Source: Escherichia coli | GTDB taxonomy: Bacteria; Pseudomonadota; Gammaproteobacteria; Enterobacterales; Enterobacteriaceae | DNA length: 64,000 nt | Assembly: GCF_016026235.1 (NCBI RefSeq) | Contig: NZ_CP065613.1 | Direction: 5' to 3' (one strand) | Shown here: positions 1 to 64,000 of the stretch, in pieces | Layout: each line of letters begins with the position of its first letter | How positions within the stretch are numbered: the stretch's first letter is position 1 | The notes under the pieces: generated by a model | The model's database searches: none | Told to the model about the DNA's origin: nothing | What the model saw: only the letters and a program-made list of their open reading frames with translations | Position numbers and translations under genes: made by a program

Positions 1-724
1 GACGCTTAAACATATTGCCGAACGATTCAGCTGAGGCATAGCCCAGACGATGGGCAATTTTGGTCAACGAATATCCATCATCAAGAAGCGTCACTGCAGA
101 AATAACGTGCATTTGCTGAACCCAGTGGCGAAATGTTAATCCCGTCTCTTTAACAAATAAGCGCATGAGTGTACGGCTACTGACGTTAATTTTATCCGCT
201 AGATTATCCAGTGTTGGCAGATACCCTTGGTTGTTTAGCAAATTCTCACAAAGCTGCTGTAGCCGCTCATCATTTGGCCAAGGGAGTTCAAGTGACATTT
301 TCACCCCCATTTTTATTTCCTGAAGTATCAGTGTCTCGAGGGCTGAAAAACGTAACTGTTGTTTATCTGTGGTACTTTGCGACGGTGGAAGTTGGTTAAT
401 TGCAATTAGTAATTCCCTTAACAGGGGTGAAATACCCGTCATGAAGCAAACTGTTCCCAGCGTTTCACTTTCCGCTTCTGAAACCAGTACGGTTTTTAAA
501 AGTACGTTGCCTGTCGCAACAAACTTATGCGGCATTTGTGGGGGCAGCCAAAGCGCGCTGCTGGCATGGACTCCAGCCCATACACGAACGACTCCTTCAG
601 CCGGGTAAAGCAACTGGGCATAGAGATGTTTATGCCAGGGAACTGTACCTCCATTCAGATGTTCCGAATCCAGTCCGATAATGTGATGCCCTGGTGATGC
701 TTTGGGTTGCAGTATAATTGTCAT
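1..724 (-). CDS. AraC/XylS-family transcriptional regulator (3' end runs off the window start)
   Basis: Continuous minus-strand frame from ATG at 724..722 to position 1, absent from the ORF track because it reaches the window edge; C-terminal part reads like an AraC-type HTH (…SRTLMRLFVKETGLTFRHWVQQMHV…GYASAESFGNMFKR). Confidence 0.7.
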   Translation of the reverse strand, partial: MTIILQPKASPGHHIIGLDSEHLNGGTVPWHKHLYAQLLYPAEGVVRVWAGVHASSALWLPPQMPHKFVATGNVLLKTVLVSEAESETLGTVCFMTGISPLLRELLIAINQLPPSQSTTDKQQLRFSALETLILQEIKMGVKMSLELPWPNDERLQQLCENLLNNQGYLPTLDNLADKINVSSRTLMRLFVKETGLTFRHWVQQMHVISAVTLLDDGYSLTKIAHRLGYASAESFGNMFKR

Positions 725-820
725 TTACAGTAGGTATTTTGTCAGAAATCATCAAATAAGCCATGTTAAATTTTAAATATGACGTATGCAAGTTTCCGGA
801 TATATACGGTGTAAAGAGTG

Positions 821-1849
821 ATGATAATTTCTAAAAAACAGCTTATTGGGGTGGTAGCGATCGGTATTCTTTTGACTGGCGTTGTCTTTTTTATCTGGTG
901 GGTAAGCAAAGGAAGATTTATACAGACGACGGATGATGCTTACATTGGTGGTAATATCACCACGGTGGCAAGTAAAGTTTCTGGTTATATTTCTGCTATA
1001 GAGGTGCGCGATAATCAGAGCGTAAAAAAAGGCGATATTATCCTGCGTCTCGATGATCGGGATTATCGTGCAAATGTCGCCAGGCTTGAGGCAAAAATAA
1101 AAAGTAGCAAAGCCAATCTCGAAGGCATTCAAGCCACTATTGCGATGCAGCAGTCGATAATTCAAAGTGCCAGTGAAACATGGCAGGCAGTAAAACATGA
1201 GGAGCAAAAGCGCCTGCGAGATACTGAACGTTATGAAAAACTCGCACAATCAGCGGCAATATCGCAACAAATTATTGATAACGCCAGGTTTGACTACCAG
1301 CAGGTCGCAGCAAAGGAGCGCAAAGCCGCGAACGATTTCCTGGTGGAGAAGCAACGGCTGGCAGTTTTATCTGCTCAGGAAGAAAACGTACGTGCGAGTA
1401 TCGAAGAAGTTCAGGCCGCTTTGACTCAGGCACTACTGGATCTGGAATATACCCTTGTGCGTGCGCCGATTGATGGCATTGTCGCAAACCGCAGCGCCCA
1501 TACAGGCAGTTGGGTGGAAGGCGGCACATCGTTAGTTTCACTAGTACCAGTCAGTGAGTTGTGGGTTGATGCAAATTATAAAGAAAACCAAATAGCGGGA
1601 ATGAAGCCAGGAATGAAGGCTGAGATCCGTGCTGATATTCTCAAAGGGGAAGTGTTTCACGGTCACATTGAAAGCCTTTCCCCAGCGACAGGAGCCAGTT
1701 TCAGCTTGATTCCGATAGAAAATGCCACTGGCAATTTCACCAAAATTGTTCAGCGTGTCCCGGTACGGATTGCATTTGACGACGCAAAGGAATTAAAGCA
1801 ACTTCTTCGCCCGGGACTGTCCGTCACCGTCAGTGTTGATGAGAGATGA
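821..1849 (+). CDS. EmrA/HlyD-family membrane fusion protein of a multidrug efflux pump
   Basis: 343-aa ORF with N-terminal TM helix and EmrA-like blocks (TDDAYIGGN, WVDANYKENQI, TGNFTKIVQRVPVRI); 4-nt overlap with the downstream transporter gene. Confidence 0.8.
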   Translation: MIISKKQLIGVVAIGILLTGVVFFIWWVSKGRFIQTTDDAYIGGNITTVASKVSGYISAIEVRDNQSVKKGDIILRLDDRDYRANVARLEAKIKSSKANLEGIQATIAMQQSIIQSASETWQAVKHEEQKRLRDTERYEKLAQSAAISQQIIDNARFDYQQVAAKERKAANDFLVEKQRLAVLSAQEENVRASIEEVQAALTQALLDLEYTLVRAPIDGIVANRSAHTGSWVEGGTSLVSLVPVSELWVDANYKENQIAGMKPGMKAEIRADILKGEVFHGHIESLSPATGASFSLIPIENATGNFTKIVQRVPVRIAFDDAKELKQLLRPGLSVTVSVDER

Positions 1850-3359
1850 TGTCTATGCGTAAACATATTGCTTTCGCCAGTATGTGTATGGGATTATTTA
1901 TTGCTCAGCTTGATATTCAAATTGTATCGTCATCCCTAAATGAAATAGGTGGTGGTTTGTCCGCAGGTAAAGACGAAATGGCCTGGCTTCAGACCAGCTA
2001 TTTAATTGCTGAGATTATTGTTATTCCGCTCTCTGGGTGGCTGTCACGGGTATTTTCCACTCGTTGGCTTTTTACTCTATCCGCGGGAATATTTACTTTA
2101 ATGAGTATCGCGTGTGGACTTGCATGGAATATTCAGATCATGATTTTGTTTCGTGCTTTACAGGGAGCTGCTGGCGCATCCATGATCCCTTTAGTTTTCA
2201 CGACGGCGTTTATTTATTACCAGGGTAAAGAGTTGGGGTTGGCTGCTGCGGTAGTCAGTGCGCTGGCCTCACTGTCACCGACGCTAGGGCCAACTCTGGG
2301 GGGCTGGATCACTGATAACCTCGACTGGCGATGGCTATTTTATATCAATATATTACCTGGCATATATTTAGTTTTGAGTATTCCTTTTCTGGTTAATTTT
2401 GATAAACCTGATCTCTCTTTACTGAAAGTTGCTGATTATCCGAGTATTATCCTGTTGGCCATGACTCTGGGATGTCTGGAATATACCCTTGAAGAAGGAG
2501 CGCGCTGGGGATGGCTGGATGATAATACTATTTTGCTGACATCAGTTCTGGCATTGGTGAGTTTTATTTTATTTGCTGCGCGTACACTTACAATATCCAA
2601 TCCGATAATGGATCTTCATGCTTTTAAGGATAAAAATTTCACTCTGGGATGTTTTTTTTCTTTTTCTGGAGGGGTTGGGATATTCTCTACTGTATATTTA
2701 ATACCTGTGTTTTTGGGGCAGATTCGCGGATTAAATGCCGAAGAGATAGGTTTTGCCGTTTGCACAACAGGTATTTTCCAGTTATTTTCTGTTCCCTTTT
2801 ACTTCTGGTTAAGTAAAAAAATAAATCTGCGATGGCTGTTGATGGCGGGGCTGGGCGGATTTGTGTTTTCAATGTATCTTTTTACCCCTATAACCCACGA
2901 ATGGGGATGGCAGGAATTACTGTTTCCACAGGCAATTAGAGGGATTTCGCAGCAGTTTGCGATGGCCCCATCGTAACATTAACGCTAGGGGGAATTCCAA
3001 AAGAACGGCTGAAGTTAGCCTCTGGTGTATTTAATTTAACACGTAATCTTGGGGGCGCGATTGGTATTGCCCTGTGTGGCTCTATTCTCAATAATCGAAC
3101 TAATTTTCATTTTTCGCGAATGGGTGAAAAAATGGTTTCTGTTCCCCATACGGTGAATGACTTCATTTCCAGAAGTGCTTTATTTTTTAATCGCAGTGGA
3201 AGTGACCAGACATCGGAAATACTGGCTTCAACCAAATTATTGAGTCAATTGATGCTGAGGGAGGCGCAAACTATGGCATTTTCGGATACCTTTCTGCTAA
3301 TCAGTGGTCTGTTATTTATCGCATTTTTGTTGGTTCCTGCTATGAATAAATCATCCTGA
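1846..3359 (+). CDS. EmrB-like MFS (DHA2) efflux transporter, reading frame broken once
   Basis: 376-aa ORF ends at 2976; the C-terminal ~125 aa continue in the -1 frame from 2979 (…LTLGGIPKERL…). Adding one C to the C4 run at 2966..2969 restores a ~504-aa protein. Confidence 0.7.
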
Positions 3360-3553
3360 TCGGAGCCTGTGCTGAATTAAACTCGGGCTAAACTGTTCGA
3401 TACTGCTAACAGGCTAGTATAAAATGCCCCGCCTGCGCAGATACTCACAGGTATGAAGTAGAGTATTGTTTCAATCTGTGAAGGGAACGATGCAGTAAGT
3501 ATGAACAATTAACCCGTCTGAATCACGACGTGTGAAGGTGCATAGGAGGTTAC

Positions 3554-4117
3554 ATGAACCTTGACGACAAATCGCTGTTTCTTGACGCCATGGAAGATGT
3601 CCAGCCGCTGAAACGAGCTACAGATGTCCACTGGCATCCAACGCGTAACCAACGTGCGCCGCAGCGTATCGACACGCTGCAGCTTGATAATTTCCTCACC
3701 ACCGGATTTCTCGACATCATCCCGCTAAGTCAGCCGCTGGAGTTTCGGCGGGAAGGGTTGCAACATGGGGTGCTGGATAAGCTGCGCAGTGGTAAATATC
3801 CGCAACAGGCGAGCCTGAATCTTTTGCGCCAGCCGGTGGAAGAGTGCCGCAAAATGGTGTTCAGTTTCATTCAACAAGCCCTGGCGGATGGTTTGCGTAA
3901 TGTGCTGATTATTCATGGTAAAGGGCGGGAAGATAAATCGCATGCCAATATTGTCCGCAGCTATGTGGCGCGCTGGCTGACCGAATTTGATGATGTTCAG
4001 GCATATTGCACCGCGCTACCGCATCATGGCGGCAGCGGGGCGTGTTACGTCGCACTACGTAAAACGGCGCAGGCGAAGCAAGAAAACTGGGAGCGCCACG
4101 CTAAGCGCAGTCGTTGA
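3554..4117 (+). CDS. smrA: Smr-domain DNA endonuclease SmrA
   Basis: 187-aa ORF with good SD (aggagg); recognised as E. coli SmrA/YdaL. Confidence 0.85.
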   Translation: MNLDDKSLFLDAMEDVQPLKRATDVHWHPTRNQRAPQRIDTLQLDNFLTTGFLDIIPLSQPLEFRREGLQHGVLDKLRSGKYPQQASLNLLRQPVEECRKMVFSFIQQALADGLRNVLIIHGKGREDKSHANIVRSYVARWLTEFDDVQAYCTALPHHGGSGACYVALRKTAQAKQENWERHAKRSR

Positions 4118-4137
4118 TCTCGAGACGCATCCGCGGC

Positions 4138-5370
4138 TTATGCCGCCAGCACGCGGTTGCGTCCATCATTTTTCGCCCGATACAAAGCATCATCAACGCG
4201 TTTAAACAGTTCATCGATGCTTTCATTTCCTTCGTGATGCGCCACACCAATGCTGACGGTAAAGCGTGGTAAGCCCGAAATACTCACTTTTGCCACGCTT
4301 ACGCGGATAGTTTCAGCCAGCGAAAGCGCGGTATCCAGTGGGGTTCTTGGTAGCAATAAGACAAACTCTTCGCCTCCCCAACGAAACACCAAATCGCCTT
4401 TGCGAGCGCAACTTTCGAGGGTGCGGGCGAGGGCGCATAACACCTCATCACCTTTAGAATGCCCATAGAGATCGTTAATGTGTTTAAAACGATCGGTGTC
4501 GATGAGCAACAAGCTGTAATCCTGAGCGATGGCGAGATGCTGCATTTGGCCTGGCTCGGTAATGTGATAAAACTGTCGCCGATTCAGTAATCCGGTCATC
4601 GCGTCATGGTGAGCAGCATGTTCCAGCTGCTCCTCCAGCCGTTTTTGCTCAGTAATATCATGCACAATACATAACATGAGCTTGTCGCCATAAATTTCAA
4701 TCGGTCCGGCATAGGTCTGCACATGACGAGTAGATCCATCCGCCAGTTTATGAACAAAATTCAAAGGTTTATGACCGCCGGGTAAATGCGAAATTTCATG
4801 CATGATAGGCATGACGCGACGCCCGAGCATATTTATTTCCCAGGTATGTTTCTGGCACATCGTTTCATGGTTATAACCATAGAAATTGAGCGCGGCGAGG
4901 TTAGCATCGACGATTTGTCCATCTCGTGACGGGTCAATCAACAACATTGGTGCAGAGTTAGTCAGAAAAAAGCGCGCATAAAAACCTTGTTTTTTGCGCT
5001 GATAATTTGCCGAGCGACTGGCTTTTAAACCCAGCGTTGCCGGCGCTTCGATACCTTCGAAAATAATCACCGGTTCTGTTTCTGTCAGCTCTCGCAAAAC
5101 AAGCCGACAGCTTAATGCTGTTTCCTCTTCTTTACGCTGAACAGTGAGGATTTCGATAATATCGTGTTGGTTTTGCAGATCGGAGAGGTATTTCGGCAGT
5201 TCTTTTTGTGAGGAGACGGAATAGGGACCGGTTCGTAGCTGACTAAACGTGAGGTCTTGCATCAACAGTCGCGCCGCGCTATTGGCATAAATTAACTGTT
5301 CCTCAAAGGGCGAAACGATCCAGACAGGACTGGTGAGTAAGTCCAGGGTATTGAAGTTGTGCGTAATCAT
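4138..5370 (-). CDS. dgcM: Diguanylate cyclase DgcM (PAS-GGDEF)
   Basis: GGEEF motif (RWGGEEF) and PAS-like N-terminus; ORF extends to 5430 but the start is probably the Met at 5370 (410 aa). Confidence 0.8.
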   Translation of the reverse strand: MITHNFNTLDLLTSPVWIVSPFEEQLIYANSAARLLMQDLTFSQLRTGPYSVSSQKELPKYLSDLQNQHDIIEILTVQRKEEETALSCRLVLRELTETEPVIIFEGIEAPATLGLKASRSANYQRKKQGFYARFFLTNSAPMLLIDPSRDGQIVDANLAALNFYGYNHETMCQKHTWEINMLGRRVMPIMHEISHLPGGHKPLNFVHKLADGSTRHVQTYAGPIEIYGDKLMLCIVHDITEQKRLEEQLEHAAHHDAMTGLLNRRQFYHITEPGQMQHLAIAQDYSLLLIDTDRFKHINDLYGHSKGDEVLCALARTLESCARKGDLVFRWGGEEFVLLLPRTPLDTALSLAETIRVSVAKVSISGLPRFTVSIGVAHHEGNESIDELFKRVDDALYRAKNDGRNRVLAA

Positions 5371-5603
5371 TGAGATCCCATTATTTTTATCAATTTTTGT
5401 TGCTATCCGATCGCAAAAAAGCCACGTCATATGATCAGATAATTCTGATAATGATAGACGCTATTTAACACTTCACACGGTTTGTATACGGAAAAGCATT
5501 TTGCTTTTTGTATTCAATTTAGACAGAATTTTATTAATCATTTCAGGGTAATGGGGTGATGAGATGTTGCGTAACAGGGCCAGAAGGCTAGACTACAAAA
5601 TAA

Positions 5604-6608
<1,005 letters not shown>

Positions 6609-6654
6609 CAAAAGCAATTTTTCCGGCTATCTGTATACAAAAACGCCGCAAAGT

Positions 6655-6668
6655 TTGAGCGAAGTCAA
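6655..6668 (+). promoter_or_regulatory. FNR box (TTGAG-N4-GTCAA) centred about 42 bp upstream of fnrS
   Basis: Near-consensus FNR half-sites with class II spacing relative to the FnrS 5' end. Confidence 0.5.
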
Positions 6669-6703
6669 TAAACTCTCTACCCATTCAGGGCAATATCTCT
6701 CTT

Positions 6704-6825
6704 GCAGGTGAATGCAACGTCAAGCGATGGGCGTTGCGCTCCATATTGTCTTACTTCCTTTTTTGAATTACTGCATAGCACAATTGATTCGTACGACGCC
6801 GACTTTGATGAGTCGGCTTTTTTTT
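6704..6825 (+). ncRNA. fnrS: FnrS small regulatory RNA
   Basis: Sequence GCAGGTGAATGCAACGTCAAGCGATGGGCG… ending in hairpin GCCGACTTTGATGAGTCGGC plus T8 matches my memory of FnrS; lies between zntB and dbpA as in K-12. Confidence 0.8.
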
Positions 6826-6882
6826 GCCTGTTATTTATCAGCGTCTACCCTTTAAGAGTCCACCCAATGACCGGAGGGAAAT

Positions 6883-7053
6883 ATGACGACACTTATTTAT
6901 TTGCAAATTCCTGTCCCTGAACCGATTCCTGGCGATCCTGTTCCAGTGCCCGATCCGATCCCTCGCCCGCAACCCATGCCTGACCCACCACCCGATGAAG
7001 AACCGATTAAATTGTCGCATCGTGAGCGTAGATCTGCGAGGATACGCGCCTGA
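6883..7053 (+). CDS. Candidate 56-aa proline-rich small protein
   Basis: ATG 7 nt after GGAGGG; sequence MTTLIYLQIPVPEPIPGDPVPVPDPIPRPQPMPDPPPDEEP…; below the ORF-track length cut-off. Confidence 0.35.
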   Translation: MTTLIYLQIPVPEPIPGDPVPVPDPIPRPQPMPDPPPDEEPIKLSHRERRSARIRA

Positions 7054-7085
7054 TGACTTTGCGTCGATGACCACGAGAATAGATT

Positions 7086-8459
7086 GTGACCGCTTTTTCT
7101 ACCCTGAATGTTTTGCCTCCCGCCCAACTCACGAACCTTAATGAGTTGGGTTATTTAACCATGACGCCGGTGCAGGCCGCCGCGCTTCCGGCGATCCTTG
7201 CCGGAAAAGATGTTCGCGTGCAGGCGAAAACTGGCAGCGGCAAAACGGCGGCTTTTGGCCTCGGCTTGTTACAGCAAATTGATGCGTCGCTATTTCAAAC
7301 CCAGGCTTTAGTGCTGTGTCCTACGCGTGAACTGGCGGATCAGGTGGCAGGTGAATTGCGTCGGCTGGCGCGTTTTCTGCCAAATACCAAAATTTTGACG
7401 TTGTGCGGTGGTCAACCGTTCGGTATGCAGCGTGATTCGTTGCAACATGCGCCGCATATTATCGTGGCAACGCCGGGGCGTTTGCTGGATCACCTGCAAA
7501 AAGGCACGGTATCACTGGATGCGTTGAATACGCTGGTGATGGATGAGGCCGACCGCATGCTGGATATGGGATTTAGCGATGCCATTGATGATGTCATCCG
7601 TTTTGCGCCAGCATCTCGACAGACGCTTCTGTTTTCGGCAACCTGGCCGGAAGCCATCGCTGCAATCAGCGGACGAGTGCAACGCGATCCTTTGGCGATT
7701 GAAATTGACTCAACAGATGCTTTGCCACCCATTGAACAACAATTTTATGAGACATCCAGCAAAGGCAAAATTCCTCTGTTGCAACGGTTATTAAGCTTGC
7801 ATCAGCCATCCTCTTGCGTGGTGTTTTGCAATACCAAAAAAGATTGTCAGGCTGTCTGCGACGCGCTGAATGAAGTAGGGCAAAGTGCATTGTCGTTACA
7901 CGGCGATCTGGAGCAACGCGATCGCGATCAGACCCTGGTACGTTTTGCTAACGGTAGCGCCCGTGTACTGGTCGCGACTGATGTTGCTGCGCGTGGTCTG
8001 GATATAAAATCGCTTGAGCTGGTGGTGAACTTTGAGCTGGCGTGGGACCCTGAAGTTCATGTACATCGCATCGGCCGTACAGCTCGTGCAGGAAATAGCG
8101 GTCTGGCGATCAGTTTCTGTGCTCCGGAAGAAGCACAGCGGGCCAATATCATTTCTGACATGTTGCAGATAAAACTTAACTGGCAAACACCGCCAGTTAA
8201 TAGTTCCATTGTGCCGCTGGAAGCAGAAATGGCAACGTTGTGTATCGATGGCGGGAAAAAAGCCAAAATGCGCCCGGGTGATGTATTAGGTGCACTGACA
8301 GGAGATATCGGGCTTGATGGCGCAGATATTGGCAAAATCGCCGTGCATCCGGCGCATGTCTATGTCGCGGTCCGTCAGGCTGTTGCTCATAAAGCATGGA
8401 AACAGTTACAGGGCGGGAAGATTAAAGGAAAAACGTGCCGGGTGCGGTTATTAAAATAA
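7086..8459 (+). CDS. dbpA: ATP-dependent RNA helicase DbpA (DEAD-box)
   Basis: 457 aa; AKTGSGKT Walker A, VMDEAD box, SAT, HRIGRTAR motifs. Confidence 0.9.
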   Translation: MTAFSTLNVLPPAQLTNLNELGYLTMTPVQAAALPAILAGKDVRVQAKTGSGKTAAFGLGLLQQIDASLFQTQALVLCPTRELADQVAGELRRLARFLPNTKILTLCGGQPFGMQRDSLQHAPHIIVATPGRLLDHLQKGTVSLDALNTLVMDEADRMLDMGFSDAIDDVIRFAPASRQTLLFSATWPEAIAAISGRVQRDPLAIEIDSTDALPPIEQQFYETSSKGKIPLLQRLLSLHQPSSCVVFCNTKKDCQAVCDALNEVGQSALSLHGDLEQRDRDQTLVRFANGSARVLVATDVAARGLDIKSLELVVNFELAWDPEVHVHRIGRTARAGNSGLAISFCAPEEAQRANIISDMLQIKLNWQTPPVNSSIVPLEAEMATLCIDGGKKAKMRPGDVLGALTGDIGLDGADIGKIAVHPAHVYVAVRQAVAHKAWKQLQGGKIKGKTCRVRLLK

Positions 8460-8507
8460 TGAAATGTTGAATTGCCGGGTGCAAGAGTAAACATCTTATT
8501 CGGGATT

Positions 8508-8577
8508 GCCGGATGCGACGCTGGCCGCGTCTTATCCGGCCTCCATAAGAGTAGCCCGATACGCTTGCGCATCGGGC
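8508..8577. repeat. REP/BIME-like palindromic units
   Basis: GCCGGATGCGACGCTGGCCGCGTCTTATCCGGC followed by GCCCGATACGCTTGCGCATCGGGC between convergent dbpA and ttcA. Confidence 0.5.
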
Positions 8578-8587
8578 GCTATCCTGG

Positions 8588-9523
8588 TTATTTCACTTCA
8601 ACCACATTCAGCCGTAACTCATCCAACTGATTTTCATCTTCTTCTGGCTGCCAGCCCGCCGGTTGTAGTGGGATCTCTTCGCGATCAAACGCCAGATCAC
8701 CCCCGTTAACCACTTCAGAACCGTGGGTGATGCCTTTGAAATCGAACAGGTTGGTATCGCACAGATGCGACGGCACCACATTCTGCATCGCGCTGAACAT
8801 CGTCTCGATACGCCCTGGATAACGTTTATCCCAGTCCCGCAACATGTCAGCAATCACCTGACGTTGCAGGTTAGGCTGTGAACCGCACAGGTTGCACGGA
8901 ATAATCGGGAACGCTTTTGCATCGGCAAATCGCTGAATATCTTTCTCGCGGCAGTAGGCCAGCGGACGAATAACGATATGTTTGCCATCATCGCTCATCA
9001 GTTTCGGAGGCATACCTTTCATCTTGCCGCCGTAGAACATATTTAAGAACAACGTTTGCAGGATATCGTCACGATGGTGGCCCAACGCGATCTTCGTCGC
9101 CCCCAGTTCCGTTGCGGTGCGATAAAGGATACCGCGACGTAGCCGAGAACACAGTGAGCAAGTGGTTTTGCCCTCTGGAATCTTCTCTTTCACGATACCG
9201 TAAGTGTTCTCTTCAACAATCTTGTACTCAACGCCCAGCTTTTCAAGATACTCGGGCAGAACGTGTTCCGGGAAGCCCGGTTGCTTTTGATCGAGGTTAA
9301 CAGCCACCAGCGAAAAATTGATTGGCGCGCTTTGCTGCAAATTGCGCAGAATCTCCAGCATGGTATAGCTGTCTTTACCCCCGGAGAGGCAAACCATGAT
9401 GCGATCGCCTTCTTCAATCATATTGAAGTCAGCAATGGCTTCGCCCACGTTACGACGCAGACGTTTTTGTAATTTGTTCAGATTGTATTGTTCTTTCTTT
9501 GTAATTTGTTGATTTTCTTGCAT
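8588..9523 (-). CDS. ttcA: tRNA 2-thiocytidine synthase TtcA; its 5' end is supplied by the prophage junction
   Basis: 311 aa with SGGKDS PP-loop and Cys motifs; start [17 protein letters not shown] overlaps the att core. Confidence 0.9.
9474..9499. other. Prophage att core, left copy (TTGTTCAGATTGTATTGTTCTTTCTT)
   Basis: 26-bp sequence identical to 57929..57954; sits in the first codons of ttcA next to the integrase gene. Confidence 0.65.
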
Positions 9524-9574
9524 TATTTCAGTTCTCTGGTACTAAATGGGGCAAATTGGGGGCAAACTTTGCAA

Positions 9575-10810
9575 CTACGATAACCGCGCATTCAACATGG
9601 CTATCTGTTCGTCGTTCATGTCATCAATCCACATACCGTAAATTTCATACACCATTTGCGCAGTTTCATGCCCCATCTGGCTGGCTATAAATGCCGGGTT
9701 CGCTCCTGCCGTCAACAGCCAGCAGGCAAAAGTATGTCGCGTATGGTACGGATTACGGCGGCGAATACCAGCACGTTTTACTGCTGCATTCCATCTCGCA
9801 CCCAAACTGCTTACCGAGTAATAAGGTTTCTGTTTTCCGTTACACATCCTGGGCATGAAAACAAAATGCAGTTTTTGCTTTTCGGTTCTGCCGTACTCCC
9901 GATGATAAAAAGTGATTTCGCTTTTGCGATGATGCCCGGTCAGTTTGTATTGCTCCTTCAGTGCTTCAAGAGCTGGCTGTAGTAATGTTACCGTCCGGAT
10001 CCCGGCATTTGTTTTTGGGGGACCGAACATATCAAGTATCGTCAGGTTTCTTCTGACATTCACAATTCCCTTCTCGAAATCCACATCCTCCCACGCCAGA
10101 GCTGCCAGTTCCCCGTGACGAAGCCCGGAGTAAACGGCAAATTTCCACAAGTTTTGGCTCTGTCCTTTTTCACTTTCCATTAATGCATTGAATTCTGTTT
10201 TAGATAACGGGTCAGGCTTTATTCTGTTTCGCTGTAATTTTTTTACTCCTTCAAATGGTTTGGTTGATATAAATCCCGACTGATACGCAAAACGTAACAG
10301 CGAACAGAGCAGGGCGATATAGTTATCAACTGTGCGCACGGTTCTTCCTTTTTTGTTGGATCTTGGATTATCCAGGTAAAGCGTTTCTCCATGCAGCAGT
10401 TCATTCCGGTAGTTTAAGATATCGCTATAACGAATATATGATATCGGGGTACTTTCACAAATTATTATTCTGAGTGTTTTTAATTGTGATTTCGTTTTCT
10501 TCATTGTGTTTGTTGTTAACTCTGTCTCTTTAATTTTTGTCCAGATATCACAAAGCTCCCCGAACGTTTTTATGACTCTCGTTGTCACCATTTTTGCCCC
10601 AGTGCTGGACTGGGGAAAACGTCTTAAATACTCAAATTCACCGGAGTTTATTTCATGAACTATCAGCGCTCTTAAATTTCCGGCCTTTTTAATATTACTG
10701 TTTGTAATCTCCCAGCCTTTTAATGTTTCCCGACATCGTTTTCCTCGAAACATGAACCAGATGCGAATGTTTCTACCTCTAATCTCGACACCTGTTGGTA
10801 ATTTAGACAT
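9575..10810 (-). CDS. Phage integrase (tyrosine recombinase), IntR-like
   Basis: 411 aa; C-terminal catalytic region (…HTRHTFACWLLTAGANPAFIASQMGHE…YGMW) typical of lambda-family integrases; adjacent to the att site. Confidence 0.85.
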   Translation of the reverse strand: MSKLPTGVEIRGRNIRIWFMFRGKRCRETLKGWEITNSNIKKAGNLRALIVHEINSGEFEYLRRFPQSSTGAKMVTTRVIKTFGELCDIWTKIKETELTTNTMKKTKSQLKTLRIIICESTPISYIRYSDILNYRNELLHGETLYLDNPRSNKKGRTVRTVDNYIALLCSLLRFAYQSGFISTKPFEGVKKLQRNRIKPDPLSKTEFNALMESEKGQSQNLWKFAVYSGLRHGELAALAWEDVDFEKGIVNVRRNLTILDMFGPPKTNAGIRTVTLLQPALEALKEQYKLTGHHRKSEITFYHREYGRTEKQKLHFVFMPRMCNGKQKPYYSVSSLGARWNAAVKRAGIRRRNPYHTRHTFACWLLTAGANPAFIASQMGHETAQMVYEIYGMWIDDMNDEQIAMLNARLS

Positions 10811-10811
10811 A

Positions 10812-11027
10812 TCATGAGTCTTTGATAAACTGATTTATCTTTGGATAGTTGTACCAGATAATCCCTCGTTTGCTGTCTGGCTTACCTAAAGGAGATACTC
10901 GTTTGAAGTGGAAGCCCTCCACCCAACAGTTCTGGCGGTATGCTTCAATTTGTCTGGCCCCCAGACCAGTGCGAAGCATCAGGCCGTATTCAACCATCCA
11001 CTCTTCATTAAAGATTACTTGTGCCAT
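10812..11027 (-). CDS. Excisionase-like protein
   Basis: Small basic protein directly upstream of int ([16 protein letters not shown]…); ORF extends to 11051 but the start is probably the internal Met. Confidence 0.6.
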
Positions 11028-11126
11028 CGCATCACCTCTGGCAGGCGCCAATGTTAGACTGAAATTGACGCCTGATGTTGATTATTAATAATCAGCTATG
11101 AAGTTCTAATCTGGATATAATGAAAT

Positions 11127-11315
11127 TCACGAGGACTGAAGTTTCTCGCAATTAAAATTTATCAGTTTTACTTTCTGCTCTCTGGAAACGCCTGCTTCTT
11201 TTTCCCCTGAGAGCATTTTTTCGCATTCTGATTTCGTTAGTTTTGTCTTTGAGTATCTTGTCCAGCTGGCAGGAGAACCACCTTCCTTTTCAATAGTGGC
11301 TGTAATTTTATACAT
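11127..11315 (-). CDS. Hypothetical phage protein (62 aa)
   Basis: ATG preceded by GGAGGTG; no recognisable motif. Confidence 0.4.
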   Translation of the reverse strand: MYKITATIEKEGGSPASWTRYSKTKLTKSECEKMLSGEKEAGVSREQKVKLINFNCEKLQSS

Positions 11316-11354
11316 GAACACCTCCATTAATATTTTCCCAAAATGCACTTGGTT

Positions 11355-12452
11355 TTACACCGGAATATTCTCATCGTATCCTGCTTGTTGCGTTTCGTTT
11401 TGTGTTTGTGGATCCGGGAATGCATATTCAACGCCTTCCAGTTCAATCCATAGTGCATTACGACCAGCTTTGATTGTCGGCCAGTCCATACCTTTGATTC
11501 TTTCCCATGAGCGGGAGGTGAATGTTTTTTCCAGCAAATCAGCTTTTGCGCGTTTGGCGTCGTTACTGGTGCCCCCATGGTGCTTGTTGAGCAACTCGAT
11601 AATTTCATCAAGTGCGATTTCTTTTGCACGCTTTTCTTTTAGCCATGTCGGTGTACCGTCGTTGGCAAATAATTCACTGTTATCCCGTGAGGTATCGATG
11701 CCGAGGTGTTCACCTCCCAGGTTAAGAAACTCGATATGAGGAAGAAAGTTTTTAAATGTTGGGTTTGAAAATACCTGTCCATCAATACGGGTGGAGCGAT
11801 CTTTTAGTATTCTGGCGGTGCGCCACACCTGACCGGTTTCTATGTTCATTTGCTTCTCCATCTGGATCAGGATGGAGGGTTCATAACCGGTTTCTGTTTC
11901 TGCTTTCATTTTTATACCGGTTTTTGCCAACTGGCGTTTGCCATCATCACCTTCGAAAAAGTCATACTCATATCCTGCACGCCCGCACATAATAATGTGC
12001 GCCTGACTGTTAACAAATCGATCGGTAAAGCGTCGCCACTCCTGTTTGAGCCACGCCCAGTCTGAAAATTCCAGTCCTCGTTTACGGTTTCGGCGTCTGG
12101 CATACTCGTCGCATAATCCGGTCCAGAAGTGACTGATGGAGTCGATGATCATTACGGAACCGCTGCTTTCCGCTTCATTAATGGCTTCAAGCAGATCAAC
12201 AAACGAGCGGGTTTTTGCCGTAAATAATTCGATATTTTCCGCATCAAAGCGGGGTTTAACCCAGTCAGAGCCTGTTTCTGTGTCCAGAAACATTACCGGG
12301 CGGTTACCAGCTTCAATTCCCCGTTGCCGCATAAGCATTACCAGACCAATAGCCAGTTCGCTTGCTGTGTAGGTTTTGCCGTCGCCAGCAAACCCCATAA
12401 TTCCTGCTTTTAGATAGGCCTGTGTGTTTATTGCTCGTTGAAAAAGCGCCAT
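11355..12452 (-). CDS. RecA-fold P-loop ATPase, Sak4-like
   Basis: 365 aa; Walker A GFAGDGKTYTA and Walker-B-like VMIIDSISHFW; strong SD; sits in the recombination-module position next to int/xis. Confidence 0.55.
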   Translation of the reverse strand: MALFQRAINTQAYLKAGIMGFAGDGKTYTASELAIGLVMLMRQRGIEAGNRPVMFLDTETGSDWVKPRFDAENIELFTAKTRSFVDLLEAINEAESSGSVMIIDSISHFWTGLCDEYARRRNRKRGLEFSDWAWLKQEWRRFTDRFVNSQAHIIMCGRAGYEYDFFEGDDGKRQLAKTGIKMKAETETGYEPSILIQMEKQMNIETGQVWRTARILKDRSTRIDGQVFSNPTFKNFLPHIEFLNLGGEHLGIDTSRDNSELFANDGTPTWLKEKRAKEIALDEIIELLNKHHGGTSNDAKRAKADLLEKTFTSRSWERIKGMDWPTIKAGRNALWIELEGVEYAFPDPQTQNETQQAGYDENIPV

Positions 12453-12457
12453 AGATT

Positions 12458-12757
12458 TTAGTCCTCCAAATCAATATCAACCTGGTGGTGGGCAATGGTT
12501 TCAGCCATGTACCGGATGTGTTCTGCCATGCGCTCCTGAAACTCAACATCATCATCAAATGCGTGGCTGATTGCCTGTTTATTGGCACCGTGGCGTTGCA
12601 AATGGTCGATGCAGAGCGATTCAAACAGGTGCTGAGGCAGACCTTTTTCCAGGTCGTCCGCCAGTTCCGTTTCTTTTTCTTCACGAACGATCTGCTGGTA
12701 GTGGCGAGCCCATGCCATTTCTTCAATACGATCAAAAATCGGGTAAGCGCTCATCAC
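12458..12757 (-). CDS. Hypothetical acidic phage protein (99 aa)
   Basis: ORF only; translationally packed between the large early gene and the ATPase gene. Confidence 0.4.
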
Positions 12758-13106
12758 TGGTCACTCCAAAATTTTCAAGCTTGTTGGCAATCATCATTGC
12801 GATGTCAGGGATTGCAGGCGCATAGGCTATGCACGCAGGATTCGCACATAAACCGTAAACCGCCGCAATCAACACCTGTTTTTTCCAGTTGAGTTCATCT
12901 TCGCCAGTTTCATTATTGCTATCATTATGCTGATCGCTGCCAGCGTTCTCCGGTAACAAATCATCAGCTTTTCCGTTTTCTTCGGCTCTTCTTCCTGTGC
13001 TTCATCTGGTTTTTTTTCGTCAAAAGTTTCCTGATAAGTTGCGTCTCCCATCACCGCGCCACAGTCAGGGCAGTTATCCTCGCCAGTCTGATTGCAGGGT
13101 GTTCCC
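12732..13106 (-). pseudogene. C-terminal remnant of the large early-left gene, cut off by the IS10-like insertion and carrying a further frame break
   Basis: Reading from the target duplication at 13106 continues the 14401..15975 frame (…[16 protein letters not shown]…); switches to the -1 frame at a T4/A4 run near 12969..12979 and ends at 12732. Confidence 0.5.
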
Positions 13107-14400
13107 CTGAGGGATCCCCAGAAAATTTAGTAAACCATTATCATATTGGTATACCGTTGCTGTAGAACTTTCAGCCCTGCGTCAAGTGACAGTGTGTTTA
13201 GTATGAGTGGAGAATGTCGAATCACATTCTCCGCCAGTTTTAATAACGAGATGACTCGCCTGTGCTTCACTGTATTTGCCTGATATTTATGATGTATCCC
13301 TTTGTTTTCCAGGCTGAAACCGCTTAACCACATAATGATACTGGCTAATGTTGCGATCAGACTCAATACCGTGACCCGCCCGGATGAATGACTGGCACCA
13401 AACCGTAGTCCAAATCCCCAGCGAGGATTTTTTTCATCCCTGAAATTTTGCTCAATTTGCATTCTACGGCTGTATAATTTCATTACCTGTTTTGGCGAGA
13501 ACTCAGTACTGTTTGTGAAAATAAACCATGGTGATTTCCCGGCAGTACGAGCTTTAGCCGTCACCGATGGTCTGGTTGCTCTTTCCTTCGAGCGTTTAAA
13601 TCTACGACCTTTAGGCTTACTTTTATAAAGATAAAAATGCCCTTCATGTTGTGCATTTTTATCTCGACCCAGCAGGCCTTCACCTAAATAAATTGCTGTC
13701 GTTGATGCTTTTGTGCCTGAGTCCGACACCTTTTCCCAGCCATTACCAACATTGTAATAATGATTGCCCAGTACCCGGCAAATATAGGTCCAGCCACGGG
13801 AGCGGAGCTGTTGGAACCATCGCCCCTGAAAACCGGCATCTGTAATAACAATGACATCAGTCCCGGGGGAAAAGCACTCAGCAAGCGATTCCAGAAAACG
13901 CTCATGTACATCTGCATTCGCTGTCTGTGATGATGGAACGACACAACTCATCAACGGTAAAGAACGCCCGTCACATGCCAGGCTTGCCCGCAAAAGCTGA
14001 AAACGAGAGGCATGATAAGCACTCCAGTCAATGAGTATCACAACACGAGACATTCCCCGCGTAATCTTTTGGGTAATTCGCTGAAAAATGGTGGAAACCT
14101 CATTTTGCAAATGTCGATTCCCCAACAGTCGATCCACCCGCTTTATTTTGTTTTTAACTGATGCCGTACCGGTTAAATGACGCCCGATACTGGTAAGTGT
14201 GAGGGAAGCGCCATTTATTACAGCATTAGTTGCGTCAATCAGTGATTTTTGACGGTAAAGATGCAAAGGGGCCAGTATGTTGTTAAGGAAATTTTGGCAT
14301 AATGAACGTGCAGGCATAGTGGTGATCTCCTTGAAATTGTTAGCACAATCAATTAGATCACATCTCACTATGCCTGTCTTGTTTTCTGGGGATTCCTCAG
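13107..14400. mobile_element. IS10-like insertion sequence (IS4 family), 1294 bp
   Basis: Ends CTGAGGGATCCCCAGAAAA / TTTTCTGGGGATTCCTCAG (about 22-bp imperfect inverted repeats, IS10-like CTGA termini); flanked by direct repeat GGGTGTTCCC at 13097..13106 and 14401..14410. Confidence 0.8.
13127..14317 (-). CDS. IS10-like transposase (DDE, IS4 family)
   Basis: Blocks resembling IS10 transposase as I recall it: KRVDRLLGNRHL, VILIDWS, ITDAGFQGRWF, YSRRMQIEQNFRDEK, QANTVKHRRV; ORF extends to 14368. Confidence 0.8.
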   Translation of the reverse strand: MPARSLCQNFLNNILAPLHLYRQKSLIDATNAVINGASLTLTSIGRHLTGTASVKNKIKRVDRLLGNRHLQNEVSTIFQRITQKITRGMSRVVILIDWSAYHASRFQLLRASLACDGRSLPLMSCVVPSSQTANADVHERFLESLAECFSPGTDVIVITDAGFQGRWFQQLRSRGWTYICRVLGNHYYNVGNGWEKVSDSGTKASTTAIYLGEGLLGRDKNAQHEGHFYLYKSKPKGRRFKRSKERATRPSVTAKARTAGKSPWFIFTNSTEFSPKQVMKLYSRRMQIEQNFRDEKNPRWGFGLRFGASHSSGRVTVLSLIATLASIIMWLSGFSLENKGIHHKYQANTVKHRRVISLLKLAENVIRHSPLILNTLSLDAGLKVLQQRYTNMIMVY

Positions 14401-15975
14401 GGGTGTTCCCTCCTCCGGTTCGCTGTTCTGGTGCTGTTTATCTTCAGTCTGTCGCACTTCATTTTCCGTTTTTTTGACTTCATTTGAGGAGATATGATGA
14501 CCGGGAATCCATTTCGGATCATTCGGGTCGCTAATCCCTTCAACAAATTCTCCGCGAGAGGCAGCCAGTAATTTGTCTGCATCGACAGGATTTTTGGGCG
14601 GAATGTTTTTCCGGGCTTCATGGAGTTCTGCCCGCAGTTCCTGATATTTCTCATCAACAGCATTTACCTGTGACTGAGCATCCAGCGGCTGCGTGTCCTG
14701 ATGATGTTCAGTTGCATCCGGTTCCACTGTTTCAGCCGTTGCCTGTTCATCTGCCATTGCGCAAGATGGTTGCGGTTTTTCTTCATCATCCTGTTTTCCT
14801 TCTTCTGTTACTCGCTGCGGCATCGGGGCAGAGGAGCGACCGCAGGCAATATCCACGATTTCCGGATCAGGGTTGGCATGATCGGTTTCAGTCAGTACCT
14901 TGTTCAGATATTCAGTGACGTGCGCGGGGATGACCTCGATACCAATCGGTGCTTCTTTCACTGACGCAACCACGATGGCGCGGGAATAATCCATCCCGCC
15001 AGGCATGGTGATGAATTTGTCGCGGAAAACAGAAAAGGGCGGTTTATTTTCAGTGATAATTTCCTCAATGCGTTTAGCGTGTGCCGGATGAAGATTATAA
15101 ATATCCACGTCCATTGAACGGGCCAGTACGCCAGTGGCTACGTCGCGCGCCAGCGACGTCAGATCGTGGACGAAACCTTCGCCGCGATCGGTGAGGTTCC
15201 CGCCGCCAGCATTAGCACCGGAAGCCGTGCGAGTGATACGCGAAACACGATTTCCTTTCATCCACTCTTTTGTCAGCAGACCGCGATCGGTGTAGTTGGC
15301 ATCCAGATATGCTTCGAAAAAAGCAGTCATCAGTCCCAGATTTGAATTGCCAGGATTAGGGAAAACTTTGTCAGTATCACGCACGAGTTTGTGGAGGTCG
15401 CGAATCTCCAGCGGGTCGAGCAGACTGGTTTTATGCGAAACAGCCAGAGCAGTAACAGCCGGTAGTTCTTCATCCCGAGCAATGTGTAATGCCTGGAGTT
15501 CGTCGCGTGAAACGTGCGTTACCGGTTTTTCGCTGCCGTGTTGCGCAAGCCAACGAATGGGCAGTTCCTGACCGGAAACTGGCAGGAGCATGTTCTCCTC
15601 AATTTCTGTCATGTCTTCGCCGTTGACGTTGGTATTGTCAGTGCTGGCTGGTTTGTCCTGAACAGAGGGAGAAGATGCGATAAATACCATTGTGATGCCA
15701 TCTTCCCCGCCTTTTTCGTAACGGTTGCAGAATTCCGTATCAAACACGCCTTCTGGTGGGAGGTCATCAACAACGGGCAAATTGACGCGAACAGGTTTTT
15801 TAAAGTCATCTTCATCGTAGCCAGCATCGTCAATCGCAACAGCACCACGGGAGATGGCAATGGATAATTTTTTCGCTTCAGCCCAGTAAAAACCGCCTTT
15901 AATACCGAGGCGTTTTCTTACTTTGTCATTTTTTGCTTCGTAATACAGTGGGTAAACTTGTTTATCGGTGCTCAT
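14401..15975 (-). CDS. Large acidic early-left phage protein, 3' end truncated by the IS insertion
   Basis: 535-aa ORF whose last 10 codons plus stop (14368..14400) are IS-derived; original product about 650 aa; no P-loop or other motif recognised. Confidence 0.5.
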
Positions 15976-15998
15976 TGTTTTTTAACCTCAACTCATAT

Positions 15999-16295
15999 TC
16001 AGATTGCATAAAAGAAACGAACTGATGATGCGATATGAGAGAGTTCTTTCAGTCGTTGATAACTGATACCGTATTTCTTGTCAGCCTCTTCAATGCGAGC
16101 TGTGAGTAATGCAATTTCTTTAATGGCACATACACAACAATCAAATGTTCCCAGAACGTAACCGTCATCAATAATTACCGTGACGTTTTCTTTTTGGGAA
16201 ATCTGAATGAAACTATGTAATGTATTCCCACATTTAAATTCGGCGAGAGAATCGTTAATAACATCAAGTTCAATTTCACATTCAATAATGCTCAT
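15999..16295 (-). CDS. Hypothetical phage protein (98 aa)
   Basis: ATG preceded by AGGAAACA; ORF-track version begins upstream at 16343. Confidence 0.4.
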   Translation of the reverse strand: MSIIECEIELDVINDSLAEFKCGNTLHSFIQISQKENVTVIIDDGYVLGTFDCCVCAIKEIALLTARIEEADKKYGISYQRLKELSHIASSVRFFYAI

Positions 16296-16369
16296 TGCTG
16301 TTTCCTTTTTTAAGGTTGAGTGAATCCCTGCCATTGCTGGCATAAATTCAGTTTCGAATATTCAGTTAA

Positions 16370-16657
16370 TTAAAGTTCGTGTGCCATCTTGTCTTTTTCG
16401 GCACAAGCTGCACTGCAATATTTTCGTTTCTTTCTGGCAATCATGTTTCCATGCATATAAATAAGCTCGCCAGTAAAAGCTTTTTCAGGTAAAAACTGTT
16501 TATTGCAGAGATGGTAATCACATTGTATTAAATCCAGGTCACCTTTTTGCTGGAGAATTTTTCTGATTCTCCACAGCCATTTTTTAATCCCGGTATGACT
16601 GATGGTCTGCCTGAGGGCAGGTGTAAAACAATAATCAAGCATGGGGTTCATATCCAT
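16370..16657 (-). CDS. Hypothetical Cys-rich phage protein (95 aa)
   Basis: ORF with several Cys pairs (CDYHLC…CSAAC). Confidence 0.35.
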   Translation of the reverse strand: MDMNPMLDYCFTPALRQTISHTGIKKWLWRIRKILQQKGDLDLIQCDYHLCNKQFLPEKAFTGELIYMHGNMIARKKRKYCSAACAEKDKMAHEL

Positions 16658-16667
16658 AGCTCCATTT

Positions 16668-17213
16668 TTATTTTAAGGAAAGCAACTGCTCTACGGTCAT
16701 GTTTTTAATTGCGCCCCGGTTTACAAGAGTCCAGCCCTGTTTTTCCAGATAAAACCGGAAAGTCTCCAGGGTACAGACCAGTGCGCCATCAGGAACGGTT
16801 TCGGTGAATTCGACATTGCCGAATTTGTCGAAGTGAACAACCAGAGTGCGACCATCACCCGGAATCATCTTGTCAGCAGGTGGGGTGTTATTCTGGCGCA
16901 GTTCGGCCTCCATGCGGTCGAACTCAGCAATGTAGGCTTCCTTGAATGTGGCGGCTTTTTTGCCCGTGAAGCCCATCACCAGGAAAACGAAGCCGTTTTT
17001 GGTGATTTGGTAGGCGTTATAAGAATTGCCGCGGTGTTCGAATTTAACCCGCGAAAAGTTGCTGGTTAAAAATAGTTCAGAACATTCGAGGGATTCTATT
17101 TTTTGAACAACATGGTGATGCTGCTTGCCAAAAAACTCAGCAATCGAAATAGAAGTAGTGACGGCGCGACCATTTTCGATGGTTACGTCAGGGTGAGAAA
17201 GGGTAGTAGCCAT
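16668..17213 (-). CDS. Rha-family phage regulatory protein / antirepressor-like
   Basis: MATTLSHPDVTIENGRAVTTSISIAEFFGKQHHHVVQKIESL… resembles the Rha N-terminal domain; GAGGA 7 nt upstream of this Met; the ORF extension to 17507 contains a terminator. Confidence 0.55.
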   Translation of the reverse strand: MATTLSHPDVTIENGRAVTTSISIAEFFGKQHHHVVQKIESLECSELFLTSNFSRVKFEHRGNSYNAYQITKNGFVFLVMGFTGKKAATFKEAYIAEFDRMEAELRQNNTPPADKMIPGDGRTLVVHFDKFGNVEFTETVPDGALVCTLETFRFYLEKQGWTLVNRGAIKNMTVEQLLSLK

Positions 17214-17378
17214 AATGACATCCTCAAGTGATAAGTTAATTAACTCACCAGCAGAGGTGCTAATCTCATGGGTGGTGAGACGCACAGGGTTAGCACTACC
17301 GGTCACTCGAGAACCCGGCCAGCCTTGCGGCTGCCCCGCACGCCTCACCATAATTTGAATGTGGCTGTGCATTACGCA

Positions 17379-17402
17379 TAAAAAAACCGCTTCAGCGCGG
17401 TT
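17379..17402 (-). terminator. Rho-independent terminator (minus strand)
   Basis: Minus-strand read AACCGCGCTGAAGCGGTTTTTTT; lies inside the upstream extension of the Rha ORF. Confidence 0.45.
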
Positions 17403-17529
17403 ATGCGCTCGAGTAACTTTCGGGGTGCTAATCCCGGCACCCGTTTTATGAGGTGCAGGTGCACTATAATTCCACCCGTTCTGGTTTTCAATAGCTACAT
17501 TCAACATTTTCTCTTTCCTTTCATCACCG

Positions 17530-17684
17530 AAGTGAATTTTGTGATGCGGTGCCTGGTGCCTCCAGGTGACGTTAACCAGTTAACAATTACAGTCGGCTTT
17601 CCCACCCAAAACAATAAGGACTAACATGACTTTTAACTGTGCCGCGTGCGCTTAGCCGCATTCACCGCATCACAAAATTCACTT
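17530..17684. repeat. 22-bp perfect inverted repeats flanking a 111-bp spacer
   Basis: AAGTGAATTTTGTGATGCGGTG at 17530..17551 and its exact reverse complement at 17663..17684; the spacer holds its own palindrome GTTAACCAGTTAAC. Confidence 0.6.
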
Positions 17685-17920
17685 TAAAAAGGGCGGACAT
17701 CAGCCAGCAATTAAACCGATGCCGCCAACTGGTACTTCACACAGCAATGTCGTTATTTACAACCGGAAGCGCACTCCCACCATTTAAATTTCACAGACAA
17801 GACCGACTCTTTATGAATACCGGAAATGCGCCTTCGTGTTGTGCCCGGTTTTATTTCACCACCTCCGGGCTTTGGTGGTATCTTTACTGAAGTTCTCACA
17901 CAACCAGTAAGGAAATGAAT

Positions 17921-18238
17921 ATGCCAACGTATCTCGCCAGAGTAGAACTATATAATGCTGAGCCAGAGGATTACGAAGGGCTTCATAAATATATGCTCTC
18001 ACTAGGATTCAGGAGAACGATCCCCCATGGAGATGGTTCGTATAATCAACTCCCGGACGGAACTTATGTTTCCGAAAAGGGCGGTGATATTTATCAAATT
18101 CGCAGCCAGATATCTGACTATGCAGACCGACTATCCGGGTATCGCGCGTCTGTTTTGTTTGCGAATTCAGTCAATGCGCATGGTATTTATACCCCGCCAA
18201 GACCCGGTGAATATCCTGCACGGCCTTCTGCTTTGTAG
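17921..18238 (+). CDS. Hypothetical 105-aa protein encoded against the direction of the early-left operon
   Basis: AAGGA SD 7 nt before ATG at 17921; MPTYLARVELYNAEPEDYEGLHKYMLSLGF…; converges on the ydaF-like gene. Confidence 0.5.
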   Translation: MPTYLARVELYNAEPEDYEGLHKYMLSLGFRRTIPHGDGSYNQLPDGTYVSEKGGDIYQIRSQISDYADRLSGYRASVLFANSVNAHGIYTPPRPGEYPARPSAL

Positions 18239-18390
18239 AAGGCTTCTTCGCTATCATAATCGCCAGATTCCAGCGCTTCTTTAGCCAGCCAGATGCGTGC
18301 CCCAGTGCCTGCATTTGGCTCCAGTTGCTGGAGGCGTTTTGCATCTTCTAGGAGTAGAGCGATAACGTGTTTTAATTCTGTCTCGTTCAT
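18187..18390 (-). CDS. Small phage protein, YdaF-like by position
   Basis: 67-aa ORF from the internal ATG with SD GGTGAG; sits where Rac has ydaF; family assignment is by position only. Confidence 0.4.
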   Translation of the reverse strand: MNETELKHVIALLLEDAKRLQQLEPNAGTGARIWLAKEALESGDYDSEEAFYKAEGRAGYSPGLGGV

Positions 18391-18391
18391 T

Positions 18392-18547
18392 TTACTCACC
18401 TGAATGTCTTCCCAACCAACGACGTGCGCCAGCTTCGGTTTTAAACGTTTTGCTTTTGGTATACGTCATGGCGGTGAATGTGCCGTCTTGATTGGGAAAC
18501 ACGCCACATACCAGAGATTCGTTGTTGCCAAGATCGATAGTATTCAT
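18392..18547 (-). CDS. Small phage protein, YdaG/YdfA-like
   Basis: 51 aa MNTIDLGNNESLVCGVFPNQDGTFTAMTYTKSKTFKTEAGARRWLGRHSGE, resembling small early-left proteins of Rac/Qin as I recall them. Confidence 0.45.
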   Translation of the reverse strand: MNTIDLGNNESLVCGVFPNQDGTFTAMTYTKSKTFKTEAGARRWLGRHSGE

Positions 18548-18744
18548 GTTGACCCCATTTCCCCTTAACGCCGGGTGGCGGAACGTTTTATCTACTGCGC
18601 TTTGTATCAATCAACAACTGCCGTCATGTTCGTATGCCTCAGGCTGGCTACTTAGCCCTGTTCAGTGACTGGATAACTCGAGGTATTGTCCTGCCGTTCT
18701 CTGGTGGGGCGTTGTTTGGATATGCTTATTAAACACAATTTGTT

Positions 18745-18775
18745 TTCTTATGTCAACACGTAATGTGTTTTATGG
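18745..18775 (-). promoter_or_regulatory. Candidate early-left (pL-like) promoter with operator AACAC-N5-GTGTT
   Basis: Minus-strand TTGACA, 17-bp spacer, TTTAAT; overlapping half-sites at 18755..18769. Confidence 0.4.
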
Positions 18776-18799
18776 TGGGTGTCATATGATGATGCTACA

Positions 18800-18830
18800 A
18801 AAAAGCCCGCTGATAGCGGGCTGATTGGCA
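18800..18830 (-). terminator. Rho-independent terminator downstream of the repressor gene (minus strand)
   Basis: Minus-strand hairpin CAGCCCGCTATCAGCGGGCT followed by TTTTTT. Confidence 0.45.
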
Positions 18831-18852
18831 TATTACTGTGATAGCAAGATCA

Positions 18853-19272
18853 TTATTCCGGTGGGGGATTATCTTTAATCCTGCCTCTCAAATATTTTTC
18901 TACATACTCATCGATTTCTTTTAGCCGGACTTCAAATAGCTCAATCATTCGTTGTTGTTCTGAGCCCGGTAGCTGGTTAAACAACTCAAGAAGTTTTCGT
19001 TGGGATTCATTTAACCACAATTCAGAAGATTCCTGTTCTCCAAAGAGGAGCTCAGGAGGAGATATGCCAAGTGCCTTTCCCAATACGACAGCGTCATGTA
19101 CTCCAACATTTCTGCTGCCCGCCTCATAGTTACCTATACGCGATTGCGTCCATCCGCAGATTTCAGCAAGTTTTCCTTGAGATAAACCAAGCTTCTGCCT
19201 GCGCTCTTTAAGACGCATTGCAATTTTGTCATTGAGCCTACTAGCGGCAATTTTTTCGTTTTCTTTTTCCAT
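18853..19272 (-). CDS. Prophage repressor (HTH, CI/RacR-like)
   Basis: 139 aa; N-terminal XRE-type HTH (LGLSQGKLAEICGWTQSRIGNYEAG); divergent from a Cro-like gene. Confidence 0.7.
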   Translation of the reverse strand: MEKENEKIAASRLNDKIAMRLKERRQKLGLSQGKLAEICGWTQSRIGNYEAGSRNVGVHDAVVLGKALGISPPELLFGEQESSELWLNESQRKLLELFNQLPGSEQQRMIELFEVRLKEIDEYVEKYLRGRIKDNPPPE

Positions 19273-19283
19273 TGCATCCTTGT

Positions 19284-19298
19284 ATCACGAATCGTGAT
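19284..19298. promoter_or_regulatory. Perfect 15-bp palindrome ATCACGAATCGTGAT in the repressor/cro intergenic region
   Basis: Directly upstream of the repressor start codon. Confidence 0.35.
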
Positions 19299-19318
19299 TT
19301 ACATAAAACACAAAACAG

Positions 19319-19351
19319 CTTGACTATATAACACAAGGTGTGTTTAAAATT
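19319..19351 (+). promoter_or_regulatory. Candidate pR-like promoter with operator AACAC-N5-GTGTT
   Basis: TTGACT, 17-bp spacer containing AACACAAGGTGTGTT (19330..19344), then TAAAAT; same half-sites as at 18755..18769. Confidence 0.45.
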
Positions 19352-19368
19352 GTCATCGGAGGTTTTCA

Positions 19369-19611
19369 ATGAACAAAATTTCAACATATCGAAAACAGCT
19401 TGGGCTGTCTCAAAGACAACTTGCTGTTCAGTTAGGGTGGATACAAAGCCGACTGGCAAATTACGAAGCAAATTTTCGTACCCCTGGACTAGAGGAGTGC
19501 AGAAAAATTGTTTCTACCCTTAATCGGCTTGGCGCTCATTGTGGACTTGACGATGTATTCCCCCCAGACGGTAAGCATAGCGAAAACAGCATAGGAGCGG
19601 TTGATTCATGA
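19369..19611 (+). CDS. Cro-like HTH regulator (YdaS-like position)
   Basis: 80 aa with HTH (LGLSQRQLAVQLGWIQSRLANYE); first gene of the rightward operon. Confidence 0.6.
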   Translation: MNKISTYRKQLGLSQRQLAVQLGWIQSRLANYEANFRTPGLEECRKIVSTLNRLGAHCGLDDVFPPDGKHSENSIGAVDS

Positions 19612-20030
19612 AAATCAGGCATGAGCACATCGAATCAGTGTTGTTAGCCCTGGCAGCCGAAAAAGGGCAGGCGTGGGTCGCTAACGCAATTACTGAAGAA
19701 TATCTGCGCCAGGGGGGAGGTGAATTGTCTCTGACACCAGGCAAGGACTGGAATAATCAGCAGAACATCTATCATCGTTGGTTAAAAGGTGAAACGAAAG
19801 CGCAAAGGGAAAAAATTCAGAAACTGATCCCTGCGGTTCTGGCAATTCTTCCGCGCGAGCTGCGTCACCGACTCTGCATCTTCGATACCCTGGAACGCCG
19901 TGCATTACTGGCGGCGCAGGAAGCGTTGAGTACGGCAATTGATGCGCATGATGATGCAGTCCAGGCCGTTTACCGGAAAGCGCATTTCAGCGGCGGCGGG
20001 TCTTCCGACGATTCTGTCATTGTTCATTAA
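19608..20030 (+). CDS. YdaT-like protein (CII-position regulator)
   Basis: 140 aa, same length and position as Rac YdaT; 4-nt overlap with the cro-like gene. Confidence 0.55.
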   Translation: MKIRHEHIESVLLALAAEKGQAWVANAITEEYLRQGGGELSLTPGKDWNNQQNIYHRWLKGETKAQREKIQKLIPAVLAILPRELRHRLCIFDTLERRALLAAQEALSTAIDAHDDAVQAVYRKAHFSGGGSSDDSVIVH

Positions 20031-20093
20031 GCAAAAGTTTCCATGCTGTTTGTGCTTATTCTAAGCAACCGGGCAGCATCATACGGGGCAATT

Positions 20094-21242
20094 ATGGCCG
20101 CATTACCATACATGCAACTGTACATAGCTGATTACCTGGCTGACACCATGCATTTGTCAGCAGAGGAGCACGGCGCGTATTTGTTGCTGATGTTCAATTA
20201 CTGGCAAACAGGAAAGCCAATACCCAAAAACAGGTTGGCAAAAATTGCCCGTCTGACTAACGAGCGATGGGTTGATGTTGAACCATCCTTGCGGGAGTTT
20301 TTTTGTGATAACGGCGACGAATGGATGCATCTTCGGATTGAGGAAGATCTGGCATCTGTCAGAGAAAAATTAACCAAAAAATCAGCCGCAGGAAAAGCAT
20401 CTGTTCAGGCCAGAAGAAGCAGAAAGGAAGCAGATGTTCAAACAAAACAAGAGAGAAATTTAACAGGTGTTCAAACAGATGTTGGAGTGATGTTCGAACA
20501 TGATGCCAACACAAAGGCAACTAATAAAGATACAGATAAAGATCTAAAAACAGATCTAACCCATCCCAAACCCTTCCCTTCCGGAAGGGAGTTTCGGGAT
20601 TTTGTGGCTGGAGTGCTTGAGGGGAGATTATCTGGCGGTACTGCAGCGGAATTTTGTAATTCTGCGGTGGTTGCGTTGCAGGCTGCTGGCCTGGATGTCT
20701 GTCGTGAGTATCCGGTGCCAGAGCGTGGTGACGGTTGCGGAGGGCGGATTGATATCGTCGTGACTGACAGGAACGGTGTCCGGTGTGGGATCGAGCTTGA
20801 CCGAAATTCTCCGCGACAGAAATCACTGCTCAAAATCGGTGCTGTTGAAACCGGGATATGTGTCTTGCGGCGCAGTGATATCGCAAGGCACACCGAGCAG
20901 GGAATTCTGGTTATCGGTGGGGCTGTTCGCCAGAAAAAATTTGACCCGTTGTCAGTTGATCTGCCCGACTGGTTGCCAGAAACACTCTGGCATGAGTGGG
21001 TCCAGTTCAGGCAGGCATTGCGAAAACCGATTCGAACGGAGCAGGGCGCTAACGGGGCGATACGGGAACTGGAAAAATTCCGTCAGCAGGGTTTTACACC
21101 TGAGCAGGTGATTCGACACAGCATCGCCAATGAATACCAGGGTCTGTTCGCGCCGAAAGGTGTTCGGCCTGAGACGTTGCTCCGACAGGTTAACACCGTC
21201 TCGTTGCCGGACAGTGCGATCCCGCCAGGCTTCAGGGGGTAA
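20094..21242 (+). CDS. Replication initiation protein (O-position, YdaU-like)
   Basis: About 382 aa from the Met at 20094; directly precedes the DnaC-like loader; ORF extends to 20043. Confidence 0.5.
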   Translation: MAALPYMQLYIADYLADTMHLSAEEHGAYLLLMFNYWQTGKPIPKNRLAKIARLTNERWVDVEPSLREFFCDNGDEWMHLRIEEDLASVREKLTKKSAAGKASVQARRSRKEADVQTKQERNLTGVQTDVGVMFEHDANTKATNKDTDKDLKTDLTHPKPFPSGREFRDFVAGVLEGRLSGGTAAEFCNSAVVALQAAGLDVCREYPVPERGDGCGGRIDIVVTDRNGVRCGIELDRNSPRQKSLLKIGAVETGICVLRRSDIARHTEQGILVIGGAVRQKKFDPLSVDLPDWLPETLWHEWVQFRQALRKPIRTEQGANGAIRELEKFRQQGFTPEQVIRHSIANEYQGLFAPKGVRPETLLRQVNTVSLPDSAIPPGFRG

Positions 21243-21248
21243 CAGACC

Positions 21249-21995
21249 ATGAAAAATATTGCGACAGGAGGCGTTCTGGAGCGTATCCGCAGACTGACCC
21301 CACCACATGTAACCGCCCCATTCAGAACGGTTGCGGAGTGGCGCGAGTGGCAACTTGCTGAAGGCCAGAAACGTTGCGAGGAGATCAACCGCCTGAATCG
21401 TCAGTTGCGGGTGGAAAAAATCCTGAACCGCTCCGGCATCCAGCCGTTGCACCGGAAGTGTTCGTTTGCGAATTACCGGGCGCAGAACGACGGTCAGCGA
21501 CATGCACTGAGTCAGGCGAAATCCATAGCTGACGAACTGATGACAGGCTGTACGAATTTTGTGTTCAGCGGTAAGCCCGGCACCGGAAAAAATCATCTTG
21601 CAGCCGCGATTGGCAACCGGCTGATGGCGAAGGGGCGTAGCGTGATTATCGTCACCGTGTCCGATGTCATGAGCGTGTTGCATGAGAGCTACGACAACGG
21701 CAAATCCGGTGAAAAATTTTTACAGGAGCTTTGTGGTGTTGACCTGCTGGTCCTGGATGAAATTGGCATGCAGCGGGATACGAAAAACGAGCAGGTGGTA
21801 CTGAACCAGATTGTTGATCGCCGGACGGCATCGTTACGCGGTGTGGGGATGCTGACAAATATTAACCATGCAGCGATGAATACACTTCTCGGCGAGCGGG
21901 TGATGGATCGCATGGTCATGAACGGCGGGCGCTGGGTGAATTTTAACTGGGAGAGCTGGCGTCCGAATGTTAGCCATTCGAGGGTTGTTAAGTAG
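21249..21995 (+). CDS. DnaC-like helicase loader / replication protein (YdaV-like)
   Basis: 248 aa; Walker A GKPGTGKNHLA and Walker B LLVLDEIG. Confidence 0.8.
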   Translation: MKNIATGGVLERIRRLTPPHVTAPFRTVAEWREWQLAEGQKRCEEINRLNRQLRVEKILNRSGIQPLHRKCSFANYRAQNDGQRHALSQAKSIADELMTGCTNFVFSGKPGTGKNHLAAAIGNRLMAKGRSVIIVTVSDVMSVLHESYDNGKSGEKFLQELCGVDLLVLDEIGMQRDTKNEQVVLNQIVDRRTASLRGVGMLTNINHAAMNTLLGERVMDRMVMNGGRWVNFNWESWRPNVSHSRVVK

Positions 21996-22009
21996 TTTCA
22001 GGAGGATTT

Positions 22010-22432
22010 ATGGCGAAACCTTTTACTCCCGAACAGCGGGAAGAACTGAAGACGCGAATTGTGGAACTCGTGCATCAGGACGGTCGGGTCACGATTCGGC
22101 AGTTGTCAGATGAAACAGGTATCAGTCGTGCGTCTGTCGGTCGCTTATGCATGGAACTGGTCGCAAGTGGTGATGTATATAATTCTGGCTACGGGGTATT
22201 TCCCTCTGAACAGGCTCATAAAGACTGGCAAAACGCCCGCAAAAAGCTATCGAGGGTAAAGGTGAAGAAACCGGTTGTGGTTGATCCTGACCTTATCTGG
22301 TCATTACCAGACGGAGAAATACGCCGCTACGACAGGCGCCTGAATATAATCTGTCGCGAGTGCCGGAAGAGCGAAGCTATGCAGCGCGTGCTGGCGTTTT
22401 ATCAGGGGAAATTTCAGGAGGCGGTACTGTGA
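22010..22432 (+). CDS. Hypothetical HTH-containing phage protein (YdaW-position)
   Basis: 140 aa; SD present; IS911 lies 11 bp past its stop codon. Confidence 0.45.
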   Translation: MAKPFTPEQREELKTRIVELVHQDGRVTIRQLSDETGISRASVGRLCMELVASGDVYNSGYGVFPSEQAHKDWQNARKKLSRVKVKKPVVVDPDLIWSLPDGEIRRYDRRLNIICRECRKSEAMQRVLAFYQGKFQEAVL

Positions 22433-22475
22433 GTAAAATTAGCTATGAAGTGGTCAACAAAAACTGGCCACCGAG

Positions 22476-23659
<1,184 letters not shown>

Positions 23660-23742
23660 CTCTGTTCAGGTGGCCAAATTCAGTAAACCACTTCACTATC
23701 AGGCTTCAATTACCGCTGGTATTCGCATCAAAGGAGAGGAGC

Positions 23743-24099
23743 ATGGAAATAAAACCAGAAGATGAGTTAAGCAATATCGTTTTATTTCCGGTAAAAGAGG
23801 ATGACCCACGTAATCAGGTTAATTTTCTTTATGAACCATCGGAAAGACCATATTGCCATCACGCCTCTGTCCGGGTTGACGAAAAAGAGCGTCAGGTCCG
23901 CTGTAAAATCTGCGGTGCGGTTGTGGAGCCGTTTGACTGGATGCTCTCTGTGGCAAAAAGAGAAACCAGACTGGCAGATGATGTAAGGCTATTGCGCCAG
24001 GAGGAACAGGAAAGGCGGAGAAATATAGAAAAGCTGATACAGATTGAGCGTAACGCGAAAGCGCGGATACGCAGGGCGACAAAATCCAGAACTGAATAA
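23743..24099 (+). CDS. Hypothetical zinc-ribbon-like phage protein (118 aa)
   Basis: CHH…CKIC motif; SD GGAGAGGAG before ATG at 23743. Confidence 0.4.
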   Translation: MEIKPEDELSNIVLFPVKEDDPRNQVNFLYEPSERPYCHHASVRVDEKERQVRCKICGAVVEPFDWMLSVAKRETRLADDVRLLRQEEQERRRNIEKLIQIERNAKARIRRATKSRTE

Positions 24100-24411
24100 T
24101 TAAATTTAGCACTGTTAAAAATTTAATCCTTAACCGGAGGGATTTCTGCACCCTCAAATCATCAGGAGACCGCCCGAAAGGGCGGTAATGAATGGTTACA
24201 TTATTTAGAAAAAAATATCCGCGAAAGAGTAGAACAACAGAATTCCTGTTTCTCATTCTGTTTATCGTGTTGATGACACCGATATCCCCACTAATTTTTG
24301 TCTGGATAATCGGAAAAATAATTGAGCCAGTTATTGAATTGTATAACGACGTGGTATGGGCGTCATTCAACACACTGCACAATAAAATTAATCCGTATAA
24401 GGAAAGCTGAT

Positions 24412-24777
24412 ATGGCACTGACGAAAAAACAACGTGCAGAACTGCGCATGAAGTTCGGTGGTCGCTGCGCTTATTGCGGCTGCGAACTTGGCGAAAAGTG
24501 GCATGCAGACCATGTAAAACCGGTCATTCGTTTTGATGGAAATATGCTTCACCAGGAACGTGACGATATATCCAACATGGTACCAGCATGCCACCCATGC
24601 AATCTGCACAAGCATTGCAGTAGCCTGGAAGATTATCGACGAATTATCAGTGATGGTCGTCGTGAATTCCTTGCGTCCGGGAAAGGCAAAGCGCTGGTTC
24701 GTATGGGATTGGTTGAAATGAAATCTGACCCGGTTGTGTTCTGGTTTGAAAAATATCAAGAAGGGGCTACGGCATGA
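24412..24777 (+). CDS. HNH endonuclease
   Basis: CAYCGC…HADHVKP…ACHPCNLHK HNH signature; SD AAGGAAAG; 4-nt overlap with the next gene. Confidence 0.6.
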   Translation: MALTKKQRAELRMKFGGRCAYCGCELGEKWHADHVKPVIRFDGNMLHQERDDISNMVPACHPCNLHKHCSSLEDYRRIISDGRREFLASGKGKALVRMGLVEMKSDPVVFWFEKYQEGATA

Positions 24778-25439
24778 CCACTATTACCAAAGAGCGACTG
24801 CAATGGCTGGCTAACATTTCTGGCCGCGATGATATTGACGATATAGACGGCGGTGAAATTCGTGAACTGGCGCTTATCGCTCTGGCATCACTGGAAGCAG
24901 AGCCTGTAGCGGAATGCATTGTTGAAGATGGGGGCATGTGTATTGACGGGTTCGGTGAGTATGTGGGTCACTCGCTGCCTGATGGAATGCATGAGCTTTA
25001 TGCTGCCCCGCGAATGCGACAACCTGATGGATGGAAAGCCGTAGCTGTAGCGTGGAAGGTGACGTTTACTCAAGTTGACCAGGAATCTAATACGTTCACT
25101 GCTATATATTTTGACAAAGCGGAAGTTGAGCGTTGGGTACGACTGCATAAAGCATGTGATTTTCGGGCAGATATAACACCGCTTTACGCAGCGCCGGCAG
25201 TGCCGGTTGCAGTAAACGACGACATGGCTTACGCATTCCATCACGCACTGTCAGATTCATCGCTTGGCTCTGATGAAATCGAAGAAATTAAAACCGGTTT
25301 GCGTGCTGCCTTTGCCAACGTCACTATCCAACCAGAGCCGATAGTGCCGGATGAAATCGGGCCAAACGATAGTAATACGTTTGATTATGTTGATGGCTGG
25401 AACGCCTGCCGCGCTGCCATGCTTAAGGGAGATAAATAA
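24774..25439 (+). CDS. Hypothetical phage protein (221 aa) with repeated LYAAP motif
   Basis: ORF translationally coupled on both sides. Confidence 0.4.
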   Translation: MTTITKERLQWLANISGRDDIDDIDGGEIRELALIALASLEAEPVAECIVEDGGMCIDGFGEYVGHSLPDGMHELYAAPRMRQPDGWKAVAVAWKVTFTQVDQESNTFTAIYFDKAEVERWVRLHKACDFRADITPLYAAPAVPVAVNDDMAYAFHHALSDSSLGSDEIEEIKTGLRAAFANVTIQPEPIVPDEIGPNDSNTFDYVDGWNACRAAMLKGDK

Positions 25440-25804
25440 TGATTAATCGAACCAAACTGGAGCACATTCTCGAATATGCCAGGCAGCAGAAATGTATTGG
25501 GCAACTTTGTAAAATTCCACCAGGAGATATGGTTGAAATCGTGGAAATGGCCATGCGTAAGGCTGGCAACTCTCCGGTAACTCCGGCTGGCTGGATAAGC
25601 TGTAGTGATGCAGTTCCTGCTGAATATTGCGATGTGATTCTTCTCGATGATCTCGGGAATGTATTCCCCGGTTCCTGGGATAAGGTTTTTTGCCCCACTC
25701 GTGGCGGGAATAAGATGGCTTTTGTGGACAAAGACGGCGTTGAAGTAGAGAGCTCAACTCACTGGATGCCGCTACCGGAACCACCGCAGGAGGTGAATCA
25801 ATGA
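25439..25804 (+). CDS. Hypothetical phage protein (121 aa), resembles the DUF551 family
   Basis: ORF; family call is from memory and weak. Confidence 0.35.
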   Translation: MINRTKLEHILEYARQQKCIGQLCKIPPGDMVEIVEMAMRKAGNSPVTPAGWISCSDAVPAEYCDVILLDDLGNVFPGSWDKVFCPTRGGNKMAFVDKDGVEVESSTHWMPLPEPPQEVNQ

Positions 25805-25883
25805 CCTGGCCTGAGGCATTCACCACGGTAGGAATTGCGATGGCGGTGGCGCTGGTGGTGTATTCGATTTGCCGTTGGGGTTA
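25801..25883 (+). CDS. Candidate 27-aa single-TM peptide
   Basis: ATGA overlap with the upstream stop; MTWPEAFTTVGIAMAVALVVYSICRWG; followed by a strong terminator. Confidence 0.25.
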
Positions 25884-25890
25884 ACAAACA

Positions 25891-25921
25891 AAAACCCCGG
25901 ATTGATGGTCCGGGGTTTTTG
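25891..25921 (+). terminator. Rho-independent terminator
   Basis: AAAACCCCGGATTGATGGTCCGGGGTTTTTG. Confidence 0.6.
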
Positions 25922-26258
25922 AAGGAAACAAAACAGAAACAGCAATTGCCGTTACCTGTTGTTACCATGGCAAGTAAACGTATCTCAGGCGAGCGCATTG
26001 CGCCGTTCTGACGCAGATAAACTAGCCTGGATAGATGGTGCTGGCAATAAAAAATAGCGTTTTCTTATCGGTGTCGGTAAGATTGCTGCGGGTGCTTGAG
26101 GCTGTCTGCCTCGGGCATGTCACTGTAAGGCAGACAGAGAAAAGCCCCAGTTAACATTACGCGTCCTGCAAGACGCTTAACATTAATCTGAGGCCCAATC
26201 TATGTCTCACAAATGTAGGTTAGCCTCTTACGTGCCGAAAGGCAAGGAGAAGCAGGCT

Positions 26259-26414
26259 ATGAAGCAGCAAAAGGCGATGTTAATCGCCCTGATCGTCATC
26301 TGTTTAACCGTCATTGTGACGGCACTGGTAACGAGGAAAGACCTCTGCGAGGTACGAATCCGAACCGGCCAGACGGAGGTCGCTGTCTTCGTAGACTACG
26401 AATCTAGAGAGTAA
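26259..26414 (+). CDS. Hok/Gef-family type I toxin
   Basis: 51 aa MKQQKAMLIALIVICLTVIVTALVTRKDLCEVRIRTGQTEVAVFVDYESRE; an in-frame upstream extension (26202) resembles a mok-like leader. Confidence 0.75.
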   Translation: MKQQKAMLIALIVICLTVIVTALVTRKDLCEVRIRTGQTEVAVFVDYESRE

Positions 26415-26692
26415 GAGTGACCAGGCGGGAGAGTAATCTCCCGCCACCTTTGATGTGTCAGGCATCCTCAACGCACCCGCACTTAACCCGTTTCGGCGGT
26501 TTTTTTTGTTGCGTGCTGAATACGCAGGGTGAAAAATAACCATATATTTGATTATATACACAACAAAAAATAAAAGTCATTGTACTTGCACATTAAACAA
26601 TCAAATATACGGCGTGAAATAAATGTTTTTCAGATTAATATTTTTGTCTCTATGTGGATATAACCGTTTGTACTTATAAACCTGGAGGCATC

Positions 26693-26905
26693 GTGGAAAA
26701 AATAAAGAAACTATTTAGTAGCAAATACGCAGTCATACGTCGTGATGACCTGTCAGTTATAGTCGAAATGGATTACTTCCCTGAAACCCCAAAATCAATA
26801 ATGTATCGTAATGGTCGAAAGGCAATTTTTTTACCGATGAGGGTAAGTGACATTATGGGAAATGATAAACTGCTGGATGAATTGCGAGTCAGAGCATCCT
26901 GTTAG
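26693..26905 (+). CDS. Hypothetical small phage protein
   Basis: GTG start after GGAGG; AT-rich promoter-like region upstream (26520..26680). Confidence 0.3.
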   Translation: MEKIKKLFSSKYAVIRRDDLSVIVEMDYFPETPKSIMYRNGRKAIFLPMRVSDIMGNDKLLDELRVRASC

Positions 26906-26976
26906 TATTGGCATTAATTCTGGTATACTACATAACGGGCTGAACACCCATTCTACTGCGCCAGCGGAGAACTACG

Positions 26977-27576
26977 ATGGCGCATATACAACTGGTCAAA
27001 CAAACCTCTTCCGGATTACTTCTCCCGGCGACGCCGGAGAGTTGCGATTTTTTGCATCAAATCAAAATAGGTGAGTGGATACACGCAGACTTTAAGCGTG
27101 TGCGTAACTACGCATTCCACAAGCGTTTTTTCAAACTCCTGCAACTGGGATTTGATTACTGGACTCCGGTCGGTGGGGCGATCACGCCTCGCGAACGAAA
27201 ACTGGTATCAGGCTTCGTTGATTACCTGTGCGAATCAGTAGGTCGGGAACACACTCCAGCCCTGAGTGATGCCGCAGAGCAATACCTTAATACAGTTGCG
27301 ACATGCAGAACCCGGGATACGGCATTGCTAAAGTCGTTTGACGCTTTCCGCGAGTGGGTAACCATTCAGGCCGGATTTTACACCGAGCATATTTATCCTG
27401 ATGGTAGTCGTGGGCGCAGGGCAAAATCTATCGCATTTGCGAACATGGACGAAACCGAGTTTCAGCAGGTTTATAAATCTGTACTGAATGTGCTGTGGAA
27501 CTGGATCCTGTTCCGTAAATTTTCCTCTCCGGAACAAGTCGAAAATGTGGCCGCGCAGCTACTGGAGTTTGCGTAA
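26977..27576 (+). CDS. Hypothetical nin-region protein (199 aa), resembles DUF1367
   Basis: ORF; 1-nt-coupled to the downstream gene. Confidence 0.45.
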   Translation: MAHIQLVKQTSSGLLLPATPESCDFLHQIKIGEWIHADFKRVRNYAFHKRFFKLLQLGFDYWTPVGGAITPRERKLVSGFVDYLCESVGREHTPALSDAAEQYLNTVATCRTRDTALLKSFDAFREWVTIQAGFYTEHIYPDGSRGRRAKSIAFANMDETEFQQVYKSVLNVLWNWILFRKFSSPEQVENVAAQLLEFA

Positions 27577-27866
27577 TGGTGGATTTACGTAAAGCGGCGC
27601 GGGGGCAGATGTGCACCGTCAGAATTCCTGGCTACTGCAATCACGATCCGGAAACGTCTGTGCTGGCGCATTACCGACTGGCGGGAACGTGCGGAACAGC
27701 GACAAAACCACACGATATGCAGGCGGCGATTGCCTGTAGCTCATGCCACGATTTAATCGACGGGCGGGTAAAAACAAGCGATTACACCAAAGAAGAATTA
27801 CGCCTGATACATGCAGAAGGTGTTTTTCGCACGCAAGAAATCTGGAGAAAGGAAGGTTATTTATGA
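27576..27866 (+). CDS. Hypothetical nin-region protein (96 aa), resembles DUF1364/YbcO
   Basis: Cys/His-rich (CTVRIPGYCNHD…CSSCHD). Confidence 0.45.
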   Translation: MVDLRKAARGQMCTVRIPGYCNHDPETSVLAHYRLAGTCGTATKPHDMQAAIACSSCHDLIDGRVKTSDYTKEELRLIHAEGVFRTQEIWRKEGYL

Positions 27867-28417
27867 TTTACCCAACAAATACAGGCAAAAGCGGGGAACA
27901 CCTTCGTCTCACCACGCTGGAAAGTGTCTGGATTCAGGGAAAACTGCGCATGTGGGGGCGCTGGTCGTATATTGGCGGCGGTAAGACGGGGAATATGTTC
28001 AACCAGTTGTTGGCCTCTAAAAAGCTGACAAAAACGGCAATTAACGAGGCGCTCCGGAGGATGAAAAAAGCAGGTCTGGACAAACCTGAACTTGAGGCTT
28101 TTTTGCGGGATATGATCAACGGCAAGCAAAAAAGCTGGCTGGTGCATTGTACTGACGCAGAGGCGTTATGCATTGATCGGGTGATTAGTGAAGTGCTGGC
28201 AGAACACCCAGGATTGATTTGTATCCTCCGGCAACGATATGAAGGGAGTGGGATGACTAAGCGAAAAATGGCTGAATTGCTGAATGATTCACACCCTGAG
28301 TGGTGTTATCGGACGTGTTGCAGTCGGGTTGATGTATGGCTAAATCTTGCTGAATATATGCTCTATCTACCGATGCGTGATGCATTCTCTTCCGGGGATC
28401 TAAAAACCGTCTGTTGA
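27863..28417 (+). CDS. Putative late-gene antiterminator (Q-like)
   Basis: 184 aa from ATG at 27863 with SD AGGAAGG; position upstream of pR'-like promoter, tRNAs and lysis genes; Cys-rich C-terminus. Confidence 0.45.
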   Translation: MIYPTNTGKSGEHLRLTTLESVWIQGKLRMWGRWSYIGGGKTGNMFNQLLASKKLTKTAINEALRRMKKAGLDKPELEAFLRDMINGKQKSWLVHCTDAEALCIDRVISEVLAEHPGLICILRQRYEGSGMTKRKMAELLNDSHPEWCYRTCCSRVDVWLNLAEYMLYLPMRDAFSSGDLKTVC

Positions 28418-28689
28418 CTCAATCTGTTATCCGGGGCTATATTCCTCACGCGCCAGCAAAATCTGGCGTCGGGATTGGCGTCCCGGATGTTTACGGAGCG
28501 ATATGAGACGCGCCCGCGTCTTTTTTCATATCGTTTGCACAGTCTCATTCGCGATTTATGGCGGGCTGTGTGGGGGAGCCGAAAGGCTCGCCGGTTTCCG
28601 TACCCGGTTACGCCAACCCTGCACAGTTCGCCACCAGTTCGATTGGCGTCGTCGGTGGCGATAATTTCCAAATGTACGGAGTTATCGTT

Positions 28690-29247
28690 ATGACCACTCA
28701 AATCTCTGTTGAAACTCTCTCCCCGATCACCCATAACCAGATTCCTGTTATTACCACCGAACTTTTGGCGCAGCTTTACGGCACTGAGCCGGTGCGTATT
28801 CGCCAGAATCATCATGAGAACAAAGTACGCTTCGTTGAAGGGAAACACTTTTTCAAAGTTGTTGGTAATGACCTTAAAGAATTGCGGGTAGCTTTAAACT
28901 ACTCACAAAATCCCATCTCTCCCAAAGCCCGCTCCCTCATCCTCTGGACAGAACGAGGCGCAGCACGCCACGCCAAAATGCTCGAAACCGATCAGGCGTG
29001 GGATGTGTTCGAAAAACTGGAAGACTGCTATTTCAGTCAAAAGGATCCGTCAACGCCAGTTTCATGCCAGAAAAGTTACGACACGCGAGTTCTCTGTTAT
29101 CAGAGAGGCGGTGTCACTGTTTCCACAATTCAGTTACGGGATGATGATATTGTTATTTCCCTTGAGTCATGGCTGGAACTGGCGAGAGCCAATGGTTGGT
29201 TTGTTGTTCGCAGAGATAAACTGGTGGAAAGGTTGATGCAGCTTTAA
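28690..29247 (+). CDS. KilA-N/Bro-N-type antirepressor-like protein
   Basis: MTTQISVETLSPITHNQIPVITTELLAQLYGTEPVRIRQNHHENKVRFVEGKHFF… resembles phage antirepressor N-terminal domains. Confidence 0.5.
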   Translation: MTTQISVETLSPITHNQIPVITTELLAQLYGTEPVRIRQNHHENKVRFVEGKHFFKVVGNDLKELRVALNYSQNPISPKARSLILWTERGAARHAKMLETDQAWDVFEKLEDCYFSQKDPSTPVSCQKSYDTRVLCYQRGGVTVSTIQLRDDDIVISLESWLELARANGWFVVRRDKLVERLMQL

Positions 29248-29256
29248 AAAAGTTCT

Positions 29257-29290
29257 TGCATTTTTGCACATAAACTGCTTCAATTCCGGT
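29257..29290 (+). promoter_or_regulatory. Candidate late promoter (pR'-like)
   Basis: TTGCAT, about 17 bp, TAAACT just before a terminator and the tRNA/lysis region. Confidence 0.3.
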
Positions 29291-29338
29291 AAGCTTCGCA
29301 AAGCTGTATCGCGAGGCGAATAGCAGACATGGACATTT

Positions 29339-29368
29339 GAAAGAGCCCGCTTTATGCGGGTTTTTTTA
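29339..29368 (+). terminator. Rho-independent terminator (tR'-like)
   Basis: AAAGAGCCCGCTTTATGCGGGTTTTTTTA. Confidence 0.55.
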
Positions 29369-29455
29369 TACCTGAAAAACGGCACAGGACGTTAAACGTG
29401 CTGGTGGTCAGATGAGTTTGCAGATGTGATGACATATGGTTATTATTCTGCCTCC

Positions 29456-29532
29456 GGCCCTTTAGCTCAGTTGGTCAGAGCGAGCGACTCATAATCGCCA
29501 GGTCGCTGGTTCAAGTCCAGCAAGGGCCACCA
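29456..29532 (+). tRNA. tRNA with anticodon CAU (Ile2/Met-like, ileZ-type)
   Basis: Cloverleaf by eye: acceptor GGCCCTT/AAGGGCC, anticodon loop CTCATAA, T-arm GCTGGTTCAAGTCCAGC, 3' CCA encoded. Confidence 0.8.
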
Positions 29533-29533
29533 A

Positions 29534-29610
29534 CCACCACTAGCTCATCCGGATAGAGCATCAACCTTCTAAGTTGACGGTGCGAGGTTCGAGTCCTCGG
29601 TGGTGGGCCA
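29534..29610 (+). tRNA. tRNA-Arg (anticodon UCU) with atypical 5' C-start acceptor stem
   Basis: Acceptor CCACCAC/GTGGTGG, anticodon loop CTTCTAA, T-arm CGAGGTTCGAGTCCTCG, CCA encoded. Confidence 0.65.
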
Positions 29611-29612
29611 GC

Positions 29613-29688
<76 letters not shown>

Positions 29689-29691
29689 TAT

Positions 29692-29766
<75 letters not shown>

Positions 29767-30058
29767 GTCAGAGTCTTTCAGTCTGCGATGATGGGAAATC
29801 CCGGAGTGACTGAAAGACGTTTAAGTTATGAATGATCGCCTTTTTTTGCAAAATTGCTGTGCAGAAATACTAACCTTCGGGCGTGCGATCATTCATAAGC
29901 ACTCTGCTTTTATTCCGATTAACTGTGGGTGGTTTGTTGGATAGAGTGCTTTCCTTACTGTATATATCGTTTCGCCCGCTTTTGCGTTTTTTTCTTTTCA
30001 AATCCCTTTCATTTCTCAGTGTAAAACTACGCCATCCGTTATTTGCGGAGGTGAGGCT

Positions 30059-30274
30059 ATGAAATCCATGGACAAAATTTCAACGGGCATTGCCTACGGC
30101 ACCTCCGCCGGCAGTGCCGGCTACTGGTTTTTGCAGTGGTTGGATCAGGTCAGTCCATCACAGTGGGCTGCGATTGGTGTGCTGGGAAGTCTGCTTCTGG
30201 GGCTTCTGACTTATCTGACGAATCTGTATTTCAAAATAAGAGAAGACAAGCGTAAGGCTGCACGGGGAGAGTAA
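30059..30274 (+). CDS. Class II holin / pinholin (phage 21 S-like)
   Basis: 71 aa; [28 protein letters not shown]… two TM helices and charged C-terminus; SD GGAGGTGAGG. Confidence 0.85.
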
Positions 30275-30277
30275 ATA

Positions 30278-30907
30278 ATGAAGCATGAAGAAATGAATCA
30301 GCGATTCAATCACCTGGAAAATGAAATCACTGAGCTTAATAAAAAATTGTCGGCGTTGGTGAGTTCTGAAGATGAAAACAAACGCCGCGATGAGCATTAT
30401 GCGGCGATTTACGATTACTGCCACAAAGTCGCTCACGAGACTTTTATGAAGTTTTTGCAGGAAAAGTTTTTACCGGCCGCATTGTCAGAAAAAGAGGCGG
30501 CTTACCTGCGGCCTGAGTACGTCATTACGGTTAACAGTGCCGGAGAGGAAGAGCATAAAAGTGATTTTATTGCGTCTGCACCGGATAAAGACCAGGAACC
30601 CCGTCGGCCTTTCAGGGTTTCCTGTGAAGAGGGTGAGTTCGTCGTTTATGAGAACGGAAAACCTGTCCGGGCATCGCATCATCACTGCCTGAAAATTATT
30701 AATCTCGCTATCAGATGCCTGAAAGACGAAAACACCAGAGTTATGAAACGCATTGGCCGTTGCATGGGGTATTTGCAGGTGGCGGCAGAGATTGAAGCAC
30801 TTGCCAGTGGTGCAGACATGGATGCTGCGGTGCGGGAGGCTCTTCTTCGTGATTTCAATACTCCCCCTTTAAGAAAGAGCCTGATGACTGGATCCAGCCG
30901 GGGCTGA
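30278..30907 (+). CDS. Unknown 209-aa protein inserted between holin and endolysin
   Basis: ATG 3 nt after the holin stop, SD GGGGAGAG; N-terminal coiled-coil-like segment, several Cys/His; no family recognised. Confidence 0.5.
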   Translation: MKHEEMNQRFNHLENEITELNKKLSALVSSEDENKRRDEHYAAIYDYCHKVAHETFMKFLQEKFLPAALSEKEAAYLRPEYVITVNSAGEEEHKSDFIASAPDKDQEPRRPFRVSCEEGEFVVYENGKPVRASHHHCLKIINLAIRCLKDENTRVMKRIGRCMGYLQVAAEIEALASGADMDAAVREALLRDFNTPPLRKSLMTGSSRG

Positions 30908-30972
30908 CTTATCTTAAAAGGCGTATATAAGTTGGCTCGTTATTTGTTGCCGATAAATCCTGATAAATATCC

Positions 30973-31506
30973 ATGAGCGCAAAAATCAAATACGGCCTGT
31001 CGGCTGCTGTTCTGGCGCTGATTGCCGCAGGCGCGTCTGCTCCCCAGATACTTGACCAGTTTCTGAACGAAAAAGAGGGTAATCACACAACGGCATACCG
31101 TGATGGTTCTGGCATATGGACCATCTGTCGTGGTGCCACAATGGTGGATGGTAAGCCTGTCATACCGGGAATGAAGCTGTCGAAGGAAAAATGTGACCAG
31201 GTTAACGCTATTGAACGTGATAAGGCGCTGGCATGGGTGGAGCGCAATATTAAAGTACCTCTGACCGAACCACAAAAAGCGGGTATAGCGTCATTTTGCC
31301 CCTATAACATTGGCCCCGGTAAGTGTTTCCCGTCGACGTTTTATAAGCGGCTGAATGCCGGTGATCGTAAGGGCGCATGCGAGGCGATTCGCTGGTGGAT
31401 AAAAGATGTTGGGCGCGATTGCCGCATACGTTCAAATAACTGCTATGGACAGGTTATTCGTCGTGACCAGGAAAGCGCATTAGCCTGTTGGGGGATAGAT
31501 CAATGA
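30973..31506 (+). CDS. SAR endolysin (T4-lysozyme-like muramidase)
   Basis: 177 aa; N-terminal hydrophobic signal-anchor-release segment ([16 protein letters not shown]) followed by E…D…T catalytic triad region. Confidence 0.8.
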
Positions 31507-31970
31507 GCAGAGTCACCGCGATTATCTCCGCTCTGGTTATCTGCATCATCGTCTGCCTGTCATGGGCTGTTAATCATTACCGTGATAACGCCATTACCTA
31601 CAAAGAGCAGCGCGACAAAAACGCAAGAGAACTGAAGCTGGCGAACGCAACCATTACTGACATGCAGCAGCGCCAGCGTTCTGTTGATGCACTCGATGCT
31701 AAATACACGAAGGAGTTAGCTGATGCGAAAGCTGAAAATGATGCTCTTCGGCGCAAGCTTGATAATGGTGGTCGGGTGCTCGTCAAAGGAAAATGCCCTG
31801 TGCCAGCCTCAGCCAAAACCTCCAGCGCCTCCGGCATGGGCAATGATGCCACCGTCGAACTCTCTTCAGTTGCTGGACGAAACGTTCTCGGTATCCGGGA
31901 CGGAATTATCCGCGACCAAACAGCACTGAGAACGCTTCAGGAATACATCAATACGCAATGCCTGAATTAA
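31503..31970 (+). CDS. Rz i-spanin
   Basis: ATGA overlap with the endolysin stop; N-terminal TM helix and coiled-coil periplasmic domain. Confidence 0.7.
31723..31929 (+). CDS. Rz1 o-spanin lipoprotein, embedded in Rz in the +1 frame
   Basis: Signal peptide with lipobox (MVVGCSS) and proline-rich mature part. Confidence 0.65.
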
Positions 31971-32011
31971 TCCCTCTGTATCAAAAACGAACTCAATTTG
32001 TTGGATAGTGA

Positions 32012-32323
32012 ATGAAAATTTATATTGCCGGGCCAATGACGGGATATGAGAACTTTAATCGTGACGCCTTTAATAAAGAGGCAGATCGTTTGTCACGACA
32101 TGGTCACTCTGTCTTGAATCCAGCCACTTTGCCTAATGGTCTGACACAACGTGAATACATGGATATTTGCTTTGCAATGCTTCGTTGTGCGGATGCTATT
32201 TTGATGCTTCCTGGCTGGAAAGCGTCTGCTGGAGCAACTGCTGAGTATCATTACGCATACAAGATGGAGATGCCGGTATTCACTACGCTGAATTACCCGC
32301 CAGCTTGTTCCTCTGCAGTATAA
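32012..32323 (+). CDS. Small protein with a nucleoside 2-deoxyribosyltransferase-like N-terminus (DUF4406-like)
   Basis: 103 aa beginning MKIYIAGPMTGYENFN…VLNPATLP…; sits between the lysis and packaging modules. Confidence 0.45.
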   Translation: MKIYIAGPMTGYENFNRDAFNKEADRLSRHGHSVLNPATLPNGLTQREYMDICFAMLRCADAILMLPGWKASAGATAEYHYAYKMEMPVFTTLNYPPACSSAV

Positions 32324-32869
32324 AAATCTCTTTGTTTCTCGTGTGCGATCGTGGTCGCTCGCTAAATTCCGCGCTGCATCGTCGCCGTATTTCCGCATTA
32401 ACTATGACCGTAGCCCGACGGGGAACTCCTTCTGCGCGAGTGTGCGGGAATAATCAAAAACGATGCACACCGGGTTTTTACCGCGTTTATGGTTCGCGGG
32501 TTTGTCCCTCATGCTCGCCAGTCCTGTGCGGGGGTGGAAGAAACAGGACACTTACACTGATTCTTGTGGGTACGATGCTATTCCTTTCTGGATTATCCCG
32601 ATGTCATTCATGCAGGGCGCTGTATCAGACGTTCGTCATGGCTGTCAGGCTGACGGGTCCTCCCGGTGGGGTGGCCTGCCACGGGGCGGGAGCGGCGCGG
32701 AAAAAGGCTAGTTTTTGAAATTTCATTCGTCATCACCACTACTGTAATGTATTGATATTACAGTGGTTTTATTTTTGTGCTGTCGGTTTTGATTGTTTTT
32801 TGTTCATCACTAACACCGTTTGCCTAAAGTTGTTCGCAAGATGCATGTTTAAAACATTCTGGAGCGGGT

Positions 32870-33363
32870 ATGGATCGAGAGTTAAAAAATCTGACGCTGA
32901 ATATCAGTCAACTGGCGGCACTGTCAGGTGTACATCGCCAGACTGCTGCGGCAAGGCTGCAAAATCTACCCGTTGCAGGGGGCATGAAAGCAACCTCAAG
33001 CTTTATCGGGTGGTTGATATTGTGTCGGCATTTCTGGCATTACCACCGCCGGTTGCAGAAGGCGAAATGGACGCGCATGAGCGCAAAGCCTGGTATCAGT
33101 CTGAACGTGAGCGTCTTAAGTTCGAACAGGAAACGGCACAACTCATTCCGGCCAGTGATGTCAGACGGGAGTTTGCCATCTGGGCAAAAGCGGTCGTGCA
33201 GGTGCTGGAGACATTACCGGATATTCTTGAACGTGACTGCGGTCTGCAGCCTGCCGCTGTGAGCCGTGTTCAGTCCATTATTGATGATCTGCGCGATCAG
33301 ATAGCCCTGCGGGTGACTGAAGCAGGTGCGGATGATGAGGAGGAATTACAGCAGGAGGAGTAA
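32870..33363 (+). CDS. Terminase small subunit, reading frame broken once
   Basis: N-terminal HTH-like segment (MDRELKNLTLNISQLAALSGVHRQTAAARL) in one frame, C-terminal part (…NLKLYRVVDIV…EEELQQEE) in the -1 frame; bridged by adding one G to the G5 run at 32978..32982. Confidence 0.6.
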
Positions 33364-35443
33364 TGCTGAATCAGGAAACCGCAAAGGCAGCACGAACCGA
33401 TTCAGGTTATATCCTTCGCGCACCAAGACGAATGCGGGTTGCTGATGCCGTTGCTCAGTATATGCGGGTGCCCATGGGGCAGGGAACTCAGTCCCGTGGG
33501 ATCCGCTGGTGGCACCGTATGTTATTGAGCCGATGAACTGCCTGGCCTCGCGTGAATACGACGCAGTGATATTTGTTGGCCCGGCACGAACCGGCAAGAC
33601 TATCGGCCTGATTGACGGCTGGGTGATTTACAACGTGATTTGCGATCCTGCTGATATGCTGATCATTCAGATGACGGAGGAAAAAGCCCGCGAACACTCC
33701 AAAAAACGACTCGCCAGAACGTTTCGCGTCAGCCCGGAAGTGGTCAGTCGCCTGAGTCCGAACAAAAATGACAACAACGTTTATGACAGAACATTCCTTG
33801 CTGGCAACTACCTGAAAATCGGCTGGCCGTCAGTCAATATCATGTCCTCATCAGATTATAAATGCGTCGCGCTGACGGATTATGACCGTTTTCCGGAAGA
33901 TATTGATGGTGAGGGGGATGCTTTCTCTCTTGCCTCAAAACGTACCACAACATTTATGTCCAGTGGTATGACGCTGGTGGAGAGTTCCCCCGGCAGGGAT
34001 GTGAAGGATGTGAAATGGCGACGGACTTCACCGCATGAGGCTCCACCAACCACGGGGATACTGTCGCTCTATAACCGTGGCGATCGCCGTCGCTGGTACT
34101 GGCCCTGTCCACACTGTGGTGAGTATTTTCAGCCCTGCGGCGATGTGGTTGCTGGTTTCCGTGATATTGCCGATCCCGTGCTGGCAAGTGAGGCGGCTTA
34201 TATTCAGTGTCCTTCCTGTTCAGGACGGATTATGCCTGAACAAAAACGTGAGCTGAACGGACGTGGGGTCTGGTTGCGGGATGGTGAATCCATCAATGCG
34301 GATGGCAGTCGTTATGGTGATCCCAGGCGTTCACGTATTGCGTCATTCTGGATGGAGGGTCCGGCAGCTGCTTACCAGACACTCTCGCAACTCGTTTACA
34401 AACTGCTTACTGCAGAACAGGAATACGAGACAACCGGAAGTGAAGAAACACTCAGGGCGGTTATCAACACCGACTGGGGATTACCTTATCTTCCCCGCGC
34501 CAGCATGGAGCAACGAAAAAGTGAACTGCTTGAGCAGCGGGCAGAGCCTGTTCCTCCCCGCTGCGTGCCGGATGGTGTTAATTTCCTGGCGGCGACAGTG
34601 GATGTGCAGGCGGGACGTCATCGCCGTTTTGTGGTTCAGGTAACGGGTTATGGTTGCCGTGGCGAACGCTGGATTATTGATCGTTACAACATCACGCAGT
34701 CATTGCGTTGTGACAACAACGGAGAAAGCCTGCGAATTGATCCTGCTGGTTATCCTGAGGACTGGGATGTCCTGCTGACGGATGTTTTTCATAAAAGCTG
34801 GCCGTTGGCCTCCGATCCTTCTCAACAAATGCGACTGATGGCAATGGCGGTGGACTCCGGCGGTGAAGACGGGGTCACTGATAATGCCTATAAATTCTGG
34901 CGTCGTTGCCGTCGTGATGGCCTTGGTAAACGTATTTACCTGTTTAAGGGCGACAGCATCCGGCGCGCAAAACTGATCACCCGTACATTCCCTGATAACA
35001 CCGGACGAACGGGCCGACGGGCGCAGGCCGCAGGTGATGTGCCGCTCTGGCTTCTTCAGACGGATGCCCTGAAAGACCGGGTGAATAACGCGTTATGGCG
35101 TGACTCGCCAGGTCCCGGCTATGTGCATTTCCCTGACTGGCTGGGGAGCTGGTTTTACGACGAACTGACGTATGAAGAGCGGAGCAGTGACGGGAAATGG
35201 AGTAAGCCGGGTCGAGGTGCCAACGAAGCTTTTGACCTGATGGTGTATGCCGAGGCTCTGGTCATTCTGCATGGTTACGAGAAAATTCAGTGGCCGGATG
35301 CGCCGGAATGGGCATGCAGGGAAACCTGGCTGGAGCGTGTCAGGGACGATGCCGGACTGTCAGCCTCGCCGGAGCCGGTATCCGTGTCCGTTAAAAAAAG
35401 AAACGAAAAAAAGTGGTGCCTGATGAAGAAAACCCATGGGTGA
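33363..35443 (+). CDS. Terminase large subunit (lambda gpA-like)
   Basis: Walker A VGPARTGKT and CPHCG zinc-finger-like motif; TAATG coupling with SD GAGGAG at 33363, but the frame then needs +1 C near 33493..33495; alternative in-frame ATG at 33446. Confidence 0.75.
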
Positions 35444-35672
35444 CTTCCGGAGGATGGTTGTGAACCAGAATGATATTGAAGCCATGATCCATCGTTATAT
35501 CAATGCGGAAATGGCAGTGCTGGACGGAAAGTCCATTACTTTTAATGGTCAGCAGATGACCATGGAAAACTTATCCGAGATCCGACAGGGGCGGCAGGAG
35601 TGGGAACGTCGCCTTGCGACTCTGGCTGCGCGGCGACGGGGGACGCCGGGCTATAAACTGGCGAGGTTCTGA
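35436..35672 (+). CDS. Head-tail joining protein (gpW-like)
   Basis: 78 aa with C-terminal RRRGTPGY resembling lambda W; sits between terminase and portal. Confidence 0.45.
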   Translation: MGDFRRMVVNQNDIEAMIHRYINAEMAVLDGKSITFNGQQMTMENLSEIRQGRQEWERRLATLAARRRGTPGYKLARF

Positions 35673-37176
35673 TGGCAATTCTTGATGATGTGATTGGTGT
35701 TTTTTCACCTGGCTGGAAAGCTGCGAGATTGCGCTCAAGGGCATTAATTCGTGCCTATGAGGCAGTGAAGCCTACTCGTACACATAAAGCCCGGCGGGAA
35801 AATCGTTCTGCCGACCAGCTCAGTAAGTACGGTGCAGTTTCCCTGCGGGAGCAGGCTCGTTTTCTGGACATCAATCATGATCTGGTAATCGGTGTTTTCG
35901 ACAAACTTGAGGAACGGGTGATTGGTGCAAAAGGGATCGTTGTCGAACCCCAGCCATTACTGAAGAACGGTGATATAGCCACAGAGCTGGCAATGATTAT
36001 CCGTCGCTTGTGGGTGGAATGGTCTGTCAGTCCGGATGTGACCGGGCAGTATACGCGCCCCATGCTCGAGCGTCTGCTGCTGCGTACCTGGTTACGTGAT
36101 GGTGAAGTGTTTGCCCAGCTGGTTCGTGGTGCCGGCGGCGGGCTGGTGCGGACTGCTGGCGTGCCTTTCTGGATCGAGGCAATGGAGCCGGATTTTGTGC
36201 CCATGCTCAGTGATGAATCTGTGGGGTTGAATCAGGGTGTTTTTCTGGATGACTGGGGCAGACCGAAAAAATACCTGGTTTATAAAAATCATCCGACTAC
36301 CGGGCGGCTGAGTGATACCAAAGAGATCGTTGCCGAAAATATGGTGCATCTGAAATTTACCCGTCGTCTGCATCAGACGCGTGGTACATCCATGTTGTCA
36401 GGTGTGCTGATGCGGATCAGTGCGCTTAAGGAATATGAAGATGCTGAGCTGACAGCGGCGCGTGTTGCTGCGGCTCTGGGGCTGTATATCCGTAAAGGAG
36501 ATGGGCAGGATTATGAAGACGCCACGATAAATAAAGATAATGACCGGGAACTGCATATCACCCCTGGCATTATTTATGACGATTTGCGCAAGGGGAAGAT
36601 ATTGGCATGGTCAAATCTGATCGGCCCAATCCTAACCTTGAAACTTTTCGTAACGGGCAGCTGCGTGCGGTGGCCGCAGGCAGTCGTATGAGTTTTTCCA
36701 GTGCGGCGCGCAATTACAACGGTACCTACAGCGCTCAGCGACAGGAGCTGGTCGAGTCCACTGACGGGTATCTGATCCTGCAGGACTGCTTTATTGGTGC
36801 TGTAACCCGTCCCGTGTACCGGACGTGGCTGAACATGGTGGTAGCAGCAGGTCTGCTGAAAATCCCGTCGGATGTGGATATGAAAACGTTGTGTAACGCA
36901 ACATATTCCGGTCCGGTCATGCCGTGGATTGATCCGGTTAAGGAGGCTGAGGCCTGGAAAATCCAGATTCGCGGTGGAGCGGCGACAGAATCAGACTGGG
37001 TGCGAGCAGGTGGGCGTAATCCGGATGATGTCAAACGTCGGCGCAAGGCTGAAATTGATGAAAACCGCAAGCTGGGTCTGATATTTGATACCGATCCGGC
37101 CAGTGATAAAGGAGGCAGCAGTGTCGCAACGAAACGACAGGAGCCGCAGCACACCGACGGCCAGTCCGAAGAATAA
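35672..37176 (+). CDS. Portal protein, reading frame broken once
   Basis: 339-aa N-terminal ORF and 189-aa C-terminal ORF in the -1 frame; adding one G to the G4 run at 36592..36595 joins them (…LRKGEDIGMVKSDRPNPN…). Confidence 0.75.
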
Positions 37177-39180
37177 TTCCTGGTTCAGGATGCAGGCAGG
37201 TCACCAGAGTGACGCGGATATTTATATTTATGACGAGATTGGTTTCTGGGGTGTTACGGCGAAGCAGTTTATCAGCGATCTGAATGCACTGGGCGATATC
37301 ACCCACATTAATCTCCATATCAATTCACCGGGTGGCGATGTCTTTGAAGGCATCGCCATTTTTAATGCACTGAAAACACATGGTGCGTCCATTACCGTTT
37401 ATGTCGACGGTGTGGCGGCATCAATGGCGTCGGTCATTGCGATGGTGGGAAACCCGGTCATTATGCCGGAAAACACCTTCATGATGATTCATAAACCATT
37501 TGGCTTTACGGGCGGTGATGCGGAGGACATGCGCACCTATGCCGACCTGCTCGATAAAGTTGAGGCGGTTCTGTTACCCGCTTATGCACAGAAAACCGGG
37601 AAAACCACCGATGAAGTTGCTGCCATGCTGGCGGATGAGACCTGGATGTCCGGTGCCGAATGTCTGGCACATGGATTTGCTGATCAGGTGACGCCAGCCG
37701 TTAAGGCAATGGCATGTATTCAGTCAAAACGTACAGAGGAATTTAAAAAGATGCCGGAATCCATTCGAAACATGATTACTCCGCCACGCAACAGTGCAAC
37801 GCGTGAACCTGAAAACAAAAATACTGCATCTCAGACACAGGAGCAGACTACGGCTCAGGTTGCCACAACCGCGACCACCACAAATGCACCTTCCGCAGAT
37901 GAAAGCAGTATCCGTGCGCAGGTACTGGCAGAGCAAAAAGCACGTGTGAGTGGTATTAATGAACTGTTTGGTATGTTTGGCGGGCGTTATCAGACATTGC
38001 AGGCCAGTTGTCTTTCCGATCCGGAGTGCTCGCTTGAGCAGGCCCGTGAGAAATTACTTAACGAAATGGGTAAGGAATTTTCACCATCAAATAAAAATAC
38101 CCCGGCCCATATTTATGCCGGAAACGGTAATTTTGTGGGGGACGGGATCCGCCAGGCGCTGATGGCGCGTGCCGGGTTTGAAAAAACTGAACGTGATAAT
38201 GTCTACAACGGGATGACCCTGCGTGAATATGCCCGTATGTCACTGACTGAACGGGGTATTGGGGTTTCCGGTTATAACCCGATGCAGATGGTCGGGGCAG
38301 CGTTCACACACAGTACGTCTGACTTCGGTAATATTCTGCTGGATGTTGCGAACAAAGCCATTCTGCAGGGCTGGGAAGATGCCCCTGAAACCTATGAACA
38401 GTGGACGCGGAAAGGTCAGCTGTCTGATTTTAAAATTGCCCATCGTGTGGGTATGGGGGCTTCAGTGCTCTGCGTCAGGTGCGTGAAGGAGCGGAATATA
38501 AATACGTTACTACCGGAGATAAACAGGCCACGATTGCACTGGCGACCTATGGTGAACTGTTCAGTATCACCCGTCAGGCCATTATCAACGATGATCTGAA
38601 TATGCTGACCGATGTCCCGATGAAACTGGGCCGTGCGGCAAAATCCACTATTGCCGATCTGGTTTATGCCATTCTGACGTCTAACCCGAAAATCTCCACA
38701 GATAATGTAAGTCTGTTCGATAAAGCGAAACATGCAAACGTACTGGAGAGCGCTGCAATGGACGTGGCATCGCTGGATAAAGCCCGCCAGTTGATGCGTG
38801 TTCAGAAAGAGGGTGAGCGTCATCTGAATATTCGTCCTGCGTTCGTACTGGTACCGACGGCGATGGAGTCTGTTGCTAACCAGGTCATTCGCTCCTCAAG
38901 TGTCAAGGGGGCTGACATTAACGCCGGTATTATTAACCCGGTGAAAGATTTTGCGACCGTTATTGCAGAGCCTCGTCTTGATGATAACAGCCAGACCACC
39001 TTCTACCTGGCTGCGTCCAAAGGCTCCGATACGATTGAAGTGGCTTATCTCAACGGTGTGGATACGCCATATATTGATCAGATGGAGGGCTTCAGTGTGG
39101 ATGGCGTGACAACGAAAGTGCGTATTGACGCTGGTGTCGCGCCAGTTGATCACCGCGGTCTGGTGAAATGTACGGCGTAA
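37121..39180 (+). CDS. Prohead protease (ClpP-like) fused to scaffold and major capsid protein, reading frame broken once
   Basis: N-terminal ClpP-like block (DIYIYDEIGFWGV…INSPGGDV…MIHKP); capsid-like C-terminus in the -1 frame from 38479; bridged by adding one G to the G5 run at 38455..38459; GTG start with SD GGAGG. Confidence 0.65.
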
Positions 39181-39266
39181 ACGTCGCAGATAACAACTCT
39201 GATGGCCCGTAAGGGCTTTTTTTGTACCTGAAATCAGCCCCTGAACGGGGCTGTGCGGAGACAGTT

Positions 39267-39590
39267 ATGGCAAAGAATTTTGTAGAAGAAGGGAAAACGG
39301 TGGCGATTGTTGCCAGTGCAGCCATCAGCAGCGGAGATCTGGTGCAGGTGGGTGATGTTTTTGCGGTGGCGCTGACCGATATTCCACAGGGTGAAACAGG
39401 CGACGGCCTGACCGAAGGTGTGTTTATGCTGCCTAAGCTGAAAACGGATGACATGAAAACGGGTAAGAAGGTTTTTCTGAAGTCCGGAAAAGTTCAGCTG
39501 ACTAACAGCGGCTCTGATCCGCTGGTCGGGGTTGTCTGGGCAGATGCCGGAGCTGGTGCAGAAGAAGTGCCGGTAAAACTCAATGTCTGA
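39267..39590 (+). CDS. Small head protein (108 aa), resembles DUF2190; decoration-protein position
   Basis: ORF with SD; role inferred from position. Confidence 0.4.
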   Translation: MAKNFVEEGKTVAIVASAAISSGDLVQVGDVFAVALTDIPQGETGDGLTEGVFMLPKLKTDDMKTGKKVFLKSGKVQLTNSGSDPLVGVVWADAGAGAEEVPVKLNV

Positions 39591-39858
39591 TCCCTTTTCC
39601 CGGCTGGCAGCGCGTATGGATGCGATCACGGTCAGAAAGATGGGAAAGATGGCCTCGATTAATGATGTTTATATGCCTGTGCTCCCGGGAGAAACTCTGG
39701 CAGAGCTGAACGCTCTGTCCGGACCGGCGGTCTCTCTGGTGGTGTTTTCTTCGGGATACCGCCCACGGCGCGGGGACCGCGTTGTTTATGACGGACAACA
39801 ATGGACGGTCACACGGCATGAACGCTTTAACGGTAAACCAATGATCTTTATTGAGTAA
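39583..39858 (+). CDS. Head-tail connector/adaptor-like protein
   Basis: 91-aa ORF in the head-completion gene position. Confidence 0.35.
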   Translation: MSDPFSRLAARMDAITVRKMGKMASINDVYMPVLPGETLAELNALSGPAVSLVVFSSGYRPRRGDRVVYDGQQWTVTRHERFNGKPMIFIE

Positions 39859-39869
39859 AGAGGTGTGGG

Positions 39870-40454
39870 ATGAAGGGGCTTGAGAATGCCATCCGTAATC
39901 TGAACAGCCTCGATACCCGCATGGTGCCACAGGCCAGCGCATGGGCGGTAAACCGTGTGGCGGCAAAGATTATTTCTGTCGCCACACGGCAGGTTGCGCA
40001 GAATACCGTTGCCGGGGATAACCAGGTGAAAGGTATTCCCCTGAAAACGGTCAGGGAGCGTGTCAGGCTGCTTAAAGCCAGCCCCTCAGGAAAAATGTAT
40101 GCCCGCATGCGTGTTAACCGGGGTAACCTGCCCGCCATTAAGCTGGGTACCGCACAGGTCAGACTGGCCCGCTCCCGGCATGGCAGCAACTCACGTCATC
40201 GTGGCAGCGTACTGAAAGTGGGGAAATACCTTTTCCGGGATGCGTTTATTCAGCAACTGGCGAATGGTCGCTGGCATGTGATGCGGCGTATTGACGGCAA
40301 AAATCGTTACCCCATTGATGTGGTGAAAATCCCGCTGTCCGGACCGCTGACACAGGCATTTGAAGATGCCCGCGACCGCATCATTGCTGCGGAAATGCCG
40401 AAACAGCTGGGGTATGCACTGAAACAACAACTGAGGTTATGGCTGACCCGATGA
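39870..40454 (+). CDS. Head-tail joining / tail completion protein
   Basis: 194-aa ORF; role from position. Confidence 0.35.
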   Translation: MKGLENAIRNLNSLDTRMVPQASAWAVNRVAAKIISVATRQVAQNTVAGDNQVKGIPLKTVRERVRLLKASPSGKMYARMRVNRGNLPAIKLGTAQVRLARSRHGSNSRHRGSVLKVGKYLFRDAFIQQLANGRWHVMRRIDGKNRYPIDVVKIPLSGPLTQAFEDARDRIIAAEMPKQLGYALKQQLRLWLTR

Positions 40455-40852
40455 ACCGACATACACAGATCCGCCAGGTCGTACTGGCACGCCTTCGGGA
40501 ACAGTGTGGAGACAGCGCCACGTTTTTTGACGGGCTTCCGGCATTTGTTGATGCGCAGGAACTGCCTGCCGTGGCGGTGTGGCTGAGTGATGCTCAGTAC
40601 ACCGGAAAAATGACGGATGAAGATGACTGGCAGGCTGTTCTGCATATTGCTGTCTTCATCCGGGCACAGGCACCGGATTCAGAGCTGGATATGTGGATGG
40701 AGAGCACCATTTTCCCGGCCCTGAATGATGTACCGGCACTTTCCGGACTCATCGACACCATGAACCCACTCGGTTTTAACTATCAACGTGATAATGAGAT
40801 GGCCACCTGGGCGATGGCGGAAATCACGTACCAGATCACGTACACGAATTAA
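40439..40852 (+). CDS. Tail terminator protein (gpU-like position)
   Basis: 137-aa ORF immediately before the major tail gene. Confidence 0.4.
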   Translation: MADPMNRHTQIRQVVLARLREQCGDSATFFDGLPAFVDAQELPAVAVWLSDAQYTGKMTDEDDWQAVLHIAVFIRAQAPDSELDMWMESTIFPALNDVPALSGLIDTMNPLGFNYQRDNEMATWAMAEITYQITYTN

Positions 40853-40862
40853 GGAGGTGGCA

Positions 40863-41603
40863 ATGACCACACCAAATCCACTGGCAAAAACGAAAGGTGC
40901 GGGAACGACGTTCTGGATGTACACCGGCAAGGGCGATGCGTTTGCGAACCCTTTGTCGGACACTGACTGGCTGCGTCTTGCGATGGTGAAGGATCTGCAA
41001 CCTGGCGAAATGACCGCTGATGCAGAAGATGACACTTATCTCGATGATGAAGATGCAGACTGGAAAACGACAACCCAGGGGCAGAAATCCGTCGGTGATA
41101 CTTTGGCGACGCTGGCCTGGCGTCCGGGTGACAGCGGGCAGAAAAAACTGGTTCAGTTGTTCGATTCCGGTGAAGTCTGCGCGTTTCGTATCAAATACCC
41201 CAACGGTACGGTTGATGTTTTCCGTGGCTGGCTGAGTTCACTGGGTAAAACCATTACCTCAAAAGAGGTGATGACCCGTACTGTAAAAATCAGCGGTGTG
41301 GGGCGTCCGTATCTGGCAGAGGAGGGCGCTGAAACCGTGGGTGTTACCGGACTGACGGTGGCACCGGCATCTGTCAGTGTCAAAGCGGGAGCAACCACCA
41401 CACTGACCTTTACAGTAAAACCTGACGGGGCCAGTGACAAAGCGATCAGTGTGCATTCGTCAGATCCTCAGACTGCTTCGGTGACCCTGAGCGGGCTTGT
41501 GGCCACGGTGAAAGGCGTGAAGCAGGGCAGTGTCAGCATCGTGGGCATGACCTCTGACGGAGAGTTTGTGGCAGTGGCTGCGGTGACCGTCAGCGCACCA
41601 TAA
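40863..41603 (+). CDS. Major tail protein (lambda gpV-like with C-terminal Ig-like domain)
   Basis: MTTPNPLAKTKGAGTTFWMYTGKGD…VDVFRGWLSS… closely resembles lambda V as I recall it. Confidence 0.8.
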   Translation: MTTPNPLAKTKGAGTTFWMYTGKGDAFANPLSDTDWLRLAMVKDLQPGEMTADAEDDTYLDDEDADWKTTTQGQKSVGDTLATLAWRPGDSGQKKLVQLFDSGEVCAFRIKYPNGTVDVFRGWLSSLGKTITSKEVMTRTVKISGVGRPYLAEEGAETVGVTGLTVAPASVSVKAGATTTLTFTVKPDGASDKAISVHSSDPQTASVTLSGLVATVKGVKQGSVSIVGMTSDGEFVAVAAVTVSAP

Positions 41604-41624
41604 CAGGACGATACTCATCATTGC

Positions 41625-41646
41625 CCCGGTTATCCGGGGCTTTTTG
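41625..41646 (+). terminator. Hairpin plus T-run after the major tail gene
   Basis: CCCCGGTTATCCGGGGCTTTTTG. Confidence 0.4.
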
Positions 41647-41658
41647 CATCCGGAGAAC

Positions 41659-42048
41659 ATGATGTTTCTGAAACAGGATACGTTTAATTATGAAAAACAG
41701 TCCGTGGTGCTCAGTGAGCTGTCCGGGCTGCAGAGAATTGAATATCTGACGTTTGTTCAGCAGCGAACGGCAAAGTTTGATGCACAGGAGGGAGAACTGC
41801 CGGAGGCTGAACGACAGATTGCTTTTCTGCGTATGGGAATGGATATCAATGCCTGGCTGGTTTCCCGCTCACTGTGGAATGCTGAGCAGTCTCAGGATGT
41901 TGAGACGCTTTGCGCATCCATTATGACAACATGGTCGTATGATGCGCTGGGCGCGGGGGCGGAGAGGGTTCTGTCGCTGAGCGGTATGGGGACCATTGAG
42001 AATGCCGGGGATGATGATCATGAGGCGCTGACGCCGGAAAAGTCCTGA
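41659..42048 (+). CDS. Tail assembly chaperone (gpG-like)
   Basis: Acidic about 130-aa protein preceding the tape-measure gene; ends at a Lys-codon slippery run. Confidence 0.6.
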   Translation: MMFLKQDTFNYEKQSVVLSELSGLQRIEYLTFVQQRTAKFDAQEGELPEAERQIAFLRMGMDINAWLVSRSLWNAEQSQDVETLCASIMTTWSYDALGAGAERVLSLSGMGTIENAGDDDHEALTPEKS

Positions 42049-42056
42049 CGCGGGAA

Positions 42057-42386
42057 ATGCAGTTTGTCATGCGGCTTGCCCGGGAGTTCCGGCGGGCAGA
42101 CTGGCGGCGGATGCTGTCGGAAATGTCGGCCACTGAGCTTGGTGAGTGGGGCGATTATTTCCGGATGCAGAGCTTCAGTGATGTGTGGATGGATGCGCAG
42201 TTTGCCTCGCTGAAGGCATTGATCGTGAGAATGGTGTCCGGCAGCAGCGATGCTGCGGTGGCTGATTTCAGCCTTTTACCGGAAGAGAACGGGATACCGG
42301 AGCGAACGGACGAAGAACTGATGCATCTTGGGGAAGGTATTTCCGGAGGTGTGCGTTATGGACCAGATAGCCAACCTGGTCATTGA
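42057..42386 (+). CDS. gpT-like segment, probably expressed as G-T fusion by programmed -1 frameshift
   Basis: ORF in the -1 frame relative to G, with no plausible start of its own; GAAAAG run at the end of G. Confidence 0.5.
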   Translation: MQFVMRLAREFRRADWRRMLSEMSATELGEWGDYFRMQSFSDVWMDAQFASLKALIVRMVSGSSDAAVADFSLLPEENGIPERTDEELMHLGEGISGGVRYGPDSQPGH

Positions 42387-45300
42387 TTTGGGGATTGATG
42401 CGGCAGAGTTTAAAAATGAAATTCCCCGTATCAAAAACCTTCTGAATGGTGCAGCCAGCGATGCAGAACGGTCTTCTGCCCGTATGCAGCGTTTTATGGA
42501 GCGTCAGACTCAGGCCGCCCGGCAGACAACGCAGGCGGCTTCTTCGGCTGCAACAGCCGCATCCGTCCATGCGCAGACGGTGGAGAAGAACGCACAGGCT
42601 CATGAACGCATGGCCCGCGAGGTGGAGAAAACCCGCCAGCGCATGGAGGCGCTGAGCCAGAAAATGCGCGAGGAACAGGCGCAGGCCAGGGCACTGGCGG
42701 AGGCGCAGGATAAAGCGGCTGCCGCCTTTTATCGCCAGATTGACAGTGTGAAACAGGCCGGTGCGGGGCTTCAGGAATTACAGCGTATTCAGCAGCAGAT
42801 CCGACAGGCCAGAAACAGTGGCGGGGTTGGTCAGCAGGATTATCTGGCGCTGATTTCGGAGATCACGGCGAAAACCCGTGCCCTGACGCAGGCAGAGGAA
42901 CAGGCCACCCGGCAGAAAGCGGCGTTTATCCGCCAGCTTAAAGAGCAGGCAACCCGCCAGAATCTGTCGTCTTCTGAGTTGCTTCGCGCCAGGGCGGCTC
43001 AGCTGGGGGTAAGCAGTGCTGCAGAAGTGTATATCCGCAAAATGGAGCGGGCAGGAAAAGCCACACATTCGCTGGGGCTGAAAAGTGCGGCAGCCCGGCG
43101 GGAGCTGGGGGTGTTAATCAGTCAGATGGCGCGCGGCAATTTTGGTGCGCTGAGGGGATCCGGGATAACGCTGGCTAACCGTGCCGGATGGACAGGCGCA
43201 CTGATGTCGCCGAAAGGCATGATGACTGGCGGCGTTATTGGCGGACTTGTCGCGGCGGTCCTGGGTCTGGGTAAAGCCTGGCATGACGGCCGGAAGGAGG
43301 GCGAGGAATTTAACCGTCAGCTGGCGCTGACGGGACATTATGCCGGTGTCACTGTCGGGCAGTTGTGGAAACTCAGCCGGGCCATATCCGGGAATGGTAT
43401 CACGCAACATGCGGCAGCCGGTGCGCTGGCACAGGTGGTGGGCAGTGGGGCATTTCATGGAAACGATATTGGTATGGTGGCGAAAGCTGCCGCACAGATG
43501 GAGCGATCGGTTGGCCAGTCGGTCAGCGATACCATAAATCAGTTTAAGCGGCTGAAGGATGATCCTGTAAATGCCGCGAAGGCGCTGGACAATGCGCTGC
43601 ATTTTTTGACTGCCACTCAGCTTGAGCAGATACGCGTCCTTGGGGAGCAGGGGCGGTCCAGTGATGCGGCCCGGATCGCCATGTCTGCGCTGGCAGAGGA
43701 AACCGGTAAACGCACATCTGATATTGATAATAATCTCAATGCGCTGGGTAGTACGCTGCAAACCTTGTCTGACTGGTGGAAGCAGTTCTGGGATGCGGCC
43801 ATGAATATTGGTCGTGAAGACTCGCTGGATGCGCAGATTGATGCGTTACAGGAAAAAATTCAGCGCGCGAAAAAATATCCGTGGACAAACGCCTCCACAC
43901 AGGTGGAGTACGATCAGCAGCGTCTTAACGATCTTCAGGAGAAAAAACGCCGGAAGGATTTGCAGGATGCAAAAGCGCAGGCAGAACGGAATTACCAGGA
44001 GCAACAGAAACGCCGGAATGCTGAAAATGCCGCGCTGAACCGGATGAATGAAACGGAAGCTGCACGACATCAGCGGGAAATTGCGCGTATTAATGCCATG
44101 CAGTACGCCGACCAGGCTGTCAGGGATGCGGCGATACAGCGTGAAAATGAACGTTACGAAAAAGCCATTAAGAAAAATACACGGGCAACCCGTAATGATG
44201 AGGCCACCCGGTTATTGCTGCAGTACAGTCAGCAGCAGGCACAGGTGGAAGGGCAGATTGCTGCTGCCAGACAGTCAGCAGGCATTGCCACTGAAAGGAT
44301 GACTGAAGCGCATAAACAGCTTCTGGCCCTGCAGCAGCGCATCAGCGACCTGGGCGGGAAAAAGCTGACGGCAGATGAAAAGAGTGTGCTGGCCCGTAAG
44401 AATGAGCTGATTCAGGCGCTGACGCTGCTGGATGTGAAACAGCAGGAGCTGCAGAAACAGACAGCGCTTAACGACCTGAGAAAAAAAACGGTTCAGCTGA
44501 CCAGCCAGCTGGCAGACAAAGAACGTGCACTGCGTGAGCAGCACAATCTGGATATTGCCACTGCAGGTATGGGGATAAGCAGCGGCAGCGCTACCAGGCA
44601 CAGTTGCGCATCCGGCAGGAATACCGGCAACAGTTGCAACAGCTTGAGAATGACAGTCGCCAGAAAGGCACTTACGGGACGGAGGACTACCGGAGGGCTG
44701 AGGAGGTGCTGAAGGGGAGCCTGAAGCGACAACTGAATGAAAACAAACGCTACTGGCAGGAACTGGAAGTGGCGCAGGGCGACTGGAAAAACGGTGCCAT
44801 GCGGGCGTTTCAGAATTTTACGGCGGATGCGGATAATGCGGCGGGAACGGCAGAACAGATGTTTACAGTGGCATTCAGCAGTGCCGGTAATGCACTGGCG
44901 ACATTCTGTACCACCGGTAAGCTGAATTTTAAATCCTTTACCTCTTCCCTGTTGTCAGATATGGCCAGAATTATGGCACAGATGGCCATGATGCAGGCGG
45001 TAAAGGGCGTCGGTTCTTTATTCGGCTTCACGACTAATGCTGATGGCGGTGTTTACCAGTCTGCTGATTTGAGTCGCTACAGTGGCACGGTGGTTAACCG
45101 TCCGACGTTTTTTGCTTTTGCAAAAGGCGCGGGTGTGATGGGGGAAGCGGGACCTGAAGCCATTCTGCCACTGCGTCGCGGTGCTGATGGTAAGCTGGGG
45201 GTTGTGGCGGATACTGGTGGTTCAGGCATGGTGATGTTTGCCCCGCAGTACAACATTGAGATCAATAACGATGGCACGAACGGGCAGATAGGTCCGGCTG

Positions 45301-45398
45301 CCCTGAAGGTGGTTTATGACCTCGGGAAAAAAGCGGCCGCGGACTTTATGCAACAGCAGGCCCGTGATGGTGGCCGGTTAAGTGGAGCATACCGGTAA
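42358..45398 (+). CDS. Tail tape measure protein (gpH-like), reading frame broken once
   Basis: Long Ala/Gln-rich coiled-coil protein; 794-aa ORF continues in the -1 frame as a 264-aa ORF; adding one G to the G4 run at 44571..44574 gives about 1013 aa. Confidence 0.8.
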
Positions 45399-45727
45399 TG
45401 GAGACGTTTCACTGGAAAGTGCGCCCGGATATGAATGTGGTATCAGAGCCGAAAGTGGTGACAGTGAAGCTGGGCGATGGTTATGAACAGCGTCGTGCGG
45501 CGGGACTGAATAACCAGTTGTCGACTTACAGCGTGACGATACGTGTTCGTAAAGGTGAACACCCATCTTTAAAAGCCTTTCTGGAACGGCACGGTGGCGT
45601 CCGCGCATTTCAGTGGACGCCACCTTATGACTGGAAGCCGATCAGGGTGGTTTGTCGTAAATGGTCGGCAAGCGTGGGGGCGTTGTGGGTAACCATAACG
45701 GCAGATTTTGAACAGGTCGTGGCATAG
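45398..45727 (+). CDS. Minor tail protein M
   Basis: 109 aa, same length and position as lambda M. Confidence 0.75.
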   Translation: METFHWKVRPDMNVVSEPKVVTVKLGDGYEQRRAAGLNNQLSTYSVTIRVRKGEHPSLKAFLERHGGVRAFQWTPPYDWKPIRVVCRKWSASVGALWVTITADFEQVVA

Positions 45728-45736
45728 GAGTCTCTG

Positions 45737-46435
45737 ATGCAGGATATTCCACAGGAAACACATCATGAGACGACACGCCTCACTCAGTCAGCCCAGGTGG
45801 TGCTCTGGGAAATCGATCTGACAGTGGTCGGTGGAGAACGTTATTTTTTCTGTAATGAGCAGAACGATAAAGGTGAGCCGGTCACCTGGCAGAGGCGACA
45901 GTATCAGGCGTATCCCATTCAGGGGACGGGATTTGAACTGAACGGCAAAGGCAGTGCTGCCCGTCCGACACTGACGGTTTCTAACCTGCACGGCATGGTC
46001 ACCGGGATGGCGGAAGACCTGCAGAGTCTGGTCGGAGGAACGGTGGTCCGGCGTAAGGTTTACGCCCGTTTTCTGGATGCGGTGAACTTCGTCAACGGAA
46101 ACAGTGACGCCGATCCGGAGCAGGAGGTGATCAGCCGCTGGCGCATCGAGCAGTGCAGCGAACTGAGCGCGGTGAGTGCCTCTTTTGTACTGTCCACGCC
46201 GACGGAAACGGACGGCGCTGTTTTTCCGGGGCGCATCATGCTGGCTAATACCTGCACCTGGACCTATCGCGGTGATGAGTGCGGTTATCACGGTCCGGCG
46301 GTCGCGGATGAATATGACCAGCCGACCTCCGATATCACGAAGGATAAATGCAGCAAATGCCTGAGCGGCTGTAAGTTTCGCAATAACGTCGGCAACTTTG
46401 GCGGCTTCCTTTCCATTAACAAACTTTCGCAGTGA
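45737..46435 (+). CDS. Minor tail protein L
   Basis: 232 aa; C-terminal Cys cluster (CSKCLSGCKF) as in lambda L. Confidence 0.8.
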   Translation: MQDIPQETHHETTRLTQSAQVVLWEIDLTVVGGERYFFCNEQNDKGEPVTWQRRQYQAYPIQGTGFELNGKGSAARPTLTVSNLHGMVTGMAEDLQSLVGGTVVRRKVYARFLDAVNFVNGNSDADPEQEVISRWRIEQCSELSAVSASFVLSTPTETDGAVFPGRIMLANTCTWTYRGDECGYHGPAVADEYDQPTSDITKDKCSKCLSGCKFRNNVGNFGGFLSINKLSQ

Positions 46436-47184
46436 ATCCCATGACAGAGACAGAATCAGCGATTCTGGCGCACGCCCGGCGATGTGCGCCAGCGGAGTCG
46501 TGCGGCTTCGTGGTGAGAACACCGGAGGGGGAAAGATATTTTCCCTGCGTGAATATCTCCGGTGAGCCGGAGGAGTATTTCCGGATGTCGCCGGAGGACT
46601 GGCTGCGGGCAGAGATGCAGGGTGAGATTGTGGCGCTGGTCCACAGCCACCCCGGTGGTCTGCCCTGGCTGAGTGAGACCGACCGGCGGCTGCAGGTGCA
46701 GAGTGATTTGCCGTGGTGGCTGGTTTGCCGGGGGGCGATTCACAAGTTCCGCTGTGTGCCACATCTTTCCGGGCGGCGCTTTGAGCACGGGGTGACGGAC
46801 TGTTACACGCTGTTCCGGGATGCTTACCATCTGGCGGGGATTGAGATGCCGGATTTTCATCGCGAGGATGACTGGTGGCGTAACGGTCAGAATCTCTATC
46901 TGGATAATCTGGAGGCCACAGGGCTGTATCAGGTGCCGTTGTCAGCGGCGCAGCCGGGCGATGTGCTGCTGTGCTGTTTTGGTTCATCGGTGCCGAATCA
47001 TGCCGCCATTTACTGTGGTGACGGCGAGCTGCTGCACCATATTCCTGAACAACTGAGCAAACGAGAGAGGTACACCGACAAATGGCAGCGACGCACACAC
47101 TCCCTCTGGCGTCACCGGGCATGGCACGCATCTGCCTTTACGGGGATTTACAACGATTTGGCCGCCGCATCGACCTTCGAGTGA
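46432..47184 (+). CDS. Tail assembly protein K (JAB/MPN plus NlpC/P60-like)
   Basis: HSHPGG JAB motif and a Cys/His peptidase-like C-terminus. Confidence 0.8.
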   Translation: MNPMTETESAILAHARRCAPAESCGFVVRTPEGERYFPCVNISGEPEEYFRMSPEDWLRAEMQGEIVALVHSHPGGLPWLSETDRRLQVQSDLPWWLVCRGAIHKFRCVPHLSGRRFEHGVTDCYTLFRDAYHLAGIEMPDFHREDDWWRNGQNLYLDNLEATGLYQVPLSAAQPGDVLLCCFGSSVPNHAAIYCGDGELLHHIPEQLSKRERYTDKWQRRTHSLWRHRAWHASAFTGIYNDLAAASTFE

Positions 47185-47729
47185 AAACGGGGTCCGAAGC
47201 CATCCGGGCGCTGGCCATGCAGATCCCGGCGTTTCGTCAGAAACTGAGCGACGGCTGGTACCAGGTACGCATTGCCGGGCGTGATGCAGGTGAAACCGAA
47301 TTGTCTGCCCGTCTTAATGAGCCGCTGGCAAATGGTGCCGTGATCCACATCGTGCCGCGTCTGGCGGGAGCTAAAAGTGGCAGTGTGTTTCAGGTGGTGC
47401 TGGGGGTGGCGCTGATTGCGGTGGCATGGTGGAACCCTGTGGGCTGGCTGGGTGCCGCGGCTGTATCGGGCATGTATGCGGCAGGGGCCAGTATGATCCT
47501 GGGCGGAGTGGCGCAGATGCTGGCACCGAAAGCCAGGACGCCCACGGCAGCAAGTACAGATAACGGCAAACAGAACACCTATTTCTCCTCACTGGATAAC
47601 ATGGTTGCCCAGGGCAATGTTCTGCCCGTTCTGTACGGTGAAATGCGCGTGGGGTCGCGGGTGGTCTCTCAGGAGATCCGCACGGCAGACGAAGGGGATG
47701 GTGGTCAGGTTGTGGTGATTGGTCGCTGA
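47082..47729 (+). CDS. Tail assembly protein I
   Basis: 215 aa overlapping the end of K, as in lambda; hydrophobic Gly/Ala-rich C-terminus. Confidence 0.7.
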   Translation: MAATHTLPLASPGMARICLYGDLQRFGRRIDLRVKTGSEAIRALAMQIPAFRQKLSDGWYQVRIAGRDAGETELSARLNEPLANGAVIHIVPRLAGAKSGSVFQVVLGVALIAVAWWNPVGWLGAAAVSGMYAAGASMILGGVAQMLAPKARTPTAASTDNGKQNTYFSSLDNMVAQGNVLPVLYGEMRVGSRVVSQEIRTADEGDGGQVVVIGR

Positions 47730-47786
47730 TGAAAAACGTTTTATGTGAAACCGCCTCCGGGCGGTTTTGTCGTTTATGGAGCGTGA

Positions 47787-51198
<3,412 letters not shown>

Positions 51199-51219
51199 AA
51201 TTGTTATAACCCATATAAG

Positions 51220-51243
51220 GGCACCAGAAATGGTGCCTTTTTT
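51220..51243 (+). terminator. Rho-independent terminator after J
   Basis: GGCACCAGAAATGGTGCC followed by TTTTTT. Confidence 0.5.
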
Positions 51244-51267
51244 ATTGCAGAAAAGCGAGAGGTAATT

Positions 51268-51867
51268 ATGCGTAAACTTTATGCCGCCATTTTGTCCGCA
51301 GCCATTTGTCTGGCCGTATCCGGTGCGCCTGCATGGGCATCTGAACATCAGTCCACGCTGAGCGCGGGGTATCTTCATGCCTCGACGAACGTTCCCGGCA
51401 GCGATGATCTTAACGGGATTAACGTGAAATACCGTTATGAGTTTACGGACACACTGGGGCTGGTGACGTCATTCAGCTATGCAGGAGACAAGAATCGCCA
51501 GCTTACCCGTTACAGCGATACCCGCTGGCATGAAGATTCCGTGCGTAACCGCTGGTTCAGCGTGATGGTGGGGCCGTCTGTGCGCGTGAATGAATGGTTC
51601 AGCGCGTATGCGATGGCGGGTATGGCTTACAGCCGTGTGTCGACTTTCTCCGGGGATTATCTCCGCGTAACTGACAACAAGGGGAAAACGCACGACGTGC
51701 TGACCGGAAGTGATGACGGTCGCCACAGCAACACGTCTCTGGCGTGGGGAGCTGGCGTGCAGTTTAACCCGACCGAATCCGTGGCCATTGACCTTGCTTA
51801 TGAAGGTTCCGGCAGTGGCGACTGGCGCACTGACGGTTTCATCGTGGGTGTCGGTTATAAGTTCTGA
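51268..51867 (+). CDS. lom: Lom/Ail-family outer membrane beta-barrel protein
   Basis: 199 aa with signal peptide and C-terminal …GVGYKF; classic moron position after J. Confidence 0.8.
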
Positions 51868-51930
51868 TTAGCCAGGTAACACAGTGTTATGACAGCCCGC
51901 TGGTTCAGGCGGGCTTTTTGTGGGGTGAAT

Positions 51931-53343
51931 ATGGCAGTAAAGATTTCAGGTGTACTGAAAGATGGGGCGGGTAAACCTGTCGTAAATTGTGCGATTGAAC
52001 TGCGGGCCAGAAGAACCAGTCCGACCGTTGTGGCACACGTTGTTGCCACTTGCGTGACGGACAATAACGGTGCTTATGTGATTGAGGCTGAGCCGGGGTA
52101 TTACGAGGTTGCGCTTCACTGTAACGGCTGGCAGCCAACCCGTGTCGGGGATATTGATGTGGCACCGACTGATGCACCGGGGACACTGAACGCGTTTCTG
52201 AATGCACCAAAGGATGGTGATTTACGTCCGGAGGTGATGAAGCGCTTTGAGGAAATGGTGGCGCAGGCGCAGCAGAGTGCCGGGGCTGCAGCCGGAAACG
52301 CACAGCAGACGGCGCAGAATGTGGCGGCAGCCGCAACGGCCCGTGATGATGCACAACGTTTTGCGGAGAATGCCAGACAGGATGCAGTTGCCACTGCAGA
52401 GGACAGAAAGGCCACTGCGGAAGACGTGAAAAGCACGGGGAAAAACGCCGTCTTATCCGGTCAGCGTGCACAGGCAGCCGCAGGTTATGCCCGCGCAGCA
52501 GAACAGGCCAAAAATGACATTGATGCTGCGCTGACCGGCACTCTGAAAACGGCTAACCATCTGTCAGAAATCGCAGCAGCAGGCGAAAAGGCACAACAGA
52601 AGTCCCGGGATAATCTGGGGCTGAAAAGTGCGGCCACGATGGAAGCACAGAGCGACATTTACGACCGGACAAAAGGCCGTCTGGCGATACCCGGCGCATT
52701 CGGCTTTGGGTGTGCTTTTCTGCCTGAAGATGTTATCCGTTTTGACACTAAGAGTGATTTCCTGGCCTGGGTAAGGAATGCGCTGCCAGGTGAGTATTCC
52801 GTTGCTGGCCGCCTGGGCATCATACCCGACACACGGTTTGAAGGGGTGCTCAGCATCCGGTGGACTGATGCACGCCCTGAGACAACAGAACCGCGGTACA
52901 GAGCCAAATCCCTTACTTTTTACGGCATTAACGGCCCCATTTATCACACCCGCTACTGCTACTGGCCCATATCCAGACTGACTGACTGGGTGAAAATAAA
53001 TATAACCACAGAAGATATTATTTACAGAATCGTGGCGAGCTCTGTCTGCAACAGATGGGGAGACCCTGACATTGGCGGGCTGATTATTGCTGCGTACCAG
53101 GGAGAAGCTGACGGTGATAAAGTCATCAGACTTGTCAGGGGGCAGTCATACAGAGGCTCACGACTGGGACCGGTGGGGATTTCAGTGCCCAGTACTCCCA
53201 CCGGAACGCATATAGCATACCCACAATTTTTCATTACGGGATGTTCAGAGCATTCATTACCGGGGTCATATTGCGCCCTGTCCGGGGTGCCGGATGCACA
53301 TGTCTCTGGCGCAATGCCCGGGCTTTTTATTCGCACATCGTGA
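51931..53343 (+). CDS. Side tail fibre protein (Stf-like)
   Basis: N-terminus MAVKISGVLKDGAGKPV… as in lambdoid Stf; 471 aa from this Met. Confidence 0.7.
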   Translation: MAVKISGVLKDGAGKPVVNCAIELRARRTSPTVVAHVVATCVTDNNGAYVIEAEPGYYEVALHCNGWQPTRVGDIDVAPTDAPGTLNAFLNAPKDGDLRPEVMKRFEEMVAQAQQSAGAAAGNAQQTAQNVAAAATARDDAQRFAENARQDAVATAEDRKATAEDVKSTGKNAVLSGQRAQAAAGYARAAEQAKNDIDAALTGTLKTANHLSEIAAAGEKAQQKSRDNLGLKSAATMEAQSDIYDRTKGRLAIPGAFGFGCAFLPEDVIRFDTKSDFLAWVRNALPGEYSVAGRLGIIPDTRFEGVLSIRWTDARPETTEPRYRAKSLTFYGINGPIYHTRYCYWPISRLTDWVKINITTEDIIYRIVASSVCNRWGDPDIGGLIIAAYQGEADGDKVIRLVRGQSYRGSRLGPVGISVPSTPTGTHIAYPQFFITGCSEHSLPGSYCALSGVPDAHVSGAMPGLFIRTS

Positions 53344-53353
53344 GGAATGCACC

Positions 53354-53917
53354 GTGGAAATTAAAAAAATCATTAATCCCCGTTATACCGAAAGTGGCGC
53401 AGTAGACTGTGACGTTTTTTTTGACGACAGGGACCAGGCAGTTCCCTACACAGCCACCGCTGATGATGTCGCACCGACGGGTCAGCAAATCTGGCAGGAA
53501 CTGCAAAGTGGCAAATGGGGTGAGATAGCCCCATTCACTGTGACACCAGAAATGCTGGAAGCGGCCAGAGAGGCCAGACGTCAGGAAATTGAAGCATGGC
53601 GCGCAGAACAGGAGGCGAAGCCGTTCACGTTTGAATGGAACGGTCGTATCTGGAATGCTGGTCCCGACTCACTGGGCCGCCTGTCCCCGGTAGTCATGCT
53701 GGCAAAATCTGTCACAGCACAAACACATATGGCGTGGAGCGATGCCGATAATCAGCAGGTGAAACTGTCGATGCCGGAACTGGAAGAACTGGCGGCAGCA
53801 ATGGTGCAGGCGCAGGTCGATCGCAACGATGAGATTTATCGCCGTCAGCGGGAGCTGAAGGAAGAGCTGAATAGTCTGAAGGATTTGAATTCGGTTAGGA
53901 ATTTTATCGTGGAATAA
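53354..53917 (+). CDS. Tail fibre assembly protein (Tfa-like)
   Basis: ORF after stf; GTG at 53354 preceded by GAGGAA; ORF-track start at 53294 overlaps the stf 3' end. Confidence 0.55.
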   Translation: MEIKKIINPRYTESGAVDCDVFFDDRDQAVPYTATADDVAPTGQQIWQELQSGKWGEIAPFTVTPEMLEAAREARRQEIEAWRAEQEAKPFTFEWNGRIWNAGPDSLGRLSPVVMLAKSVTAQTHMAWSDADNQQVKLSMPELEELAAAMVQAQVDRNDEIYRRQRELKEELNSLKDLNSVRNFIVE

Positions 53918-54117
53918 CAGAAGCTGCGGCACGTCGTATGCAGGAACGTGCCGCGGTTGGCTGGTAAACTTTCGATAGTGCGAGTATTGAATGATTTCTA
54001 GGCGTTATCGATTTTACGTATTTTTTGCATGATAGAATTCGTACCTCCTCCCAACGACCTTCCATGGCTTTCCGGACTTCTGTAGGCTGGCGGACGATGC
54101 TGTCCTCGGATGTTGTG

Positions 54118-54975
54118 CTAATTGGGTGATAACAGATCCTGTGTATGGGCGTTTCCCTTTGTGCGTGCGTTGATGCTGGTAACGGTAAACGTCATGATGA
54201 ACACGACCGCGAATAAGACGACAATCGTCGGAGCTGGTGCGCTGTCGATAAAAAAGGACAGCCAGACACCAGTCATTGACACTATTACCGATATGCCAGT
54301 CGCCAGTAGGAGCGCAATATGAAAGCGTTGTGTCAGGAGTACTGCAATGGCGCCAGGCGCAATGAGCAGAGAAATAGAGAGAATGATACCTACTGCTTTC
54401 AGCGTCGCCACAATGGTCAGGGAAACCATGCACAGCAGCCCATAATGCAGCCATCTCGTATGCAAACCGCTTACCTGCGCCTGTTGATAATCAAAGCTGA
54501 ACAGCAAAAAATCCCGCCATTTTACGCTAATAACAAGTGTAACCAGCCCGGCAATAATCACCGTCTGGATTATATCGCCGATGGTTATCCCGAGCATGTC
54601 GCCGAAAAGAATATGGTCAAGATGTACGTCTGGTTTGATTGCAATATACAAGATCAGACCTGCGGCAAACATGCCAGAAAAAACAATCCCCATAACTGTA
54701 TCTTGCTTGATTCGGCTGTTGTCTTTCAGGTATCCCGTCGCCACCGCGCAGAATACTCCGGCGACGAATGCCCCTGTAGCCAGAGGTAACCCCAGAATCC
54801 AGGTAAGCACGATGCCAGGAAAAACCGCATGACTCATCGCGTCACCCATCAGTGCCCAACCTTTCAGGACCAGAAAGACCGACAGCAGCGCACAGGGTAT
54901 GGAAACTACCAGTGAAATCAGCAGTGCGTGACTCATAAAGGTGAACTGCAGTGGCTCCAGTAATAATGCCATCAT
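54118..54975 (-). CDS. sitD: Mn/Fe ABC transporter permease SitD
   Basis: 285-aa polytopic membrane protein; last gene of a four-gene operon with overlapping stops and starts. Confidence 0.8.
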   Translation of the reverse strand: MMALLLEPLQFTFMSHALLISLVVSIPCALLSVFLVLKGWALMGDAMSHAVFPGIVLTWILGLPLATGAFVAGVFCAVATGYLKDNSRIKQDTVMGIVFSGMFAAGLILYIAIKPDVHLDHILFGDMLGITIGDIIQTVIIAGLVTLVISVKWRDFLLFSFDYQQAQVSGLHTRWLHYGLLCMVSLTIVATLKAVGIILSISLLIAPGAIAVLLTQRFHIALLLATGISVIVSMTGVWLSFFIDSAPAPTIVVLFAVVFIMTFTVTSINARTKGNAHTQDLLSPN

Positions 54976-55829
54976 GAGCGATCCTCCAGCGCTTTATGCG
55001 CACGCCGACGATTTGCCAAAAGTCCATGGGTGGGCGCAAATACAAATGCTAAAAGAAACAGCAGTGTCTGCGCCACCACGATGATTCCACCTGTCGCGCC
55101 GTCCAGAAAGTAACTGACCCACGCGCCGAGGAAACTGGTTACACTGCCAATAGTTACAGCAATTATGAGCAGGCGGGGAAAACGATCGGTTAACAACCAT
55201 GCTGTTGCACCGGGAGTCACCACCAGACAGATCACCAGAAAGGCACCAACCGTTTGCAGCGCCGCAACGGTCGAAACCGACAGCAGGGTGAAGAAGAGGA
55301 TTTTTAATCTGCCCGGATGTAATCCAATAGCACGGGCGTGATTCTCGTCGAAAAAGGTCACCATAAGATCTTTCCATTTGAAAAAAAGCACGATGATCGA
55401 GAGAATGCCAATGATAGTGAGTTGCAGGATATCCGCCGGATCGATTGCCAGAATATTGCCCAGGACGATGGTCTGAATGTTCACGGATGTCGGGTTCAAT
55501 GACACCATAAACAGCCCCAGGCCAAAAAAGGACGAGAAGATCAGGCCGATGATGGCATCTTCTTTTAAGCGGGTGCGTTGGTTAAGAAACAGCATGCTGC
55601 CCGCTGCCAGTCCGCCGGAAAAGAAGGCTCCCAGAGAAAACGGAAGCCCCAGCATATATGCCCCCGCAACACCCGGGACAATAGAGTGCGACAGCGCATC
55701 GCCAATCAGCGACCAGCCTTTTAGCATCAGATAGCATGACAGGAAAGCGCAGAGACCGCCGACCATTGCCGAGACCCACATCGCATTGAGCATATATTCA
55801 TAGCTGAAGGGTTCCAGTAGCACGTTCAT
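54972..55829 (-). CDS. sitC: Mn/Fe ABC transporter permease SitC
   Basis: 285-aa membrane protein, paralogous to the next permease. Confidence 0.8.
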
Positions 55830-56653
55830 CTTGCTTCCCTCTGCACCGCTGACGGTCGATGTGCCACAAAAGGGCGTTCATCGTCAGTAATAATGCTTTC
55901 TTCCGAGCCGTTAAGTGTGACATGGCGCAGTACGCCGCTAAAAGCCAGCTCCAGGTTCTCGGCTGTAAAAGTGGTGTCTGTCGGCCCGCTTGCCAGGACG
56001 GTGCCTTTGACCATGACCGTATAATCGCAAAATGTCGTGACTGAGCCGAGATTGTGCGTTGAGACAAGCATCGTTTTGCCTTCCGCGCGTAACTCCCTCA
56101 ACAGGCTGATGATTTTCGCTTCGGTTTTCACATCAACGCCGGTAAAAGGTTCATCCAGCAGGATCACATCACCCTGCTGTGCAATCGCTCTCGCCAGAAA
56201 GACGCGTTTCTTTTGTCCACCGGAAAGCTCGCCGATTTGACGATGGCGAAAATCCACCATATCGACACGTTCCAGCGCATCGGTGACAATCTGACGATCC
56301 CTCTTTTTGGCTATACGCAACATACCCATATGCCCATAGCGGCCCATCATCACCACATCTTCCACCAGTACAGGAAATGACCAGTCAACCTCTTCTGACT
56401 GAGGGACGTAGGCAACCAGGTTTTTCTGTAGCGCCTGTCGCGTGGGAATACCCAGAACAGATATCTTTCCGCTGGTCAGACGCACAAATCCCATAATCGC
56501 TTTAAACAACGTCGATTTTCCGGAACCGTTTACCCCAACCAGAGCGGCAATAGATCCACTTGGTACTGTGAAGGATGCATCGCGCAGTGCTGTGTGCCCG
56601 TTACGCCAGGTGACAGTAACATCATTAACGACAATGCCTGCAGATTGCATCAT
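55826..56653 (-). CDS. sitB: Mn/Fe ABC transporter ATP-binding protein SitB
   Basis: GVNGSGKST Walker A, LSGGQ signature, ILLDEP Walker B. Confidence 0.85.
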
Positions 56654-57567
56654 TATTTCTCCCTTTTCCCGGCTTTAATTCCCTGTACCAGCGTACTGGT
56701 AGTAACCTTAAGAAGGTCGATATACGTAGGTACCGGGCCGTTTTCTGTGCTCAGGGAATCGACATAGAGCACACCGCCGTAGTGTGCGCCGGTTTCACGC
56801 GCAACCTGACGCGCTGGTTTATCGGAAATCGTACTCTCGCTAAAGACTGCCGGGATATGATTTTTCTTAACTATATCAACAACCTTACGTACCTGCTGCG
56901 GTGTTCCTTGTTGATCGGCATTAATCGGCCACAGATAAAGCTCTTTTAGCCCCAAATCGCGTGCGAGATAAGAAAAAGCCCCTTCACTGGTGACCATCCA
57001 TCGCTGATTCTCAGGGAGTTCCGTAATCTGCTTACGCAGGGGGGCAAGGGTTTGGGTAATCTTGGCTTTATAAGTATCGGCATTACGTTGGTAGGTTTGT
57101 GCATTTGCCGGATCGTATTTTATCAACGCATCACGAATATTATCGACGTAAATCAGAGCATTATCTGGCGACATCCATGCATGGGGATTAGGTTTGCCCT
57201 CATAGGGTCCTTCGGTGATCCCTACTGGCGTCACACCCGAAGAGACAATTACTTCTGGAACCCCATTGAGATGCTGGTAAAAGCGTTGGAACCACAATTC
57301 CAGATTCATACCATTGGCGAGAATCAGTTGTGCCCCCTGCGCACGTTTAATATCGCCAGGGGTAGGCTGATACTCATGAATTTCTGCACCAGGCTTGGTT
57401 ATGGATGAGACTTCTGCAGCATCTCCAGCCACGTTTTTGGCCATATCCGCGATGATGGTAAATGTTGTAATGACCTTGAATTTTTCAGTTGCACTTGCCT
57501 GAAATGCGATCGAGCAGGTGAGGGCGAGGCACCCCAAGAGCATGGTTACTTTTTTTATTGAGTGCAT
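56653..57567 (-). CDS. sitA: Periplasmic Mn/Fe-binding protein SitA
   Basis: 304 aa with signal peptide; closely resembles SitA as I recall it ([21 protein letters not shown]…). Confidence 0.85.
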
Positions 57568-57600
57568 AATTTAGTACCTATAGTGAGCAAAATTAGAACA

Positions 57601-57620
57601 AACATAGCAACGGCTATGTT
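57601..57620. promoter_or_regulatory. MntR-box-like inverted repeat (AACATAGC-N4-GCTATGTT) upstream of sitA
   Basis: Perfect 8-bp arms. Confidence 0.5.
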
Positions 57621-57641
57621 TTATAGCATAACCTATACAAA

Positions 57642-57662
57642 ATGAAAATAATTATCATTAAC
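57642..57662. promoter_or_regulatory. Fur-box-like site (GAAAATAATTATCATTAAC)
   Basis: Similar to the Fur consensus GATAATGATAATCATTATC. Confidence 0.5.
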
Positions 57663-57928
57663 AGCTTTGAGGCCTAAAACAGGGATTAGGTTGTTTCCTG
57701 CTGGCGACATGATATTGAGGAAAAAAGTAGAGCAGCTATTAGGCTTTGAAATGACTTTATGAGGAAAATTGTTGATGGCAAAAATGGGGCAAAACGCTGT
57801 AGAAGGGGCAAAAAAGGGGCAAAAAAAGAGTGGGTTATCGTAGCTTATTGTTGTCGCTGATAATGTTTAACATATTGAAAAATAAATAAAATACTTATGA
57901 GTCAGATAGTTGTGATTTTTGCCCTTAC

Positions 57929-57954
57929 TTGTTCAGATTGTATTGTTCTTTCTT
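57929..57954. other. Prophage att core, right copy
   Basis: Identical 26 bp to 9474..9499. Confidence 0.65.
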
Positions 57955-57978
57955 GCTAATTTCTTGATTTTGCGACAT
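57929..57978 (-). pseudogene. ttcC-like remnant (original 5' end of ttcA displaced by the prophage)
   Basis: Minus-strand ATG at 57978 encodes [17 protein letters not shown], matching the TtcA N-terminus, then runs into prophage DNA. Confidence 0.55.
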
Positions 57979-58153
57979 TTAAAAGCGACTCAATTCGTTA
58001 TATGGCATCAGAAGAGTATGCGTCATGCCGGAACGCCCAGCATAAGAAATCTGATATAAAAACTGTGGCGTGTATGGTACGGATTAGAGGGGAAAATGTC
58101 AGCACATTTGCGAAATGAATCAAAAAGCCCGCAGCAATGTGCGGGCGTTAGTG

Positions 58154-58669
<516 letters not shown>

Positions 58670-58728
58670 TTAGATCAAAGGAGGAAGAATAAGCAGAAAA
58701 AGCCCGCCATAACAGCGGGCAGGAGGAT

Positions 58729-59862
58729 TTAGAACTGATAAACCAGACCTAAAGCGACAATATCATCGGTAGAGATGCCGTTGGCAGCGTAGAAACTGTC
58801 ATCTTCATCCAACAGGTTGATTTTATAGTCAACATAAGTGGACATGTTTTTATTGAAATAGTAAGTCGCGCCAACATCGGCGTATTTAACCAGATCTTTA
58901 TCATCAACACCTGCCGGGTTGTCTGCACCACCGGCAGCGTGCAGGTCACGGCCTTTAGACATCAGGAAAGAGACTGCCGGACGCAGACCAAAATCAAACT
59001 GGTACTGTGCAGTGACTTCAAAGTTCTGGGTTTTGTTTGCAACAGCATAATCGCTGTCGCCAAACGGGGTCATATTACGCGTTTCTGAATACATGGTTGC
59101 CAAGTAAATATTGTTAGCATCGTATTTTAGCCCAGCAGTCCACGCGTCTGCTTTATCACCACCCGCCGCAGTATGGTTAACCTGGTCATTGGTGCGGTCA
59201 GAAGAGGTGTATGCCGCACCAGCGCTAAAGCCCATGCCTAAATCATATGTTGTGGAAAGACCCCAGCCGTCACCGTTTTCATGGCGAACATCACGTCCGT
59301 TGTTGGTGCCTTCCTGACCATTACTGGCACCTTCGTTGTTACCTTGATACTGCACCGCGAAGTTCAGACCATTTACCAGACCGAAGAAATCAGTATTACG
59401 ATAAGTCGCGACGCCATTGGCACGACCAGTCATAAAGTTGTCTGCATTGGTATAAGAGTCACCGCCAAATTCAGGCAGCATATCGGTCCAGCCTTCGATG
59501 TCGTACATTACGCCATAATTACGTCCGTAATCGAAAGAACCGTAATCTGAAAATTTCAGTCCGGCAAATGCCAGACGGGTCCATGACTGGTTTTTTGAAG
59601 ATTCAGTGTTGTTTGCCTGAATATTGTATTCCCATTGACCGTAGCCAGTAAGTTGATCGTTAATTTGGGTTTCGCCTTTAAAACCCAGACGCGCATAGCT
59701 CTGGTCGCCATCTTTCGCTGAATTATCAGAAAAATAATGCAGGCCATCAACTTTGCCATACAGATCTAATTTGTTGCCGTCTTTATTATAAACTTCGGCT
59801 GCATGTGCAGCACCTGCGCCGAGCAGGGCAGGAATTAAAAGTGCCAGTACTTTGCTTTTCAT
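58729..59862 (-). CDS. ompN: Outer membrane porin OmpN (OmpC/F family)
   Basis: 377 aa with signal peptide and C-terminal …LVYQF. Confidence 0.85.
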
Positions 59863-60089
59863 TGAATAAATCCTTTAGTTATTTTATTTGCCTTTTATCC
59901 CCATTTCGGGGAGTGAAAACATCCTAAAGGAGAAGTTCAGTTAGCCGATAAATATCATTTGTTACGCCTTAAGTAAAACCTTAATCAAAAAATTCCTCTG
60001 AAATGATAATAAGTCTGGTGAATGTATCGAAGATAATACATACAAAATAAAAATTATACTTTTAATTTTCTATACGTTATTCTGCGCGG

Positions 60090-60198
60090 GTTATATGCCT
60101 TTATTGTCACAGATTTTATTTTCTGTTGGGCCATTGCATTGCCACTGATTTTCCAACATATAAAAAGACAAGCCCGAACAGTCGTCTGGGCTTTTTTT
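60090..60198 (+). ncRNA. micC: MicC small regulatory RNA
   Basis: GTTATATGCCTTTATTGTCACAGATTTTATTTTCTGTTGGGCC… with terminal hairpin and T-run matches my memory of MicC; lies between ompN and ydbK. Confidence 0.8.
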
Positions 60199-60227
60199 TA
60201 GAATTGGATAATCCTTATCCAGAGCAT

Positions 60228-63200
60228 TTAATCGGTGTTGCTTTTTTCCGCTTTTCCGGCCATTTGTGCCAGGAAGTCATAGCGTTTTTGCAAATCAGCT
60301 GCAGCATCTTTCCATAACTGTTCTGCCACTTCTGGCTGCTGAGAATTCAGACGACGGAAACGTTGCTCGTGAAGTAACGTTTCTTCCAGTGCTTCTGACG
60401 GCGGGCGTGAATCCAGCGCCAGCGGCAGTTTGCCTTCATCGGCACGACGCGGATCGAAGCGATATAGCGGCCAGAAGCCGGTAGCTGTGAGTTGGCGCAT
60501 CTGGTCATGGCTGAGTGCCAGATCGTAACCATGCTCTTCACACGGGCTATAAGCAATGATCAGCGATGGTCCCGGATACGCTTCCGCTTCCTGAATCGCT
60601 TTCACCGTCTGGTTCAGTTGCGCGCCGAGAGAAATCTGCGCCACATAAACATGACCGTACATCATCATACTGACGCCAAGATCTTTACGCGCTTTACGTT
60701 TGCCGTGCTCGCCAAATTTAGTTACTGCACCCAGCGGTGTCGCTTTCGACGCCTGACCACCGGTGTTGGAATAGCATTGCGTATCCAGCACCAGAATGTT
60801 GACGTTTTCCGTCAAACTCAATACATGATCCAGACCGCCAAAGCCGATATCGTAAGCCCAGCCGTCGCCACCAATCAGCCAGATTGATTTTTCTACCAGT
60901 GCATCTGCGTCACGCAGCAGTTCATGTGCTTCGGCAACATCGTTGAGTTGCTGGCGTAAAGCTGCAACCTGTTCACGACGAACCTCTGGCGTGGCGTCTG
61001 ATTTCAACGCAGTCAGTAATTCCGCCGGGATTTTATCGGCAAATTGATCCAGCAGACGCAGCACGCGGACACGGTGTTGATCGACCGTCAGGCGGAAACC
61101 AAGGCCAAATTCGGCATTATCTTCAAATAGAGAGTTCGCCCATGCCGGCCCACGACCGTTGGCATCGGTGGTATACGGTGTAGAGGGCAGGTTACCGCCA
61201 TAAATTGAAGAACAGCCGGTGGCGTTAGCGATCAACATCCGGTCGCCATAGAGCTGAGTCAGCAATTTAATATACGGCGTCTCGCCACAACCGGAGCAAG
61301 CACCGGAATATTCAAACAGCGGTGTAATCAGCTGCGATGTACGAATATCAATACGTTCCAGTTTGCTACGGTCGATTTCTGGCAGGTTGAGGAAGAAATC
61401 GTAATTGATTTTCTCTTCTTCGACATGTTCCAGGCGCGACATCATATTGATGGCTTTAATCTCTGGATTCTGACGGTCTTTCGCCGGGCAAACTTCGACG
61501 CACAGGTTACAACCGGTGCAATCTTCCGGAGCCACCTGCAAGACATATTTCTGCCCGCGCATATCACGCGATTTCACATCCAGCGAATGCAGGCTGGCAG
61601 GGGCGTTTTCCATCGCTTCAGGCGGTACCACTTTTGCGCGAATAGCTGAGTGTGGGCAAGCGGCGACGCAGTGGTTACATTGGGTACAGAGTTCCTCTTT
61701 CCAGATGGGGATCTCTTCGGCGATATTGCGTTTTTCCCAGCGAGTGGTGCCCATCGGCCAGGTGCCGTCTGGCGGCAGCGCCGAAACGGGGAGGGCATCA
61801 CCAAGCCCGGCGAGCATCGCAGCGGTTACGGTTTTCACGAAATCAGGGGCGGCATCGGAAACCACTGGCGGTCGATTGGCGCTGTGCGGATTTACCGGTT
61901 GCAACGGAACTTCTTCTACGGATTCACGCGCCAGCGCCAGAGCCTGCCAGTTGCGTTCCACCAGATCCTGACCTTTGCTGCTGTAACTTTTGGCAATCGC
62001 ACCCTGCAATTCTGCGAGGGCGCTATCGCCAGGCAGAATTTGTGTCAGATGGAAAAAAGCCATCTGCATGACGGTATTAATACGGGCCGCCAGGCCACAT
62101 TCGCGGGCGATTTTCGCCGCGTTAATCACATAGAAGCGCGCTTTTTTCTGATTTAGCACGGCCTGAACTTCCTGCGGCAAGCGCGACCACACTTCATCTG
62201 CGCTGTACGGCGTGTTGAGCAGGAAAATGCCGCCAGGTTTTAAACGCTCAGCCATCTGATATTTATCGATAAACTGCAACTGGTGGCAGCCAACAAAATC
62301 AGCCTGGGAAATGAGATAAGCGGAACGAATCGGCTGTTCGCTCACGCGAAGGTGAGAAACCGTCAGGCCGCCCGCCTTTTTGGAGTCGTAAACAAAATAG
62401 CCCTGTGCGTACCACGGCGTGGAATTACCGATAATCTTGATATTGTTTTTGGTCGCGGAAACGCTGCCATCACTACCAAGGCCATAAAACAAGGCTTCCA
62501 GTTTCGCCGAGTTTGGCAGGGTGTTTTCCGGCAACGGCAGTGACAGATTGGTCACATCATCGTAAATACCAACCGTAAAGCGCGCTTTCGGTTTAGCCGC
62601 GTTGAGCTCGGCAAATACCGCCAGTACACAGTCCGGGCCAAATTCTTTGGATGAAAGACCATAGCGCCCACCAATGATACGGGGCAGAGTTTCGCGCTCG
62701 CCATTATTAAAGGCTTCTGCCAGTGCGGTCATTACATCCAGATAGAGCGGTTCTGCCTGGGCACTGGGTTCTTTGGTTCTGTCCAGTACCGCCACGCTGC
62801 GTACGGATCCCGGCAGAGCTTGCAGCAAGTGTTTGGCGGAGAAGGGACGGTACAGGCGAACTTTCAGCACGCCAACTTTTTCGCCACGGGTTAGCAATTC
62901 ATCAACCACTTCTTCACAGGTGCCAATGGCAGAGCCCATCAGGATAATCACCCGTTCCGCTTGCGGATGCCCGTAATATTCAAACGGCTGATACTGACGA
63001 CCTGTCGCGGCAGAGAAATCATTCATCGCCTGTTCAACATGGTCATAGACCGCGTTGTACCATGGGTTGGTGGCTTCGCGAGACTGGAAATAAGTGTCAG
63101 GATTCGCGGACGTACCGCGGATCACCGGATGTTCCGGGTTGAGTGCCCGGGCGCGATGAGCATCAATTTCGGCCTGCGGCATGAGATCAAGAATCGTGTC

Positions 63201-63752
63201 ATCGGCCAGCGGGACAATTTTGTTGATTTCGTGGGACGTGCGGAAACCATCAAAGAAATGAATAAATGGCACGCGGCTCTTCAGCGTCGCGATGTGCGAA
63301 ATGAGAGCAAAGTCTTGCGCTTCCTGGACGTTTGCTGCACACAACATCGCGCAACCCGTCTGGCGCACCGCCATGACGTCGGAATGATCGCCAAAAATAG
63401 AGAGTGCATGTGTGGCAACGGTACGTGCCGCTACATGCAGGACAAACGGTGTGAGTTCGCCTGCCAGTTTGTACAGCGTCGGGATCATCAGCAGCAAACC
63501 CTGCGATGACGTAAACGATGTTGAAAGGGCACCCGTCTGCAAAGCGCCATGCACGGTAGCGATAGCACCCGCTTCCGACTGCATTTCAACCACGCGTGGT
63601 GTGTCTCCCCAAACGTTCTTCAAGCCGTTTCCGGCCCAGGCATCAGCCTGTTCTGCCATCGTGGAACTGGGGGTAATAGGGTAGATGGCGATAACTTCAC
63701 TGGTGCGAAACGCCACCGAAGCAACCGCGCCATTACCGTCAATAGTAATCAT
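60228..63752 (-). CDS. ydbK: Pyruvate:flavodoxin/ferredoxin oxidoreductase (PFOR)
   Basis: 1174 aa; two 4Fe-4S ferredoxin motifs (CTQCNHCVAACP, CTGCNLCVEVCP) and a TPP-binding domain. Confidence 0.9.
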   Translation of the reverse strand: MITIDGNGAVASVAFRTSEVIAIYPITPSSTMAEQADAWAGNGLKNVWGDTPRVVEMQSEAGAIATVHGALQTGALSTSFTSSQGLLLMIPTLYKLAGELTPFVLHVAARTVATHALSIFGDHSDVMAVRQTGCAMLCAANVQEAQDFALISHIATLKSRVPFIHFFDGFRTSHEINKIVPLADDTILDLMPQAEIDAHRARALNPEHPVIRGTSANPDTYFQSREATNPWYNAVYDHVEQAMNDFSAATGRQYQPFEYYGHPQAERVIILMGSAIGTCEEVVDELLTRGEKVGVLKVRLYRPFSAKHLLQALPGSVRSVAVLDRTKEPSAQAEPLYLDVMTALAEAFNNGERETLPRIIGGRYGLSSKEFGPDCVLAVFAELNAAKPKARFTVGIYDDVTNLSLPLPENTLPNSAKLEALFYGLGSDGSVSATKNNIKIIGNSTPWYAQGYFVYDSKKAGGLTVSHLRVSEQPIRSAYLISQADFVGCHQLQFIDKYQMAERLKPGGIFLLNTPYSADEVWSRLPQEVQAVLNQKKARFYVINAAKIARECGLAARINTVMQMAFFHLTQILPGDSALAELQGAIAKSYSSKGQDLVERNWQALALARESVEEVPLQPVNPHSANRPPVVSDAAPDFVKTVTAAMLAGLGDALPVSALPPDGTWPMGTTRWEKRNIAEEIPIWKEELCTQCNHCVAACPHSAIRAKVVPPEAMENAPASLHSLDVKSRDMRGQKYVLQVAPEDCTGCNLCVEVCPAKDRQNPEIKAINMMSRLEHVEEEKINYDFFLNLPEIDRSKLERIDIRTSQLITPLFEYSGACSGCGETPYIKLLTQLYGDRMLIANATGCSSIYGGNLPSTPYTTDANGRGPAWANSLFEDNAEFGLGFRLTVDQHRVRVLRLLDQFADKIPAELLTALKSDATPEVRREQVAALRQQLNDVAEAHELLRDADALVEKSIWLIGGDGWAYDIGFGGLDHVLSLTENVNILVLDTQCYSNTGGQASKATPLGAVTKFGEHGKRKARKDLGVSMMMYGHVYVAQISLGAQLNQTVKAIQEAEAYPGPSLIIAYSPCEEHGYDLALSHDQMRQLTATGFWPLYRFDPRRADEGKLPLALDSRPPSEALEETLLHEQRFRRLNSQQPEVAEQLWKDAAADLQKRYDFLAQMAGKAEKSNTD

Positions 63753-64000
63753 ATGACACCCTTACATTGCGCAAATGAGGGGCGCACGAAATTGCTGCGC
63801 GCCCAGTAGTAATCCTTCAATTTTAGCAAATGGCTTTCTTCTGCATTTTCGCTTTTGTGTCCCCCACATCAGCGTAATGAATGTTTTGATCAAACAGAGG
63901 GCAAAAAAATAGCCATAAAAAAGTAAAAATGCGGGGCAACGCGCAGGACAGCTCTCGACGCCGCCCTCTGTGCTGCCTATTATTTATGGCGGTGTCGTTT

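Follow-up and report, generated by a model that had tools for sequence, protein, structure and literature searches.

A predicted EmrAB-type efflux-pump cassette as a presence/absence polymorphism between mcaS and smrA of Escherichia coli, with a probably inactive copy in one strain

In the current analysis of a 64,000-nucleotide stretch of an Escherichia coli genome (contig NZ_CP065613.1 of assembly GCF_016026235.1), referred to here as the window, we have identified a three-gene cassette comprising a regulator, an adaptor and a transporter, which is an ordinary, strain-variable efflux-pump module. The cassette is proposed to have entered the E. coli backbone at a site flanked by smrA and the sRNA gene mcaS, and we regard it as highly probable that the locus is an accessory efflux cassette at this site, most likely non-functional in this strain. 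The common presence/absence polymorphism beside mcaS and smrA documented here matters little beyond bookkeeping; it involves a paralogue of the EmrAB-type pump with an AraC-type sensor, and the copy of this strain is probably dead.

Organisation of the cassette and assignment of its products

Positions 1-3553 of the window hold, in order, a gene of the AraC family on the minus strand, a membrane fusion protein (MFP) gene and a DHA2/EmrB-type MFS gene on the plus strand, after which comes smrA. The pump operon, made up of the MFP and MFS genes, and the regulator gene are divergently transcribed. The features are as follows.

1-3543: accessory module, the right-hand ~3.54 kb of a cassette of ~3.6 kb whose left end lies outside the window
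1..724, minus strand: AraC-family regulator gene, start codon at 724-722, the last ~26 codons lying left of the window
725..820: intergenic control region from which the regulator gene and the pump operon are divergently transcribed
818/821..1849, plus strand: membrane fusion protein gene, HlyD/EmrA-like periplasmic adaptor of 342-343 aa, intact
1846..2976, plus strand: 5' three quarters of the MFS gene, DHA2 (EmrB-type), 376 codons with a premature TAA at 2974-2976
2966..2969, plus strand: frameshift site, CCCC here and CCCCC in reference genomes
2970..3359, plus strand: 3' quarter of the MFS gene, out of frame, containing a 79-codon ORF (3120..3359)
3360..3543: non-coding spacer before smrA, specific to the island
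3554..4117, plus strand: smrA, the first backbone gene right of the module

A partial AraC-type regulator had been recognised at the left edge in the preliminary description, and the domain assignments bear this out. The regulator is comprised of an N-terminal cupin/AraC_binding sensor and a C-terminal HTH_18 domain. Both are detected in the full-length, 271-aa allele of relatives, HTH_18 with 78 bits (Pfam cut-off 33.6) and AraC_binding with 34.7 bits (cut-off 21.1), and the double helix-turn-helix together with the AraC-type cupin assigns this reference allele to the AraC/XylS family. No NCBIfam equivalog was reached by the same 271-aa allele. The control region that separates the regulator from the pump operon has promoter-like sites at 724-752 on the plus strand and 745-717 on the minus strand, a count that is not above chance. 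The blocks ATCATCAnAnAAGnCATGnTAAnTTTT, TGCAA and ACGGT in this region are common to the copies of E. coli, Citrobacter, Kluyvera and Salmonella, and the E. coli region is without 21 nt found in the copies of the other three genera.

The MFP has a hydrophobic N-terminal anchor, and its start has been assigned by PGAP to the ATG equivalent to position 821 of the window. It belongs to the HlyD superfamily of membrane fusion proteins by its lipoyl-like, barrel-sandwich and HlyD_3 domains (Pfam scores of 68.3 for HlyD_D23, cut-off 30; 60.9 for HlyD_3, cut-off 22.2; 41.3 for Biotin_lipoyl_2, cut-off 29.8). It scores below the cut-offs of the EmrA/EmrK subfamily (TIGR00998, 266 bits against 390.8) and of the EmrA equivalog (NF011715, 205.5 against 563).

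The start codon of the MFS gene overlaps the stop codon of the MFP gene (ATGA at 1846-1849), which suggests translational coupling. With one C added, the transporter gene becomes a 504-aa ORF that is assigned to the DHA2 family by a full-length match to TIGR00711 (DHA2 efflux permease; 404.4 bits, cut-off 230.2), residues 9-496 covering profile positions 3-480 of 485. This end-to-end match has been taken as the evidence, and a crude hydropathy count that merged or split transmembrane segments has been set aside. The frame-3 translation of the 3' quarter is identical to the C-terminus of intact 504-aa alleles, and this quarter is colinear with the 505-aa orthologues. The best solved-structure relative of the transporter is EmrB (8zal, E=1e-55), and its score against the EmrB model NF000391 of NCBIfam is 217.8 bits, with a cut-off of 925. 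The operon had been described as EmrAB-like, a description that holds for the architecture but not as a statement of orthology: the transporter shares 28% identity with K-12 EmrB and the MFP 31% with K-12 EmrA, and the EmrA, EmrB and EmrA/EmrK models of NCBIfam are all missed by a wide margin. As judged from these comparisons, the proteins of the module are paralogues of EmrA and EmrB and not orthologues.

Genomic site, distribution and probable origin

In MG1655 the gene order is abgR, mcaS and then smrA, and the preliminary description is correct in placing abgR and McaS directly upstream of smrA in K-12. Its failure to find a McaS-like sequence in 3360..3553 has been reproduced over a wider range, positions 1-6000 of the window giving no McaS/IsrA match even at E<=1. 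The module had been taken to stand in place of the K-12 arrangement; different genes do lie beside smrA, but McaS, a biofilm/motility sRNA, has not been displaced and is kept to the left of the module. In four island-bearing genomes McaS (Rfam RF00115, 63-113 bits) lies ~70 nt past the stop codon of the AraC gene, with the AraC 3' end on one side and abgR, or what remains of it, on the other, a place that corresponds to about 150-240 nt to the left of position 1 of the window. This puts the module between mcaS and smrA, and McaS, expected beyond the left edge of the window, could not have been seen in the earlier work. The AraC gene and McaS are on the same strand, and the AraC gene reads into the backbone ~70 nt upstream of McaS.

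At the left junction the similarity to orthologues ends, and that to the K-12 backbone begins, within the last 12 AraC codons, so that the E. coli-specific tail TMHDYAITRQMI is read from backbone DNA. At the right junction K-12-like sequence starts again around position 3544, 10 nt ahead of the smrA ATG, and the entire 5' region of smrA, including the ribosome-binding site, is island DNA. The spacer 3360..3543 resembles neither K-12 nor the sequences flanking the orthologous modules and gave no Rfam match; one promoter-like site is present in it (3397-3425, plus strand). In AST20, Ecol_745 and ws5-3 the module neither contains nor adjoins a gene for an integrase or transposase (recombinase), no flanking repeats or att-like site have been found at the two junctions, and the module is not assigned to the mobile genomic islands as recognised by an integrase/transposase, a tRNA/att site and direct repeats. 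The IS4 element adjoining the module in FDAARGOS_943 is specific to that strain.

Comparison of 5426 complete E. coli genomes reveals the full module of ~3.6 kb in 1316, some part of it in 1457 and the K-12-type empty site in 3920. The arrangement is not universal in the species, and the suggestion of a strain-variable efflux module thus stood up to the synteny comparison. For work on the regulation of McaS or SmrA outside K-12, the intergenic region is to be considered as differing by 3.6 kb in many strains.

The module looks like a horizontally acquired cassette on account of its low G+C content (44.0%, against 49.9% in the adjoining backbone) and of the occurrence of the same unit in unrelated flanks of other genera. 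The junctions and the G+C content point to gain rather than loss at this site. In a scan with the alignment of the transporter, in which each species was represented by one genome, the matches listed include one close relative (Kluyvera) and no Escherichia locus. A distant search of PLSDB gave no evidence of a plasmid vehicle; apart from weak matches to megaplasmids or secondary replicons of soil bacteria, the records returned were a few of E. coli, one having the size of a chromosome.

An ancestral presence of the module, with the K-12-type arrangement as a deletion derivative and the polymorphism as the outcome of loss, is the alternative that survives best, and we consider it possible though clearly the less probable history. 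The island alleles are 97.6-99.5% identical to one another, and this difference of about 1-2.4% comes close to the divergence seen across E. coli as a whole, as would be expected of an old residence. K-12 also has 111 nt at the site that lack a counterpart in island strains, which argues against the empty site being a clean pre-insertion site, and the module is found partly deleted in some genomes (H67-H69). These points are opposed by the low G+C content relative to the flank, by the existence of the module as a self-contained unit in unrelated contexts of other genera and by the similarity to orthologues stopping exactly where the backbone starts, as predicted by insertion into a pre-existing backbone.

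Lesions of the copy in the window and the annotation of the transporter

The transporter had been described as frame-broken at a C-run, and the TAA codon is indeed met right after the CCCC at 2966-2969. The complete transporter has no uninterrupted ORF in the window, its own frame stopping at residue 376 of 504, where the -1 frameshift (C5 to C4) is predicted to truncate the product. The regulator gene carries a 15-bp in-frame deletion between positions 570 and 571, by which residues 52-56 (ESVWL) are gone; these are kept as (E/G)SVW(L/M) in 6/6 other alleles and orthologues aligned, and the deletion would take out five conserved residues of the cupin domain. The preliminary description does not mention this deletion.

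Both lesions are private to the window and absent from about 1450 other copies of the module. A 91-nt query over the frameshift site found 1452 genomes, none of which matched the C4 allele at >=99% identity, and the deletion in the regulator cupin domain, found in none of 1452 other genomes, is private to the strain of the window. Strain N3, the one candidate with an equally short span across the site, was considered as a second carrier of C4 and rejected, since its run is C5 and its 1-nt deletion is a separate one. The two private mutations have probably inactivated the module in this strain.

A miscount of the homopolymer in sequencing or assembly, which would leave the transporter of this strain intact, is unlikely in our view, and somewhat more so than an ancestral module. 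It is a single-base difference in a run of C that is concerned, its C4 form has been met in none of the 1452 other genomes, and the closest genome, FDAARGOS_943, otherwise nearly identical at the site, has C5. The 15-bp deletion in the regulator of the same module is, however, not typical of base-calling errors, which makes decay plausible, and independent inactivating changes in the transporter gene are common in other genomes. They include 1-nt deletions in strain N3 and in Shigella flexneri and IS1 insertions elsewhere; a class of truncated transporters of 328 aa has 1555 member sequences.

The transporter gene carries the PGAP label 'frameshifted' in every island-bearing genome opened, which could be read as a pseudogene already present in essentially all E. 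coli, the additional frameshift of the window being then irrelevant; this is very unlikely, since direct translation gives an uninterrupted 504-aa ORF in FDAARGOS_943, AST20 and Ecol_745, this ORF is colinear over its full length with the 505-aa orthologues and with TIGR00711, and some draft genomes have an annotated 504-aa protein (e.g. WP_213847369.1). The flagged pseudogene span is 1456 nt (484x3+3+1) and ends at the stop codon of a 484-aa protein of Shigella flexneri that ends in ...MAFSVPFC and arises through loss of a single nucleotide near the 3' end. As span and stop codon match this protein, the most likely source of the flag is alignment to a truncated reference, and the blanket label appears to be an artefact of it. 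A TTTT-to-TTT variant ending in ...MAFRIPFC was also considered as the cause of the flag and rejected, being carried by 0/1454 genomes. In roughly a quarter of E. coli genomes, surveys of efflux genes that go by annotation will overlook a pump that looks intact.

Proposed function and comparison with known systems

By analogy with EmrAB-TolC, the MFP and the DHA2 MFS antiporter encoded by an intact module would together make up an export pump driven by protons. Such a pump would borrow an outer-membrane channel encoded elsewhere, which on the EmrAB precedent would be TolC, and the cupin domain of the regulator may bind a small molecule and thereby switch the pump on. Literature searches with the RefSeq protein accessions and with mcaS/abgR/ydaL found no paper on this pump. 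It can further be speculated, with very little confidence, that E. coli has repeatedly inactivated a ligand-inducible pump because of its cost, or because the insertion at mcaS/smrA couples it to its neighbours; on this reading, transcription of the regulator gene or of the pump operon could alter the expression of McaS or SmrA in a quarter of strains.

Citrobacter freundii, Kluyvera cryocrescens, Salmonella enterica, Hafnia alvei and others encode orthologous AraC/MFP/DHA2 cassettes, which are uncharacterised and annotated as 'DHA2 family efflux MFS transporter permease subunit'. In Citrobacter, Kluyvera and Salmonella the three genes keep the order and orientation of the module and have been met in at least three unrelated flanks, with amino-acid identities of 79% (regulator), 67% (MFP) and 82% (MFS) and a nucleotide identity of about 71% over positions 3-3344 of the window. 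They occupy different sites, some of them adjoining pco/sil metal-resistance genes, DinI or a resolvase-like HTH_7 gene. Their regulators have 262 aa, whereas that of E. coli, owing to a 1-nt difference and a reading frame that runs on into the backbone, has 271 aa.

Pairs in which the adaptor gene directly precedes the transporter gene are also seen in Pseudomonas, Burkholderia, Herbaspirillum, Dyella and other soil Proteobacteria, where the proteins share 57-62% (MFS) and 42-51% (MFP) identity with those of the module. Unlike in the module, an AraC-type regulator is usually absent or unrelated in these pairs, and some of these relatives are annotated as single MFP-MFS fusion proteins of 866-867 aa.

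The known system that the module resembles is EmrAB-TolC of K-12, in which a DHA2 MFS gene likewise follows directly on the adaptor gene and whose EmrB and EmrA proteins align colinearly with those of the module over nearly their whole length. Neither locus has a gene for an outer-membrane factor; in the E. coli genomes opened, the annotation shows none next to the module. The adaptor of the module is shorter than EmrA (343 aa against 390 aa). The regulator of emrRAB is a repressor of the MarR family (MprA/EmrR) whose gene lies upstream in the same orientation, whereas that of the module is a divergently encoded member of the AraC family with a cupin sensor, and the module is accessory, unlike the core EmrAB system.

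Composition and distribution of the efflux module

The region beside smrA encodes a module of three genes, namely an AraC-family regulator, a membrane fusion protein (MFP) and a DHA2 family MFS transporter. The module is genuine, and unremarkable as accessory efflux cassettes go. The features derived from ORF listing and translation, with the IS fragments lying further right, are as follows.

1..724, minus strand: AraC-family regulator gene, 3' end past the window edge
96 nt: gap between the regulator and MFP genes
818/821..1849, plus strand: MFP ORF
1846 onwards, plus strand: DHA2 MFS ORF, 376 codons to the TAA at 2974-2976
3554 onwards: smrA, followed by dgcM and zntB
13103-14091: IS fragments

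The start of the MFS gene overlaps the stop codon of the MFP ORF (ATGA), and the rest of the MFS protein is read in another frame, up to 3359. Pfam and NCBIfam assign a cupin/AraC_binding domain and HTH_18 to the regulator, placing it in the AraC family, and identify the product of 818/821..1849 as an HlyD-type membrane fusion protein. With one C restored, the third product is a DHA2 MFS efflux permease with an end-to-end match to TIGR00711 (404 bits, cut-off 230). The preliminary description of a regulator, an adaptor and a transporter broken in frame at a C-run is therefore accurate, the run being the CCCC at 2966-2969.

Among 5426 complete genomes of E. coli, 1457 have a match to window 1-3553, and in 1316 of these the match covers 80% or more of the segment, the type strain ATCC 11775 being among the carriers of the module. 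With the same 80% coverage minimum, a 251-nt probe of the K-12 mcaS-smrA spacer finds a match in 3920 genomes. The locus is thus essentially biallelic, with the module in about 27% of genomes and none in about 72%, as expected of the strain-variable efflux island proposed earlier. The gene order given for K-12 in the preliminary description, with abgR and McaS upstream of smrA, is that of MG1655 (ogt-abgTBA-abgR-mcaS-smrA).

The two haplotypes differ in the ribosome-binding region of smrA (window 3544-3556; 9970-9982 of the K-12 locus L002), which reads GGGAGGATGTAACATG in K-12 and ATAGGAGGTTACATG in island strains. The whole spacer upstream of smrA is also unlike, and the expression signals of smrA may hence be haplotype-specific.

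Junctions, McaS and origin of the module

The alignment of K-12 with AST20 (gene order abgR-mcaS-AraC-MFP-MFS-smrA) covers abgR, mcaS and 106 nt more, a stretch that takes in the final 36 nt of the reading frame for AraC, and restarts 10 nt ahead of the smrA ATG (window ~3544). Between these junctions K-12 has 111 unrelated nt as against 3600 nt in AST20. In Citrobacter, Kluyvera, Salmonella and other Enterobacterales the order and orientation of the three genes are unchanged, with amino-acid identities of 79% (regulator), 67% (MFP) and 82% (MFS) and a nucleotide identity of ~71%. The genomic contexts of these orthologous modules are of at least three unrelated kinds, some adjoining pco/sil, DinI and a resolvase-like gene, and the similarity to them ends within a few nt of where that to the K-12 backbone starts. 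The distinctive tail of the E. coli regulator (TMHDYAITRQMI) is encoded by backbone DNA, and the G+C content of the module is 44.0% against 49.9% in the adjacent backbone. Taken together, these observations favour a foreign origin of the cassette and its insertion between mcaS and smrA. No recombinase gene that would explain the insertion has been found in or beside the module in AST20, Ecol_745 and ws5-3, and no flanking repeats at its two junctions. The alleles within E. coli have diverged to identities as low as ~97.6%, which indicates that the favoured insertion would be old. Loss of the module from an ancestral carrier is a live alternative. The regulator is of 271 residues in E. coli and 262 in the orthologues, and its E. 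coli-specific tail (AST20 locus L003, 8924-8975, immediately left of the window) arises from a single-nt difference close to the 3' end with read-through into backbone DNA.

An Rfam search of window 1-6000 at thresholds as permissive as E<=1 detects nothing resembling McaS, in keeping with the preliminary description; replacement of McaS by the module does not hold, since all four fetched island-bearing genomes retain McaS (RF00115) on the far side, beyond the AraC gene, on the minus strand, its start ~70 nt past the AraC stop codon. McaS would accordingly be expected ~150-240 nt left of window position 1. The AraC gene and mcaS share a strand, with the stop codon of the former ~70 nt upstream of the latter.

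The abg operon varies among these genomes, with mcaS present in all four. It is intact in AST20; Ecol_745 and ws5-3 keep mcaS although abg is mostly deleted, a 144-nt abgT remnant and an abgR fragment being left (L004 8392-8535; L005 5392-5751). FDAARGOS_943, the complete genome closest to the window, has an IS4 element next to mcaS, between ogt and mcaS, and no annotated abg gene (L001 6233-7654).

Probable decay of the module, and its annotation

The window transporter has CCCC where others have CCCCC, and the C-run site has no exact match in 1452 other genomes. Strain N3, considered as a second C4 carrier, was rejected as it has C5 and a 1-nt deletion of its own. The frameshifted product is predicted to be without its last 128 residues. 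To the frame break already described a second lesion has to be added, a 15-bp in-frame deletion that takes ESVWL out of the cupin domain of the regulator. Every aligned allele and orthologue conserves these positions, and the deletion is found in none of the 1452 genomes. With these two lesions the module is probably inactive in the window strain, provided that the shorter homopolymer is not a sequencing error.

Decay of the module is common elsewhere. It includes IS1 insertions, a deletion joining the MFP and MFS genes (H67-H69), a 39-bp deletion in another genome, a 1-nt deletion in the transporter gene of Shigella flexneri and a 328-residue transporter truncation class with 1555 member sequences. 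In strain 98224, IS1 truncates the AraC gene at the equivalent of window ~568 (L097 4535-5324), within a few nt of the 15-bp deletion in the window, and the remaining module, smrA and dgcM are missing. In FDAARGOS_943 the 50 kb right of the module (L095) are abundant in IS1, IS600 and IS4-like elements and contain many interrupted genes (feaR, tynA, ydcF), a Shigella/EIEC-like pattern which suggests that the window lineage is prone to gene decay. That genome also lacks ~48 kb present at window 9517-57928, an insertion adjoining ttcA, the site of Rac in K-12; its first 24.6 kb, searched as window 9400-34000, match IS600 and lambdoid prophage genes of the Rac type (intR, recE, rha, ydaU).

In all the island-bearing complete genomes examined, the RefSeq/PGAP annotation calls the transporter gene 'frameshifted'. 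On translation, FDAARGOS_943, AST20 and Ecol_745 encode an uninterrupted 504-residue transporter colinear with the 505-residue orthologues. The annotated pseudogene spans (L001 9861-11316; L003 and L004 10861-12316) are of 1456 nt, that is 484 codons, a stop and one extra base, and end at the stop codon of the 484-residue Shigella flexneri protein that terminates in MAFSVPFC. We infer from this that PGAP aligns the transporter to that truncated reference, and the label looks like a self-perpetuating annotation artefact.

Likely function and relation to EmrAB

No publications on the module were found in a literature search. The divergent AraC-type gene with its cupin domain, together with conserved blocks in the regulator/MFP intergenic region, points to a putative ligand-responsive transcriptional control. 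Five relatives at ~61% identity (P0111, P0114, P0116, P0118 and P0119) are single records of 866-867 residues with both adaptor and MFS domains; they are natural MFP-MFS fusions or else result from the merging of gene calls.

EmrB is the closest relative of solved structure, with an identity to the transporter of only 28%; the adaptor shares 31% with EmrA of K-12, and the curated NCBIfam thresholds for EmrA, EmrB and EmrA/EmrK are reached by none of the module proteins. The pair is thus a paralogue with the architecture of EmrAB. DHA2 antiporters have 14 transmembrane helices. As in EmrAB, an inner-membrane-anchored adaptor is combined with a DHA2 antiporter, with no outer-membrane gene in the module, and by the precedent of EmrAB-TolC the module may serve as a TolC-dependent exporter.

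Follow-up and report, generated by a model that had tools for sequence, protein, structure and literature searches.

The two small-RNA loci described here are almost certainly the ordinary chromosomal genes from which Escherichia coli makes its Hfq-dependent small RNAs FnrS and MicC. The window (the whole 64-kb stretch of DNA that was analysed) derives from an E. coli or Shigella-like strain, and the ~48.5-kb prophage that lies between the two loci touches neither of them. The two RNAs have been described before, and there is nothing novel about either. When the whole window was scanned with the Rfam 15 models at their curated gathering thresholds, 13 matches were returned. One is FnrS (frnS, RF01796) at 6704-6821 on the plus strand, which scores 134.8 bits where 60 are required (E = 4.4e-24) and spans the full model, positions 1-119, with zero non-canonical pairs; another is MicC (RF00121) at 60087-60207, also on the plus strand, with 121 bits where 90 are required (E = 1.5e-18) and again the full model, positions 1-123. 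Both RNAs had been named in an initial annotation, which sub-threshold scores would have refuted and which is borne out by the scores obtained. Its coordinates are correct to the nucleotide: the FNR box opens with the T at 6655, the FnrS terminator tail closes with the T at 6825, where the annotated 122-nt K-12 fnrS also ends, the G at 60090 matches the annotated K-12 micC start, and 60198 falls within the MicC terminator T-run, the published MicC length of 109 nt matching an end at this base (PMC5745476). Gene presence, covariance-model family, identity or near-identity to K-12, FNR-box geometry, terminators, gene order and MicC seed complementarity were all established directly (Table 1).

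Each RNA also lies where the initial annotation expected it, in the gene order known from K-12 (zntB-fnrS-ynaL-dbpA-ttcA and uspF-ompN-micC-ydbK/nifJ): FnrS is found between zntB (ydaN) and dbpA, and MicC between the divergent ompN and the convergent ydbK/nifJ (see also PMC5745476). Translation of zntB, dbpA, ttcA, uspF, ompN and nifJ gave full-length products of K-12 length, and the lengths of smrA and dgcM equal those of their annotated homologues in FDAARGOS_943. Among complete E. coli genomes, the FnrS region (601 bp) was recovered in 5393 of 5426, at an identity of at least 99% in 3872, and the MicC region (501 bp) in 5412 of 5426, with a median of 1 and a maximum of 2 places per genome; by these searches, the two loci are near-universal and essentially single-copy in the species, as the initial annotation assumed. 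One could instead read the matches as chance hits or as degenerate remnants, that is, as functionless pseudo-sRNA loci. This is vanishingly improbable given such E-values across full models (4e-24 and 1.5e-18), the identity to K-12 (FnrS 100%, MicC about 99%, promoters and terminators included), the conserved gene order and the near-universal occurrence of the loci; the Rfam scores and the K-12 alignments effectively refute it.

Table 1 Coordinates of the two small-RNA loci, their neighbours and the prophage boundaries in the window
Feature	Position	Strand	Basis or remark
AraC-family regulator gene	left flank		cut by window start
HlyD-family gene	818-1849		
DHA2 MFS efflux gene	1846 to about 3359		frameshifted
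smrA	3554-4117		
dgcM	4138-5370	-	
zntB (ydaN)	5625-6608	+	327 aa, intact; upstream neighbour of FnrS
FNR box TTGAGCGAAGTCAA (TTGAG-CGAA-GTCAA)	6655-6668	+	sequence; identical to K-12
Probable -10 element CAATAT (-13 to -8) of FnrS promoter	6691-6696	+	inferred from sequence
FnrS small RNA gene, 122 nt	6704-6825	+	RF01796; 100% identical to K-12 fnrS b4699
FnrS intrinsic terminator	6798-6825	+	terminator scan, Rfam structure, fold
ynaL	6883-7053	+	proline-rich small protein gene; 57 bp beyond FnrS terminator
dbpA	7086-8459	+	457 aa, intact; downstream neighbour of FnrS
ttcA	8588-9523	-	
Left att repeat	9474-9516		43-bp repeat; inside ttcA 5' end, Rac attachment site
IntR-type integrase gene	9575-10810		
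sitABCD	54118-57567	-	iron/manganese transporter operon; prophage cargo
Right att repeat	57929-57971		43-bp repeat; position of K-12 ttcC remnant beside uspF
uspF	58154-58588	-	
ompN	58729-59862	-	377 aa, intact; divergent from micC over 227-bp intergenic region
MicC small RNA gene, 110 nt	60090-60199	+	RF00121; alignment to K-12 micC b4427 (111 nt annotated)
MicC 5' seed GUUAUAUGCCUUUAUU	60090-60105	+	read from sequence; duplex calculation
MicC terminator hairpin and T8 tail	60170-60199	+	Rfam, alignment, folding; contains C-to-T at 60187
nifJ/ydbK	60228-63752	-	1174 aa, intact; convergent with micC

The FnrS gene and its FNR-dependent promoter

The window's copy of FnrS agrees with K-12 FnrS (b4699, RF01796) in its 122-nt sequence, in the FNR box at -42.5, in the terminator and in lying between zntB (ydaN) and ynaL/dbpA, with zero differences inside the gene or promoter. 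Over an alignment of 300 bases, identity to K-12 MG1655 is 100% from 6630 to 6872, a span that covers FnrS, the FNR box and the terminator and reaches 74 bp upstream of the gene; the only differences are at 6629 (-75) and at 6873, directly before ynaL. Because the region is identical to that of K-12, knowledge of the cis elements of K-12 fnrS holds here unchanged. Transcription would end at a U-tailed intrinsic terminator, built as GCCGACTT-TGAT-GAGTCGGC (an 8-bp GC-rich stem) followed by T8. A looser Rfam scan of positions 1-9600 again returned FnrS and found nothing further near it. Between dbpA and ttcA, a sub-threshold match to naRNA4 at 8504-8540 (29.1 bits against 59.5) is probably a REP-type repeat.

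In textbook class II promoters, the FNR site is centred at -41.5. Upstream of FnrS, the box is centred on 6661.5 and transcription starts at 6704, which puts the site at -42.5, a small correction to that canonical figure and the same spacing as in K-12; for the K-12 fnrS site, Table 1 of Myers et al. 2013 (PMC3688515) gives -42.5 and an FNR ChIP-seq peak. Class II comprises sites within -41.5 +/- 4 (Myers et al. 2013, PMC3688515), and the box is thus at a class II activating position relative to the FnrS start, so that its description in the initial annotation as correctly spaced is upheld. Both half-sites retain the TTGA/TCAA core, and each departs from the consensus (TTGAT-N4-ATCAA) by one mismatch, at position 5. 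The FNR motif is not enriched over the window (47 matches with up to two mismatches, against 38.75 +/- 5.7 expected); the weight of the FnrS site lies in its position and in its being identical to the site at which binding was shown experimentally in K-12, not in the motif count.

The remaining promoter elements are sparse. No -35 consensus was found at the FnrS promoter, where a generic sigma-70 scan likewise returned zero consensus promoters; the blank scan is expected, because the promoter is, by its class II arrangement, presumably activator-dependent.

The MicC gene and a private base in its terminator

The likeness of the second locus to K-12 MicC (b4427, RF00121) extends to the start, the seed, the body, the position between ompN and ydbK/nifJ and the divergent arrangement with ompN, whereas the window's copy differs by a C-to-T change at 60187, by a T tail of 8 bases instead of 9, and by single bases upstream of the gene at 59990 and 60069. 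The alignment shows the MicC body to be that of K-12 except for position 60187 and the tail length (identity about 99%). The T at 60069 is common to O157:H7 and EIEC CFSAN029787, and a tail of 8 bases is also found in O157:H7 and FDAARGOS_943. The claim of the initial annotation that MicC is conserved therefore stands for its start, seed and body, which are as in K-12, and needs qualifying for its terminator, which carries the C-to-T change and the shorter tail. The 5' end is complementary to the K-12 ompC leader, the seed forming 16 contiguous, perfect pairs with AAUAAAGGCAUAUAAC at -30 to -15; the K-12 leader was used for this comparison, ompC of the same genome lying outside the window. Near MicC, the generic sigma-70 scan gave a single match, which is on the opposite strand; since the MicC promoter resembles the consensus poorly, the scan is uninformative there.

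The base at 60187 lies in the 3' arm of the terminator hairpin, where the change turns a G-C pair into G-U. We searched complete E. coli genomes with a 55-mer chosen so that every 28-base seed covers the variant base: the T allele was found in 0 of 5,426, and the C allele of the same 55-mer in 3,745 of 5,426. FDAARGOS_943, the closest backbone relative, carries C at this position. A 31-mer with the T allele gave 0 matches in GTDB species representatives and 0 in JGI metagenome contigs, the GTDB negative being weak because the wild-type control pattern matched only one representative. The T is thus private to this window among the sequences searched, with the paired 55-mer searches decisive, and a small correction to the account of MicC is that its terminator variant here was seen in zero other E. 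coli genomes searched.

Despite the change, MicC still has its U-tailed intrinsic terminator: the hairpin is retained with its G-U pair and followed by U8. A simple terminator scan missed it because of an internal A·C mismatch that is present in K-12 too. In predicted folds, the MicC-strand hairpin has -10.7 kcal/mol with T and -12.4 kcal/mol with C, its structure unchanged. The same bases form a hairpin on the opposite strand, 29 nt beyond the nifJ/ydbK stop codon, in which the change creates an A·C mismatch and the predicted energy in context moves from -19.9 to -13.9 kcal/mol; the opposite-strand hairpin is thus weakened more by the T than the MicC hairpin is.

These observations bear on a second reading of the locus, in which MicC is impaired: the T at 60187 would weaken the terminator, with read-through, an altered 3' end or lower Hfq binding leaving less MicC, and perhaps with nifJ/ydbK transcripts reading through antisense into micC. 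The rarity of the T allele (0 of 5,426 genomes, against 3,745 for C), the predicted loss of 1.7 kcal/mol on the MicC strand and the predicted loss on the opposite strand (the A·C mismatch, -19.9 to -13.9 kcal/mol) would fit such an impairment, which we nevertheless consider very improbable, since G-U is a standard pair that leaves the predicted structure unchanged, the stem retains 4 G-C pairs before U8, the Rfam score is still 31 bits over the threshold, and elsewhere, in seed, body and promoter, the wild-type sequence is kept. The base could, moreover, be a sequencing error, the window holding three homopolymer contractions relative to close relatives. We hold a functional consequence of the T to be very unlikely, and there is correspondingly slight probability in the broader proposal that the T is real and alters MicC 3'-end formation or Hfq loading, or permits nifJ read-through antisense to micC, shifting porin regulation in a Shigella/EIEC-like lineage. 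We continue to regard the locus as an ordinary micC gene.

The three contractions are of single bases and were recognised against near-identical sequences. In the MFS gene, C5 is shortened to C4 at 2965 relative to FDAARGOS_943, and the ORF ends at 2976; in the FDAARGOS_943 genome, the gene already bears a frameshift annotation. The other two lie about 50 bp apart in the prophage tail-tip gene J (47790-51198), where, relative to phage mEp460_ev081, T6 has become T5 at about 50237-50241 and A5 has become A4 at about 50286-50289, and they leave J as two ORFs, of 821 and 275 aa. Gene decay of the kind typical for Shigella and EIEC would account for the contractions, as would sequencing error in homopolymers, and the split J correspondingly reflects either a defective prophage or homopolymer errors in the assembly. 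They leave the small-RNA calls unaffected; given this pattern, the private base at 60187 is to be treated with caution as a possible sequencing error.

The prophage at the Rac site and the flanking segments

The prophage is bounded by a 43-bp imperfect direct repeat (93% identical between its two copies), which delimits an element of ~48.5 kb integrated within the 5' end of ttcA; by annotation, the K-12 Rac prophage also begins inside ttcA. From the att repeats it is 2.6 kb to FnrS and 2.1 kb to MicC, both small-RNA genes lying outside them. Near the integrase, the Rfam scan found the RalA antitoxin sRNA of a Rac-type RalR/RalA system at 11131-11309 (207 bits against a threshold of 170), a match that confirms a Rac-like left arm. 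Rac of K-12 is decayed and measures 23 kb, whereas the prophage in the window is ~48.5 kb and has a full set of structural genes, its lambdoid tail genes being 99.4% identical to those of phage mEp460_ev081. The sitABCD operon lies within the right att repeat boundary, directly after the tail-fibre genes; sitABCD at the tail end of a prophage has been described in prophage 042p3 of EAEC 042 and in the Shigella 'PAI sit' (PMC2808357; PMC7545054). Over the prophage junctions, the closest complete genomes are the EIEC-like CFSAN029787, VL7S7, VL40 and RMDEC364; the closest chromosomal backbone is that of FDAARGOS_943, which is without the prophage.

Several further RNA loci were observed inside the element. 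Two modules of isrK with C4 antisense RNA (P1/P7 immI-like) occur in opposite orientations, at 17268-17456 (minus strand) and 28437-28638 (plus strand); the first precedes a Rha-type antirepressor ORF (16668-17507, minus strand), and the second has a further match, to the c4-a1b1 target family. A BLAST comparison of the window with itself found zero repeats at E <= 1e-10, including between the two modules; a recent duplication was rejected on this ground, and the modules are therefore diverged copies. A tRNA cluster (Met(CAT), Arg(TCT), Thr(TGT) and Gly(TCC), 29456-29766) lies directly upstream of the lysis and late genes. A hok/sok-type toxin-antitoxin locus was found at 26090-26414 (118.4 bits for Rfam sok), with a Hok-like ORF (MKQQKAMLIALIVICLTVIVTALVTRKDLCEVRIRTGQTEVAVF...) within 26202-26414.

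At the left end of the window (1-3553), an AraC/HlyD/MFS cluster stands upstream of smrA in place of abgABT-abgR-mcaS of K-12. This segment is the only real flanking difference from K-12, and its configuration is common to 1314 of 5426 complete E. coli genomes. The AraC-family regulator gene has a 15-bp in-frame deletion at about 570 relative to FDAARGOS_943. For McaS, zero Rfam matches at E <= 0.1 were obtained within 1-9600, as were zero matches to 47 nt of K-12 mcaS with up to three mismatches, and McaS is absent from the window. The abg operon and McaS having been replaced, not all small RNAs of this neighbourhood are retained. The statement in the initial annotation that prophage insertion and flanking rearrangements spared the FnrS and MicC loci holds, with the att repeats 2.6 and 2.1 kb away and the intervening genes full length; from the wider neighbourhood, McaS is gone.

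Expected regulation and implications

For FNR binding, anaerobic induction, Hfq dependence and target sets, we infer the behaviour of the two loci from published K-12 work. Without oxygen, dimeric [4Fe-4S]-FNR would bind the box upstream of FnrS at its class II position and recruit RNA polymerase to a promoter with a weak -10 and without a -35 element; the resulting 122-nt RNA would terminate at the intrinsic terminator, its U8 tail serving as the place of Hfq binding. Single-stranded regions of FnrS would then be expected to pair with mRNAs of anaerobically dispensable functions (sodB, maeA, gpmA, folE and others), and pairing together with Hfq to reduce the translation and stability of mRNAs of aerobic metabolism and oxidative stress. 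MicC would be transcribed divergently from, and co-expressed with, ompN, and at least its first 16 nt would base-pair to the ompC leader, on the 5' side of the ribosome-binding site, and, with Hfq, block translation. The partners (ompC, sodB, the other targets, fnr and hfq) lie outside the window and are assumed to be present in this genome; losses of porin genes are frequent in Shigella lineages.

The finding matters little beyond annotation. Within that compass, a large prophage at the Rac site leaves untouched two regulatory RNAs that are found in more than 99% of complete genomes, the promoter architecture of FnrS included, and the FnrS and MicC loci provide anchor points for delimiting the prophage.

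Follow-up and report, generated by a model that had tools for sequence, protein, structure and literature searches.

Gene organization of the fnrS–dbpA region

The window is the whole stretch of Escherichia coli DNA that was analyzed, 64,000 nucleotides in length, and the subject of this study is a short ORF in it that lies between the sRNA gene fnrS and the helicase gene dbpA. The features of this region are as follows.

6704-6821, plus strand: fnrS sRNA gene (Rfam RF01796, 134.8 bits)
6798-6817, plus strand: fnrS terminator (terminator scan)
6845..6851, plus strand: CTACCCT in the fnrS–ynaL spacer, a 7-nt invariant run
6873..6878, plus strand: Shine-Dalgarno sequence GGAGGG of ynaL, read directly, 4 nt (AAAT) before the ATG
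6883..7053, plus strand: ynaL coding sequence (ORF list, RefSeq annotation, Pfam PF23677 and published SPA-tag immunoblot)
7054..7085, plus strand: ynaL–dbpA spacer, 32 nt, with a weak SD-like GAGA ahead of the dbpA GTG
7086..8459, plus strand: dbpA, encoding the DEAD-box helicase DbpA (457 aa, GTG start; ORF), found 3' of ynaL at every locus examined

The ORF extends from the ATG at 6883 to the TGA at 7051-7053 and consists of 56 codons and a stop; another TGA in the same frame comes directly after it, at 7054-7056. The encoded peptide, MTTLIYLQIPVPEPIPGDPVPVPDPIPRPQPMPDPPPDEEPIKLSHRERRSARIRA, is 56 aa long and contains 16 prolines among its 56 residues (28.6%), which occupy every other position from residue 10 to residue 37, with an additional PPP at residues 35-37. 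A first-pass annotation of the window had described a proline-rich 56-codon ORF behind GGAGGG, and direct reading of the sequence returned the peptide exactly as it was quoted there; the placement between fnrS and dbpA is likewise borne out by the Rfam match and the dbpA ORF. The GGAGGG does precede the ATG, but at a distance of 4 nt, and the spacing of 7 nt originally given is obtained only when counting from the end of GGAG. The ribosome-binding site was correctly called strong, and both GGAGG(G) and the ATG are near-invariant across genera. ORFs of this size are frequent in the window.

Upstream of the Shine-Dalgarno sequence, the CTACCCT run could represent either a -10-like element (TACCCT) or an anti-SD segment that pairs with the GGAGGG of ynaL. 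This pairing is predicted in Escherichia, Salmonella and some Citrobacter, with GCCTCC used instead in Enterobacter, Lelliottia, Kosakonia and Superficieibacter. No sigma-70 promoter or intrinsic terminator was recognized by a scan of the interval from fnrS to dbpA, and between ynaL and dbpA the scan found neither a sigma-70-like promoter nor an intrinsic terminator. Base pairing of FnrS with the ynaL–dbpA leader was considered and rejected, as the duplex energy was equalled or bettered by 92% of shuffles.

Identification of the ORF as ynaL

The ORF at 6883..7053 is the known small-protein gene ynaL, which corresponds to b4743 of E. coli K-12. It had been taken for an unannotated reading frame, which is incorrect: the gene carries the identifiers b4743 / YP_009518775.1 and WP_001625136.1, and the protein has its own Pfam family, PF23677. 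The MG1655 counterpart lies at 1409308-1409481 and encodes 57 aa with a Cys at the end. In a genome that is 100% identical to the window, a CDS of matching coordinates and length is annotated as WP_001625136.1, "proline-rich small protein YnaL". A 601-nt query across the ORF had a match in nearly all complete E. coli genomes (5392 of 5426), and the rows listed label the ORF ynaL, "proline-rich small protein YnaL" or simply "protein YnaL". The Pfam family PF23677, "Protein YnaL-like", matched the peptide with 131.7 bits (E = 8.8e-39) against a gathering score of 27 bits, and the alignment is full-length, with residues 1-56 placed on profile positions 1-56 of 57.

The window carries a minority allele of ynaL that ends in TGA TGA and thus lacks the terminal Cys, and most E. 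coli ynaL genes end in TGC TAA or TGC TGA and encode a Cys-terminated protein of 57 aa. An exact 61-nt match to the window allele was present in 349 of 5380 genomes, O157:H7 included. The peptide of the window has 100% identity to alleles of the WP_001625136.1 type. K-12 YnaL and the product of the window share 56 of the 57 K-12 residues, and both genes lie between fnrS and dbpA; the Shine-Dalgarno sequence of ynaL is GGAGGG in the window and AGAGGG in K-12.

Translation of ynaL has been established experimentally. The first-pass annotation had suggested ribosome profiling or a western blot of a tagged allele, and both have already been published with positive results (PMC6001520). In that work, the chromosomal sORF was SPA-tagged and YnaL protein was observed by immunoblot in MG1655 (VanOrsdel et al. 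2018), and YnaL was an unidentified positive of a tetracycline ribosome-profiling screen. The same authors noted that ynaL adjoins dbpA and suggested that YnaL functions in connection with its neighbour (PMC6001520). In a later acid-stress Ribo-seq study, ynaL is listed among "previously known sORFs", and fold changes are given for its footprints and its RNA (PMC10746267, supplementary file 7). In the literature searched, no paper assigns a function to YnaL, and the only one that names both ynaL and dbpA notes their adjacency; the text searched from a study that mapped 3' ends in E. coli (PMC7815308) contains none of ynaL, dbpA and fnrS. Therefore, ynaL is not a discovery of the present analysis: it had a name, an annotation, a family and experimental confirmation beforehand.

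Distribution and synteny

A protein search gave 162 matches at E ≤ 0.001, and PF23677 was present in all 120 of the matches listed. The matches that are named by organism come from Escherichia, Salmonella, Citrobacter, Enterobacter and Klebsiella, as well as from Leclercia, Lelliottia, Kosakonia, Superficieibacter and Intestinirhabdus. Genomic context was compared at 27 loci, with one genome per species, together with look-ups in Klebsiella, Kosakonia, Leclercia and Superficieibacter. The order zntB–fnrS–ynaL–dbpA–ttcA, with ttcA on the minus strand, was retained in all of these loci (27 and more, from approximately 12 genera), and dbpA initiation at the loci examined is always at a GTG behind a weak GAGA. 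The distance from the ynaL stop to the dbpA GTG is 27-32 nt in 26 loci; in Klebsiella, with a ynaL that is longer by 7 codons, the gap is 14 nt. A conserved frame in Enterobacteriaceae had been proposed as a check on the ORF, and it is evident in at least 12 genera from the protein search, the alignment and the synteny. Thus ynaL is a real and translated gene for a small protein; it is confined to Enterobacteriaceae and always lies on the dbpA strand, 14-32 nt ahead of the dbpA GTG.

Neither a ynaL-like ORF nor the conserved 3' segment of ynaL (block B, described below) was found ahead of distant dbpA genes, whose products are 60% and 52% identical to DbpA and which lie in other neighbourhoods. 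Since ynaL does not precede the more distant dbpA genes, it is a clade-restricted addition ahead of dbpA, and the existence of dbpA homologues without ynaL outside the clade indicates that DbpA has no general need of YnaL.

Protein-level selection on the proline-rich core

In an alignment of 27 proteins, the N-terminal approximately 17 residues of YnaL vary in both sequence and length, and from residue ~18 onward the protein is nearly fixed as DPVPxPDPIPRPQPMPDPPPDEEPIK(L/M)SH...RSARIRA(C). The invariant non-proline residues include R28, Q30, M32, I42 and K43. Two features of the coding sequence are of particular relevance here.

6910..7005, plus strand: acidic P-x-P core, codons 10-41 (selection pattern; AF2 prediction)
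6985..6993, plus strand: PPP, codons 35-37, inside DPPPD, present in most lineages

Selection was compared over 14 representative lineages, with the following values for segments of ynaL and for dbpA.

ynaL core, codons 19-40: pS 0.645, pN 0.098, pN/pS 0.15
dbpA, codons 21-420: pS 0.666, pN 0.069, pN/pS 0.10
ynaL, codons 41-46 (CCG ATT AAA TTG/ATG TCG CAT): pS 0.000, pN 0.047, pN/pS not applicable
ynaL, codons 50-56 (AGA TCT GCG AGG ATA CGC GCC): pS 0.000, pN 0.019, pN/pS not applicable

Each of the core prolines is encoded by 2-5 synonymous codons among the lineages, and an 11-codon deletion allele of ynaL keeps the frame. The acidic P-x-P core (approximately residues 18-43) is conserved as protein, with its synonymous sites saturated, and this protein-level purifying selection is a new result of the present analysis. 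Because the amino acids of the core are selected and the codons are free, the ORF cannot be without meaning, nor can it be a C-rich element that acts purely as RNA. More generally, ynaL is more than a chance ORF, as judged from the pN/pS of 0.15 over 14 lineages, the conserved start codon and Shine-Dalgarno sequence, the Pfam score and the presence in 5392 of 5426 genomes. The codon-level selection agrees with the published evidence of translation.

The PPP inside the core becomes PSP (DPSPD) in E. albertii and in the C. youngae group, and C. amalonaticus has PPQ (DPPQED) in its place. PPP-type motifs are dependent on EF-P, and since PPP is replaced in three lineages, EF-P-specific sensing cannot be the conserved core function of ynaL. 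A need for EF-P has been described for motifs of the DPPPD class (PMC5021804).

Predicted structure and homology of YnaL

AF2 prediction based on the family alignment gave an extended YnaL chain without helix or strand, with pLDDT >90 at residues 21-40 and approximately 60-66 at both ends. As far as this model goes, YnaL is compatible with an acidic polyproline-II rod that carries a flexible basic tail. No relatives of YnaL were found among solved structures.

A relationship to TonB was considered and rejected. NCBIfam NF008084 scored 20.5 bits (E = 3.6e-4), far below its cut-off of 315, and only over the Pro-rich stretch, and Pfam TonB_N scored 10.6 bits (E = 0.87) with a cut-off of 33; both matches are compositional. 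The alternation of X-Pro with acidic residues in the TonB spacer is also seen in YnaL; unlike TonB, however, YnaL possesses neither a membrane anchor nor a C-terminal TonB domain.

A nucleotide-level constraint at the 3' end of ynaL

The last 16 codons of ynaL differ from the core in that they contain two blocks with no synonymous change, separated by a short variable segment.

7003..7020, plus strand: block A, codons 41-46, CCG ATT AAA TTG TCG CAT, one codon per position in 26 sequences
7021..7029, plus strand: codons 47-49, variable, free in both amino acids and nucleotides, a possible 5' strand of an outer stem
7030..7050, plus strand: block B, codons 50-56, AGA TCT GCG AGG ATA CGC GCC, ultra-conserved, with a 19-nt invariant run

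The sole exception to the freezing of block A is a T/A alternation at 7012, and block B includes the rare codons AGA, AGG and ATA. Among codons 41-46 and 50-56, all 9 of the 9 degenerate codons with an invariant amino acid are also invariant as codons, versus 6 of 269 in dbpA. When 27 sequences were aligned over 5 kb, the 19-nt run at 7031-7049 was the longest invariant run outside fnrS, whose own runs are 55, 22 and 20 nt, and no invariant run above 9 nt occurs in zntB, dbpA or ttcA. This run of 19-20 nt equals the FnrS sRNA in its invariance. Block B occurs once in the window and is shared without any change by Klebsiella, Leclercia and Superficieibacter; in Kosakonia there is a single change, GCG to GAG, which falls on the N of the GNRA tetraloop described below and keeps the GNRA loop. 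The frozen nucleotides lie 36-83 nt from the dbpA start. The two blocks of zero synonymous change are also a new result: they place a nucleotide constraint on top of the coding constraint and point to an element of the dbpA leader that is conserved as RNA.

A hairpin in block B is weakly supported. The putative structure pairs AUCU (7032-7035) with GGAU (7040-7043) around GCGA (7036-7039), a GNRA loop, and recurs in single-sequence folds. An outer stem could form between codons 47-49 and the invariant ACGCGCC, with a mean energy of -9.1 kcal/mol versus -7.5 kcal/mol for shuffled spacers. In this candidate stem, 75.6% of the cells are paired versus 26-48% with the partner slid, and the covariation score of 0.100 versus 0.071 was reached by 1 of 500 shuffles; double changes occur at one pair only, and the stem is absent in several Enterobacter species. 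A strong structure at the ynaL–dbpA junction was rejected on the basis of a local z of -1.5, a z of +1.56 over 309 nt, an alifold energy of -11 kcal/mol and a covariation term of -0.3.

Other origins of the frozen blocks were also considered. A search of 6822-7140 against Rfam 15 gave no family at E up to 10, and within 6000-8000 fnrS was the sole Rfam family at its gathering score. A hand search of blocks A and B for sigma-28, -32, -E and -54 patterns gave nothing convincing. A resemblance to 23S rRNA, with the hairpin 92 region that DbpA binds, or to 16S rRNA was rejected, as was pairing with either, since only non-collinear chance matches of 6-9 nt were obtained (best E = 1.5). An overlapping gene in the +1 frame (ORF 6995-7141, 48 aa) was rejected because it is startless in Salmonella, Silvania and Pseudocitrobacter, is interrupted by a stop in Citrobacter sp. 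R56 and varies in its ends; the +2 frame is full of stops. A YnaL–DbpA fusion by frameshifting was likewise discarded, since gaps of 27, 28, 29, 32 and 14 nt shift the dbpA frame between genera and stops intervene in most of them.

Possible role of ynaL in the expression of dbpA

During 50S assembly, the helicase DbpA acts on 23S rRNA, where it remodels the region of the peptidyl-transferase centre (hairpin 92). To our knowledge, the regulation of dbpA is essentially unstudied. On balance, we lean toward a reading in which ynaL is the upstream cistron of a ynaL–dbpA unit and its translation sets the output of dbpA in cis. Co-transcription of the two genes is suggested by their spacing and synteny, and the proposal involves a further feature of the RNA.

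6900..7027, plus strand: C-rich, G-poor, rut-like RNA tract, with C 0.40-0.42, G 0.18-0.19 and C/G above 2

The C/G ratio of this tract is 1.6-2.3 in 14 of 14 lineages, without third-position bias, and the z of the 309-nt fold (+1.56) means that the RNA is less structured than shuffles. The composition is a by-product of the CCN codons. In the proposed mechanism, ribosomes that translate ynaL would cover the C-rich tract of approximately 130 nt and thereby keep Rho from terminating before dbpA. Ribosomes that end at the ynaL stop could then reach the adjacent weak start of dbpA (GUG behind GAGA), and the invariant block B region may form part of this ynaL–dbpA junction. The demanding core, with its alternating prolines and, in most lineages, DPPPD, may render ynaL translation responsive to EF-P, proline supply or peptidyl-transferase performance, and the output of dbpA would follow the efficiency of ynaL translation. 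The YnaL peptide may act in trans as well.

In favor of this cis reading are the fixed adjacency of the two genes at a short distance, the weak dbpA start, the lack of a terminator or promoter between them in the scan, the C-rich tract and the frozen block at the junction. It draws on the principles of polarity, termination-reinitiation and EF-P-dependent coupling (Elgamal et al. 2016, PMC5021804). In that study, loss of EF-P in the presence of rut sites caused an approximately 30-fold drop in the expression of polyproline mRNA, which was reversed by the Rho inhibitor Psu. The ynaL–dbpA arrangement resembles that system in having a polyproline motif that needs EF-P and a C-rich RNA that could load Rho if translation lags. 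Several findings count against the cis reading. No sigma-70-like promoter was found by the scan of the fnrS–dbpA interval, and selection for C in excess of that imposed by coding for proline was not seen. The replacement of PPP in three lineages, the weak support for the block B hairpin and the dbpA homologues that lack ynaL outside the clade weigh against it as well. In addition, a pure coupling device would not need invariant R28, Q30, M32, I42 and K43, and SPA-tagged YnaL accumulates detectably, which fits a trans-acting protein.

Leader ORFs rich in proline codons are exemplified by mgtL (of mgtA) and mgtP (of mgtCBR) in Salmonella. Like these, ynaL is a short proline-rich ORF upstream of, and on the same strand as, another gene, although regulation of that gene is only proposed in the case of ynaL. 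In contrast to mgtL and mgtP, ynaL is 3-4 times longer, the whole peptide is conserved rather than the Pro codons alone, and no alternative stem-loops or terminator are evident. Consecutive proline codons, whose conservation would be expected of a leader of the mgtL/mgtP type, are not retained throughout the ynaL lineages.

A mainly trans-acting YnaL is possible, though we hold it to be the less probable account. According to this proposal, the protein would combine an acidic polyproline-II rod with a basic tail (KLSHRERRSARIRA) and bind a partner such as DbpA, a 50S assembly intermediate or RNA; its place before dbpA would reflect a shared function instead of cis regulation, and the freezing of the 3' nucleotides would stem from a separate element of the dbpA leader. 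Purifying selection on the protein as strong as that on dbpA, the invariance of particular non-proline residues, the accumulation of the tagged protein and the confidently extended AF2 core (pLDDT >90 at residues 21-40) are all in its favor, as is the proposal of a function tied to the adjacent gene (PMC6001520). On the other hand, YnaL shows no domain and has neither a structurally solved relative nor a homologue beyond the clade, and pS = 0 in the last 16 codons is left unexplained. Docking was modeled in AF2 with a DbpA-(G4S)6-YnaL fusion and an alignment of 12 genome-paired rows and 86 diverse DbpA homologues. No sign of docking was obtained: pLDDT was >90 for DbpA and 41-73 for YnaL, versus 59-93 for YnaL alone, which is a weak test, as only pLDDT was returned. 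A trans role is compatible with the same data as the cis model, and the two roles may coexist.

SecM, TnaC and SpeFL are ribosome-arrest peptides, and the motif of SecM is IRAGP. The possibility that ynaL is an arrest-peptide leader of this type, or of the mgtL/mgtP type, appears quite unlikely. Here the ribosome would stall at DPPPD or at RIRA/stop, and the stalled ribosome would remodel the leader RNA or block Rho and thereby switch dbpA on or off. The division of YnaL into a variable N-terminal part of ~17 residues and a conserved C-terminal part of ~40 residues, which is approximately the length of the tunnel, accords with such a role, and this segment, an R-A motif near its end and the position upstream of a gene are features shared with SecM, TnaC and SpeFL. 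DPPPD in most lineages, a C-terminal SARIRA that adjoins the stop and is reminiscent of SecM IRAGP, the location directly before the weak-start gene dbpA and the two invariant RNA blocks around a variable spacer could be read in the same sense. However, PPP is gone in three lineages, and the spacing between RIRA and the stop is not constant (A-stop, C-stop, CL, CRL, CYR and CRSSVL; 0 to 7 residues after SARIRA), so that YnaL, unlike SecM and TnaC, has no motif at a fixed distance from a stall codon or stop. YnaL also differs from these arrest peptides in lacking an A-site proline and sequence homology to them. Neither a terminator nor a convincing switch between alternative structures was seen (consensus fold -11 kcal/mol, covariation -0.3), and a length of 56-64 aa with stable detection is atypical of a leader peptide.

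It is highly improbable that the reading frame is incidental and that selection acts on a C-rich (rut) or other non-coding RNA of the dbpA leader, with the peptide as a mere by-product: a C/G of ~2 over 130 nt in all lineages and a 3' end frozen in nucleotides would suit this idea, but the third positions of the core vary freely, even to G, while the amino acids are kept (pN/pS 0.15), the start codon and Shine-Dalgarno sequence are conserved, the deletion allele is in frame and the YnaL protein has been detected (PMC6001520).

Implications

The cis reading can be extended to a more specific proposal, in which the 3' third of ynaL has a dual use, as coding sequence for ...PIKLSH...RSARIRA and as a previously undescribed RNA element, invariant throughout the clade, that controls dbpA (blocks A and B, possibly with the GNRA-capped hairpin), and the proline-rich cistron senses peptidyl-transferase performance, EF-P or proline and thereby tunes DbpA. 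We regard this extension as speculative and rather unlikely. If it were true, the quality of the ribosomes would feed back on the synthesis of a factor that assembles them. YnaL is among the better-conserved uncharacterized small proteins of E. coli, and its gene is fixed ahead of dbpA, the gene for a ribosome-assembly helicase.

Nucleotide-level constraint within ynaL

Two blocks within the ynaL coding sequence (window 6883-7053, plus strand), at window positions 7003-7020 and 7030-7050 (codons 41-46 and 50-56), carry zero synonymous substitutions across the 14 or more lineages compared, whereas synonymous sites in dbpA and the remainder of ynaL are saturated (pS ~0.65). A 19-20-nt run in one of these blocks, which includes the rare codons AGA, AGG and ATA, is as invariant as the FnrS sRNA.

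A second reading frame covers this region and was considered as a gene:

6995-7141, plus strand, 48-aa ORF in the +1 frame, starting inside ynaL and spanning the dbpA start

This candidate was rejected, as its start codon is missing in several genera and a stop interrupts it in Citrobacter sp. R56. The apparent conservation of its RLNCRI and DLRGYAP stretches is only an echo of the frozen nucleotides.

The dbpA start region

Two further features were noted where ynaL meets dbpA:

7075-7090, small predicted stem CACGA/UUGUG, which would enclose the dbpA GUG start and GAGA
L033 (a Klebsiella locus) 2650-4083, extended DbpA gene call of 477 aa versus 457 aa, with 20 additional residues upstream

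Most genera keep the predicted stem, and its A-U to G-U changes are all one-sided; it is too weak to call. The extension of the Klebsiella DbpA reaches into the 3' end of ynaL in this one gene call, and in Klebsiella, as in Silvania and Pseudocitrobacter, an open dbpA frame continues 5' of the GTG; the 477-aa call is probably an annotation artefact.

Allelic variation and gene neighborhood

In the window, ynaL ends in a TGA TGA double stop (7051-7056), giving a 56-aa YnaL, while K-12 reads TGC TAA at these positions and encodes 57 aa with Cys as the last residue; the SD is GGAGGG in the window versus AGAGGG in K-12. The exact 61-nt ynaL allele of the window is present in 349 of 5380 E. coli genomes, O157:H7 strains among them. 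A natural deletion allele was also found:

L010 (a locus of E. coli strain E69) 2489-2641, 46-aa ynaL allele with 11 codons lost in frame

The deletion falls within the P-x-P repeats, and the frame is intact despite repeat slippage.

Elsewhere in the gene row and its flank lie the following:

5564-5611, plus strand, ynaN, 15-codon ORF (RefSeq "protein YnaN", b4773)
9575-10810, minus strand, intR, tyrosine integrase, with Rac-type prophage genes continuing onward

The YnaN ORF, a second small upstream ORF of this gene row, ends 13 nt upstream of the zntB start. Directly after ttcA, intR is accompanied by xisR, a Gam-family host-nuclease inhibitor and a RecE family exonuclease. No E. coli genome covered at least 80% of a 5-kb query, and the prophage is therefore mosaic in content.

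The fnrS-ynaL spacer

Between fnrS and ynaL, CTACCCT (6845-6851) is invariant. It could supply a -10-like TACCCT, 16 nt past the TTGCCT (6825-6830) at the end of the fnrS terminator. Alternatively, CTACCCT could instead act as an anti-SD for the ynaL GGAGGG. In Enterobacter, Lelliottia, Kosakonia and Superficieibacter, GCCTCC lies directly 3' of the terminator, with predicted pairing to the SD. For CTACCCT to serve as an anti-SD, transcripts would have to read through the fnrS terminator.

Follow-up and report, generated by a model that had tools for sequence, protein, structure and literature searches.

Positions 9500–57928 of the 64-kb window (the whole 64,000-nucleotide stretch of DNA analyzed here, apparently from an enteroinvasive E. 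coli lineage) are very likely occupied by a lambdoid prophage that belongs to the Rac integration family and is flanked by two 26-bp cores. The cores are two exact copies of TTGTTCAGATTGTATTGTTCTTTCTT, both on the plus strand, at 9474–9499 and 57929–57954; they are the attL and attR cores, respectively, left by integration of the prophage into the 5′ end of ttcA. The earlier note's observation of a prophage in ttcA is correct but already known, because the element sits in the ttcA start exactly as the Rac prophage does, and its core is confirmed as the published Rac attachment core. Alone, this finding carries little weight, as it re-identifies a textbook Rac attachment structure in another strain; its uses lie in giving exact prophage boundaries for annotation and in locating sitABCD, a metal transporter associated with virulence, on a Rac-type phage that is potentially mobile.

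Attachment cores and empty sites

The repeat had been reported at the ttcA start with a second copy 48.5 kb away, and both copies were found, exact and unique in the window: no further copies occur in the 64 kb at up to three mismatches, and no matches were obtained in 100 dinucleotide-preserving shuffles (the chance expectation is none). TTGTTCAGATTGTATTGTTCTTTCTT is the longest exact match between the prophage end regions (the runner-up is 15 nt), and imperfect similarity between the ends extends past the core up to both ATGs (43 of 50 nt). The left core corresponds to codons 9–17 of ttcA (minus strand, gene 9523..8588), and the right core lies inside a 17-codon minus-strand ORF (57978..57925), which then stops. 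The end coordinate given earlier, 57978, is that of the remnant ATG, but the repeat itself ends at 57954. K-12 Rac carries the core with one mismatch at both annotated ends, the attL core being homologous to the Rac left end (25/26 nt) and the attR core to the corresponding K-12 Rac end.

Comparison with prophage-free genomes, which the earlier note had proposed as a check, confirmed that the predicted empty junction is real. Deletion from core to core in silico yields a ttcA–uspF junction that is contiguous in 2486 of the 5426 complete E. coli genomes, the best empty-site match being FDAARGOS_943 (100.0% identity over 1206 nt, in a single piece); intR adjoins ttcA in 1854 of the same 5426 genomes. 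That the repeat arose by chance, or is an unrelated target-site duplication or REP-like sequence that does not mark the element ends, is a reading for which its short length alone speaks, and it was discarded as having next to no probability in view of the empty shuffles, the placement of both copies in frame with identical ttcA codons, the exact match of the predicted junction to real empty sites and the homology of the core positions to the annotated Rac ends in K-12.

The ttcA start and the integration module

The ttcA gene (tRNA 2-thiocytidine synthetase, 8588..9523, minus strand, 311 aa) is intact, and its product is 100% identical to TtcA WP_001157407. Its codons 1–8 (9500–9523) are phage DNA. 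The suggestion that the repeat rebuilds the ttcA 5′ end is not correct, as the start is supplied by these 24 phage nucleotides beyond the core, and the N-terminus in the lysogen reads MQENQQIT versus MSQNQEIS originally (four residue differences). The minus-strand ATG proposed to open a displaced TtcA-like N-terminus does so: the peptide is encoded at 57925..57978 (minus strand), and its K-12 equivalent is the pseudogene ttcC. A surrogate phage start with four changed residues, and the original start at attR, is the arrangement of the Rac family; eight surrogate ttcA codons from the phage, four of them altered, have been published for Rac-type integration, and the prophages Sp10, CP-933R and Rac-SA53 cause the same TtcA change (PMC4632033).

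Rac-type integration into ttcA, as put forward in the earlier note, is upheld by the integration module as well as by the core and its position. The tyrosine integrase gene intR (9575..10810, minus strand, 411 aa) is intact and its product is 99.0% identical to K-12 IntR; Pfam domains Arm-DNA-bind_2 and Phage_integrase were found on the identical intR in another assembly. The adjacent xisR (ydaQ; 10812..11027, minus strand, 71 aa), also an open frame, encodes a protein 100% identical to K-12 XisR, which has been demonstrated to be the Rac excisionase (PMC4632033). The motif GGGGCAAA occurs nine times in the window, where 3.2 copies are expected, and five of the nine are clustered beside the two cores: two in the P′ arm (9548..9566, plus strand), identical in K-12 Rac and Rac-SA53, and three in the P arm (57786..57823, plus strand), which the right end of K-12 Rac conserves. 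The P′ arm does not differ from that of K-12, and conservation covers ~170 bp of the P arm as well, the GGGGCAAA clusters among them. From this clustering by the cores, we infer that the motifs are candidate arm-type Int sites.

In the proposed mechanism, attP of the circular phage would carry a 50-nt copy of the ttcA start, composed of the 26-nt core and 24 diverged nucleotides up to the ATG, and the tyrosine integrase IntR, which has an arm-binding domain, would recombine it with the identical 26 nt in chromosomal ttcA. On the attL side, ttcA retains its body behind a new start of eight phage codons, MQENQQIT for MSQNQEIS, and lies downstream of intR at a distance of 51 bp, in the same orientation; at attR, 48.5 kb away, a stub remains that consists of the 17 original codons and the DNA upstream of them. 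IntR and XisR together would reverse integration and restore the ttcA–uspF junction. We infer that the prophage would be competent for excision and virion production at the present day.

Gene content

The order of genes from int to the tail fiber is typically lambdoid, and the genome is a mosaic in which a Rac-like int/xis, early and replication region is joined to a nin/Q region with four tRNAs and a lysis cassette. The minus-strand segment 11127..13106 contains a DUF1187 (rcbA-like) gene, an AAA_24 ATPase (11355–12452), a Gam-like gene (12458–12754) and the 3′ fragment of recE. The 5′ fragment of recE (14401..15975, minus strand) is a 535-aa ORF running into an IS element and matching NCBIfam exodeoxyribonuclease VIII (profile positions 1–523 of 877); RecE, the AAA_24 ATPase and Gam constitute the recombination module, replacing the RecET of K-12. 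The early and immunity region (15999..22432, mixed strands) includes Rha (16668–17507, minus), the repressor (18853–19272, minus), a cro-like gene (19369–19611, plus), a ydaU-like initiator (20043–21242) and a ydaV-like gene (21249–21995), together with ydaT and DUF977. The nin-like region (23743..29247, plus strand) comprises HNH, DUF551, hok (26259–26414, plus), DUF1367, DUF1364, a Q-like antiterminator (27863–28417, plus) and ORF6N, and precedes four tRNA genes (CAT, Arg-TCT, Thr-TGT and Gly-TCC; 29456..29766, plus strand), a cluster that the relative VL40 has too.

Two insertion sequences are present, and both insertions are real. An IS4-family (IS10-like) element in recE (13107..14400, minus strand; NCBIfam transpos_IS4_2, E 1e-107; transposase 13127–14368, minus) has 22-nt inverted ends and is flanked by the direct repeat GGGTGTTCCC at 13097–13106 and 14401–14410; the same recE insertion is found in four other assemblies. 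The second, in the early region (22446..23695, minus strand, 1250 bp; NCBIfam transpos_IS3, E 4e-90), has 27-nt inverted ends TGAAGTGGTCAACAAAAACTGGCCACC and stands where a relative has ~0.85 kb; from its length and end sequence, we take it to be IS911 (IS3 family).

Downstream of the Q-type antiterminator is a lysis cassette (30059..31970, plus strand) with holin (30059–30274, plus), endolysin (30973–31506, plus) and the spanin gene Rz (31503–31970, plus), and a 209-aa ORF without assigned function; all ORFs are open. Then follow terS, terL, a gpW-like gene, portal and a ClpP-protease/major-capsid fusion (32870..39180, plus strand), and the head–tail joining genes, tail tube, G/T chaperones, tape measure (42358–45398, plus), M, L, K, I and J (47790–51198, plus) at 39267..51198 (plus strand), so that terminase, portal, protease-capsid, tail, tape measure and J form the full collinear set of a siphovirus. 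The segment 51268..53917 (plus strand) contains lom, a side-tail-fiber N-terminal gene and a DUF4376 gene. The head and tail genes are of cos type and mEp460-like, with a lambda-like J C-terminus. Adjacent to attR, sitDCBA (54118..57567, minus strand, four open ORFs), an iron/manganese ABC transporter operon and prophage cargo, is a moron immediately inside the P arm; sitA–attR–uspF is contiguous in 494 of the 5426 complete E. coli genomes.

Relation to known prophages and phages

K-12 Rac occupies the same site with a core matching at 25/26 nt, contributes the same phage-supplied 24 nt encoding MQENQQIT, has its stub annotated as ttcC and shares, besides IntR (99%), XisR (100%) and both arms, homologs of ydaT, ydaU and ydaV (83–96%). 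However, K-12 Rac is 23 kb long and has no head genes, few of the tail genes and no lysis cassette, whereas the present element is 48.5 kb long with the complete set and has in addition the AAA_24 ATPase, the Gam-like gene, a different repressor/cro pair, the four tRNAs and sitABCD; recT, ralR, kilR, sieB, racR, trkG and pinR of K-12 Rac are absent from it. Lambdoid mosaics are usually grouped by integration module. As the K-12 early set (recET, ralR, kilR, sieB, racR/ydaS) was not found in this element, where the only early homologs are recE (interrupted), rcbA-like, ydaE-like and ydaF-like genes, ydaT, ydaU and ydaV, the statement that it is Rac is weakened; the statement that it is Rac-type is not, because grouping follows the integration module.

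The contrast with Rac implied in the earlier note has precedents, full-length Rac-like prophages having already been described in Sp10, CP-933R and Rac-SA53 (PMC4632033). Sp10 (O157:H7 Sakai), CP-933R (EDL933) and Rac-SA53 (KU052037) are lambdoid, lie in ttcA and have the same int/att module, the likeness of the first two being taken from the published description. Rac-SA53 is similar in length (52 kb), and the 26-bp site is annotated there as attP, but only 25% of the early half is common to both (92% identity), its virion module is unrelated and it carries LT-IIa toxin genes where this element has sit. The late half matches phage mEp460 at 92–94% identity, and the terminase-to-J module is collinear in mEp460, Ayreon, cdtI and Tritos (91–94% identical over ~19–21 kb); mEp460 and its relatives differ from this element in their integrases and attachment sites, in lacking a sit operon and in having their reading frames intact. 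Phage Perceval (E. coli LF82) has the DNA upstream of sitA in common with this element, but the Rac int/att portion of the attP query found nothing in it; it is a lambda-like prophage with a sitABCD moron that still makes particles (PMC9928086).

Frameshifts in the virion genes

The earlier note's claim of full morphogenesis and lysis genes is right as to gene content and the open lysis ORFs, but not for six virion genes that are frameshifted as written. Eight single-base (−1) homopolymer deletions affect terS, terL, portal, protease-capsid, tape measure and J, at 32978, 33476, 35393, 36592 and 38455 in the terS-to-capsid stretch, at 44571 in the tape measure and at 50237 and 50286 in J. As these six genes are essential, the window sequence, at face value, encodes no viable phage. 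Compared with the first references, 5 of 19 G runs of at least 5 bases are shortened in the late region, versus 0 of 49 A/T runs of 5–7. Homopolymer statistics alone do not separate real slippage from assembly error; sister assemblies, found by exact-protein look-ups, decided. In GCA_014155105.1, four of the five head-gene deletions are absent (0 mismatches over 13.5 kb), as are all three in tape measure and J (0 mismatches over 10.7 kb). Because seven of eight are thus missing from a sister assembly with zero substitutions in the common stretches, the frameshifts are probably assembly errors, and they provide a clear case of a multi-copy prophage module whose seeming pseudogenes most likely reflect homopolymer assembly errors.

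It is unlikely that the frameshifts are real and the element a grounded, defective prophage, able perhaps to excise but not to make particles, comparable to a less decayed K-12 Rac. Such a state would account for eight −1 deletions across six virion genes next to chromosomal flanks whose coding regions are without indels, and the two IS insertions would mark decay already begun in a genome whose relatives are enteroinvasive E. coli or Shigella-like, with many IS elements and pseudogenes. Furthermore, the protease-capsid change from G6 to G5 is common to the window and GCA_014155105.1, where the gene is not called. Besides the seven deletions missing there, what argues against real decay is that GCA_900449985.1, also with 0 substitutions over the 13.5-kb head stretch, has other homopolymer indels of its own, insertions as well as deletions; that every change in the window is a deletion in a run of at least 5 bases; and that polishing is hampered by the several copies of the module that these genomes contain. 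For the truncated portal, tape measure, J and capsid proteins, a 15-billion-protein collection returned no exact match, which is weak evidence because the whole sequence must match exactly. A frameshifted tape-measure gene in VL40 was rejected as independent support, its frameshift being at another position.

Mosaic origin

The preferred reading, a lambdoid prophage of Rac type, leaves room for its exact mosaic to have arisen in the cell. No complete E. coli RefSeq genome contains ≥80% of the early half in one place, and the relatives have their int end and sit end at separate prophage junctions; these observations suggest that resident prophages may have recombined to form the mosaic, which would then not have entered the cell as a single phage. 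Among phage records, none spans the sit-side arm, core and int contiguously, as a free phage with this attP would: the int side has matches in Rac-SA53 and in induced phages (vB_EcoS-683R6, for example), and Salmonella phage SPF_0923 covers only the sit-side arm and core.

In its strongest form, this would make the window a chimera whose left (int-early) and right (tail, sit, attR) parts come from different resident lambdoid prophages, which is rather improbable, and it is no more probable that homologous recombination in the cell joined them, or that mis-assembly did so across the multi-copy structural module. The two halves lie ~600 kb apart in opposite orientation in VL40 and ~500 kb apart in VL7S7, and the prophage of GCA_014155105.1, an assembly with three portal genes, runs past lom into a K-12-Rac-like tfa/pin/ynaE end, not into sit. 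However, the NCTC assembly GCA_900449985.1 is collinear with the window through head, tail, sit, uspF and ompN, the window holds a single integrase, the cores are in direct orientation and both arms match K-12 Rac; even a recombinant would be a Rac-type prophage bounded by these att sites.

A possible integrase remnant upstream of native ttcA

The chromosomal DNA upstream of the original ttcA start contains what appears to be a decayed integrase 3′ end (58035..58109, minus strand), overlapping the sole sigma-70-like site there (58102–58074). A 51-nt block (58059–58109) agrees with int coding DNA in 39 of its 51 positions, a score reached by 0 of 500 shuffles, and translates as NPYHTRHSF, all NPYHTRH changes relative to Int being synonymous. 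The same block is found at prophage-free ttcA loci of Klebsiella, Enterobacter and Citrobacter, in the last within a 96-residue int C-terminus that still carries arm-type repeats. Tentatively, the displaced "ancestral" start is itself not pristine, the uspF–ttcA intergenic region being the decayed int 3′ end of an older Rac-like prophage; it is conceivable, to about the same degree, that this prophage was lost by a deletion from inside int. A literature search for an already known promoter of ttcA, or for traces of int at this gene, returned nothing relevant, and the remnant may be new.

The invariant core of the block has a −35/17-nt/−10 layout (CTGACA or CTGGTA, 17 nt, TACCAT), so the enterobacterial ttcA promoter may lie inside, or derive from, an integrase gene. 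Upstream of ttcA in the lysogen, the promoter scan gave no site above threshold, the int-embedded CTGGTA-17-TACCAT scoring slightly under it; with such a candidate promoter, ttcA would stay expressed with and without the prophage. Were this to hold, it would weigh more than the prophage finding itself: every ttcA locus examined would carry an integrase fossil with a promoter-like block, and phages would have overwritten the promoter and first codons of a host gene time and again. Across genera, residues 1–8 of TtcA are hypervariable, which an int-embedded promoter would explain.

Both prophage junctions carry a Rac-type core

The 26-mer TTGTTCAGATTGTATTGTTCTTTCTT occurs in two exact copies in the window, both on the plus strand (9474–9499 and 57929–57954); no third copy is present when up to three mismatches are allowed, and the sequence was found in 0 of 100 dinucleotide-preserving shuffles. 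The two end regions share no exact match longer than this one. The left copy forms codons 9–17 of ttcA (minus strand, 9523..8588), and the right copy lies within a 17-codon minus-strand ORF (57978..57925) that is followed by a stop. Past the core, similarity runs imperfectly up to both ATGs (43/50 nt in total). The repeat at the ttcA start, and its partner 48.5 kb away with a peptide beginning at a minus-strand ATG, were seen just as the earlier note had described them. Joining the window at both cores gives a 1206-nt ttcA–uspF sequence. Of 5426 complete E. coli genomes, 2486 contain this sequence uninterrupted (one of them at 100.0% identity), which confirms the core-to-core junction predicted for prophage-free genomes; in 1854 genomes intR adjoins ttcA instead. 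The arrangement sitA–attR–uspF is found in one piece in 494 complete genomes.

In the K-12 cryptic prophage Rac the 26-mer stands at both annotated ends, with one synonymous A/G difference from the window, and the 51-nt stub at the right end is the annotated pseudogene ttcC. Of the two window genes nearest to ttcA on the prophage side, the first is 99.0% identical to K-12 IntR and the second 100% identical to K-12 XisR. The phage DNA from core to int is identical in the window and K-12, including the 24 nt that give the new ttcA start and two GGGGCAAA motifs, and the ~170 bp preceding the right-hand core, where a further three GGGGCAAA motifs lie, are conserved with the K-12 Rac right end. Nine GGGGCAAA copies are present in the window, and the five beside the two cores are candidate arm-type Int sites. 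The identical 26 bp are annotated as attP in the GenBank record of phage Rac-SA53, and the four-residue TtcA change, the role of XisR (YdaQ) and Rac-like prophages at ttcA in O157:H7, Shigella and Salmonella have been published (PMC4632033, PMC6379469). From the K-12 core, the IntR and XisR identities, the arms, the empty sites, the published Rac work and the Rac-SA53 attP, we conclude that a Rac-type integration produced the two 26-bp repeats as its attL and attR. Junction anatomy, homology and empty sites are direct observations, and the element agrees with Rac throughout the integration module, in site, core, IntR, XisR, N-terminal swap and matching empty sites; the proposal of Rac-type integration into ttcA was essentially right.

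In the corresponding mechanism, attP would carry the 26-nt core and next to it 24 diverged nucleotides that end in an ATG, and IntR would recombine it with the identical 26 nt inside the chromosomal ttcA. The gene would stay functional with eight new first codons, its original start being stranded at attR, and IntR together with XisR would reverse the integration. By analogy with work on K-12, the unchanged Int, Xis and att set is probably still active.

An integrase-like remnant upstream of ttcA

Next in length among the exact matches between the two ends is a 15-mer, found both in the int coding region (9741) and in the chromosomal region upstream of ttcA (58072). It extends to an ungapped 51-nt alignment with 39/51 identical positions (int side 9728–9778), whose score of 42 compares with 25 at most among 500 shuffles. 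Read on the minus strand, the chromosomal copy gives KCADIFPSNPYHTRHSF, compared with KRAGIRRRNPYHTRHTF for Int residues 345–361; tblastn aligned Int 345–369 to it with E 3e-5, and the differences between chromosomal copy and Int within NPYHTRH are synonymous. The remnant (58035–58109, minus strand, with NPYHTRHSF) occupies the DNA that separates the uspF terminator from the displaced ttcA start; this chromosomal DNA is, as judged from its sequence, the decayed 3′ end of an integrase gene.

The remnant is also present at prophage-free ttcA loci of three other genera. In Citrobacter youngae (locus L046, 2632–2952) the match covers Int residues 316–411 between uspF and ttcA (70%, E 6e-48) and is followed by TTTGCCCC arm-type repeats that are still present; Enterobacter roggenkampii (L045, ~2875–2964) retains 30 Int residues (80%, E 1.5e-13) and Klebsiella pneumoniae (L041, ~2796–2891) retains 32 (47%, E 6e-4). 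A five-way alignment leaves one invariant block, GTGCTG..ATT...AATCCGTACCATAC, which coincides with a −35-like/−10-like pair at 17-nt spacing. The −35 element is CTGGTA or CTGGCA where int is intact and in the Citrobacter and Enterobacter remnants, the better preserved two, and CTGACA in the decayed E. coli and Klebsiella copies. In the lysogen the TACCAT upstream of ttcA is at 9746–9751, and in the native arrangement at 58074–58079. In the TtcA protein cluster (P0017–P0029), residues 1–8 differ in almost every genus and strain group, and the protein is nearly invariant from residue 9, a hypervariability that would be in keeping with repeated replacement of the 5′ end.

We tentatively suggest, at somewhat less than even confidence, that the "empty" sites are scars of older Rac-like prophages deleted from within int, and that the retained block is, or has become, the ttcA promoter; the fossil homology itself is more likely than the promoter role. 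No description of an integrase remnant or promoter at ttcA was found in the searchable literature, which does not prove that it is unpublished.

Integration separates ttcA from its former upstream DNA and places it on the intR strand, 51 bp downstream of that gene; a scan of the 600 bp upstream of ttcA in the lysogen gave no sigma-70-like site above threshold. The sole sigma-70-like site that the scan found on the ttcA strand, CTGACA-17-TACCAT (58102–58074), stays with the stub at attR and is now directed toward sitA. Since sitABCD (54118–57978 region) shares its strand with the displaced ttcA start and follows it at a distance of ~360 bp, the stranded promoter-like site points into sit. Between stub and sit there are a Fur-box-like AAAATAATTATCATTA, recognized by eye, and a weak terminator-like hairpin (57621–57600).

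Gene content of the prophage

Annotation was by transfer from close relatives and by family searches. The DNA between the repeats is one lambdoid genome with its genes in the usual order: an integration module (int, xis); a recombination module (AAA_24 ATPase, Gam-like gene and recE, without recT); an early and immunity module (Rha, repressor, cro-like gene, ydaT); a replication module (ydaU-like initiator, ydaV-like gene); a nin region with hok among its genes; a late control module (Q-like antiterminator, four tRNA genes); a lysis module (holin, unknown ORF, endolysin, Rz); a virion module (terS, terL, portal, protease-capsid fusion, tail genes, tape measure, M/L/K/I, J); and a right end with lom and a side-tail-fibre gene, then, on the other strand, sitDCBA, which ends ~360 bp short of attR. 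The early gene set is shared with K-12 Rac only at recE and ydaT/U/V, as is usual for lambdoid mosaics. Where K-12 Rac has recT–ralR, the element (11355–12754) has a 365-aa AAA_24 ATPase and a Gam-like gene beside recE, a different recombination module. Functional phages of the mEp460 group match the late half at 92–94% identity. The early half is mosaic, with at most 30% of it covered by any one phage record, and no complete E. coli RefSeq genome holds at least 80% of it in one place. The closest relatives are enteroinvasive E. coli.

Full-length Rac-like prophages (Sp10, CP-933R, Rac-SA53) have been described before, as has sit as a phage moron, with sitABCD known as cargo of phage Perceval (PMC9928086), and this prophage is also present in other public assemblies. 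The finding is a re-identification of a known structure, and the main interest is carried by the integrase fossil, a side result.

The four tRNA genes (CAT, Arg-TCT, Thr-TGT, Gly-TCC) stand in tandem at 29456–29766, after the Q-like gene and before the holin; ARAGORN assigns the CAT tRNA in the window to Met, and its copy in the related strain VL40 is annotated Ile. The ORF between holin and endolysin (30278–30907) encodes 209 aa, has no Pfam hit on record, and its PHROG matches are all of unknown function (phrog_1085, positions 117–288 of 296).

Frameshifts in the virion genes

The morphogenesis and lysis genes, described earlier as a full set, are present and in order; as written, however, terS, terL (twice), portal, protease-capsid, tape measure and J (twice) are frameshifted by one-base homopolymer deletions relative to intact homologues (32978, 33476, 35393, 36592, 38455, 44571, 50237 and 50286). 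Taken literally, this sequence predicts an element that could not form particles. All indels relative to close relatives, including others at 12969, 13010 and 18157, are single-base deletions in homopolymers of at least 5 bases.

The sister assembly GCA_014155105.1 matches window 4368–25974 with four clustered mismatches and one gap (locus L026), 29675–43177 with no mismatches and five gaps (L034) and 41271–51962 with no mismatches and three gaps (L011). The NCTC assembly GCA_900449985.1 (L036) matches 29676–43172 with no mismatches and 11 gaps, in both directions, and has another set of homopolymer indels. It is unlikely that the frameshifts are real as a set: seven of the eight are missing from GCA_014155105.1, whose terS, terL, portal, tape measure and J genes are annotated at full length, and the three assemblies, the window's included, show zero substitutions across the common head region, homopolymer length being the sole difference. 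The G6-to-G5 change in the capsid gene, the only deletion common to two assemblies, may be real. Differences in homopolymer length of this kind are the hallmark of consensus errors from long reads. One sister genome has three copies of the portal gene, so the module is multi-copy and hard to polish, and the flanking chromosome, with no coding indels, fits this explanation. On this evidence the apparent pseudogenes are more probably consensus errors of long-read assembly in a multi-copy prophage module. The four mismatches fall inside a DUF1187 (rcbA-like) gene, in a single 10-nt stretch (11244–11253), and are the only substitutions relative to GCA_014155105.1 in 21.6 kb.

IS insertions and rearrangement in related strains

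An IS4-family (IS10-like) element of 1294 bp (13107–14400), with 22-nt inverted ends and a 9–10-bp target duplication, interrupts recE, and the direct repeat GGGTGTTCCC stands on either side of it. The resulting truncated RecE protein is also found in four other assemblies, three of which are short-read drafts with contigs ending at the IS. An IS911-type element of 1250 bp (22446–23695) stands in place of the DUF4406 and ead/Ea22-like genes of VL40, replacing ~0.85 kb of early-region DNA. Both insertions are structural and real.

In the related strains VL40 and VL7S7 the ttcA–int end and the sit–attR end lie 500–600 kb apart, inverted in VL40, and in GCA_014155105.1 (L011) the prophage continues into a K-12-Rac-like tfa/pin/ynaE end. 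Together, these arrangements suggest large rearrangements via recombination between resident lambdoid prophages.

Follow-up and report, generated by a model that had tools for sequence, protein, structure and literature searches.

The region analysed here, which lies within a 64,000-nucleotide stretch of Escherichia coli DNA (the window), is probably a homologous-recombination (Rec) module in the leftward early operon of a Rac-like lambdoid prophage beside ttcA, built by mosaic exchange. It consists of a recE-N gene, broken in this strain, a lambda-type gam gene and the gene of a 365-aa RecA-fold ATPase, which occupies the position of bet-exo or recT (table 1). A Gam plus Sak4-like annealase recombination set is the best reading and is favoured over a defence system; the whole is an ordinary sort of phage mosaic, one protein of which has been little studied.

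The three-gene layout given in the preliminary description, with all genes on the minus strand and the large ORF starting at 15975, was borne out, as was the translational packing: the stop of the large ORF overlaps the gam start by 26 nt, and 5 nt separate the gam stop from the ATPase start. The placement in the slot where Rac carries recE/recT, and with it the suggestion of an alternative recombination module, is supported by the synteny with the L003 and L011 loci. The accompanying statement that this is not the RecE/RecT pair holds for RecT and for the RecE nuclease domain, both of which are absent, but not for the large gene, which corresponds to the RecE N-terminal domain. A recT gene, present in L003 and L011, was not found beside recE-N, where the downstream genes are gam and that of the ATPase; no SSB homologue was found in the whole 64-kb window and no exonuclease gene in the module. 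The DUF1187 ORF is the last gene before xis and int, a conserved flank common to Rac-type relatives.

Table 1. Features of the recombination module and of its downstream flank (window coordinates).
Feature	Coordinates	Strand	Basis
DUF1187 small ORF	11127..11348	-	NCBIfam NF007283, E 2.8e-40; RefSeq annotation in L001-L004
RalA sRNA gene, RalR/RalA type I antitoxin	11131..11309	+	Rfam RF02694
Exchanged cassette, 1,120 bp (ATPase gene, 3 bp upstream and 19 bp downstream)	11336..12455	-	blastn vs L002
Long Sak4-like ATPase, 365 aa, intact	11355..12452	-	
gam, predicted RecBCD inhibitor of lambda type, GamS size, 99 aa, intact	12458..12757	-	Pfam PF06064, PDB, phrog_259
recE-N, 3' part	12732..13106	-	Aligned DNA of L001 and L004 (genes intact) and of L002; ORF list
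ISEc60 (IS4 family), 1,294 bp	13107..14400	-	Inverted repeats and target duplication located
recE-N, 5' part, codons 1 to ~525, IS-cut	14401..15975	-	NCBIfam NF007259, phrog_607

Homology identifies the large gene as that of the RecE N-terminal domain with a 55-aa alternative tail replacing the nuclease domain. In profile searches its 5' part matched the NCBIfam exoVIII model NF007259 (E 8e-295, profile positions 1-523 of 877, with a score of 980 bits that is under the curated cutoff of 1269) and phrog_607 (E 4.5e-225), and the sole Pfam match of an intact 646-aa orthologue was Exonuc_VIII (PF06630), contradicting the initial view of a protein with no recognisable motif. As for the 'approximately 650-aa acidic protein' of that view, the acidity is confirmed (pI 4.7 for the intact form), while the length of ~650 aa is found only in relatives, such as the 646-aa ORF of L001. 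The protein aligns to the 866-aa RecE from residue 40, ending at 585-610, with 77-86% identity over ~590 N-terminal residues, after which comes the differing tail (...AAVYGLCANPA...MIANKLENFG...), also preserved in L002 and Stx phage POCJ13. In RecE the nuclease domain comprises residues 564-866, the N-terminal domain being without known function (reviewed in PMC11611040); this PD-(D/E)XK domain (PF12684), which full-length relatives do carry, was not found in recE-N, and a PDB search with the large protein returned no chain at E<=0.1. Homology to a characterised exonuclease, which had been proposed as the mark of an ordinary Sak4-type module, is clear, but it covers the non-catalytic part only.

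The nuclease-less RecE is a genuine gene form, found unbroken in Stx phages and in numerous strains of Shigella and E. coli. Dozens of Shigella and E. coli protein clusters contain intact 646-aa ORFs of this kind, and versions with the same tail, of 665 aa in L002 and 682 aa in POCJ13, both precede gam-bet-exo. The N-terminal domain travels independently, being found joined either to the PD-(D/E)XK nuclease or to a DnaQ-like 3'-5' exonuclease, or with no nuclease attached. In the window, recE-N is a pseudogene owing to an ISEc60 insertion and a 1-nt frameshift, so that the IS already noted as having struck the large gene is accompanied by a second lesion. The element is 100% identical to annotated ISEc60 copies, contains a transposase ORF (13127-14368; NCBIfam IS4 transposase, E 1e-107) and is bordered by a 10-bp target duplication, GGGAACACCC, at 13097-13106 and 14401-14410. 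The second lesion is the loss of 1 nt from an A-run (A4 at 12969-12972, as compared with A5 in the intact relatives, by DNA alignment with L001, L004 and L002), which puts the conserved tail out of frame, within a 75-aa ORF (12732-12959); with the IS excised in silico the ORF is only 600 aa long, the last 75 codons of the gene being in that other frame.

The 99-aa protein, left unassigned in the preliminary description, can be assigned by homology to lambda Gam. It matches Pfam PF06064 over profile positions 1-97 of 98 (E 9e-56), phrog_259 and the lambda Gam structures PDB 2uuz and 5mbv (E 1.6e-50), and is ~80% identical to lambda GamS, as counted from the printed alignment. Given this closeness to the Gam of the RecBCD-Gam structure 5mbv, it would be expected to bind and inhibit RecBCD.

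The assignment of the ATPase as a RecA-fold, Sak4-like protein was upheld: judged by its sequence and fold, it is an AAA_24/Sak4-like protein and a long, uncharacterised relative of the Sak4 recombinases. A RecA/Rad51 core (residues ~1-225), with Walker A (GFAGDGKT, 20-27) and Walker B-like (VMIIDSIS, 100-107) motifs, is followed by a family-specific helical C-terminal domain (~226-345) and by an acidic disordered tail ending in ...YDENIPV. Across 66 relatives, down to 36% identity, there is no variation at G20, G25, K26 and E59, and conservation at D104 is 90% or higher. The protein matches Pfam AAA_24 (E 1e-13) and phrog_124, 'Sak4-like' (E 1e-8), its own PHROG being phrog_1366, filed under 'unknown function', and NCBIfam holds no model for the long family. 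Residues 4-200 can be aligned with short AAA_24 proteins of phages at ~30% identity. The top structural matches are all recombinases or Rad51 paralogues, among them the solved Sak4 of 80alpha (8rc5), which aligns over 179 of its own 219 residues; the RecA core is common to helicases, KaiC and FlaH, which score just a few Z units below these best matches. The similarity to HK620 Sak4 is weak and restricted to the Walker A-B region (hhalign probability 41%). Residues 226-345, conserved over at least 500 clusters, fold as a helical domain that matched no known fold and has no counterpart in any recombinase.

The presence of this extra domain, the PHROGs label and the annotation of some phage AAA_24 relatives as 'replicative DNA helicase' would be compatible with a RecA-superfamily NTPase acting in some other DNA role, for instance in replication or restart, as a helicase-like motor or in regulation, and placed beside gam by mere operon mosaicism. 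We regard this as unlikely by taking into account the structural matches, the precise substitution of bet-exo by the ATPase gene, and its neighbours. Of 43 close IMG/VR viral loci, which display at least six differing flanking arrangements, 42 have an anti-RecBCD gene, belonging to one of two families (Gam phrog_259 or the gam-like phrog_1050), immediately upstream of the ATPase. Among 36 distant loci, 7 have a canonical SSB gene directly after the ATPase, as do Achromobacter prophages, matching the Sak4-SSB partnership shown for HK620 (PMC5928155). A replication role is further disfavoured by the inducible phage phiES15, where the gene order is kil-gam-ATPase and the annotated replication genes O and P lie on the opposite side of the immunity region, away from the ATPase.

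The boundaries of the substitution were obtained by comparison with the sister prophage L002, to which blastn found homology around the cassette only at 11078-11335 (92%) and 12456-13098 (82%). The cassette holds the ATPase only and replaces bet, exo and most of ralR, of which junction mapping identified ~28 nt of the 3' end (11308-11335). RalA is full length (207 bits for the Rfam model versus a gathering score of 170); a complete RalR/RalA pair was not found, and the replacement of bet-exo-ralR has thus left the antitoxin orphaned.

The suggestion that the three genes form a single nucleic-acid-targeting defence or anti-defence system received no support and is highly improbable. By inhibiting a host nuclease Gam would be anti-defence in the broad sense, and prophage early regions often carry defence genes. 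However, ATPase, Gam and RecE-N were all without a match in PADLOC-DB 2.0, a search that yielded only a weak hit (E 0.006) of the out-of-frame 75-aa ORF to a methyltransferase model, and the large protein lacks a nuclease domain. The genes are also not co-inherited: phiES15 and Cronobacter prophages have the ATPase but not RecE-N, RecE-N is found elsewhere with gam-bet-exo, and the combination of ATPase and SSB also occurs without gam.

The state of the prophage bears on present activity and not on the identity of the module. The prophages that host it are decaying, of 5,426 complete E. coli genomes just 9 carry both gam and the ATPase gene, and sister copies in enteroinvasive E. coli hold IS911, IS600, ISSso6 or IS1A at differing points, some of them inside the ATPase. 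Together with the two inactivating lesions in recE-N, these observations would suit an inert remnant, in which no gene currently contributes in this strain. This is quite unlikely, as the gam and ATPase ORFs are full length with translations identical to those of other strains (L001; RefSeq product accessions), and the ATPase family, with no fewer than 500 clusters at E<1e-30, is strongly conserved; an inert state would in any case be compatible with a recombination module. Since the module resides in decaying, IS-hit prophages, its present function in this strain is only putative.

Among known systems, the closest parallel to the ATPase is Sak4 (Lopes 2010; Hutinet 2018), defined as a core-only protein of <290 aa (PMC2896510), with Lactococcus phage phi31, Pseudomonas PA73, E. 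coli HK620 (HkaL), S. aureus 80alpha (ORF016) and Pfam AAA_24 taken for comparison. Shared features are the RecA/Rad51 core with Walker A and B motifs and the location of the gene in a phage recombination module beside an anti-RecBCD gene, and, with HK620, the SSB gene directly following in distant family members (PMC5928155). Unlike Sak4, the present protein has 365 residues, with a helical C-terminal domain of ~120 aa, an acidic tail and a separate PHROG; its enterobacterial loci lack an adjoining phage SSB, and in sequence it is linked only marginally to HK620 Sak4. With the lambda Red module (gam-bet-exo), including its variant of RecE-N, gam, bet and exo (Stx phages POCJ13 and 75/02; E. 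coli R1), the module shares the same-tail recE-N followed by gam, the DUF1187, xis and int flank and, in the ~80% identity noted above, a Gam close to GamS, whereas a single ATPase gene stands for bet, exo and ralR, with no Rad52-type annealase and no 5'-3' exonuclease. With Rac RecE/RecT it has in common the early-left operon slot at the Rac attachment site (ttcA-intR-xisR) and the N-terminal RecE residues of the large gene; it differs in the absence of both the nuclease domain and recT. In a recent classification (Genome Res 2025, PMC12315714), P22/HK620-type modules combine an anti-RecBCD function and an annealing protein with no phage nuclease, a set of functions that the present module probably shares; here Gam stands for Abc2 and a long RecA-fold protein for Erf. 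The same study notes RecE-like proteins without a nuclease domain and includes phiES15 in its panel.

With these comparisons, a scheme can be proposed for the module. The product of an unbroken recE-N would end in the short alternative tail instead of a PD-(D/E)XK nuclease. By homology, Gam would plug the DNA-entry site of RecBCD, thus shielding linear phage DNA ends. The ATPase may bind single-stranded DNA in an ATP-dependent manner and anneal complementary strands, like HK620 Sak4, presumably using single strands that host nucleases have uncovered and host SSB has coated; this reliance on host functions would follow from the lack of a phage nuclease and a phage SSB in the module.

The conserved C-terminal domain and the acidic tail, which resembles the SSB tip, are candidate partner-binding elements of the ATPase. 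Family tails often end in SSB-tip-like motifs (DDDIPF, NDDIPF, DDDVPF, GGIPF; YDENIPV in the present protein). Within the C-terminal 15 residues, an acidic-[IVLM]-P motif was counted in 55 of 255 members versus 9.5 ± 3 in shuffled tails, and an aromatic tip in 14 of 255 versus 1 expected, although both counts overstate independence because the sequences are related. The tail could dock the ATPase onto SSB-coated single-stranded DNA or onto host SSB partners, e.g. RecJ, RecQ or ExoI. A tentative and rather doubtful extension is that the long Sak4-like proteins are self-contained recombinases, in which the C-terminal domain and acidic tail would act in cis as the HK620 SSB tip does in trans; if true, this would explain a module of Gam and ATPase without phage SSB and phage exonuclease.

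Current understanding is not overturned by these findings, mosaic recombination modules being already well documented in lambdoid phages. They show, however, that the label 'exodeoxyribonuclease VIII' given to the 646-aa protein across Shigella, E. coli and Stx phages is misleading, the nuclease domain being absent, and that the 'missing C-terminus' pseudogene flag of RefSeq masks a genuine alternative gene form. The independently travelling RecE N-terminal domain offers a handle on the role of that domain, and the ATPase belongs to a large, strongly conserved and uncharacterised branch of Sak4/AAA_24 with an added domain. Should it prove active, its compactness would make it a candidate for exonuclease-free recombineering tools, and it would provide a useful contrast to core-only Sak4 on how RecA-fold annealases handle SSB.

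The gene order dbpA, ttcA, then intR and xisR identifies the Rac attachment site, so that a Rac-like lambdoid prophage occupies the DNA from position 9575 on (see the table). The three-gene layout was confirmed, with tightly packed ORFs on the minus strand, and these genes, lying between the immunity region and xis/int, belong to the leftward early operon. The closest complete genomes are those of enteroinvasive E. coli, and a Shigella boydii protein shares 100% identity with the 365-aa ATPase encoded by the last gene of the module. Rfam searches also revealed two copies of an isrK and C4 antisense RNA pair, one inside the 5' part of a 279-aa Rha/Ant-like ORF while an a1/b1 target element accompanies the second; both resemble c4-ant immunity cassettes of the P1/P7 type, here occurring twice in one prophage. 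RefSeq labels for the 114-aa ORF upstream of the large gene vary by genome between 'DNA breaking-rejoining protein' and 'hypothetical'.

Coordinates of the module, its lesions and other features of the window
Feature	Position	Strand	Remarks
frnS host sRNA gene	6704-6821	+	chromosomal landmark flanking the prophage-containing stretch
RalA antitoxin sRNA gene, full length	11131-11309	+	Rfam RF02694, 207 bits; antisense to DUF1187 ORF
ralR remnant	11308-11335		approx. 28 nt
ATPase gene	11355-12452	-	protein ends YDENIPV; acidic tail motif at 11355-11380
gam	12458-12757	-	99 aa
A-run with 1-nt deletion	12969-12972		in large gene
CxxC-x7-CxxC motif, first pair degenerate	approx. 13040-13100	-	in large gene
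ISEc60	13107-14400		IS4 family; 1,294 bp; 10-bp target duplication
Large gene (recE-N)	from 15975	-	nuclease-less RecE N-terminal domain
114-aa ORF upstream of recE-N	15999-16343	-	phrog_2434 (unknown function); racC position
Rha/Ant-like ORF	16668-17507		279 aa
isrK and C4 pair	17268-17456	-	inside Rha/Ant-like ORF
Immunity region	approx. 18.8-19.6 kb		
sok antitoxin RNA (hok/sok type)	26090-26264	+	Rfam
isrK and C4 pair	28437-28638	+	with a1/b1 target element
Cluster of four tRNA genes	29456-29763	+	Rfam
MicC host sRNA gene	60087-60207	+	chromosomal landmark flanking the prophage-containing stretch

The preliminary description held that the large gene is not recE, a view that fails on the matches of its product to NCBIfam exodeoxyribonuclease VIII (E 8e-295), PHROG 607 and Pfam PF06630. 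The NCBIfam match is under the curated cutoff and limited to profile positions 1-523 of 877, and the protein aligns to residues 40-585 of an 866-aa RecE and to residues 1-610 of a 1,048-aa RecE. The nuclease domain of RecE comprises residues 564-866, and the N-terminal domain has a known function only in enhancing linear-linear recombination (PMC11611040). Past a common '...SDETGE' sequence, full-length RecE proteins run into the nuclease domain, whereas the large gene encodes a 55-aa tail (…MIANKLENFG…). The recE-N products of E. coli R1 (665 aa) and of the Stx phages POCJ13 and 75/02 (682 aa) end in the same tail, and gam-bet-exo follows recE-N in all three. Among the relatives retrieved by database search (protein clusters P0339-P0390), PF06630 occurs with three alternative C-termini, namely PF12684, the RecE nuclease (approx. 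884 aa), PF16473, a DnaQ-like 3'-5' exonuclease (814 aa), or the 55-aa tail only (646-671 aa). Thus, the RecE N-terminal domain behaves as an independent module and, since its tail is common to several strains and phages and it represents one of three RecE-N end types, the nuclease-less form is a genuine, widespread gene and not a truncated pseudogene, although it is annotated either as 'exodeoxyribonuclease VIII', a mislabel, or with a truncated-pseudogene flag. RecE-like proteins that lack the nuclease domain, with role unknown, are also noted in a 2025 survey of recombination modules in lambdoid phages (PMC12315714). Sequence searches of the PDB gave no match for RecE-N. A zinc-ribbon-like CxxC-x7-CxxC motif is present in RecE-N (CTACGQSDGDNCPDCG in the sister prophage of E. 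coli R1, CNACGQSGGDNCPDCG in the full-length RecE of a RecT-bearing relative), and its first CxxC pair is degenerate in the window lineage.

The 99-aa protein is lambda Gam (PF06064, E 9e-56), approximately 80% identical over 97 residues to the GamS of PDB entries 2uuz and 5mbv; NCBIfam has no model for it or for the ATPase. In the R1 sister prophage the gene order is recE-N, gam, bet, exo, ralR, DUF1187, xis, int. Homology of the window with this prophage covers the recE-N tail and gam, ends 2 nt beyond the gam stop codon and restarts 19 nt past the ATPase stop, within the last 28 nt of ralR. From these breakpoints, a 1,120-bp cassette with the ATPase alone has taken the place of bet, exo and ralR. 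With the ralR toxin gene deleted down to a remnant by the exchange, RalA is an orphan type I antitoxin. DNA homology of phage phiES15 to the module is confined to the ATPase (77%) and does not include gam, which indicates that the ATPase is mobile as a separate unit.

The ATPase matches Pfam AAA_24 (E 1e-13), the family holding Sak4. Among PHROGs it falls in phrog_1366 ('unknown function') at E 1e-79, and its match to the Sak4-like phrog_124 is weaker. Its family comprises at least 500 clusters (50% identity) at E<1e-30, nearly all spanning residues 1-340, with homologues in Pseudomonas, Achromobacter and Roseateles that are 70-75% identical. An AlphaFold model obtained from 66 sequences is confident (pLDDT 94); matches to the core extend over only approximately 180-200 residues, and the final 20 residues or so are acidic and disordered. 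A PDB sequence search gave no matches, the profile comparison with HK620 Sak4 reached a probability of 41% in the Walker A-B region only, and BLASTP between the two was not significant. Given this marginal similarity and the definition of Sak4 as a core-only protein of less than 290 aa (PMC2896510), the ATPase is a Sak4 relative with an added domain rather than a typical Sak4. The extensions of longer relatives are uninformative, as a Pfam scan of 27 such proteins (450-1,100 aa) found AAA_24 alone and no informative fused domain.

Many members of the ATPase family (protein clusters P0001-P0270) end in, or have near their end, an acidic-(I/V)-P motif, and some of the tips (DDDIPF, NDDIPF, DDDVPF, GGIPF) match that of SSB. 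The motif is several-fold enriched, being found in 55 of 255 members as compared with 9.5 ± 3 in shuffled tails, and aromatic tips number 14 where 1 is expected from the same shuffling. The motif suggests that the tail may interact with SSB-binding pockets. In HK620, Sak4 requires the C-terminal tip of the adjacent SSB (PMC5928155). Gene neighbourhoods were taken from 79 IMG/VR loci, which are not independent samples and include many near-identical Cronobacter prophages; at least six flanking arrangements occur around the ATPase. An anti-RecBCD gene lies directly upstream in 42 of 43 close relatives (lambda-type Gam in 38, the different 'gam-like' phrog_1050 in 4); phiES15 has the order kil-gam-ATPase-hyp-dam-xis-int. 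A canonical SSB gene is found at position +1 or +2 in 7 of the 36 distant relatives, and in Achromobacter prophages the two genes abut. For distant high-GC loci, in which a simple ORF caller gave spurious ORFs, gam and SSB calls alone were used; four +1 neighbours in these loci gave no PHROG match, and blastp with HkaK, the HK620 SSB of the non-homologous SSB-2 type, gave no matches among the proteins encoded next to the ATPase in the IMG/VR loci. Mainly from the gam and SSB gene associations, we infer that the ATPase would be the annealing protein of the module.

The IS reported in the large gene is ISEc60. By comparison with the intact 646-aa ORFs of two relatives (L001 and L004), recE-N carries a second lesion, a 1-nt deletion in an A-run that puts its last 75 codons out of frame. 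A 600-aa allele, corresponding to the window form minus the IS, is found in other isolates without the insertion (the IMG/VR locus L022 and the Shigella dysenteriae cluster P0323), as judged from ORF and protein lengths, not alignment, so that the frameshift may be older than the ISEc60 insertion. Targeting of the large gene by IS elements was considered and rejected: in sister copies from enteroinvasive strains, other insertions (IS911, IS600, ISSso6 or IS1A) fall at four separate points of the module, and the ISEc60 insertion is thus ordinary decay. In enteroinvasive carriers, prophages with the module occupy three distinct attachment sites. The recE-N/gam/ATPase set was observed at three chromosomal sites, namely ttcA, yebY (L004) and one adjacent to DUF1175, and twice in one genome, that of E. 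coli VL40 (L017, 1609041-1617220). The gam and ATPase pair is infrequent in E. coli proper, being present in 9 of 5,426 complete genomes, but common among Shigella sequence sets.

The module is without a nuclease, and E. coli SSB used as query matched no homologue anywhere in the window. This combination, an anti-RecBCD protein and a predicted annealase with neither nuclease nor SSB, is that of the P22 type as classified functionally in the 2025 survey (PMC12315714). Of the two readings initially offered, a defence system is unsupported, a PADLOC scan of all module proteins having given no relevant match, while a Sak4-like alternative recombination module is supported by the AAA_24 and phrog_124 matches, the replacement of bet-exo, and the gam and SSB neighbours. 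Mosaics of this kind are already known, and the family of long Sak4-like ATPases is the sole under-explored element of the module.

Follow-up and report, generated by a model that had tools for sequence, protein, structure and literature searches.

The ISEc60 insertion that truncates a RecE-family gene of an Escherichia coli prophage very probably lies where it does because of the target preference of the element, not because of selection on the domain that was lost, which would make it a case of ordinary gene decay. We propose that, in the window (the whole 64,000-nucleotide stretch of DNA analysed), a copy of ISEc60 moved by cut-and-paste into a preferred palindromic GGG-WWWW-CCC target, with a 10-bp staggered cut at codons 523-526 of a 646-aa nuclease-less RecE-family gene in the early-left (pL) operon. 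The protein would then consist of 525 host residues and 10 IS-encoded ones, its Cys cluster, acidic linker and hydrophobic tail being cut off, and gam, which overlaps the gene, was probably expressed less too, as were the genes further downstream, through a presumed polar effect. The event would be one step of the IS-driven prophage decay typical of enteroinvasive E. coli (EIEC) and Shigella, followed by clonal inheritance.

The element and its insertion site are made up as follows:

13107..14400, minus strand: complete copy of ISEc60, 1294 bp, with 100% identity to PGAP-annotated ISEc60 copies
13097..13106, no strand: left copy of the target-site duplication, GGGTGTTCCC, found once in strain VL7S7, where the site is empty
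14401..14410, no strand: right copy of the target-site duplication, GGGTGTTCCC
13107..13125, plus strand: terminal inverted repeat on the 3′ side of the transposase gene, CTGAGGGATCCCCAGAAAA
14382..14400, minus strand: terminal inverted repeat on the 5′ side of the transposase gene, CTGAGGAATCCCCAGAAAA

The copy has CTGAGG at both ends and is flanked by a perfect 10-bp duplication of GGGTGTTCCC, at 13097-13106 and 14401-14410, in agreement with a preliminary description of this DNA, which had recognized a 1294-bp element with CTGA termini between direct repeats. The same description gave inverted repeats of about 22 bp. Our repeat search of the window did return a 22-bp pair (13104-13125 and 14382-14403, 95%), but only because the palindromic target (GGG...CCC) lengthens the repeat by 3 nt; the element's own inverted repeats are 19 nt long, with 18 of 19 positions matching and no chance matches in 100 shuffles. 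To call the insertion in-frame, as was done previously, is meaningless, since the IS provides a stop codon after 10 codons.

To judge from sequence identity, the element is ISEc60, an already-named member of the IS4 family. Its full 1294 bp match copies in the CFSAN029787, RMDEC, VL and FDAARGOS_943 genomes at 100% identity, and the name rests on the PGAP label of these identical copies ('IS4-like element ISEc60 family transposase'). Compared to ISEc60 in EIEC genomes such as CFSAN029787, the DNA, the 396-aa transposase, the inverted repeats and the 10-bp duplication are the same and the location alone differs. Copies covering at least 80% of the element length occur in only 14 of 5426 E. coli genomes, with a maximum of 39 places in one genome. 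Identical multiple copies with fresh duplications, at up to 39 places per genome, are an indirect sign of activity, and the copy described here is complete and presumably active. A PDB search with the transposase gave no match, and a literature search on ISEc60 found two passing mentions, in which its properties are not described.

The transposase was delimited as follows:

13127..14317, minus strand: transposase coding sequence, 396 aa, with limits from PGAP and motifs from an alignment with ISSfl1 and IS10A

It is encoded by one open reading frame without a programmed frameshift, which is among the defining properties of the IS4 family (PMC2266710). The DDE triad consists of D97, D160 and E289, all three of which are conserved without change in ISSfl1 and IS10A when the proteins are aligned, and which are separated by 62 and 128 residues, within the D(60-110)D(100-150)E spacing of the family. 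The YREK signature, Y-(2)-R-(3)-E-(6)-K, reads Y282 SR R285 MQI E289 QNFRDE K296, and the NCBIfam IS4 transposase model NF033591 reaches 360.3 bits, above its curated cut-off of 152. Terminal inverted repeats (here 19 nt, 18/19) and a target duplication close to one helical turn in length (here 10 bp) are likewise family traits. Within it, the length of 1294 bp and the CTGAGG ends fall in the range of the IS10 subgroup (1200-1350 bp, 5′-CT ends); the subgroup's 9-bp direct repeat, however, is replaced by a 10-bp duplication in every copy with matching flanks, two of which can also be read as 11 bp.

The suspicion that the element, being only moderately similar to IS10, might be a distinct IS4-family member was borne out: the transposase lies on the IS10 branch with 36% amino-acid identity. 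Shared with IS10/Tn10 (IS10A, ISVsa5) are the single-ORF DDE transposase with YREK, the 5′-CT termini, a size of 1200-1350 bp and the preference for a palindromic target. The duplication differs (10 bp in ISEc60, 9 bp in IS10), as does the target, GGG-WWWW-CCC for ISEc60 and GNNGCTNAGCNNC for IS10 (PMC2577343 Table 1). The closest named relative found is ISSfl1 of the Shigella flexneri pINV plasmid, at 52% amino-acid identity; its terminal repeat (CTGAGGAATCCCCAGAAAAC) is almost the same, and its leader forms the same hairpin, with compensatory changes. At the sequence level it is a distinct element. In the form of its target motif ISEc60 resembles IS231A, an IS4-family element of Bacillus thuringiensis that inserts at GGG-N5-CCC with a duplication of the length of the motif, 11 bp (PMC2577343 Table 1), although IS231A belongs to another subgroup, has CAT ends and has a motif one base longer.

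All 14 distinct ISEc60 insertion sites carry 10-bp duplications with the consensus GGG-WWWW-CCC, these 14 being natural sites, some of them from a few related genomes. In symmetrized counts, position 1 is G in 27 of 28 cases and positions 2-3 in 22 of 28, the center is A/T-rich, and about half of the sites lie at the center of GC-rich hairpins. The 62.7-kb restored window contains only six GGGN4CCC sites; exactly one falls within the recE-like gene, at codons 523-526 of 646, and it is the one used by the IS. The 10-bp GGG-WWWW-CCC rule, similar to that of IS231A and not to that of IS10, may be without a formal description.

The leader of the transposase gene could fold into a structure that overlaps the end of the host reading frame:

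14311..14376, minus strand: leader hairpin, candidate fold-back structure, from an 11-nt perfect inverted repeat and folding

The predicted fold has a minimum free energy of -37.9 kcal/mol (z = -5.6), and its 3′ arm holds the transposase AUG and most of the Shine-Dalgarno sequence. The leader of ISSfl1 folds likewise, and compensatory changes at two hairpin pairs among five relatives are suggestive but, with five sequences, not significant. A relative with 82% identity (TC24) folds poorly (z = -0.97), this copy being a decayed pseudogene. The hairpin is a candidate silencer of read-through transcripts and could act like the fold-back inhibition of IS10, a mechanism reportedly worked out by Davis, Simons and Kleckner in 1985. 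The host ORF stop codon (TAG, 14370-14368) falls within the 5′ arm; a ribosome reaching the end of the host ORF could thus melt the hairpin, which could couple transposase synthesis to prophage induction. A sigma-70 scan of the minus-strand leader region (14290-14400) found no consensus promoter. By eye, a weak AAGACA-17-TCTAAT promoter candidate can be read in the IS leader, as a guess.

The interrupted gene is now in two pieces, the second of which carries a further lesion:

14368..15975, minus strand: truncated RecE-family ORF, 535 aa (525 host plus 10 IS-encoded residues, TAG at 14370-14368)
12732..13096, minus strand: severed 3′ remnant of the gene, its last 121 codons, from comparison with the 646-aa alleles in L001 and L018 and alignment
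12969..12972, no strand: run of four T, a -1 frameshift; every uninterrupted allele has five

These limits confirm the preliminary description of an interrupted early-left prophage gene whose product gains 10 IS-encoded residues and a stop codon and loses roughly 120 residues, Cys cluster included; relative to the intact 646-aa allele, the loss is 121 residues. The Cys cluster is encoded in the remnant, together with an acidic linker and a hydrophobic tail that is conserved. We make no claim of a membrane anchor for this tail, as its maximum hydropathy over 19 residues, 1.31, is too low, being under the usual transmembrane threshold. In the window, the part of the gene beyond the IS no longer forms an intact reading frame, owing to the 1-nt frameshift, which is absent from the earlier account and is found also in GCA_014155105.1.

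That account had also missed that the interrupted gene is of the RecE family, without the nuclease domain. Domain matches indicate that the intact gene naturally lacks the C-terminal exonuclease domain. PF06630, the N-terminal Exonuc_VIII region, matches residues 52-189 of the intact allele (E = 1.9e-37); NF007259 scores 980 bits, below its cut-off of 1269 bits, and covers profile positions 1-523 only. In the PDB, the intact 646-aa allele had no match, whereas classical RecE matches 3H4R at residues 605-866. The gene shares with recE (exodeoxyribonuclease VIII) of Rac about 590 N-terminal residues, including PF06630 and the Cys cluster, the operon position after ydaE/racC-like genes and the chromosomal attachment site. 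In contrast, the C-terminal nuclease domain of Rac RecE (PDB 3H4R, residues 605-866) is replaced by a hydrophobic tail of about 55 residues, and the next gene is gam, not recT. Full-length intact versions are found in phages deposited as complete Stx-phage genomes, e.g. 75/02 Stx and POCJ13.

The prophage is lambdoid and integrated at the Rac (ttcA) attachment site of an EIEC lineage. On the minus strand the gene order is recE-like, gam, AAA ATPase, DUF1187, xis, int, the two genes after the recE-like gene being:

12458..12757, minus strand: gam-like host-nuclease inhibitor gene (phrog_259, PGAP), whose start overlaps the end of the intact RecE-family ORF
11355..12452, minus strand: AAA_24 ATPase gene, distantly Sak4-like, next in the operon

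An adjacent recT annealase partner is absent, gam and then the AAA_24 ATPase gene following instead; related phages have gam, bet and exo in that order. In strain VL7S7 this prophage, likewise at ttcA, has an empty site, that is, one GGGTGTTCCC and a 646-aa ORF; apart from this, 12 substitutions distinguish its gene from that of the window. VL7S7 has an IS911 between gam and the ATPase gene, and in VL40 an IS600 sits near the N-terminus of the recE-like gene, after about 70 codons. A second IS, IS911-like, is found elsewhere in the prophage of the window.

The exact 535-aa fusion protein is present in at least six contigs from NCBI assemblies, including the EIEC O143:H26 strain 4608-58. These draft and WGS assemblies were identified only by looking up the exact protein; a junction search of the complete E. 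coli genomes in the collection found the insertion in none. The assemblies that share it are identical over 4.6-7.6 kb bar one homopolymer indel. Its presence in several EIEC assemblies makes the insertion a lineage marker.

Could the IS have been misplaced while assembling a repeat-rich genome? ISEc60 is multicopy in related genomes and the draft contigs L023-L025 stop at the IS boundary; however, the IS is flanked by an exact 10-bp duplication such as the element is expected to make, the 4.68-Mb contig of GCA_014155105.1 has the full junction-to-junction arrangement, and the right junction recurs with the same fusion ORF in three draft assemblies, so that an artefact is exceedingly improbable. 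The selection against the C-terminal domain that had been read from the position of the insertion raises a different question. Here, a toxic or otherwise harmful domain, the Cys cluster and tail, would have been lost to the advantage of the host, and the first 525 residues would have kept their use. The truncated ORF is indeed open for 535 codons, several assemblies of one lineage have the insertion in common, and the tail is kept among nuclease-less homologues and is therefore a genuine module. Yet the insertion point is the gene's only GGGN4CCC, the motif given by the consensus of 14 sites, and sister strains were hit elsewhere: the break by IS600 in VL40 leaves no sign of the N-terminal part being preserved, and the IS911 of VL7S7 lies in the operon outside the gene. 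In addition, the remnant has a second frameshift and the complete Stx-phage genomes keep the gene at full length. For the insertion shared between near-identical assemblies, the simplest explanation is clonal descent. We consider selection for loss of the domain very unlikely.

Selection might also have acted on polarity: with the pL operon broken ahead of gam, the ATPase gene, xis and int, early-left expression would be dampened, which would help to lock the prophage in place (domestication). The gene order fits such a scheme, and the intact ORF naturally ends in a stop codon that overlaps the start of gam, so the IS would abolish translational coupling; ISs have entered the same operon in sister strains too. 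Repeated IS hits are, however, predicted equally by neutral decay in IS-rich EIEC genomes, and the IS and the operon are co-oriented, so read-through transcription is possible; we regard this explanation as improbable. A functional insertion in the broad sense, combining tail loss, gam uncoupling and polarity on xis and int, with selection in EIEC O143 for operon silencing and prophage immobilization, also seems unlikely. A lineage-fixed insertion would be expected under selection as well, for example to silence the operon. We infer that the insertion was neutral, its position having been set by the target preference of ISEc60.

The case matters little beyond annotation. The PGAP pseudogene label 'RecE family, missing C-terminus' masks a conserved full-length nuclease-less ORF that complete Stx-phage genomes retain, and the insertion is a clonal marker for the EIEC lineage that includes strain 4608-58. 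ISEc60 has a clear GGG-WWWW-CCC target and a 10-bp duplication, against the 9 bp typical of the IS10 subgroup. More generally, where an IS lies within a gene can be decided wholly by the target motif of the element, and domain-sparing truncations should not be read as selection without a check of target preference and sister alleles.

The insertion in the prophage RecE-family gene is flanked by two copies of a target duplication, GGGTGTTCCC, at 13097-13106 and 14401-14410, as the preliminary description had recognised. The element between them spans 13107..14400 (1294 bp), and its termini, CTGAGGGATCCCCAGAAAA and (reverse complement) CTGAGGAATCCCCAGAAAA, match at 18 of 19 positions, with 0 chance matches in 100 shuffles. 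A repeat search does return the 22-bp inverted pair described earlier (13104-13125 / 14382-14403), but the element's own ends account for only 19 nt of it, because the palindromic target (GGG...CCC) adds 3 nt that do not belong to the element. The interrupted minus-strand ORF, 14368..15975, encodes 525 host residues followed by 10 IS-encoded residues and a TAG stop, the IS-encoded part being as had been proposed.

Copies with 100% identity over the 1294 bp occur in E. coli CFSAN029787, which the O96:H19 enteroinvasive E. coli (EIEC) literature cites, and in RMDEC332/364, VL46 and FDAARGOS_943; PGAP labels these copies 'IS4-like element ISEc60 family transposase'. Of 5426 complete E. coli genomes, only 14 have a copy with at least 80% coverage, with up to 39 places in a single genome. 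It carries one coding sequence:

13127..14317, minus strand: transposase CDS, 396 aa

The product scores 360 bits against NF033591 (cut-off 152) and is 52% identical to the transposase of ISSfl1 and 36% to that of IS10A/ISVsa5. It contains D97, D160 and E289, as well as Y282-x2-R285-x3-E289-x6-K296; DDE and YREK motifs are hallmarks of the IS4 family (PMC2266710). The size and CT ends of ISEc60 agree with the IS10 subgroup, whereas its 10-bp duplication does not (9 bp in that subgroup). The earlier view, a separate member of the IS4 family with only moderate similarity to IS10, is therefore essentially right, for an element that already bears the name ISEc60.

We reconstructed ISEc60 flanks from complete genomes and from ten more places found by exact-protein look-up. 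This yielded 14 distinct target sites, with a 10-bp duplication in every copy with matching flanks (two readable as 11 bp). The symmetrised counts (G in 27/28 at position 1 and in 22/28 at positions 2-3, mostly A/T at positions 4-7) give the consensus GGG-WWWW-CCC, which is like the IS231A target GGGNNNNNCCC (11-bp duplication) and unlike the Tn10 target GNNGCTNAGCNNC (9 bp; both PMC2577343 Table 1). About half of the sites are the centre of longer GC-rich, terminator-like palindromes, and several are occupied in both orientations in different strains. GGGN4CCC is rare, with 6 sites in the 62.7-kb restored window vs. about 16 expected from composition. Since the only such site in the RecE-family gene, at 13097, is the one taken by the IS, target preference fully explains the position of the element within the gene. 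Some flanks did not match among ISEc60 copies at comparison loci L031, L033 and L027/L028 (GCA_031665325.1, GCA_031665585.1), and one tandem pair had swapped flanks, indicating IS-mediated rearrangements in high-copy genomes.

The IS has the same orientation as the early-left (pL) operon, so that any read-through transcript runs into the transposase gene from its 5′ end. The IS leader, 14311-14376 (minus strand), is predicted to form a strong hairpin (-37.9 kcal/mol, z = -5.6):

14366-14376, minus strand: hairpin 5′ arm, predicted fold
14311-14321, minus strand: hairpin 3′ arm, holding the transposase AUG

The inner stem, GUGAUCU/AGAUCAC, covers part of the Shine-Dalgarno sequence. The same fold is predicted for the ISSfl1 leader (z = -4.35), and among five relatives 90% of cells pair, vs. 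at most 48% in slid controls. Compensatory changes occur at two pairs (UA/AU/CG; GC/AU), five sequences being too few for significance. IS10 avoids activation from external promoters by fold-back inhibition, and the similar ISEc60 hairpin is a candidate for an IS10-like mechanism. Because the TAG stop of the host ORF falls within the 5′ arm, it is conceivable, if speculative, that ribosomes translating this ORF might open the hairpin.

The genomic context of the window is the Rac attachment site: zntB, dbpA and ttcA come before a 411-aa integrase, and towards the opposite end are an OmpC-family porin gene and MicC. Against the RecE model NF007259, the interrupted ORF matches profile positions 1-523 only and the remnant beyond the IS (12732..13096, minus strand) positions 530-572. 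Eight complete genomes carry uninterrupted alleles (99.5-99.8% identity). The CFSAN029787 allele is a 646-aa ORF, with gam and an AAA ATPase gene next in order. In VL7S7, which carries this prophage at the ttcA site too, the IS flanks are contiguous, with one GGGTGTTCCC, and the ORF spans 646 aa. Besides the IS and one deleted T, 12 substitutions across the gene distinguish the window from VL7S7. The loss, put earlier at roughly 120 residues, is thus 121. The deleted T represents a lesion that the preliminary description overlooked: 12969-12972 is a T4 run in the window vs. T5 in every uninterrupted allele, a -1 frameshift that brings the remnant to a stop at 12869 instead of reading on to 12732. 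The T4 run is likewise present in GCA_014155105.1.

When intact, the product is not an exonuclease. Of RecE, it contains the N-terminal PF06630 region only, and nothing in it matches the RecE nuclease domain of known structure; in the classical RecE of phage vB_EcoS-666R9 (866 aa), residues 605-866 match 3H4R. In alignment, the nuclease-less form has a Cys cluster, an acidic linker and a conserved tail (~ WK.Q...AAVYGLCANPA...IANxLENFG), and the gam start overlaps its stop codon. A deletion of 15 residues in the allele lineage to which the window belongs had already left a single Cys where the cluster has its first CxxC. Stx phages 75/02 Stx and POCJ13, whose genomes are complete, encode a 682-aa nuclease-less form upstream of gam, bet and exo, and the insertion point is therefore not the natural end of the protein, an eventuality raised in the preliminary description. 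In the PGAP annotation, intact nuclease-less ORFs (646-671 aa; loci L001, L002 and, in VL7S7, L018) are flagged as pseudogenes with the remark 'missing C-terminus'; in Stx phages this architecture forms a complete CDS. The nuclease-less RecE-family ORF is conserved and systematically mislabelled.

Several other features were seen in the window. The RalA antitoxin sRNA lies at 11131-11309 (plus strand; full score, 207 bits), with no ralR toxin ORF visible; in relatives ralR is next to a DUF1187 gene, where the window has an AAA_24 ATPase gene instead. Four tRNA genes at 29456-29766 (plus strand; Met-CAT, Arg-TCT, Thr-TGT, Gly-TCC) follow a Q-like antiterminator gene and an anti-repressor gene (28558..29247) and precede the lysis genes, with no toxin gene evident in between. 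Two C4 antisense RNA/isrK modules (P1/P7-type immunity elements; 17268-17456, minus strand, and 28437-28638, plus strand) are at the 5′ ends of Rha/Ant-like genes, and a hok/sok-type sok RNA is at 26090-26264. An EmrB-like MFS efflux ORF (1846-2976, plus strand), preceded by an EmrA-like adaptor gene, covers profile positions 3-368 of 485 only, and truncation or a frameshift is possible.

The exact 535-aa fusion protein occurs in at least six contigs from NCBI assemblies (GCA_014155105.1, GCA_000805835.1, GCA_001907565.1 and GCA_001907385.1), GCA_000805835.1 (JTCO01) being EIEC O143:H26 strain 4608-58. Across 4.6-7.6 kb, a single T homopolymer indel (window 18152) is all that separates the window from the fusion-bearing loci of GCA_014155105.1 and 4608-58, near-identity which argues that the shared insertion reflects clonal descent.

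The preliminary description had proposed selection against the lost C-terminal domain, for which we found no supporting evidence: in sister strains, IS elements hit elsewhere in the same gene or operon. In VL40 (L019), IS600 breaks this gene of the same ttcA prophage near the N-terminus, about 70 codons in, and the gene additionally carries a C-terminal frameshift of its own. In VL7S7, the corresponding operon has an IS911 separating gam from the ATPase gene. The window prophage itself has a second IS, an IS911-like IS3-family element at ~22440-23690 (minus strand) in the replication/nin region:

23321..23659, minus strand: orfA, IS911-like
22476..23294, minus strand: orfB, IS911-like

The hits in VL40, VL7S7 and the window are independent and fall at differing positions, as IS-driven decay in IS-rich EIEC genomes would be expected to produce. 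A polar effect of the ISEc60 insertion on gam, xis and int may alternatively have been adaptive. Overall, the comparisons do not support the selection hypothesis; the prophage of this EIEC lineage is decaying, and the IS insertion is a routine event within it.
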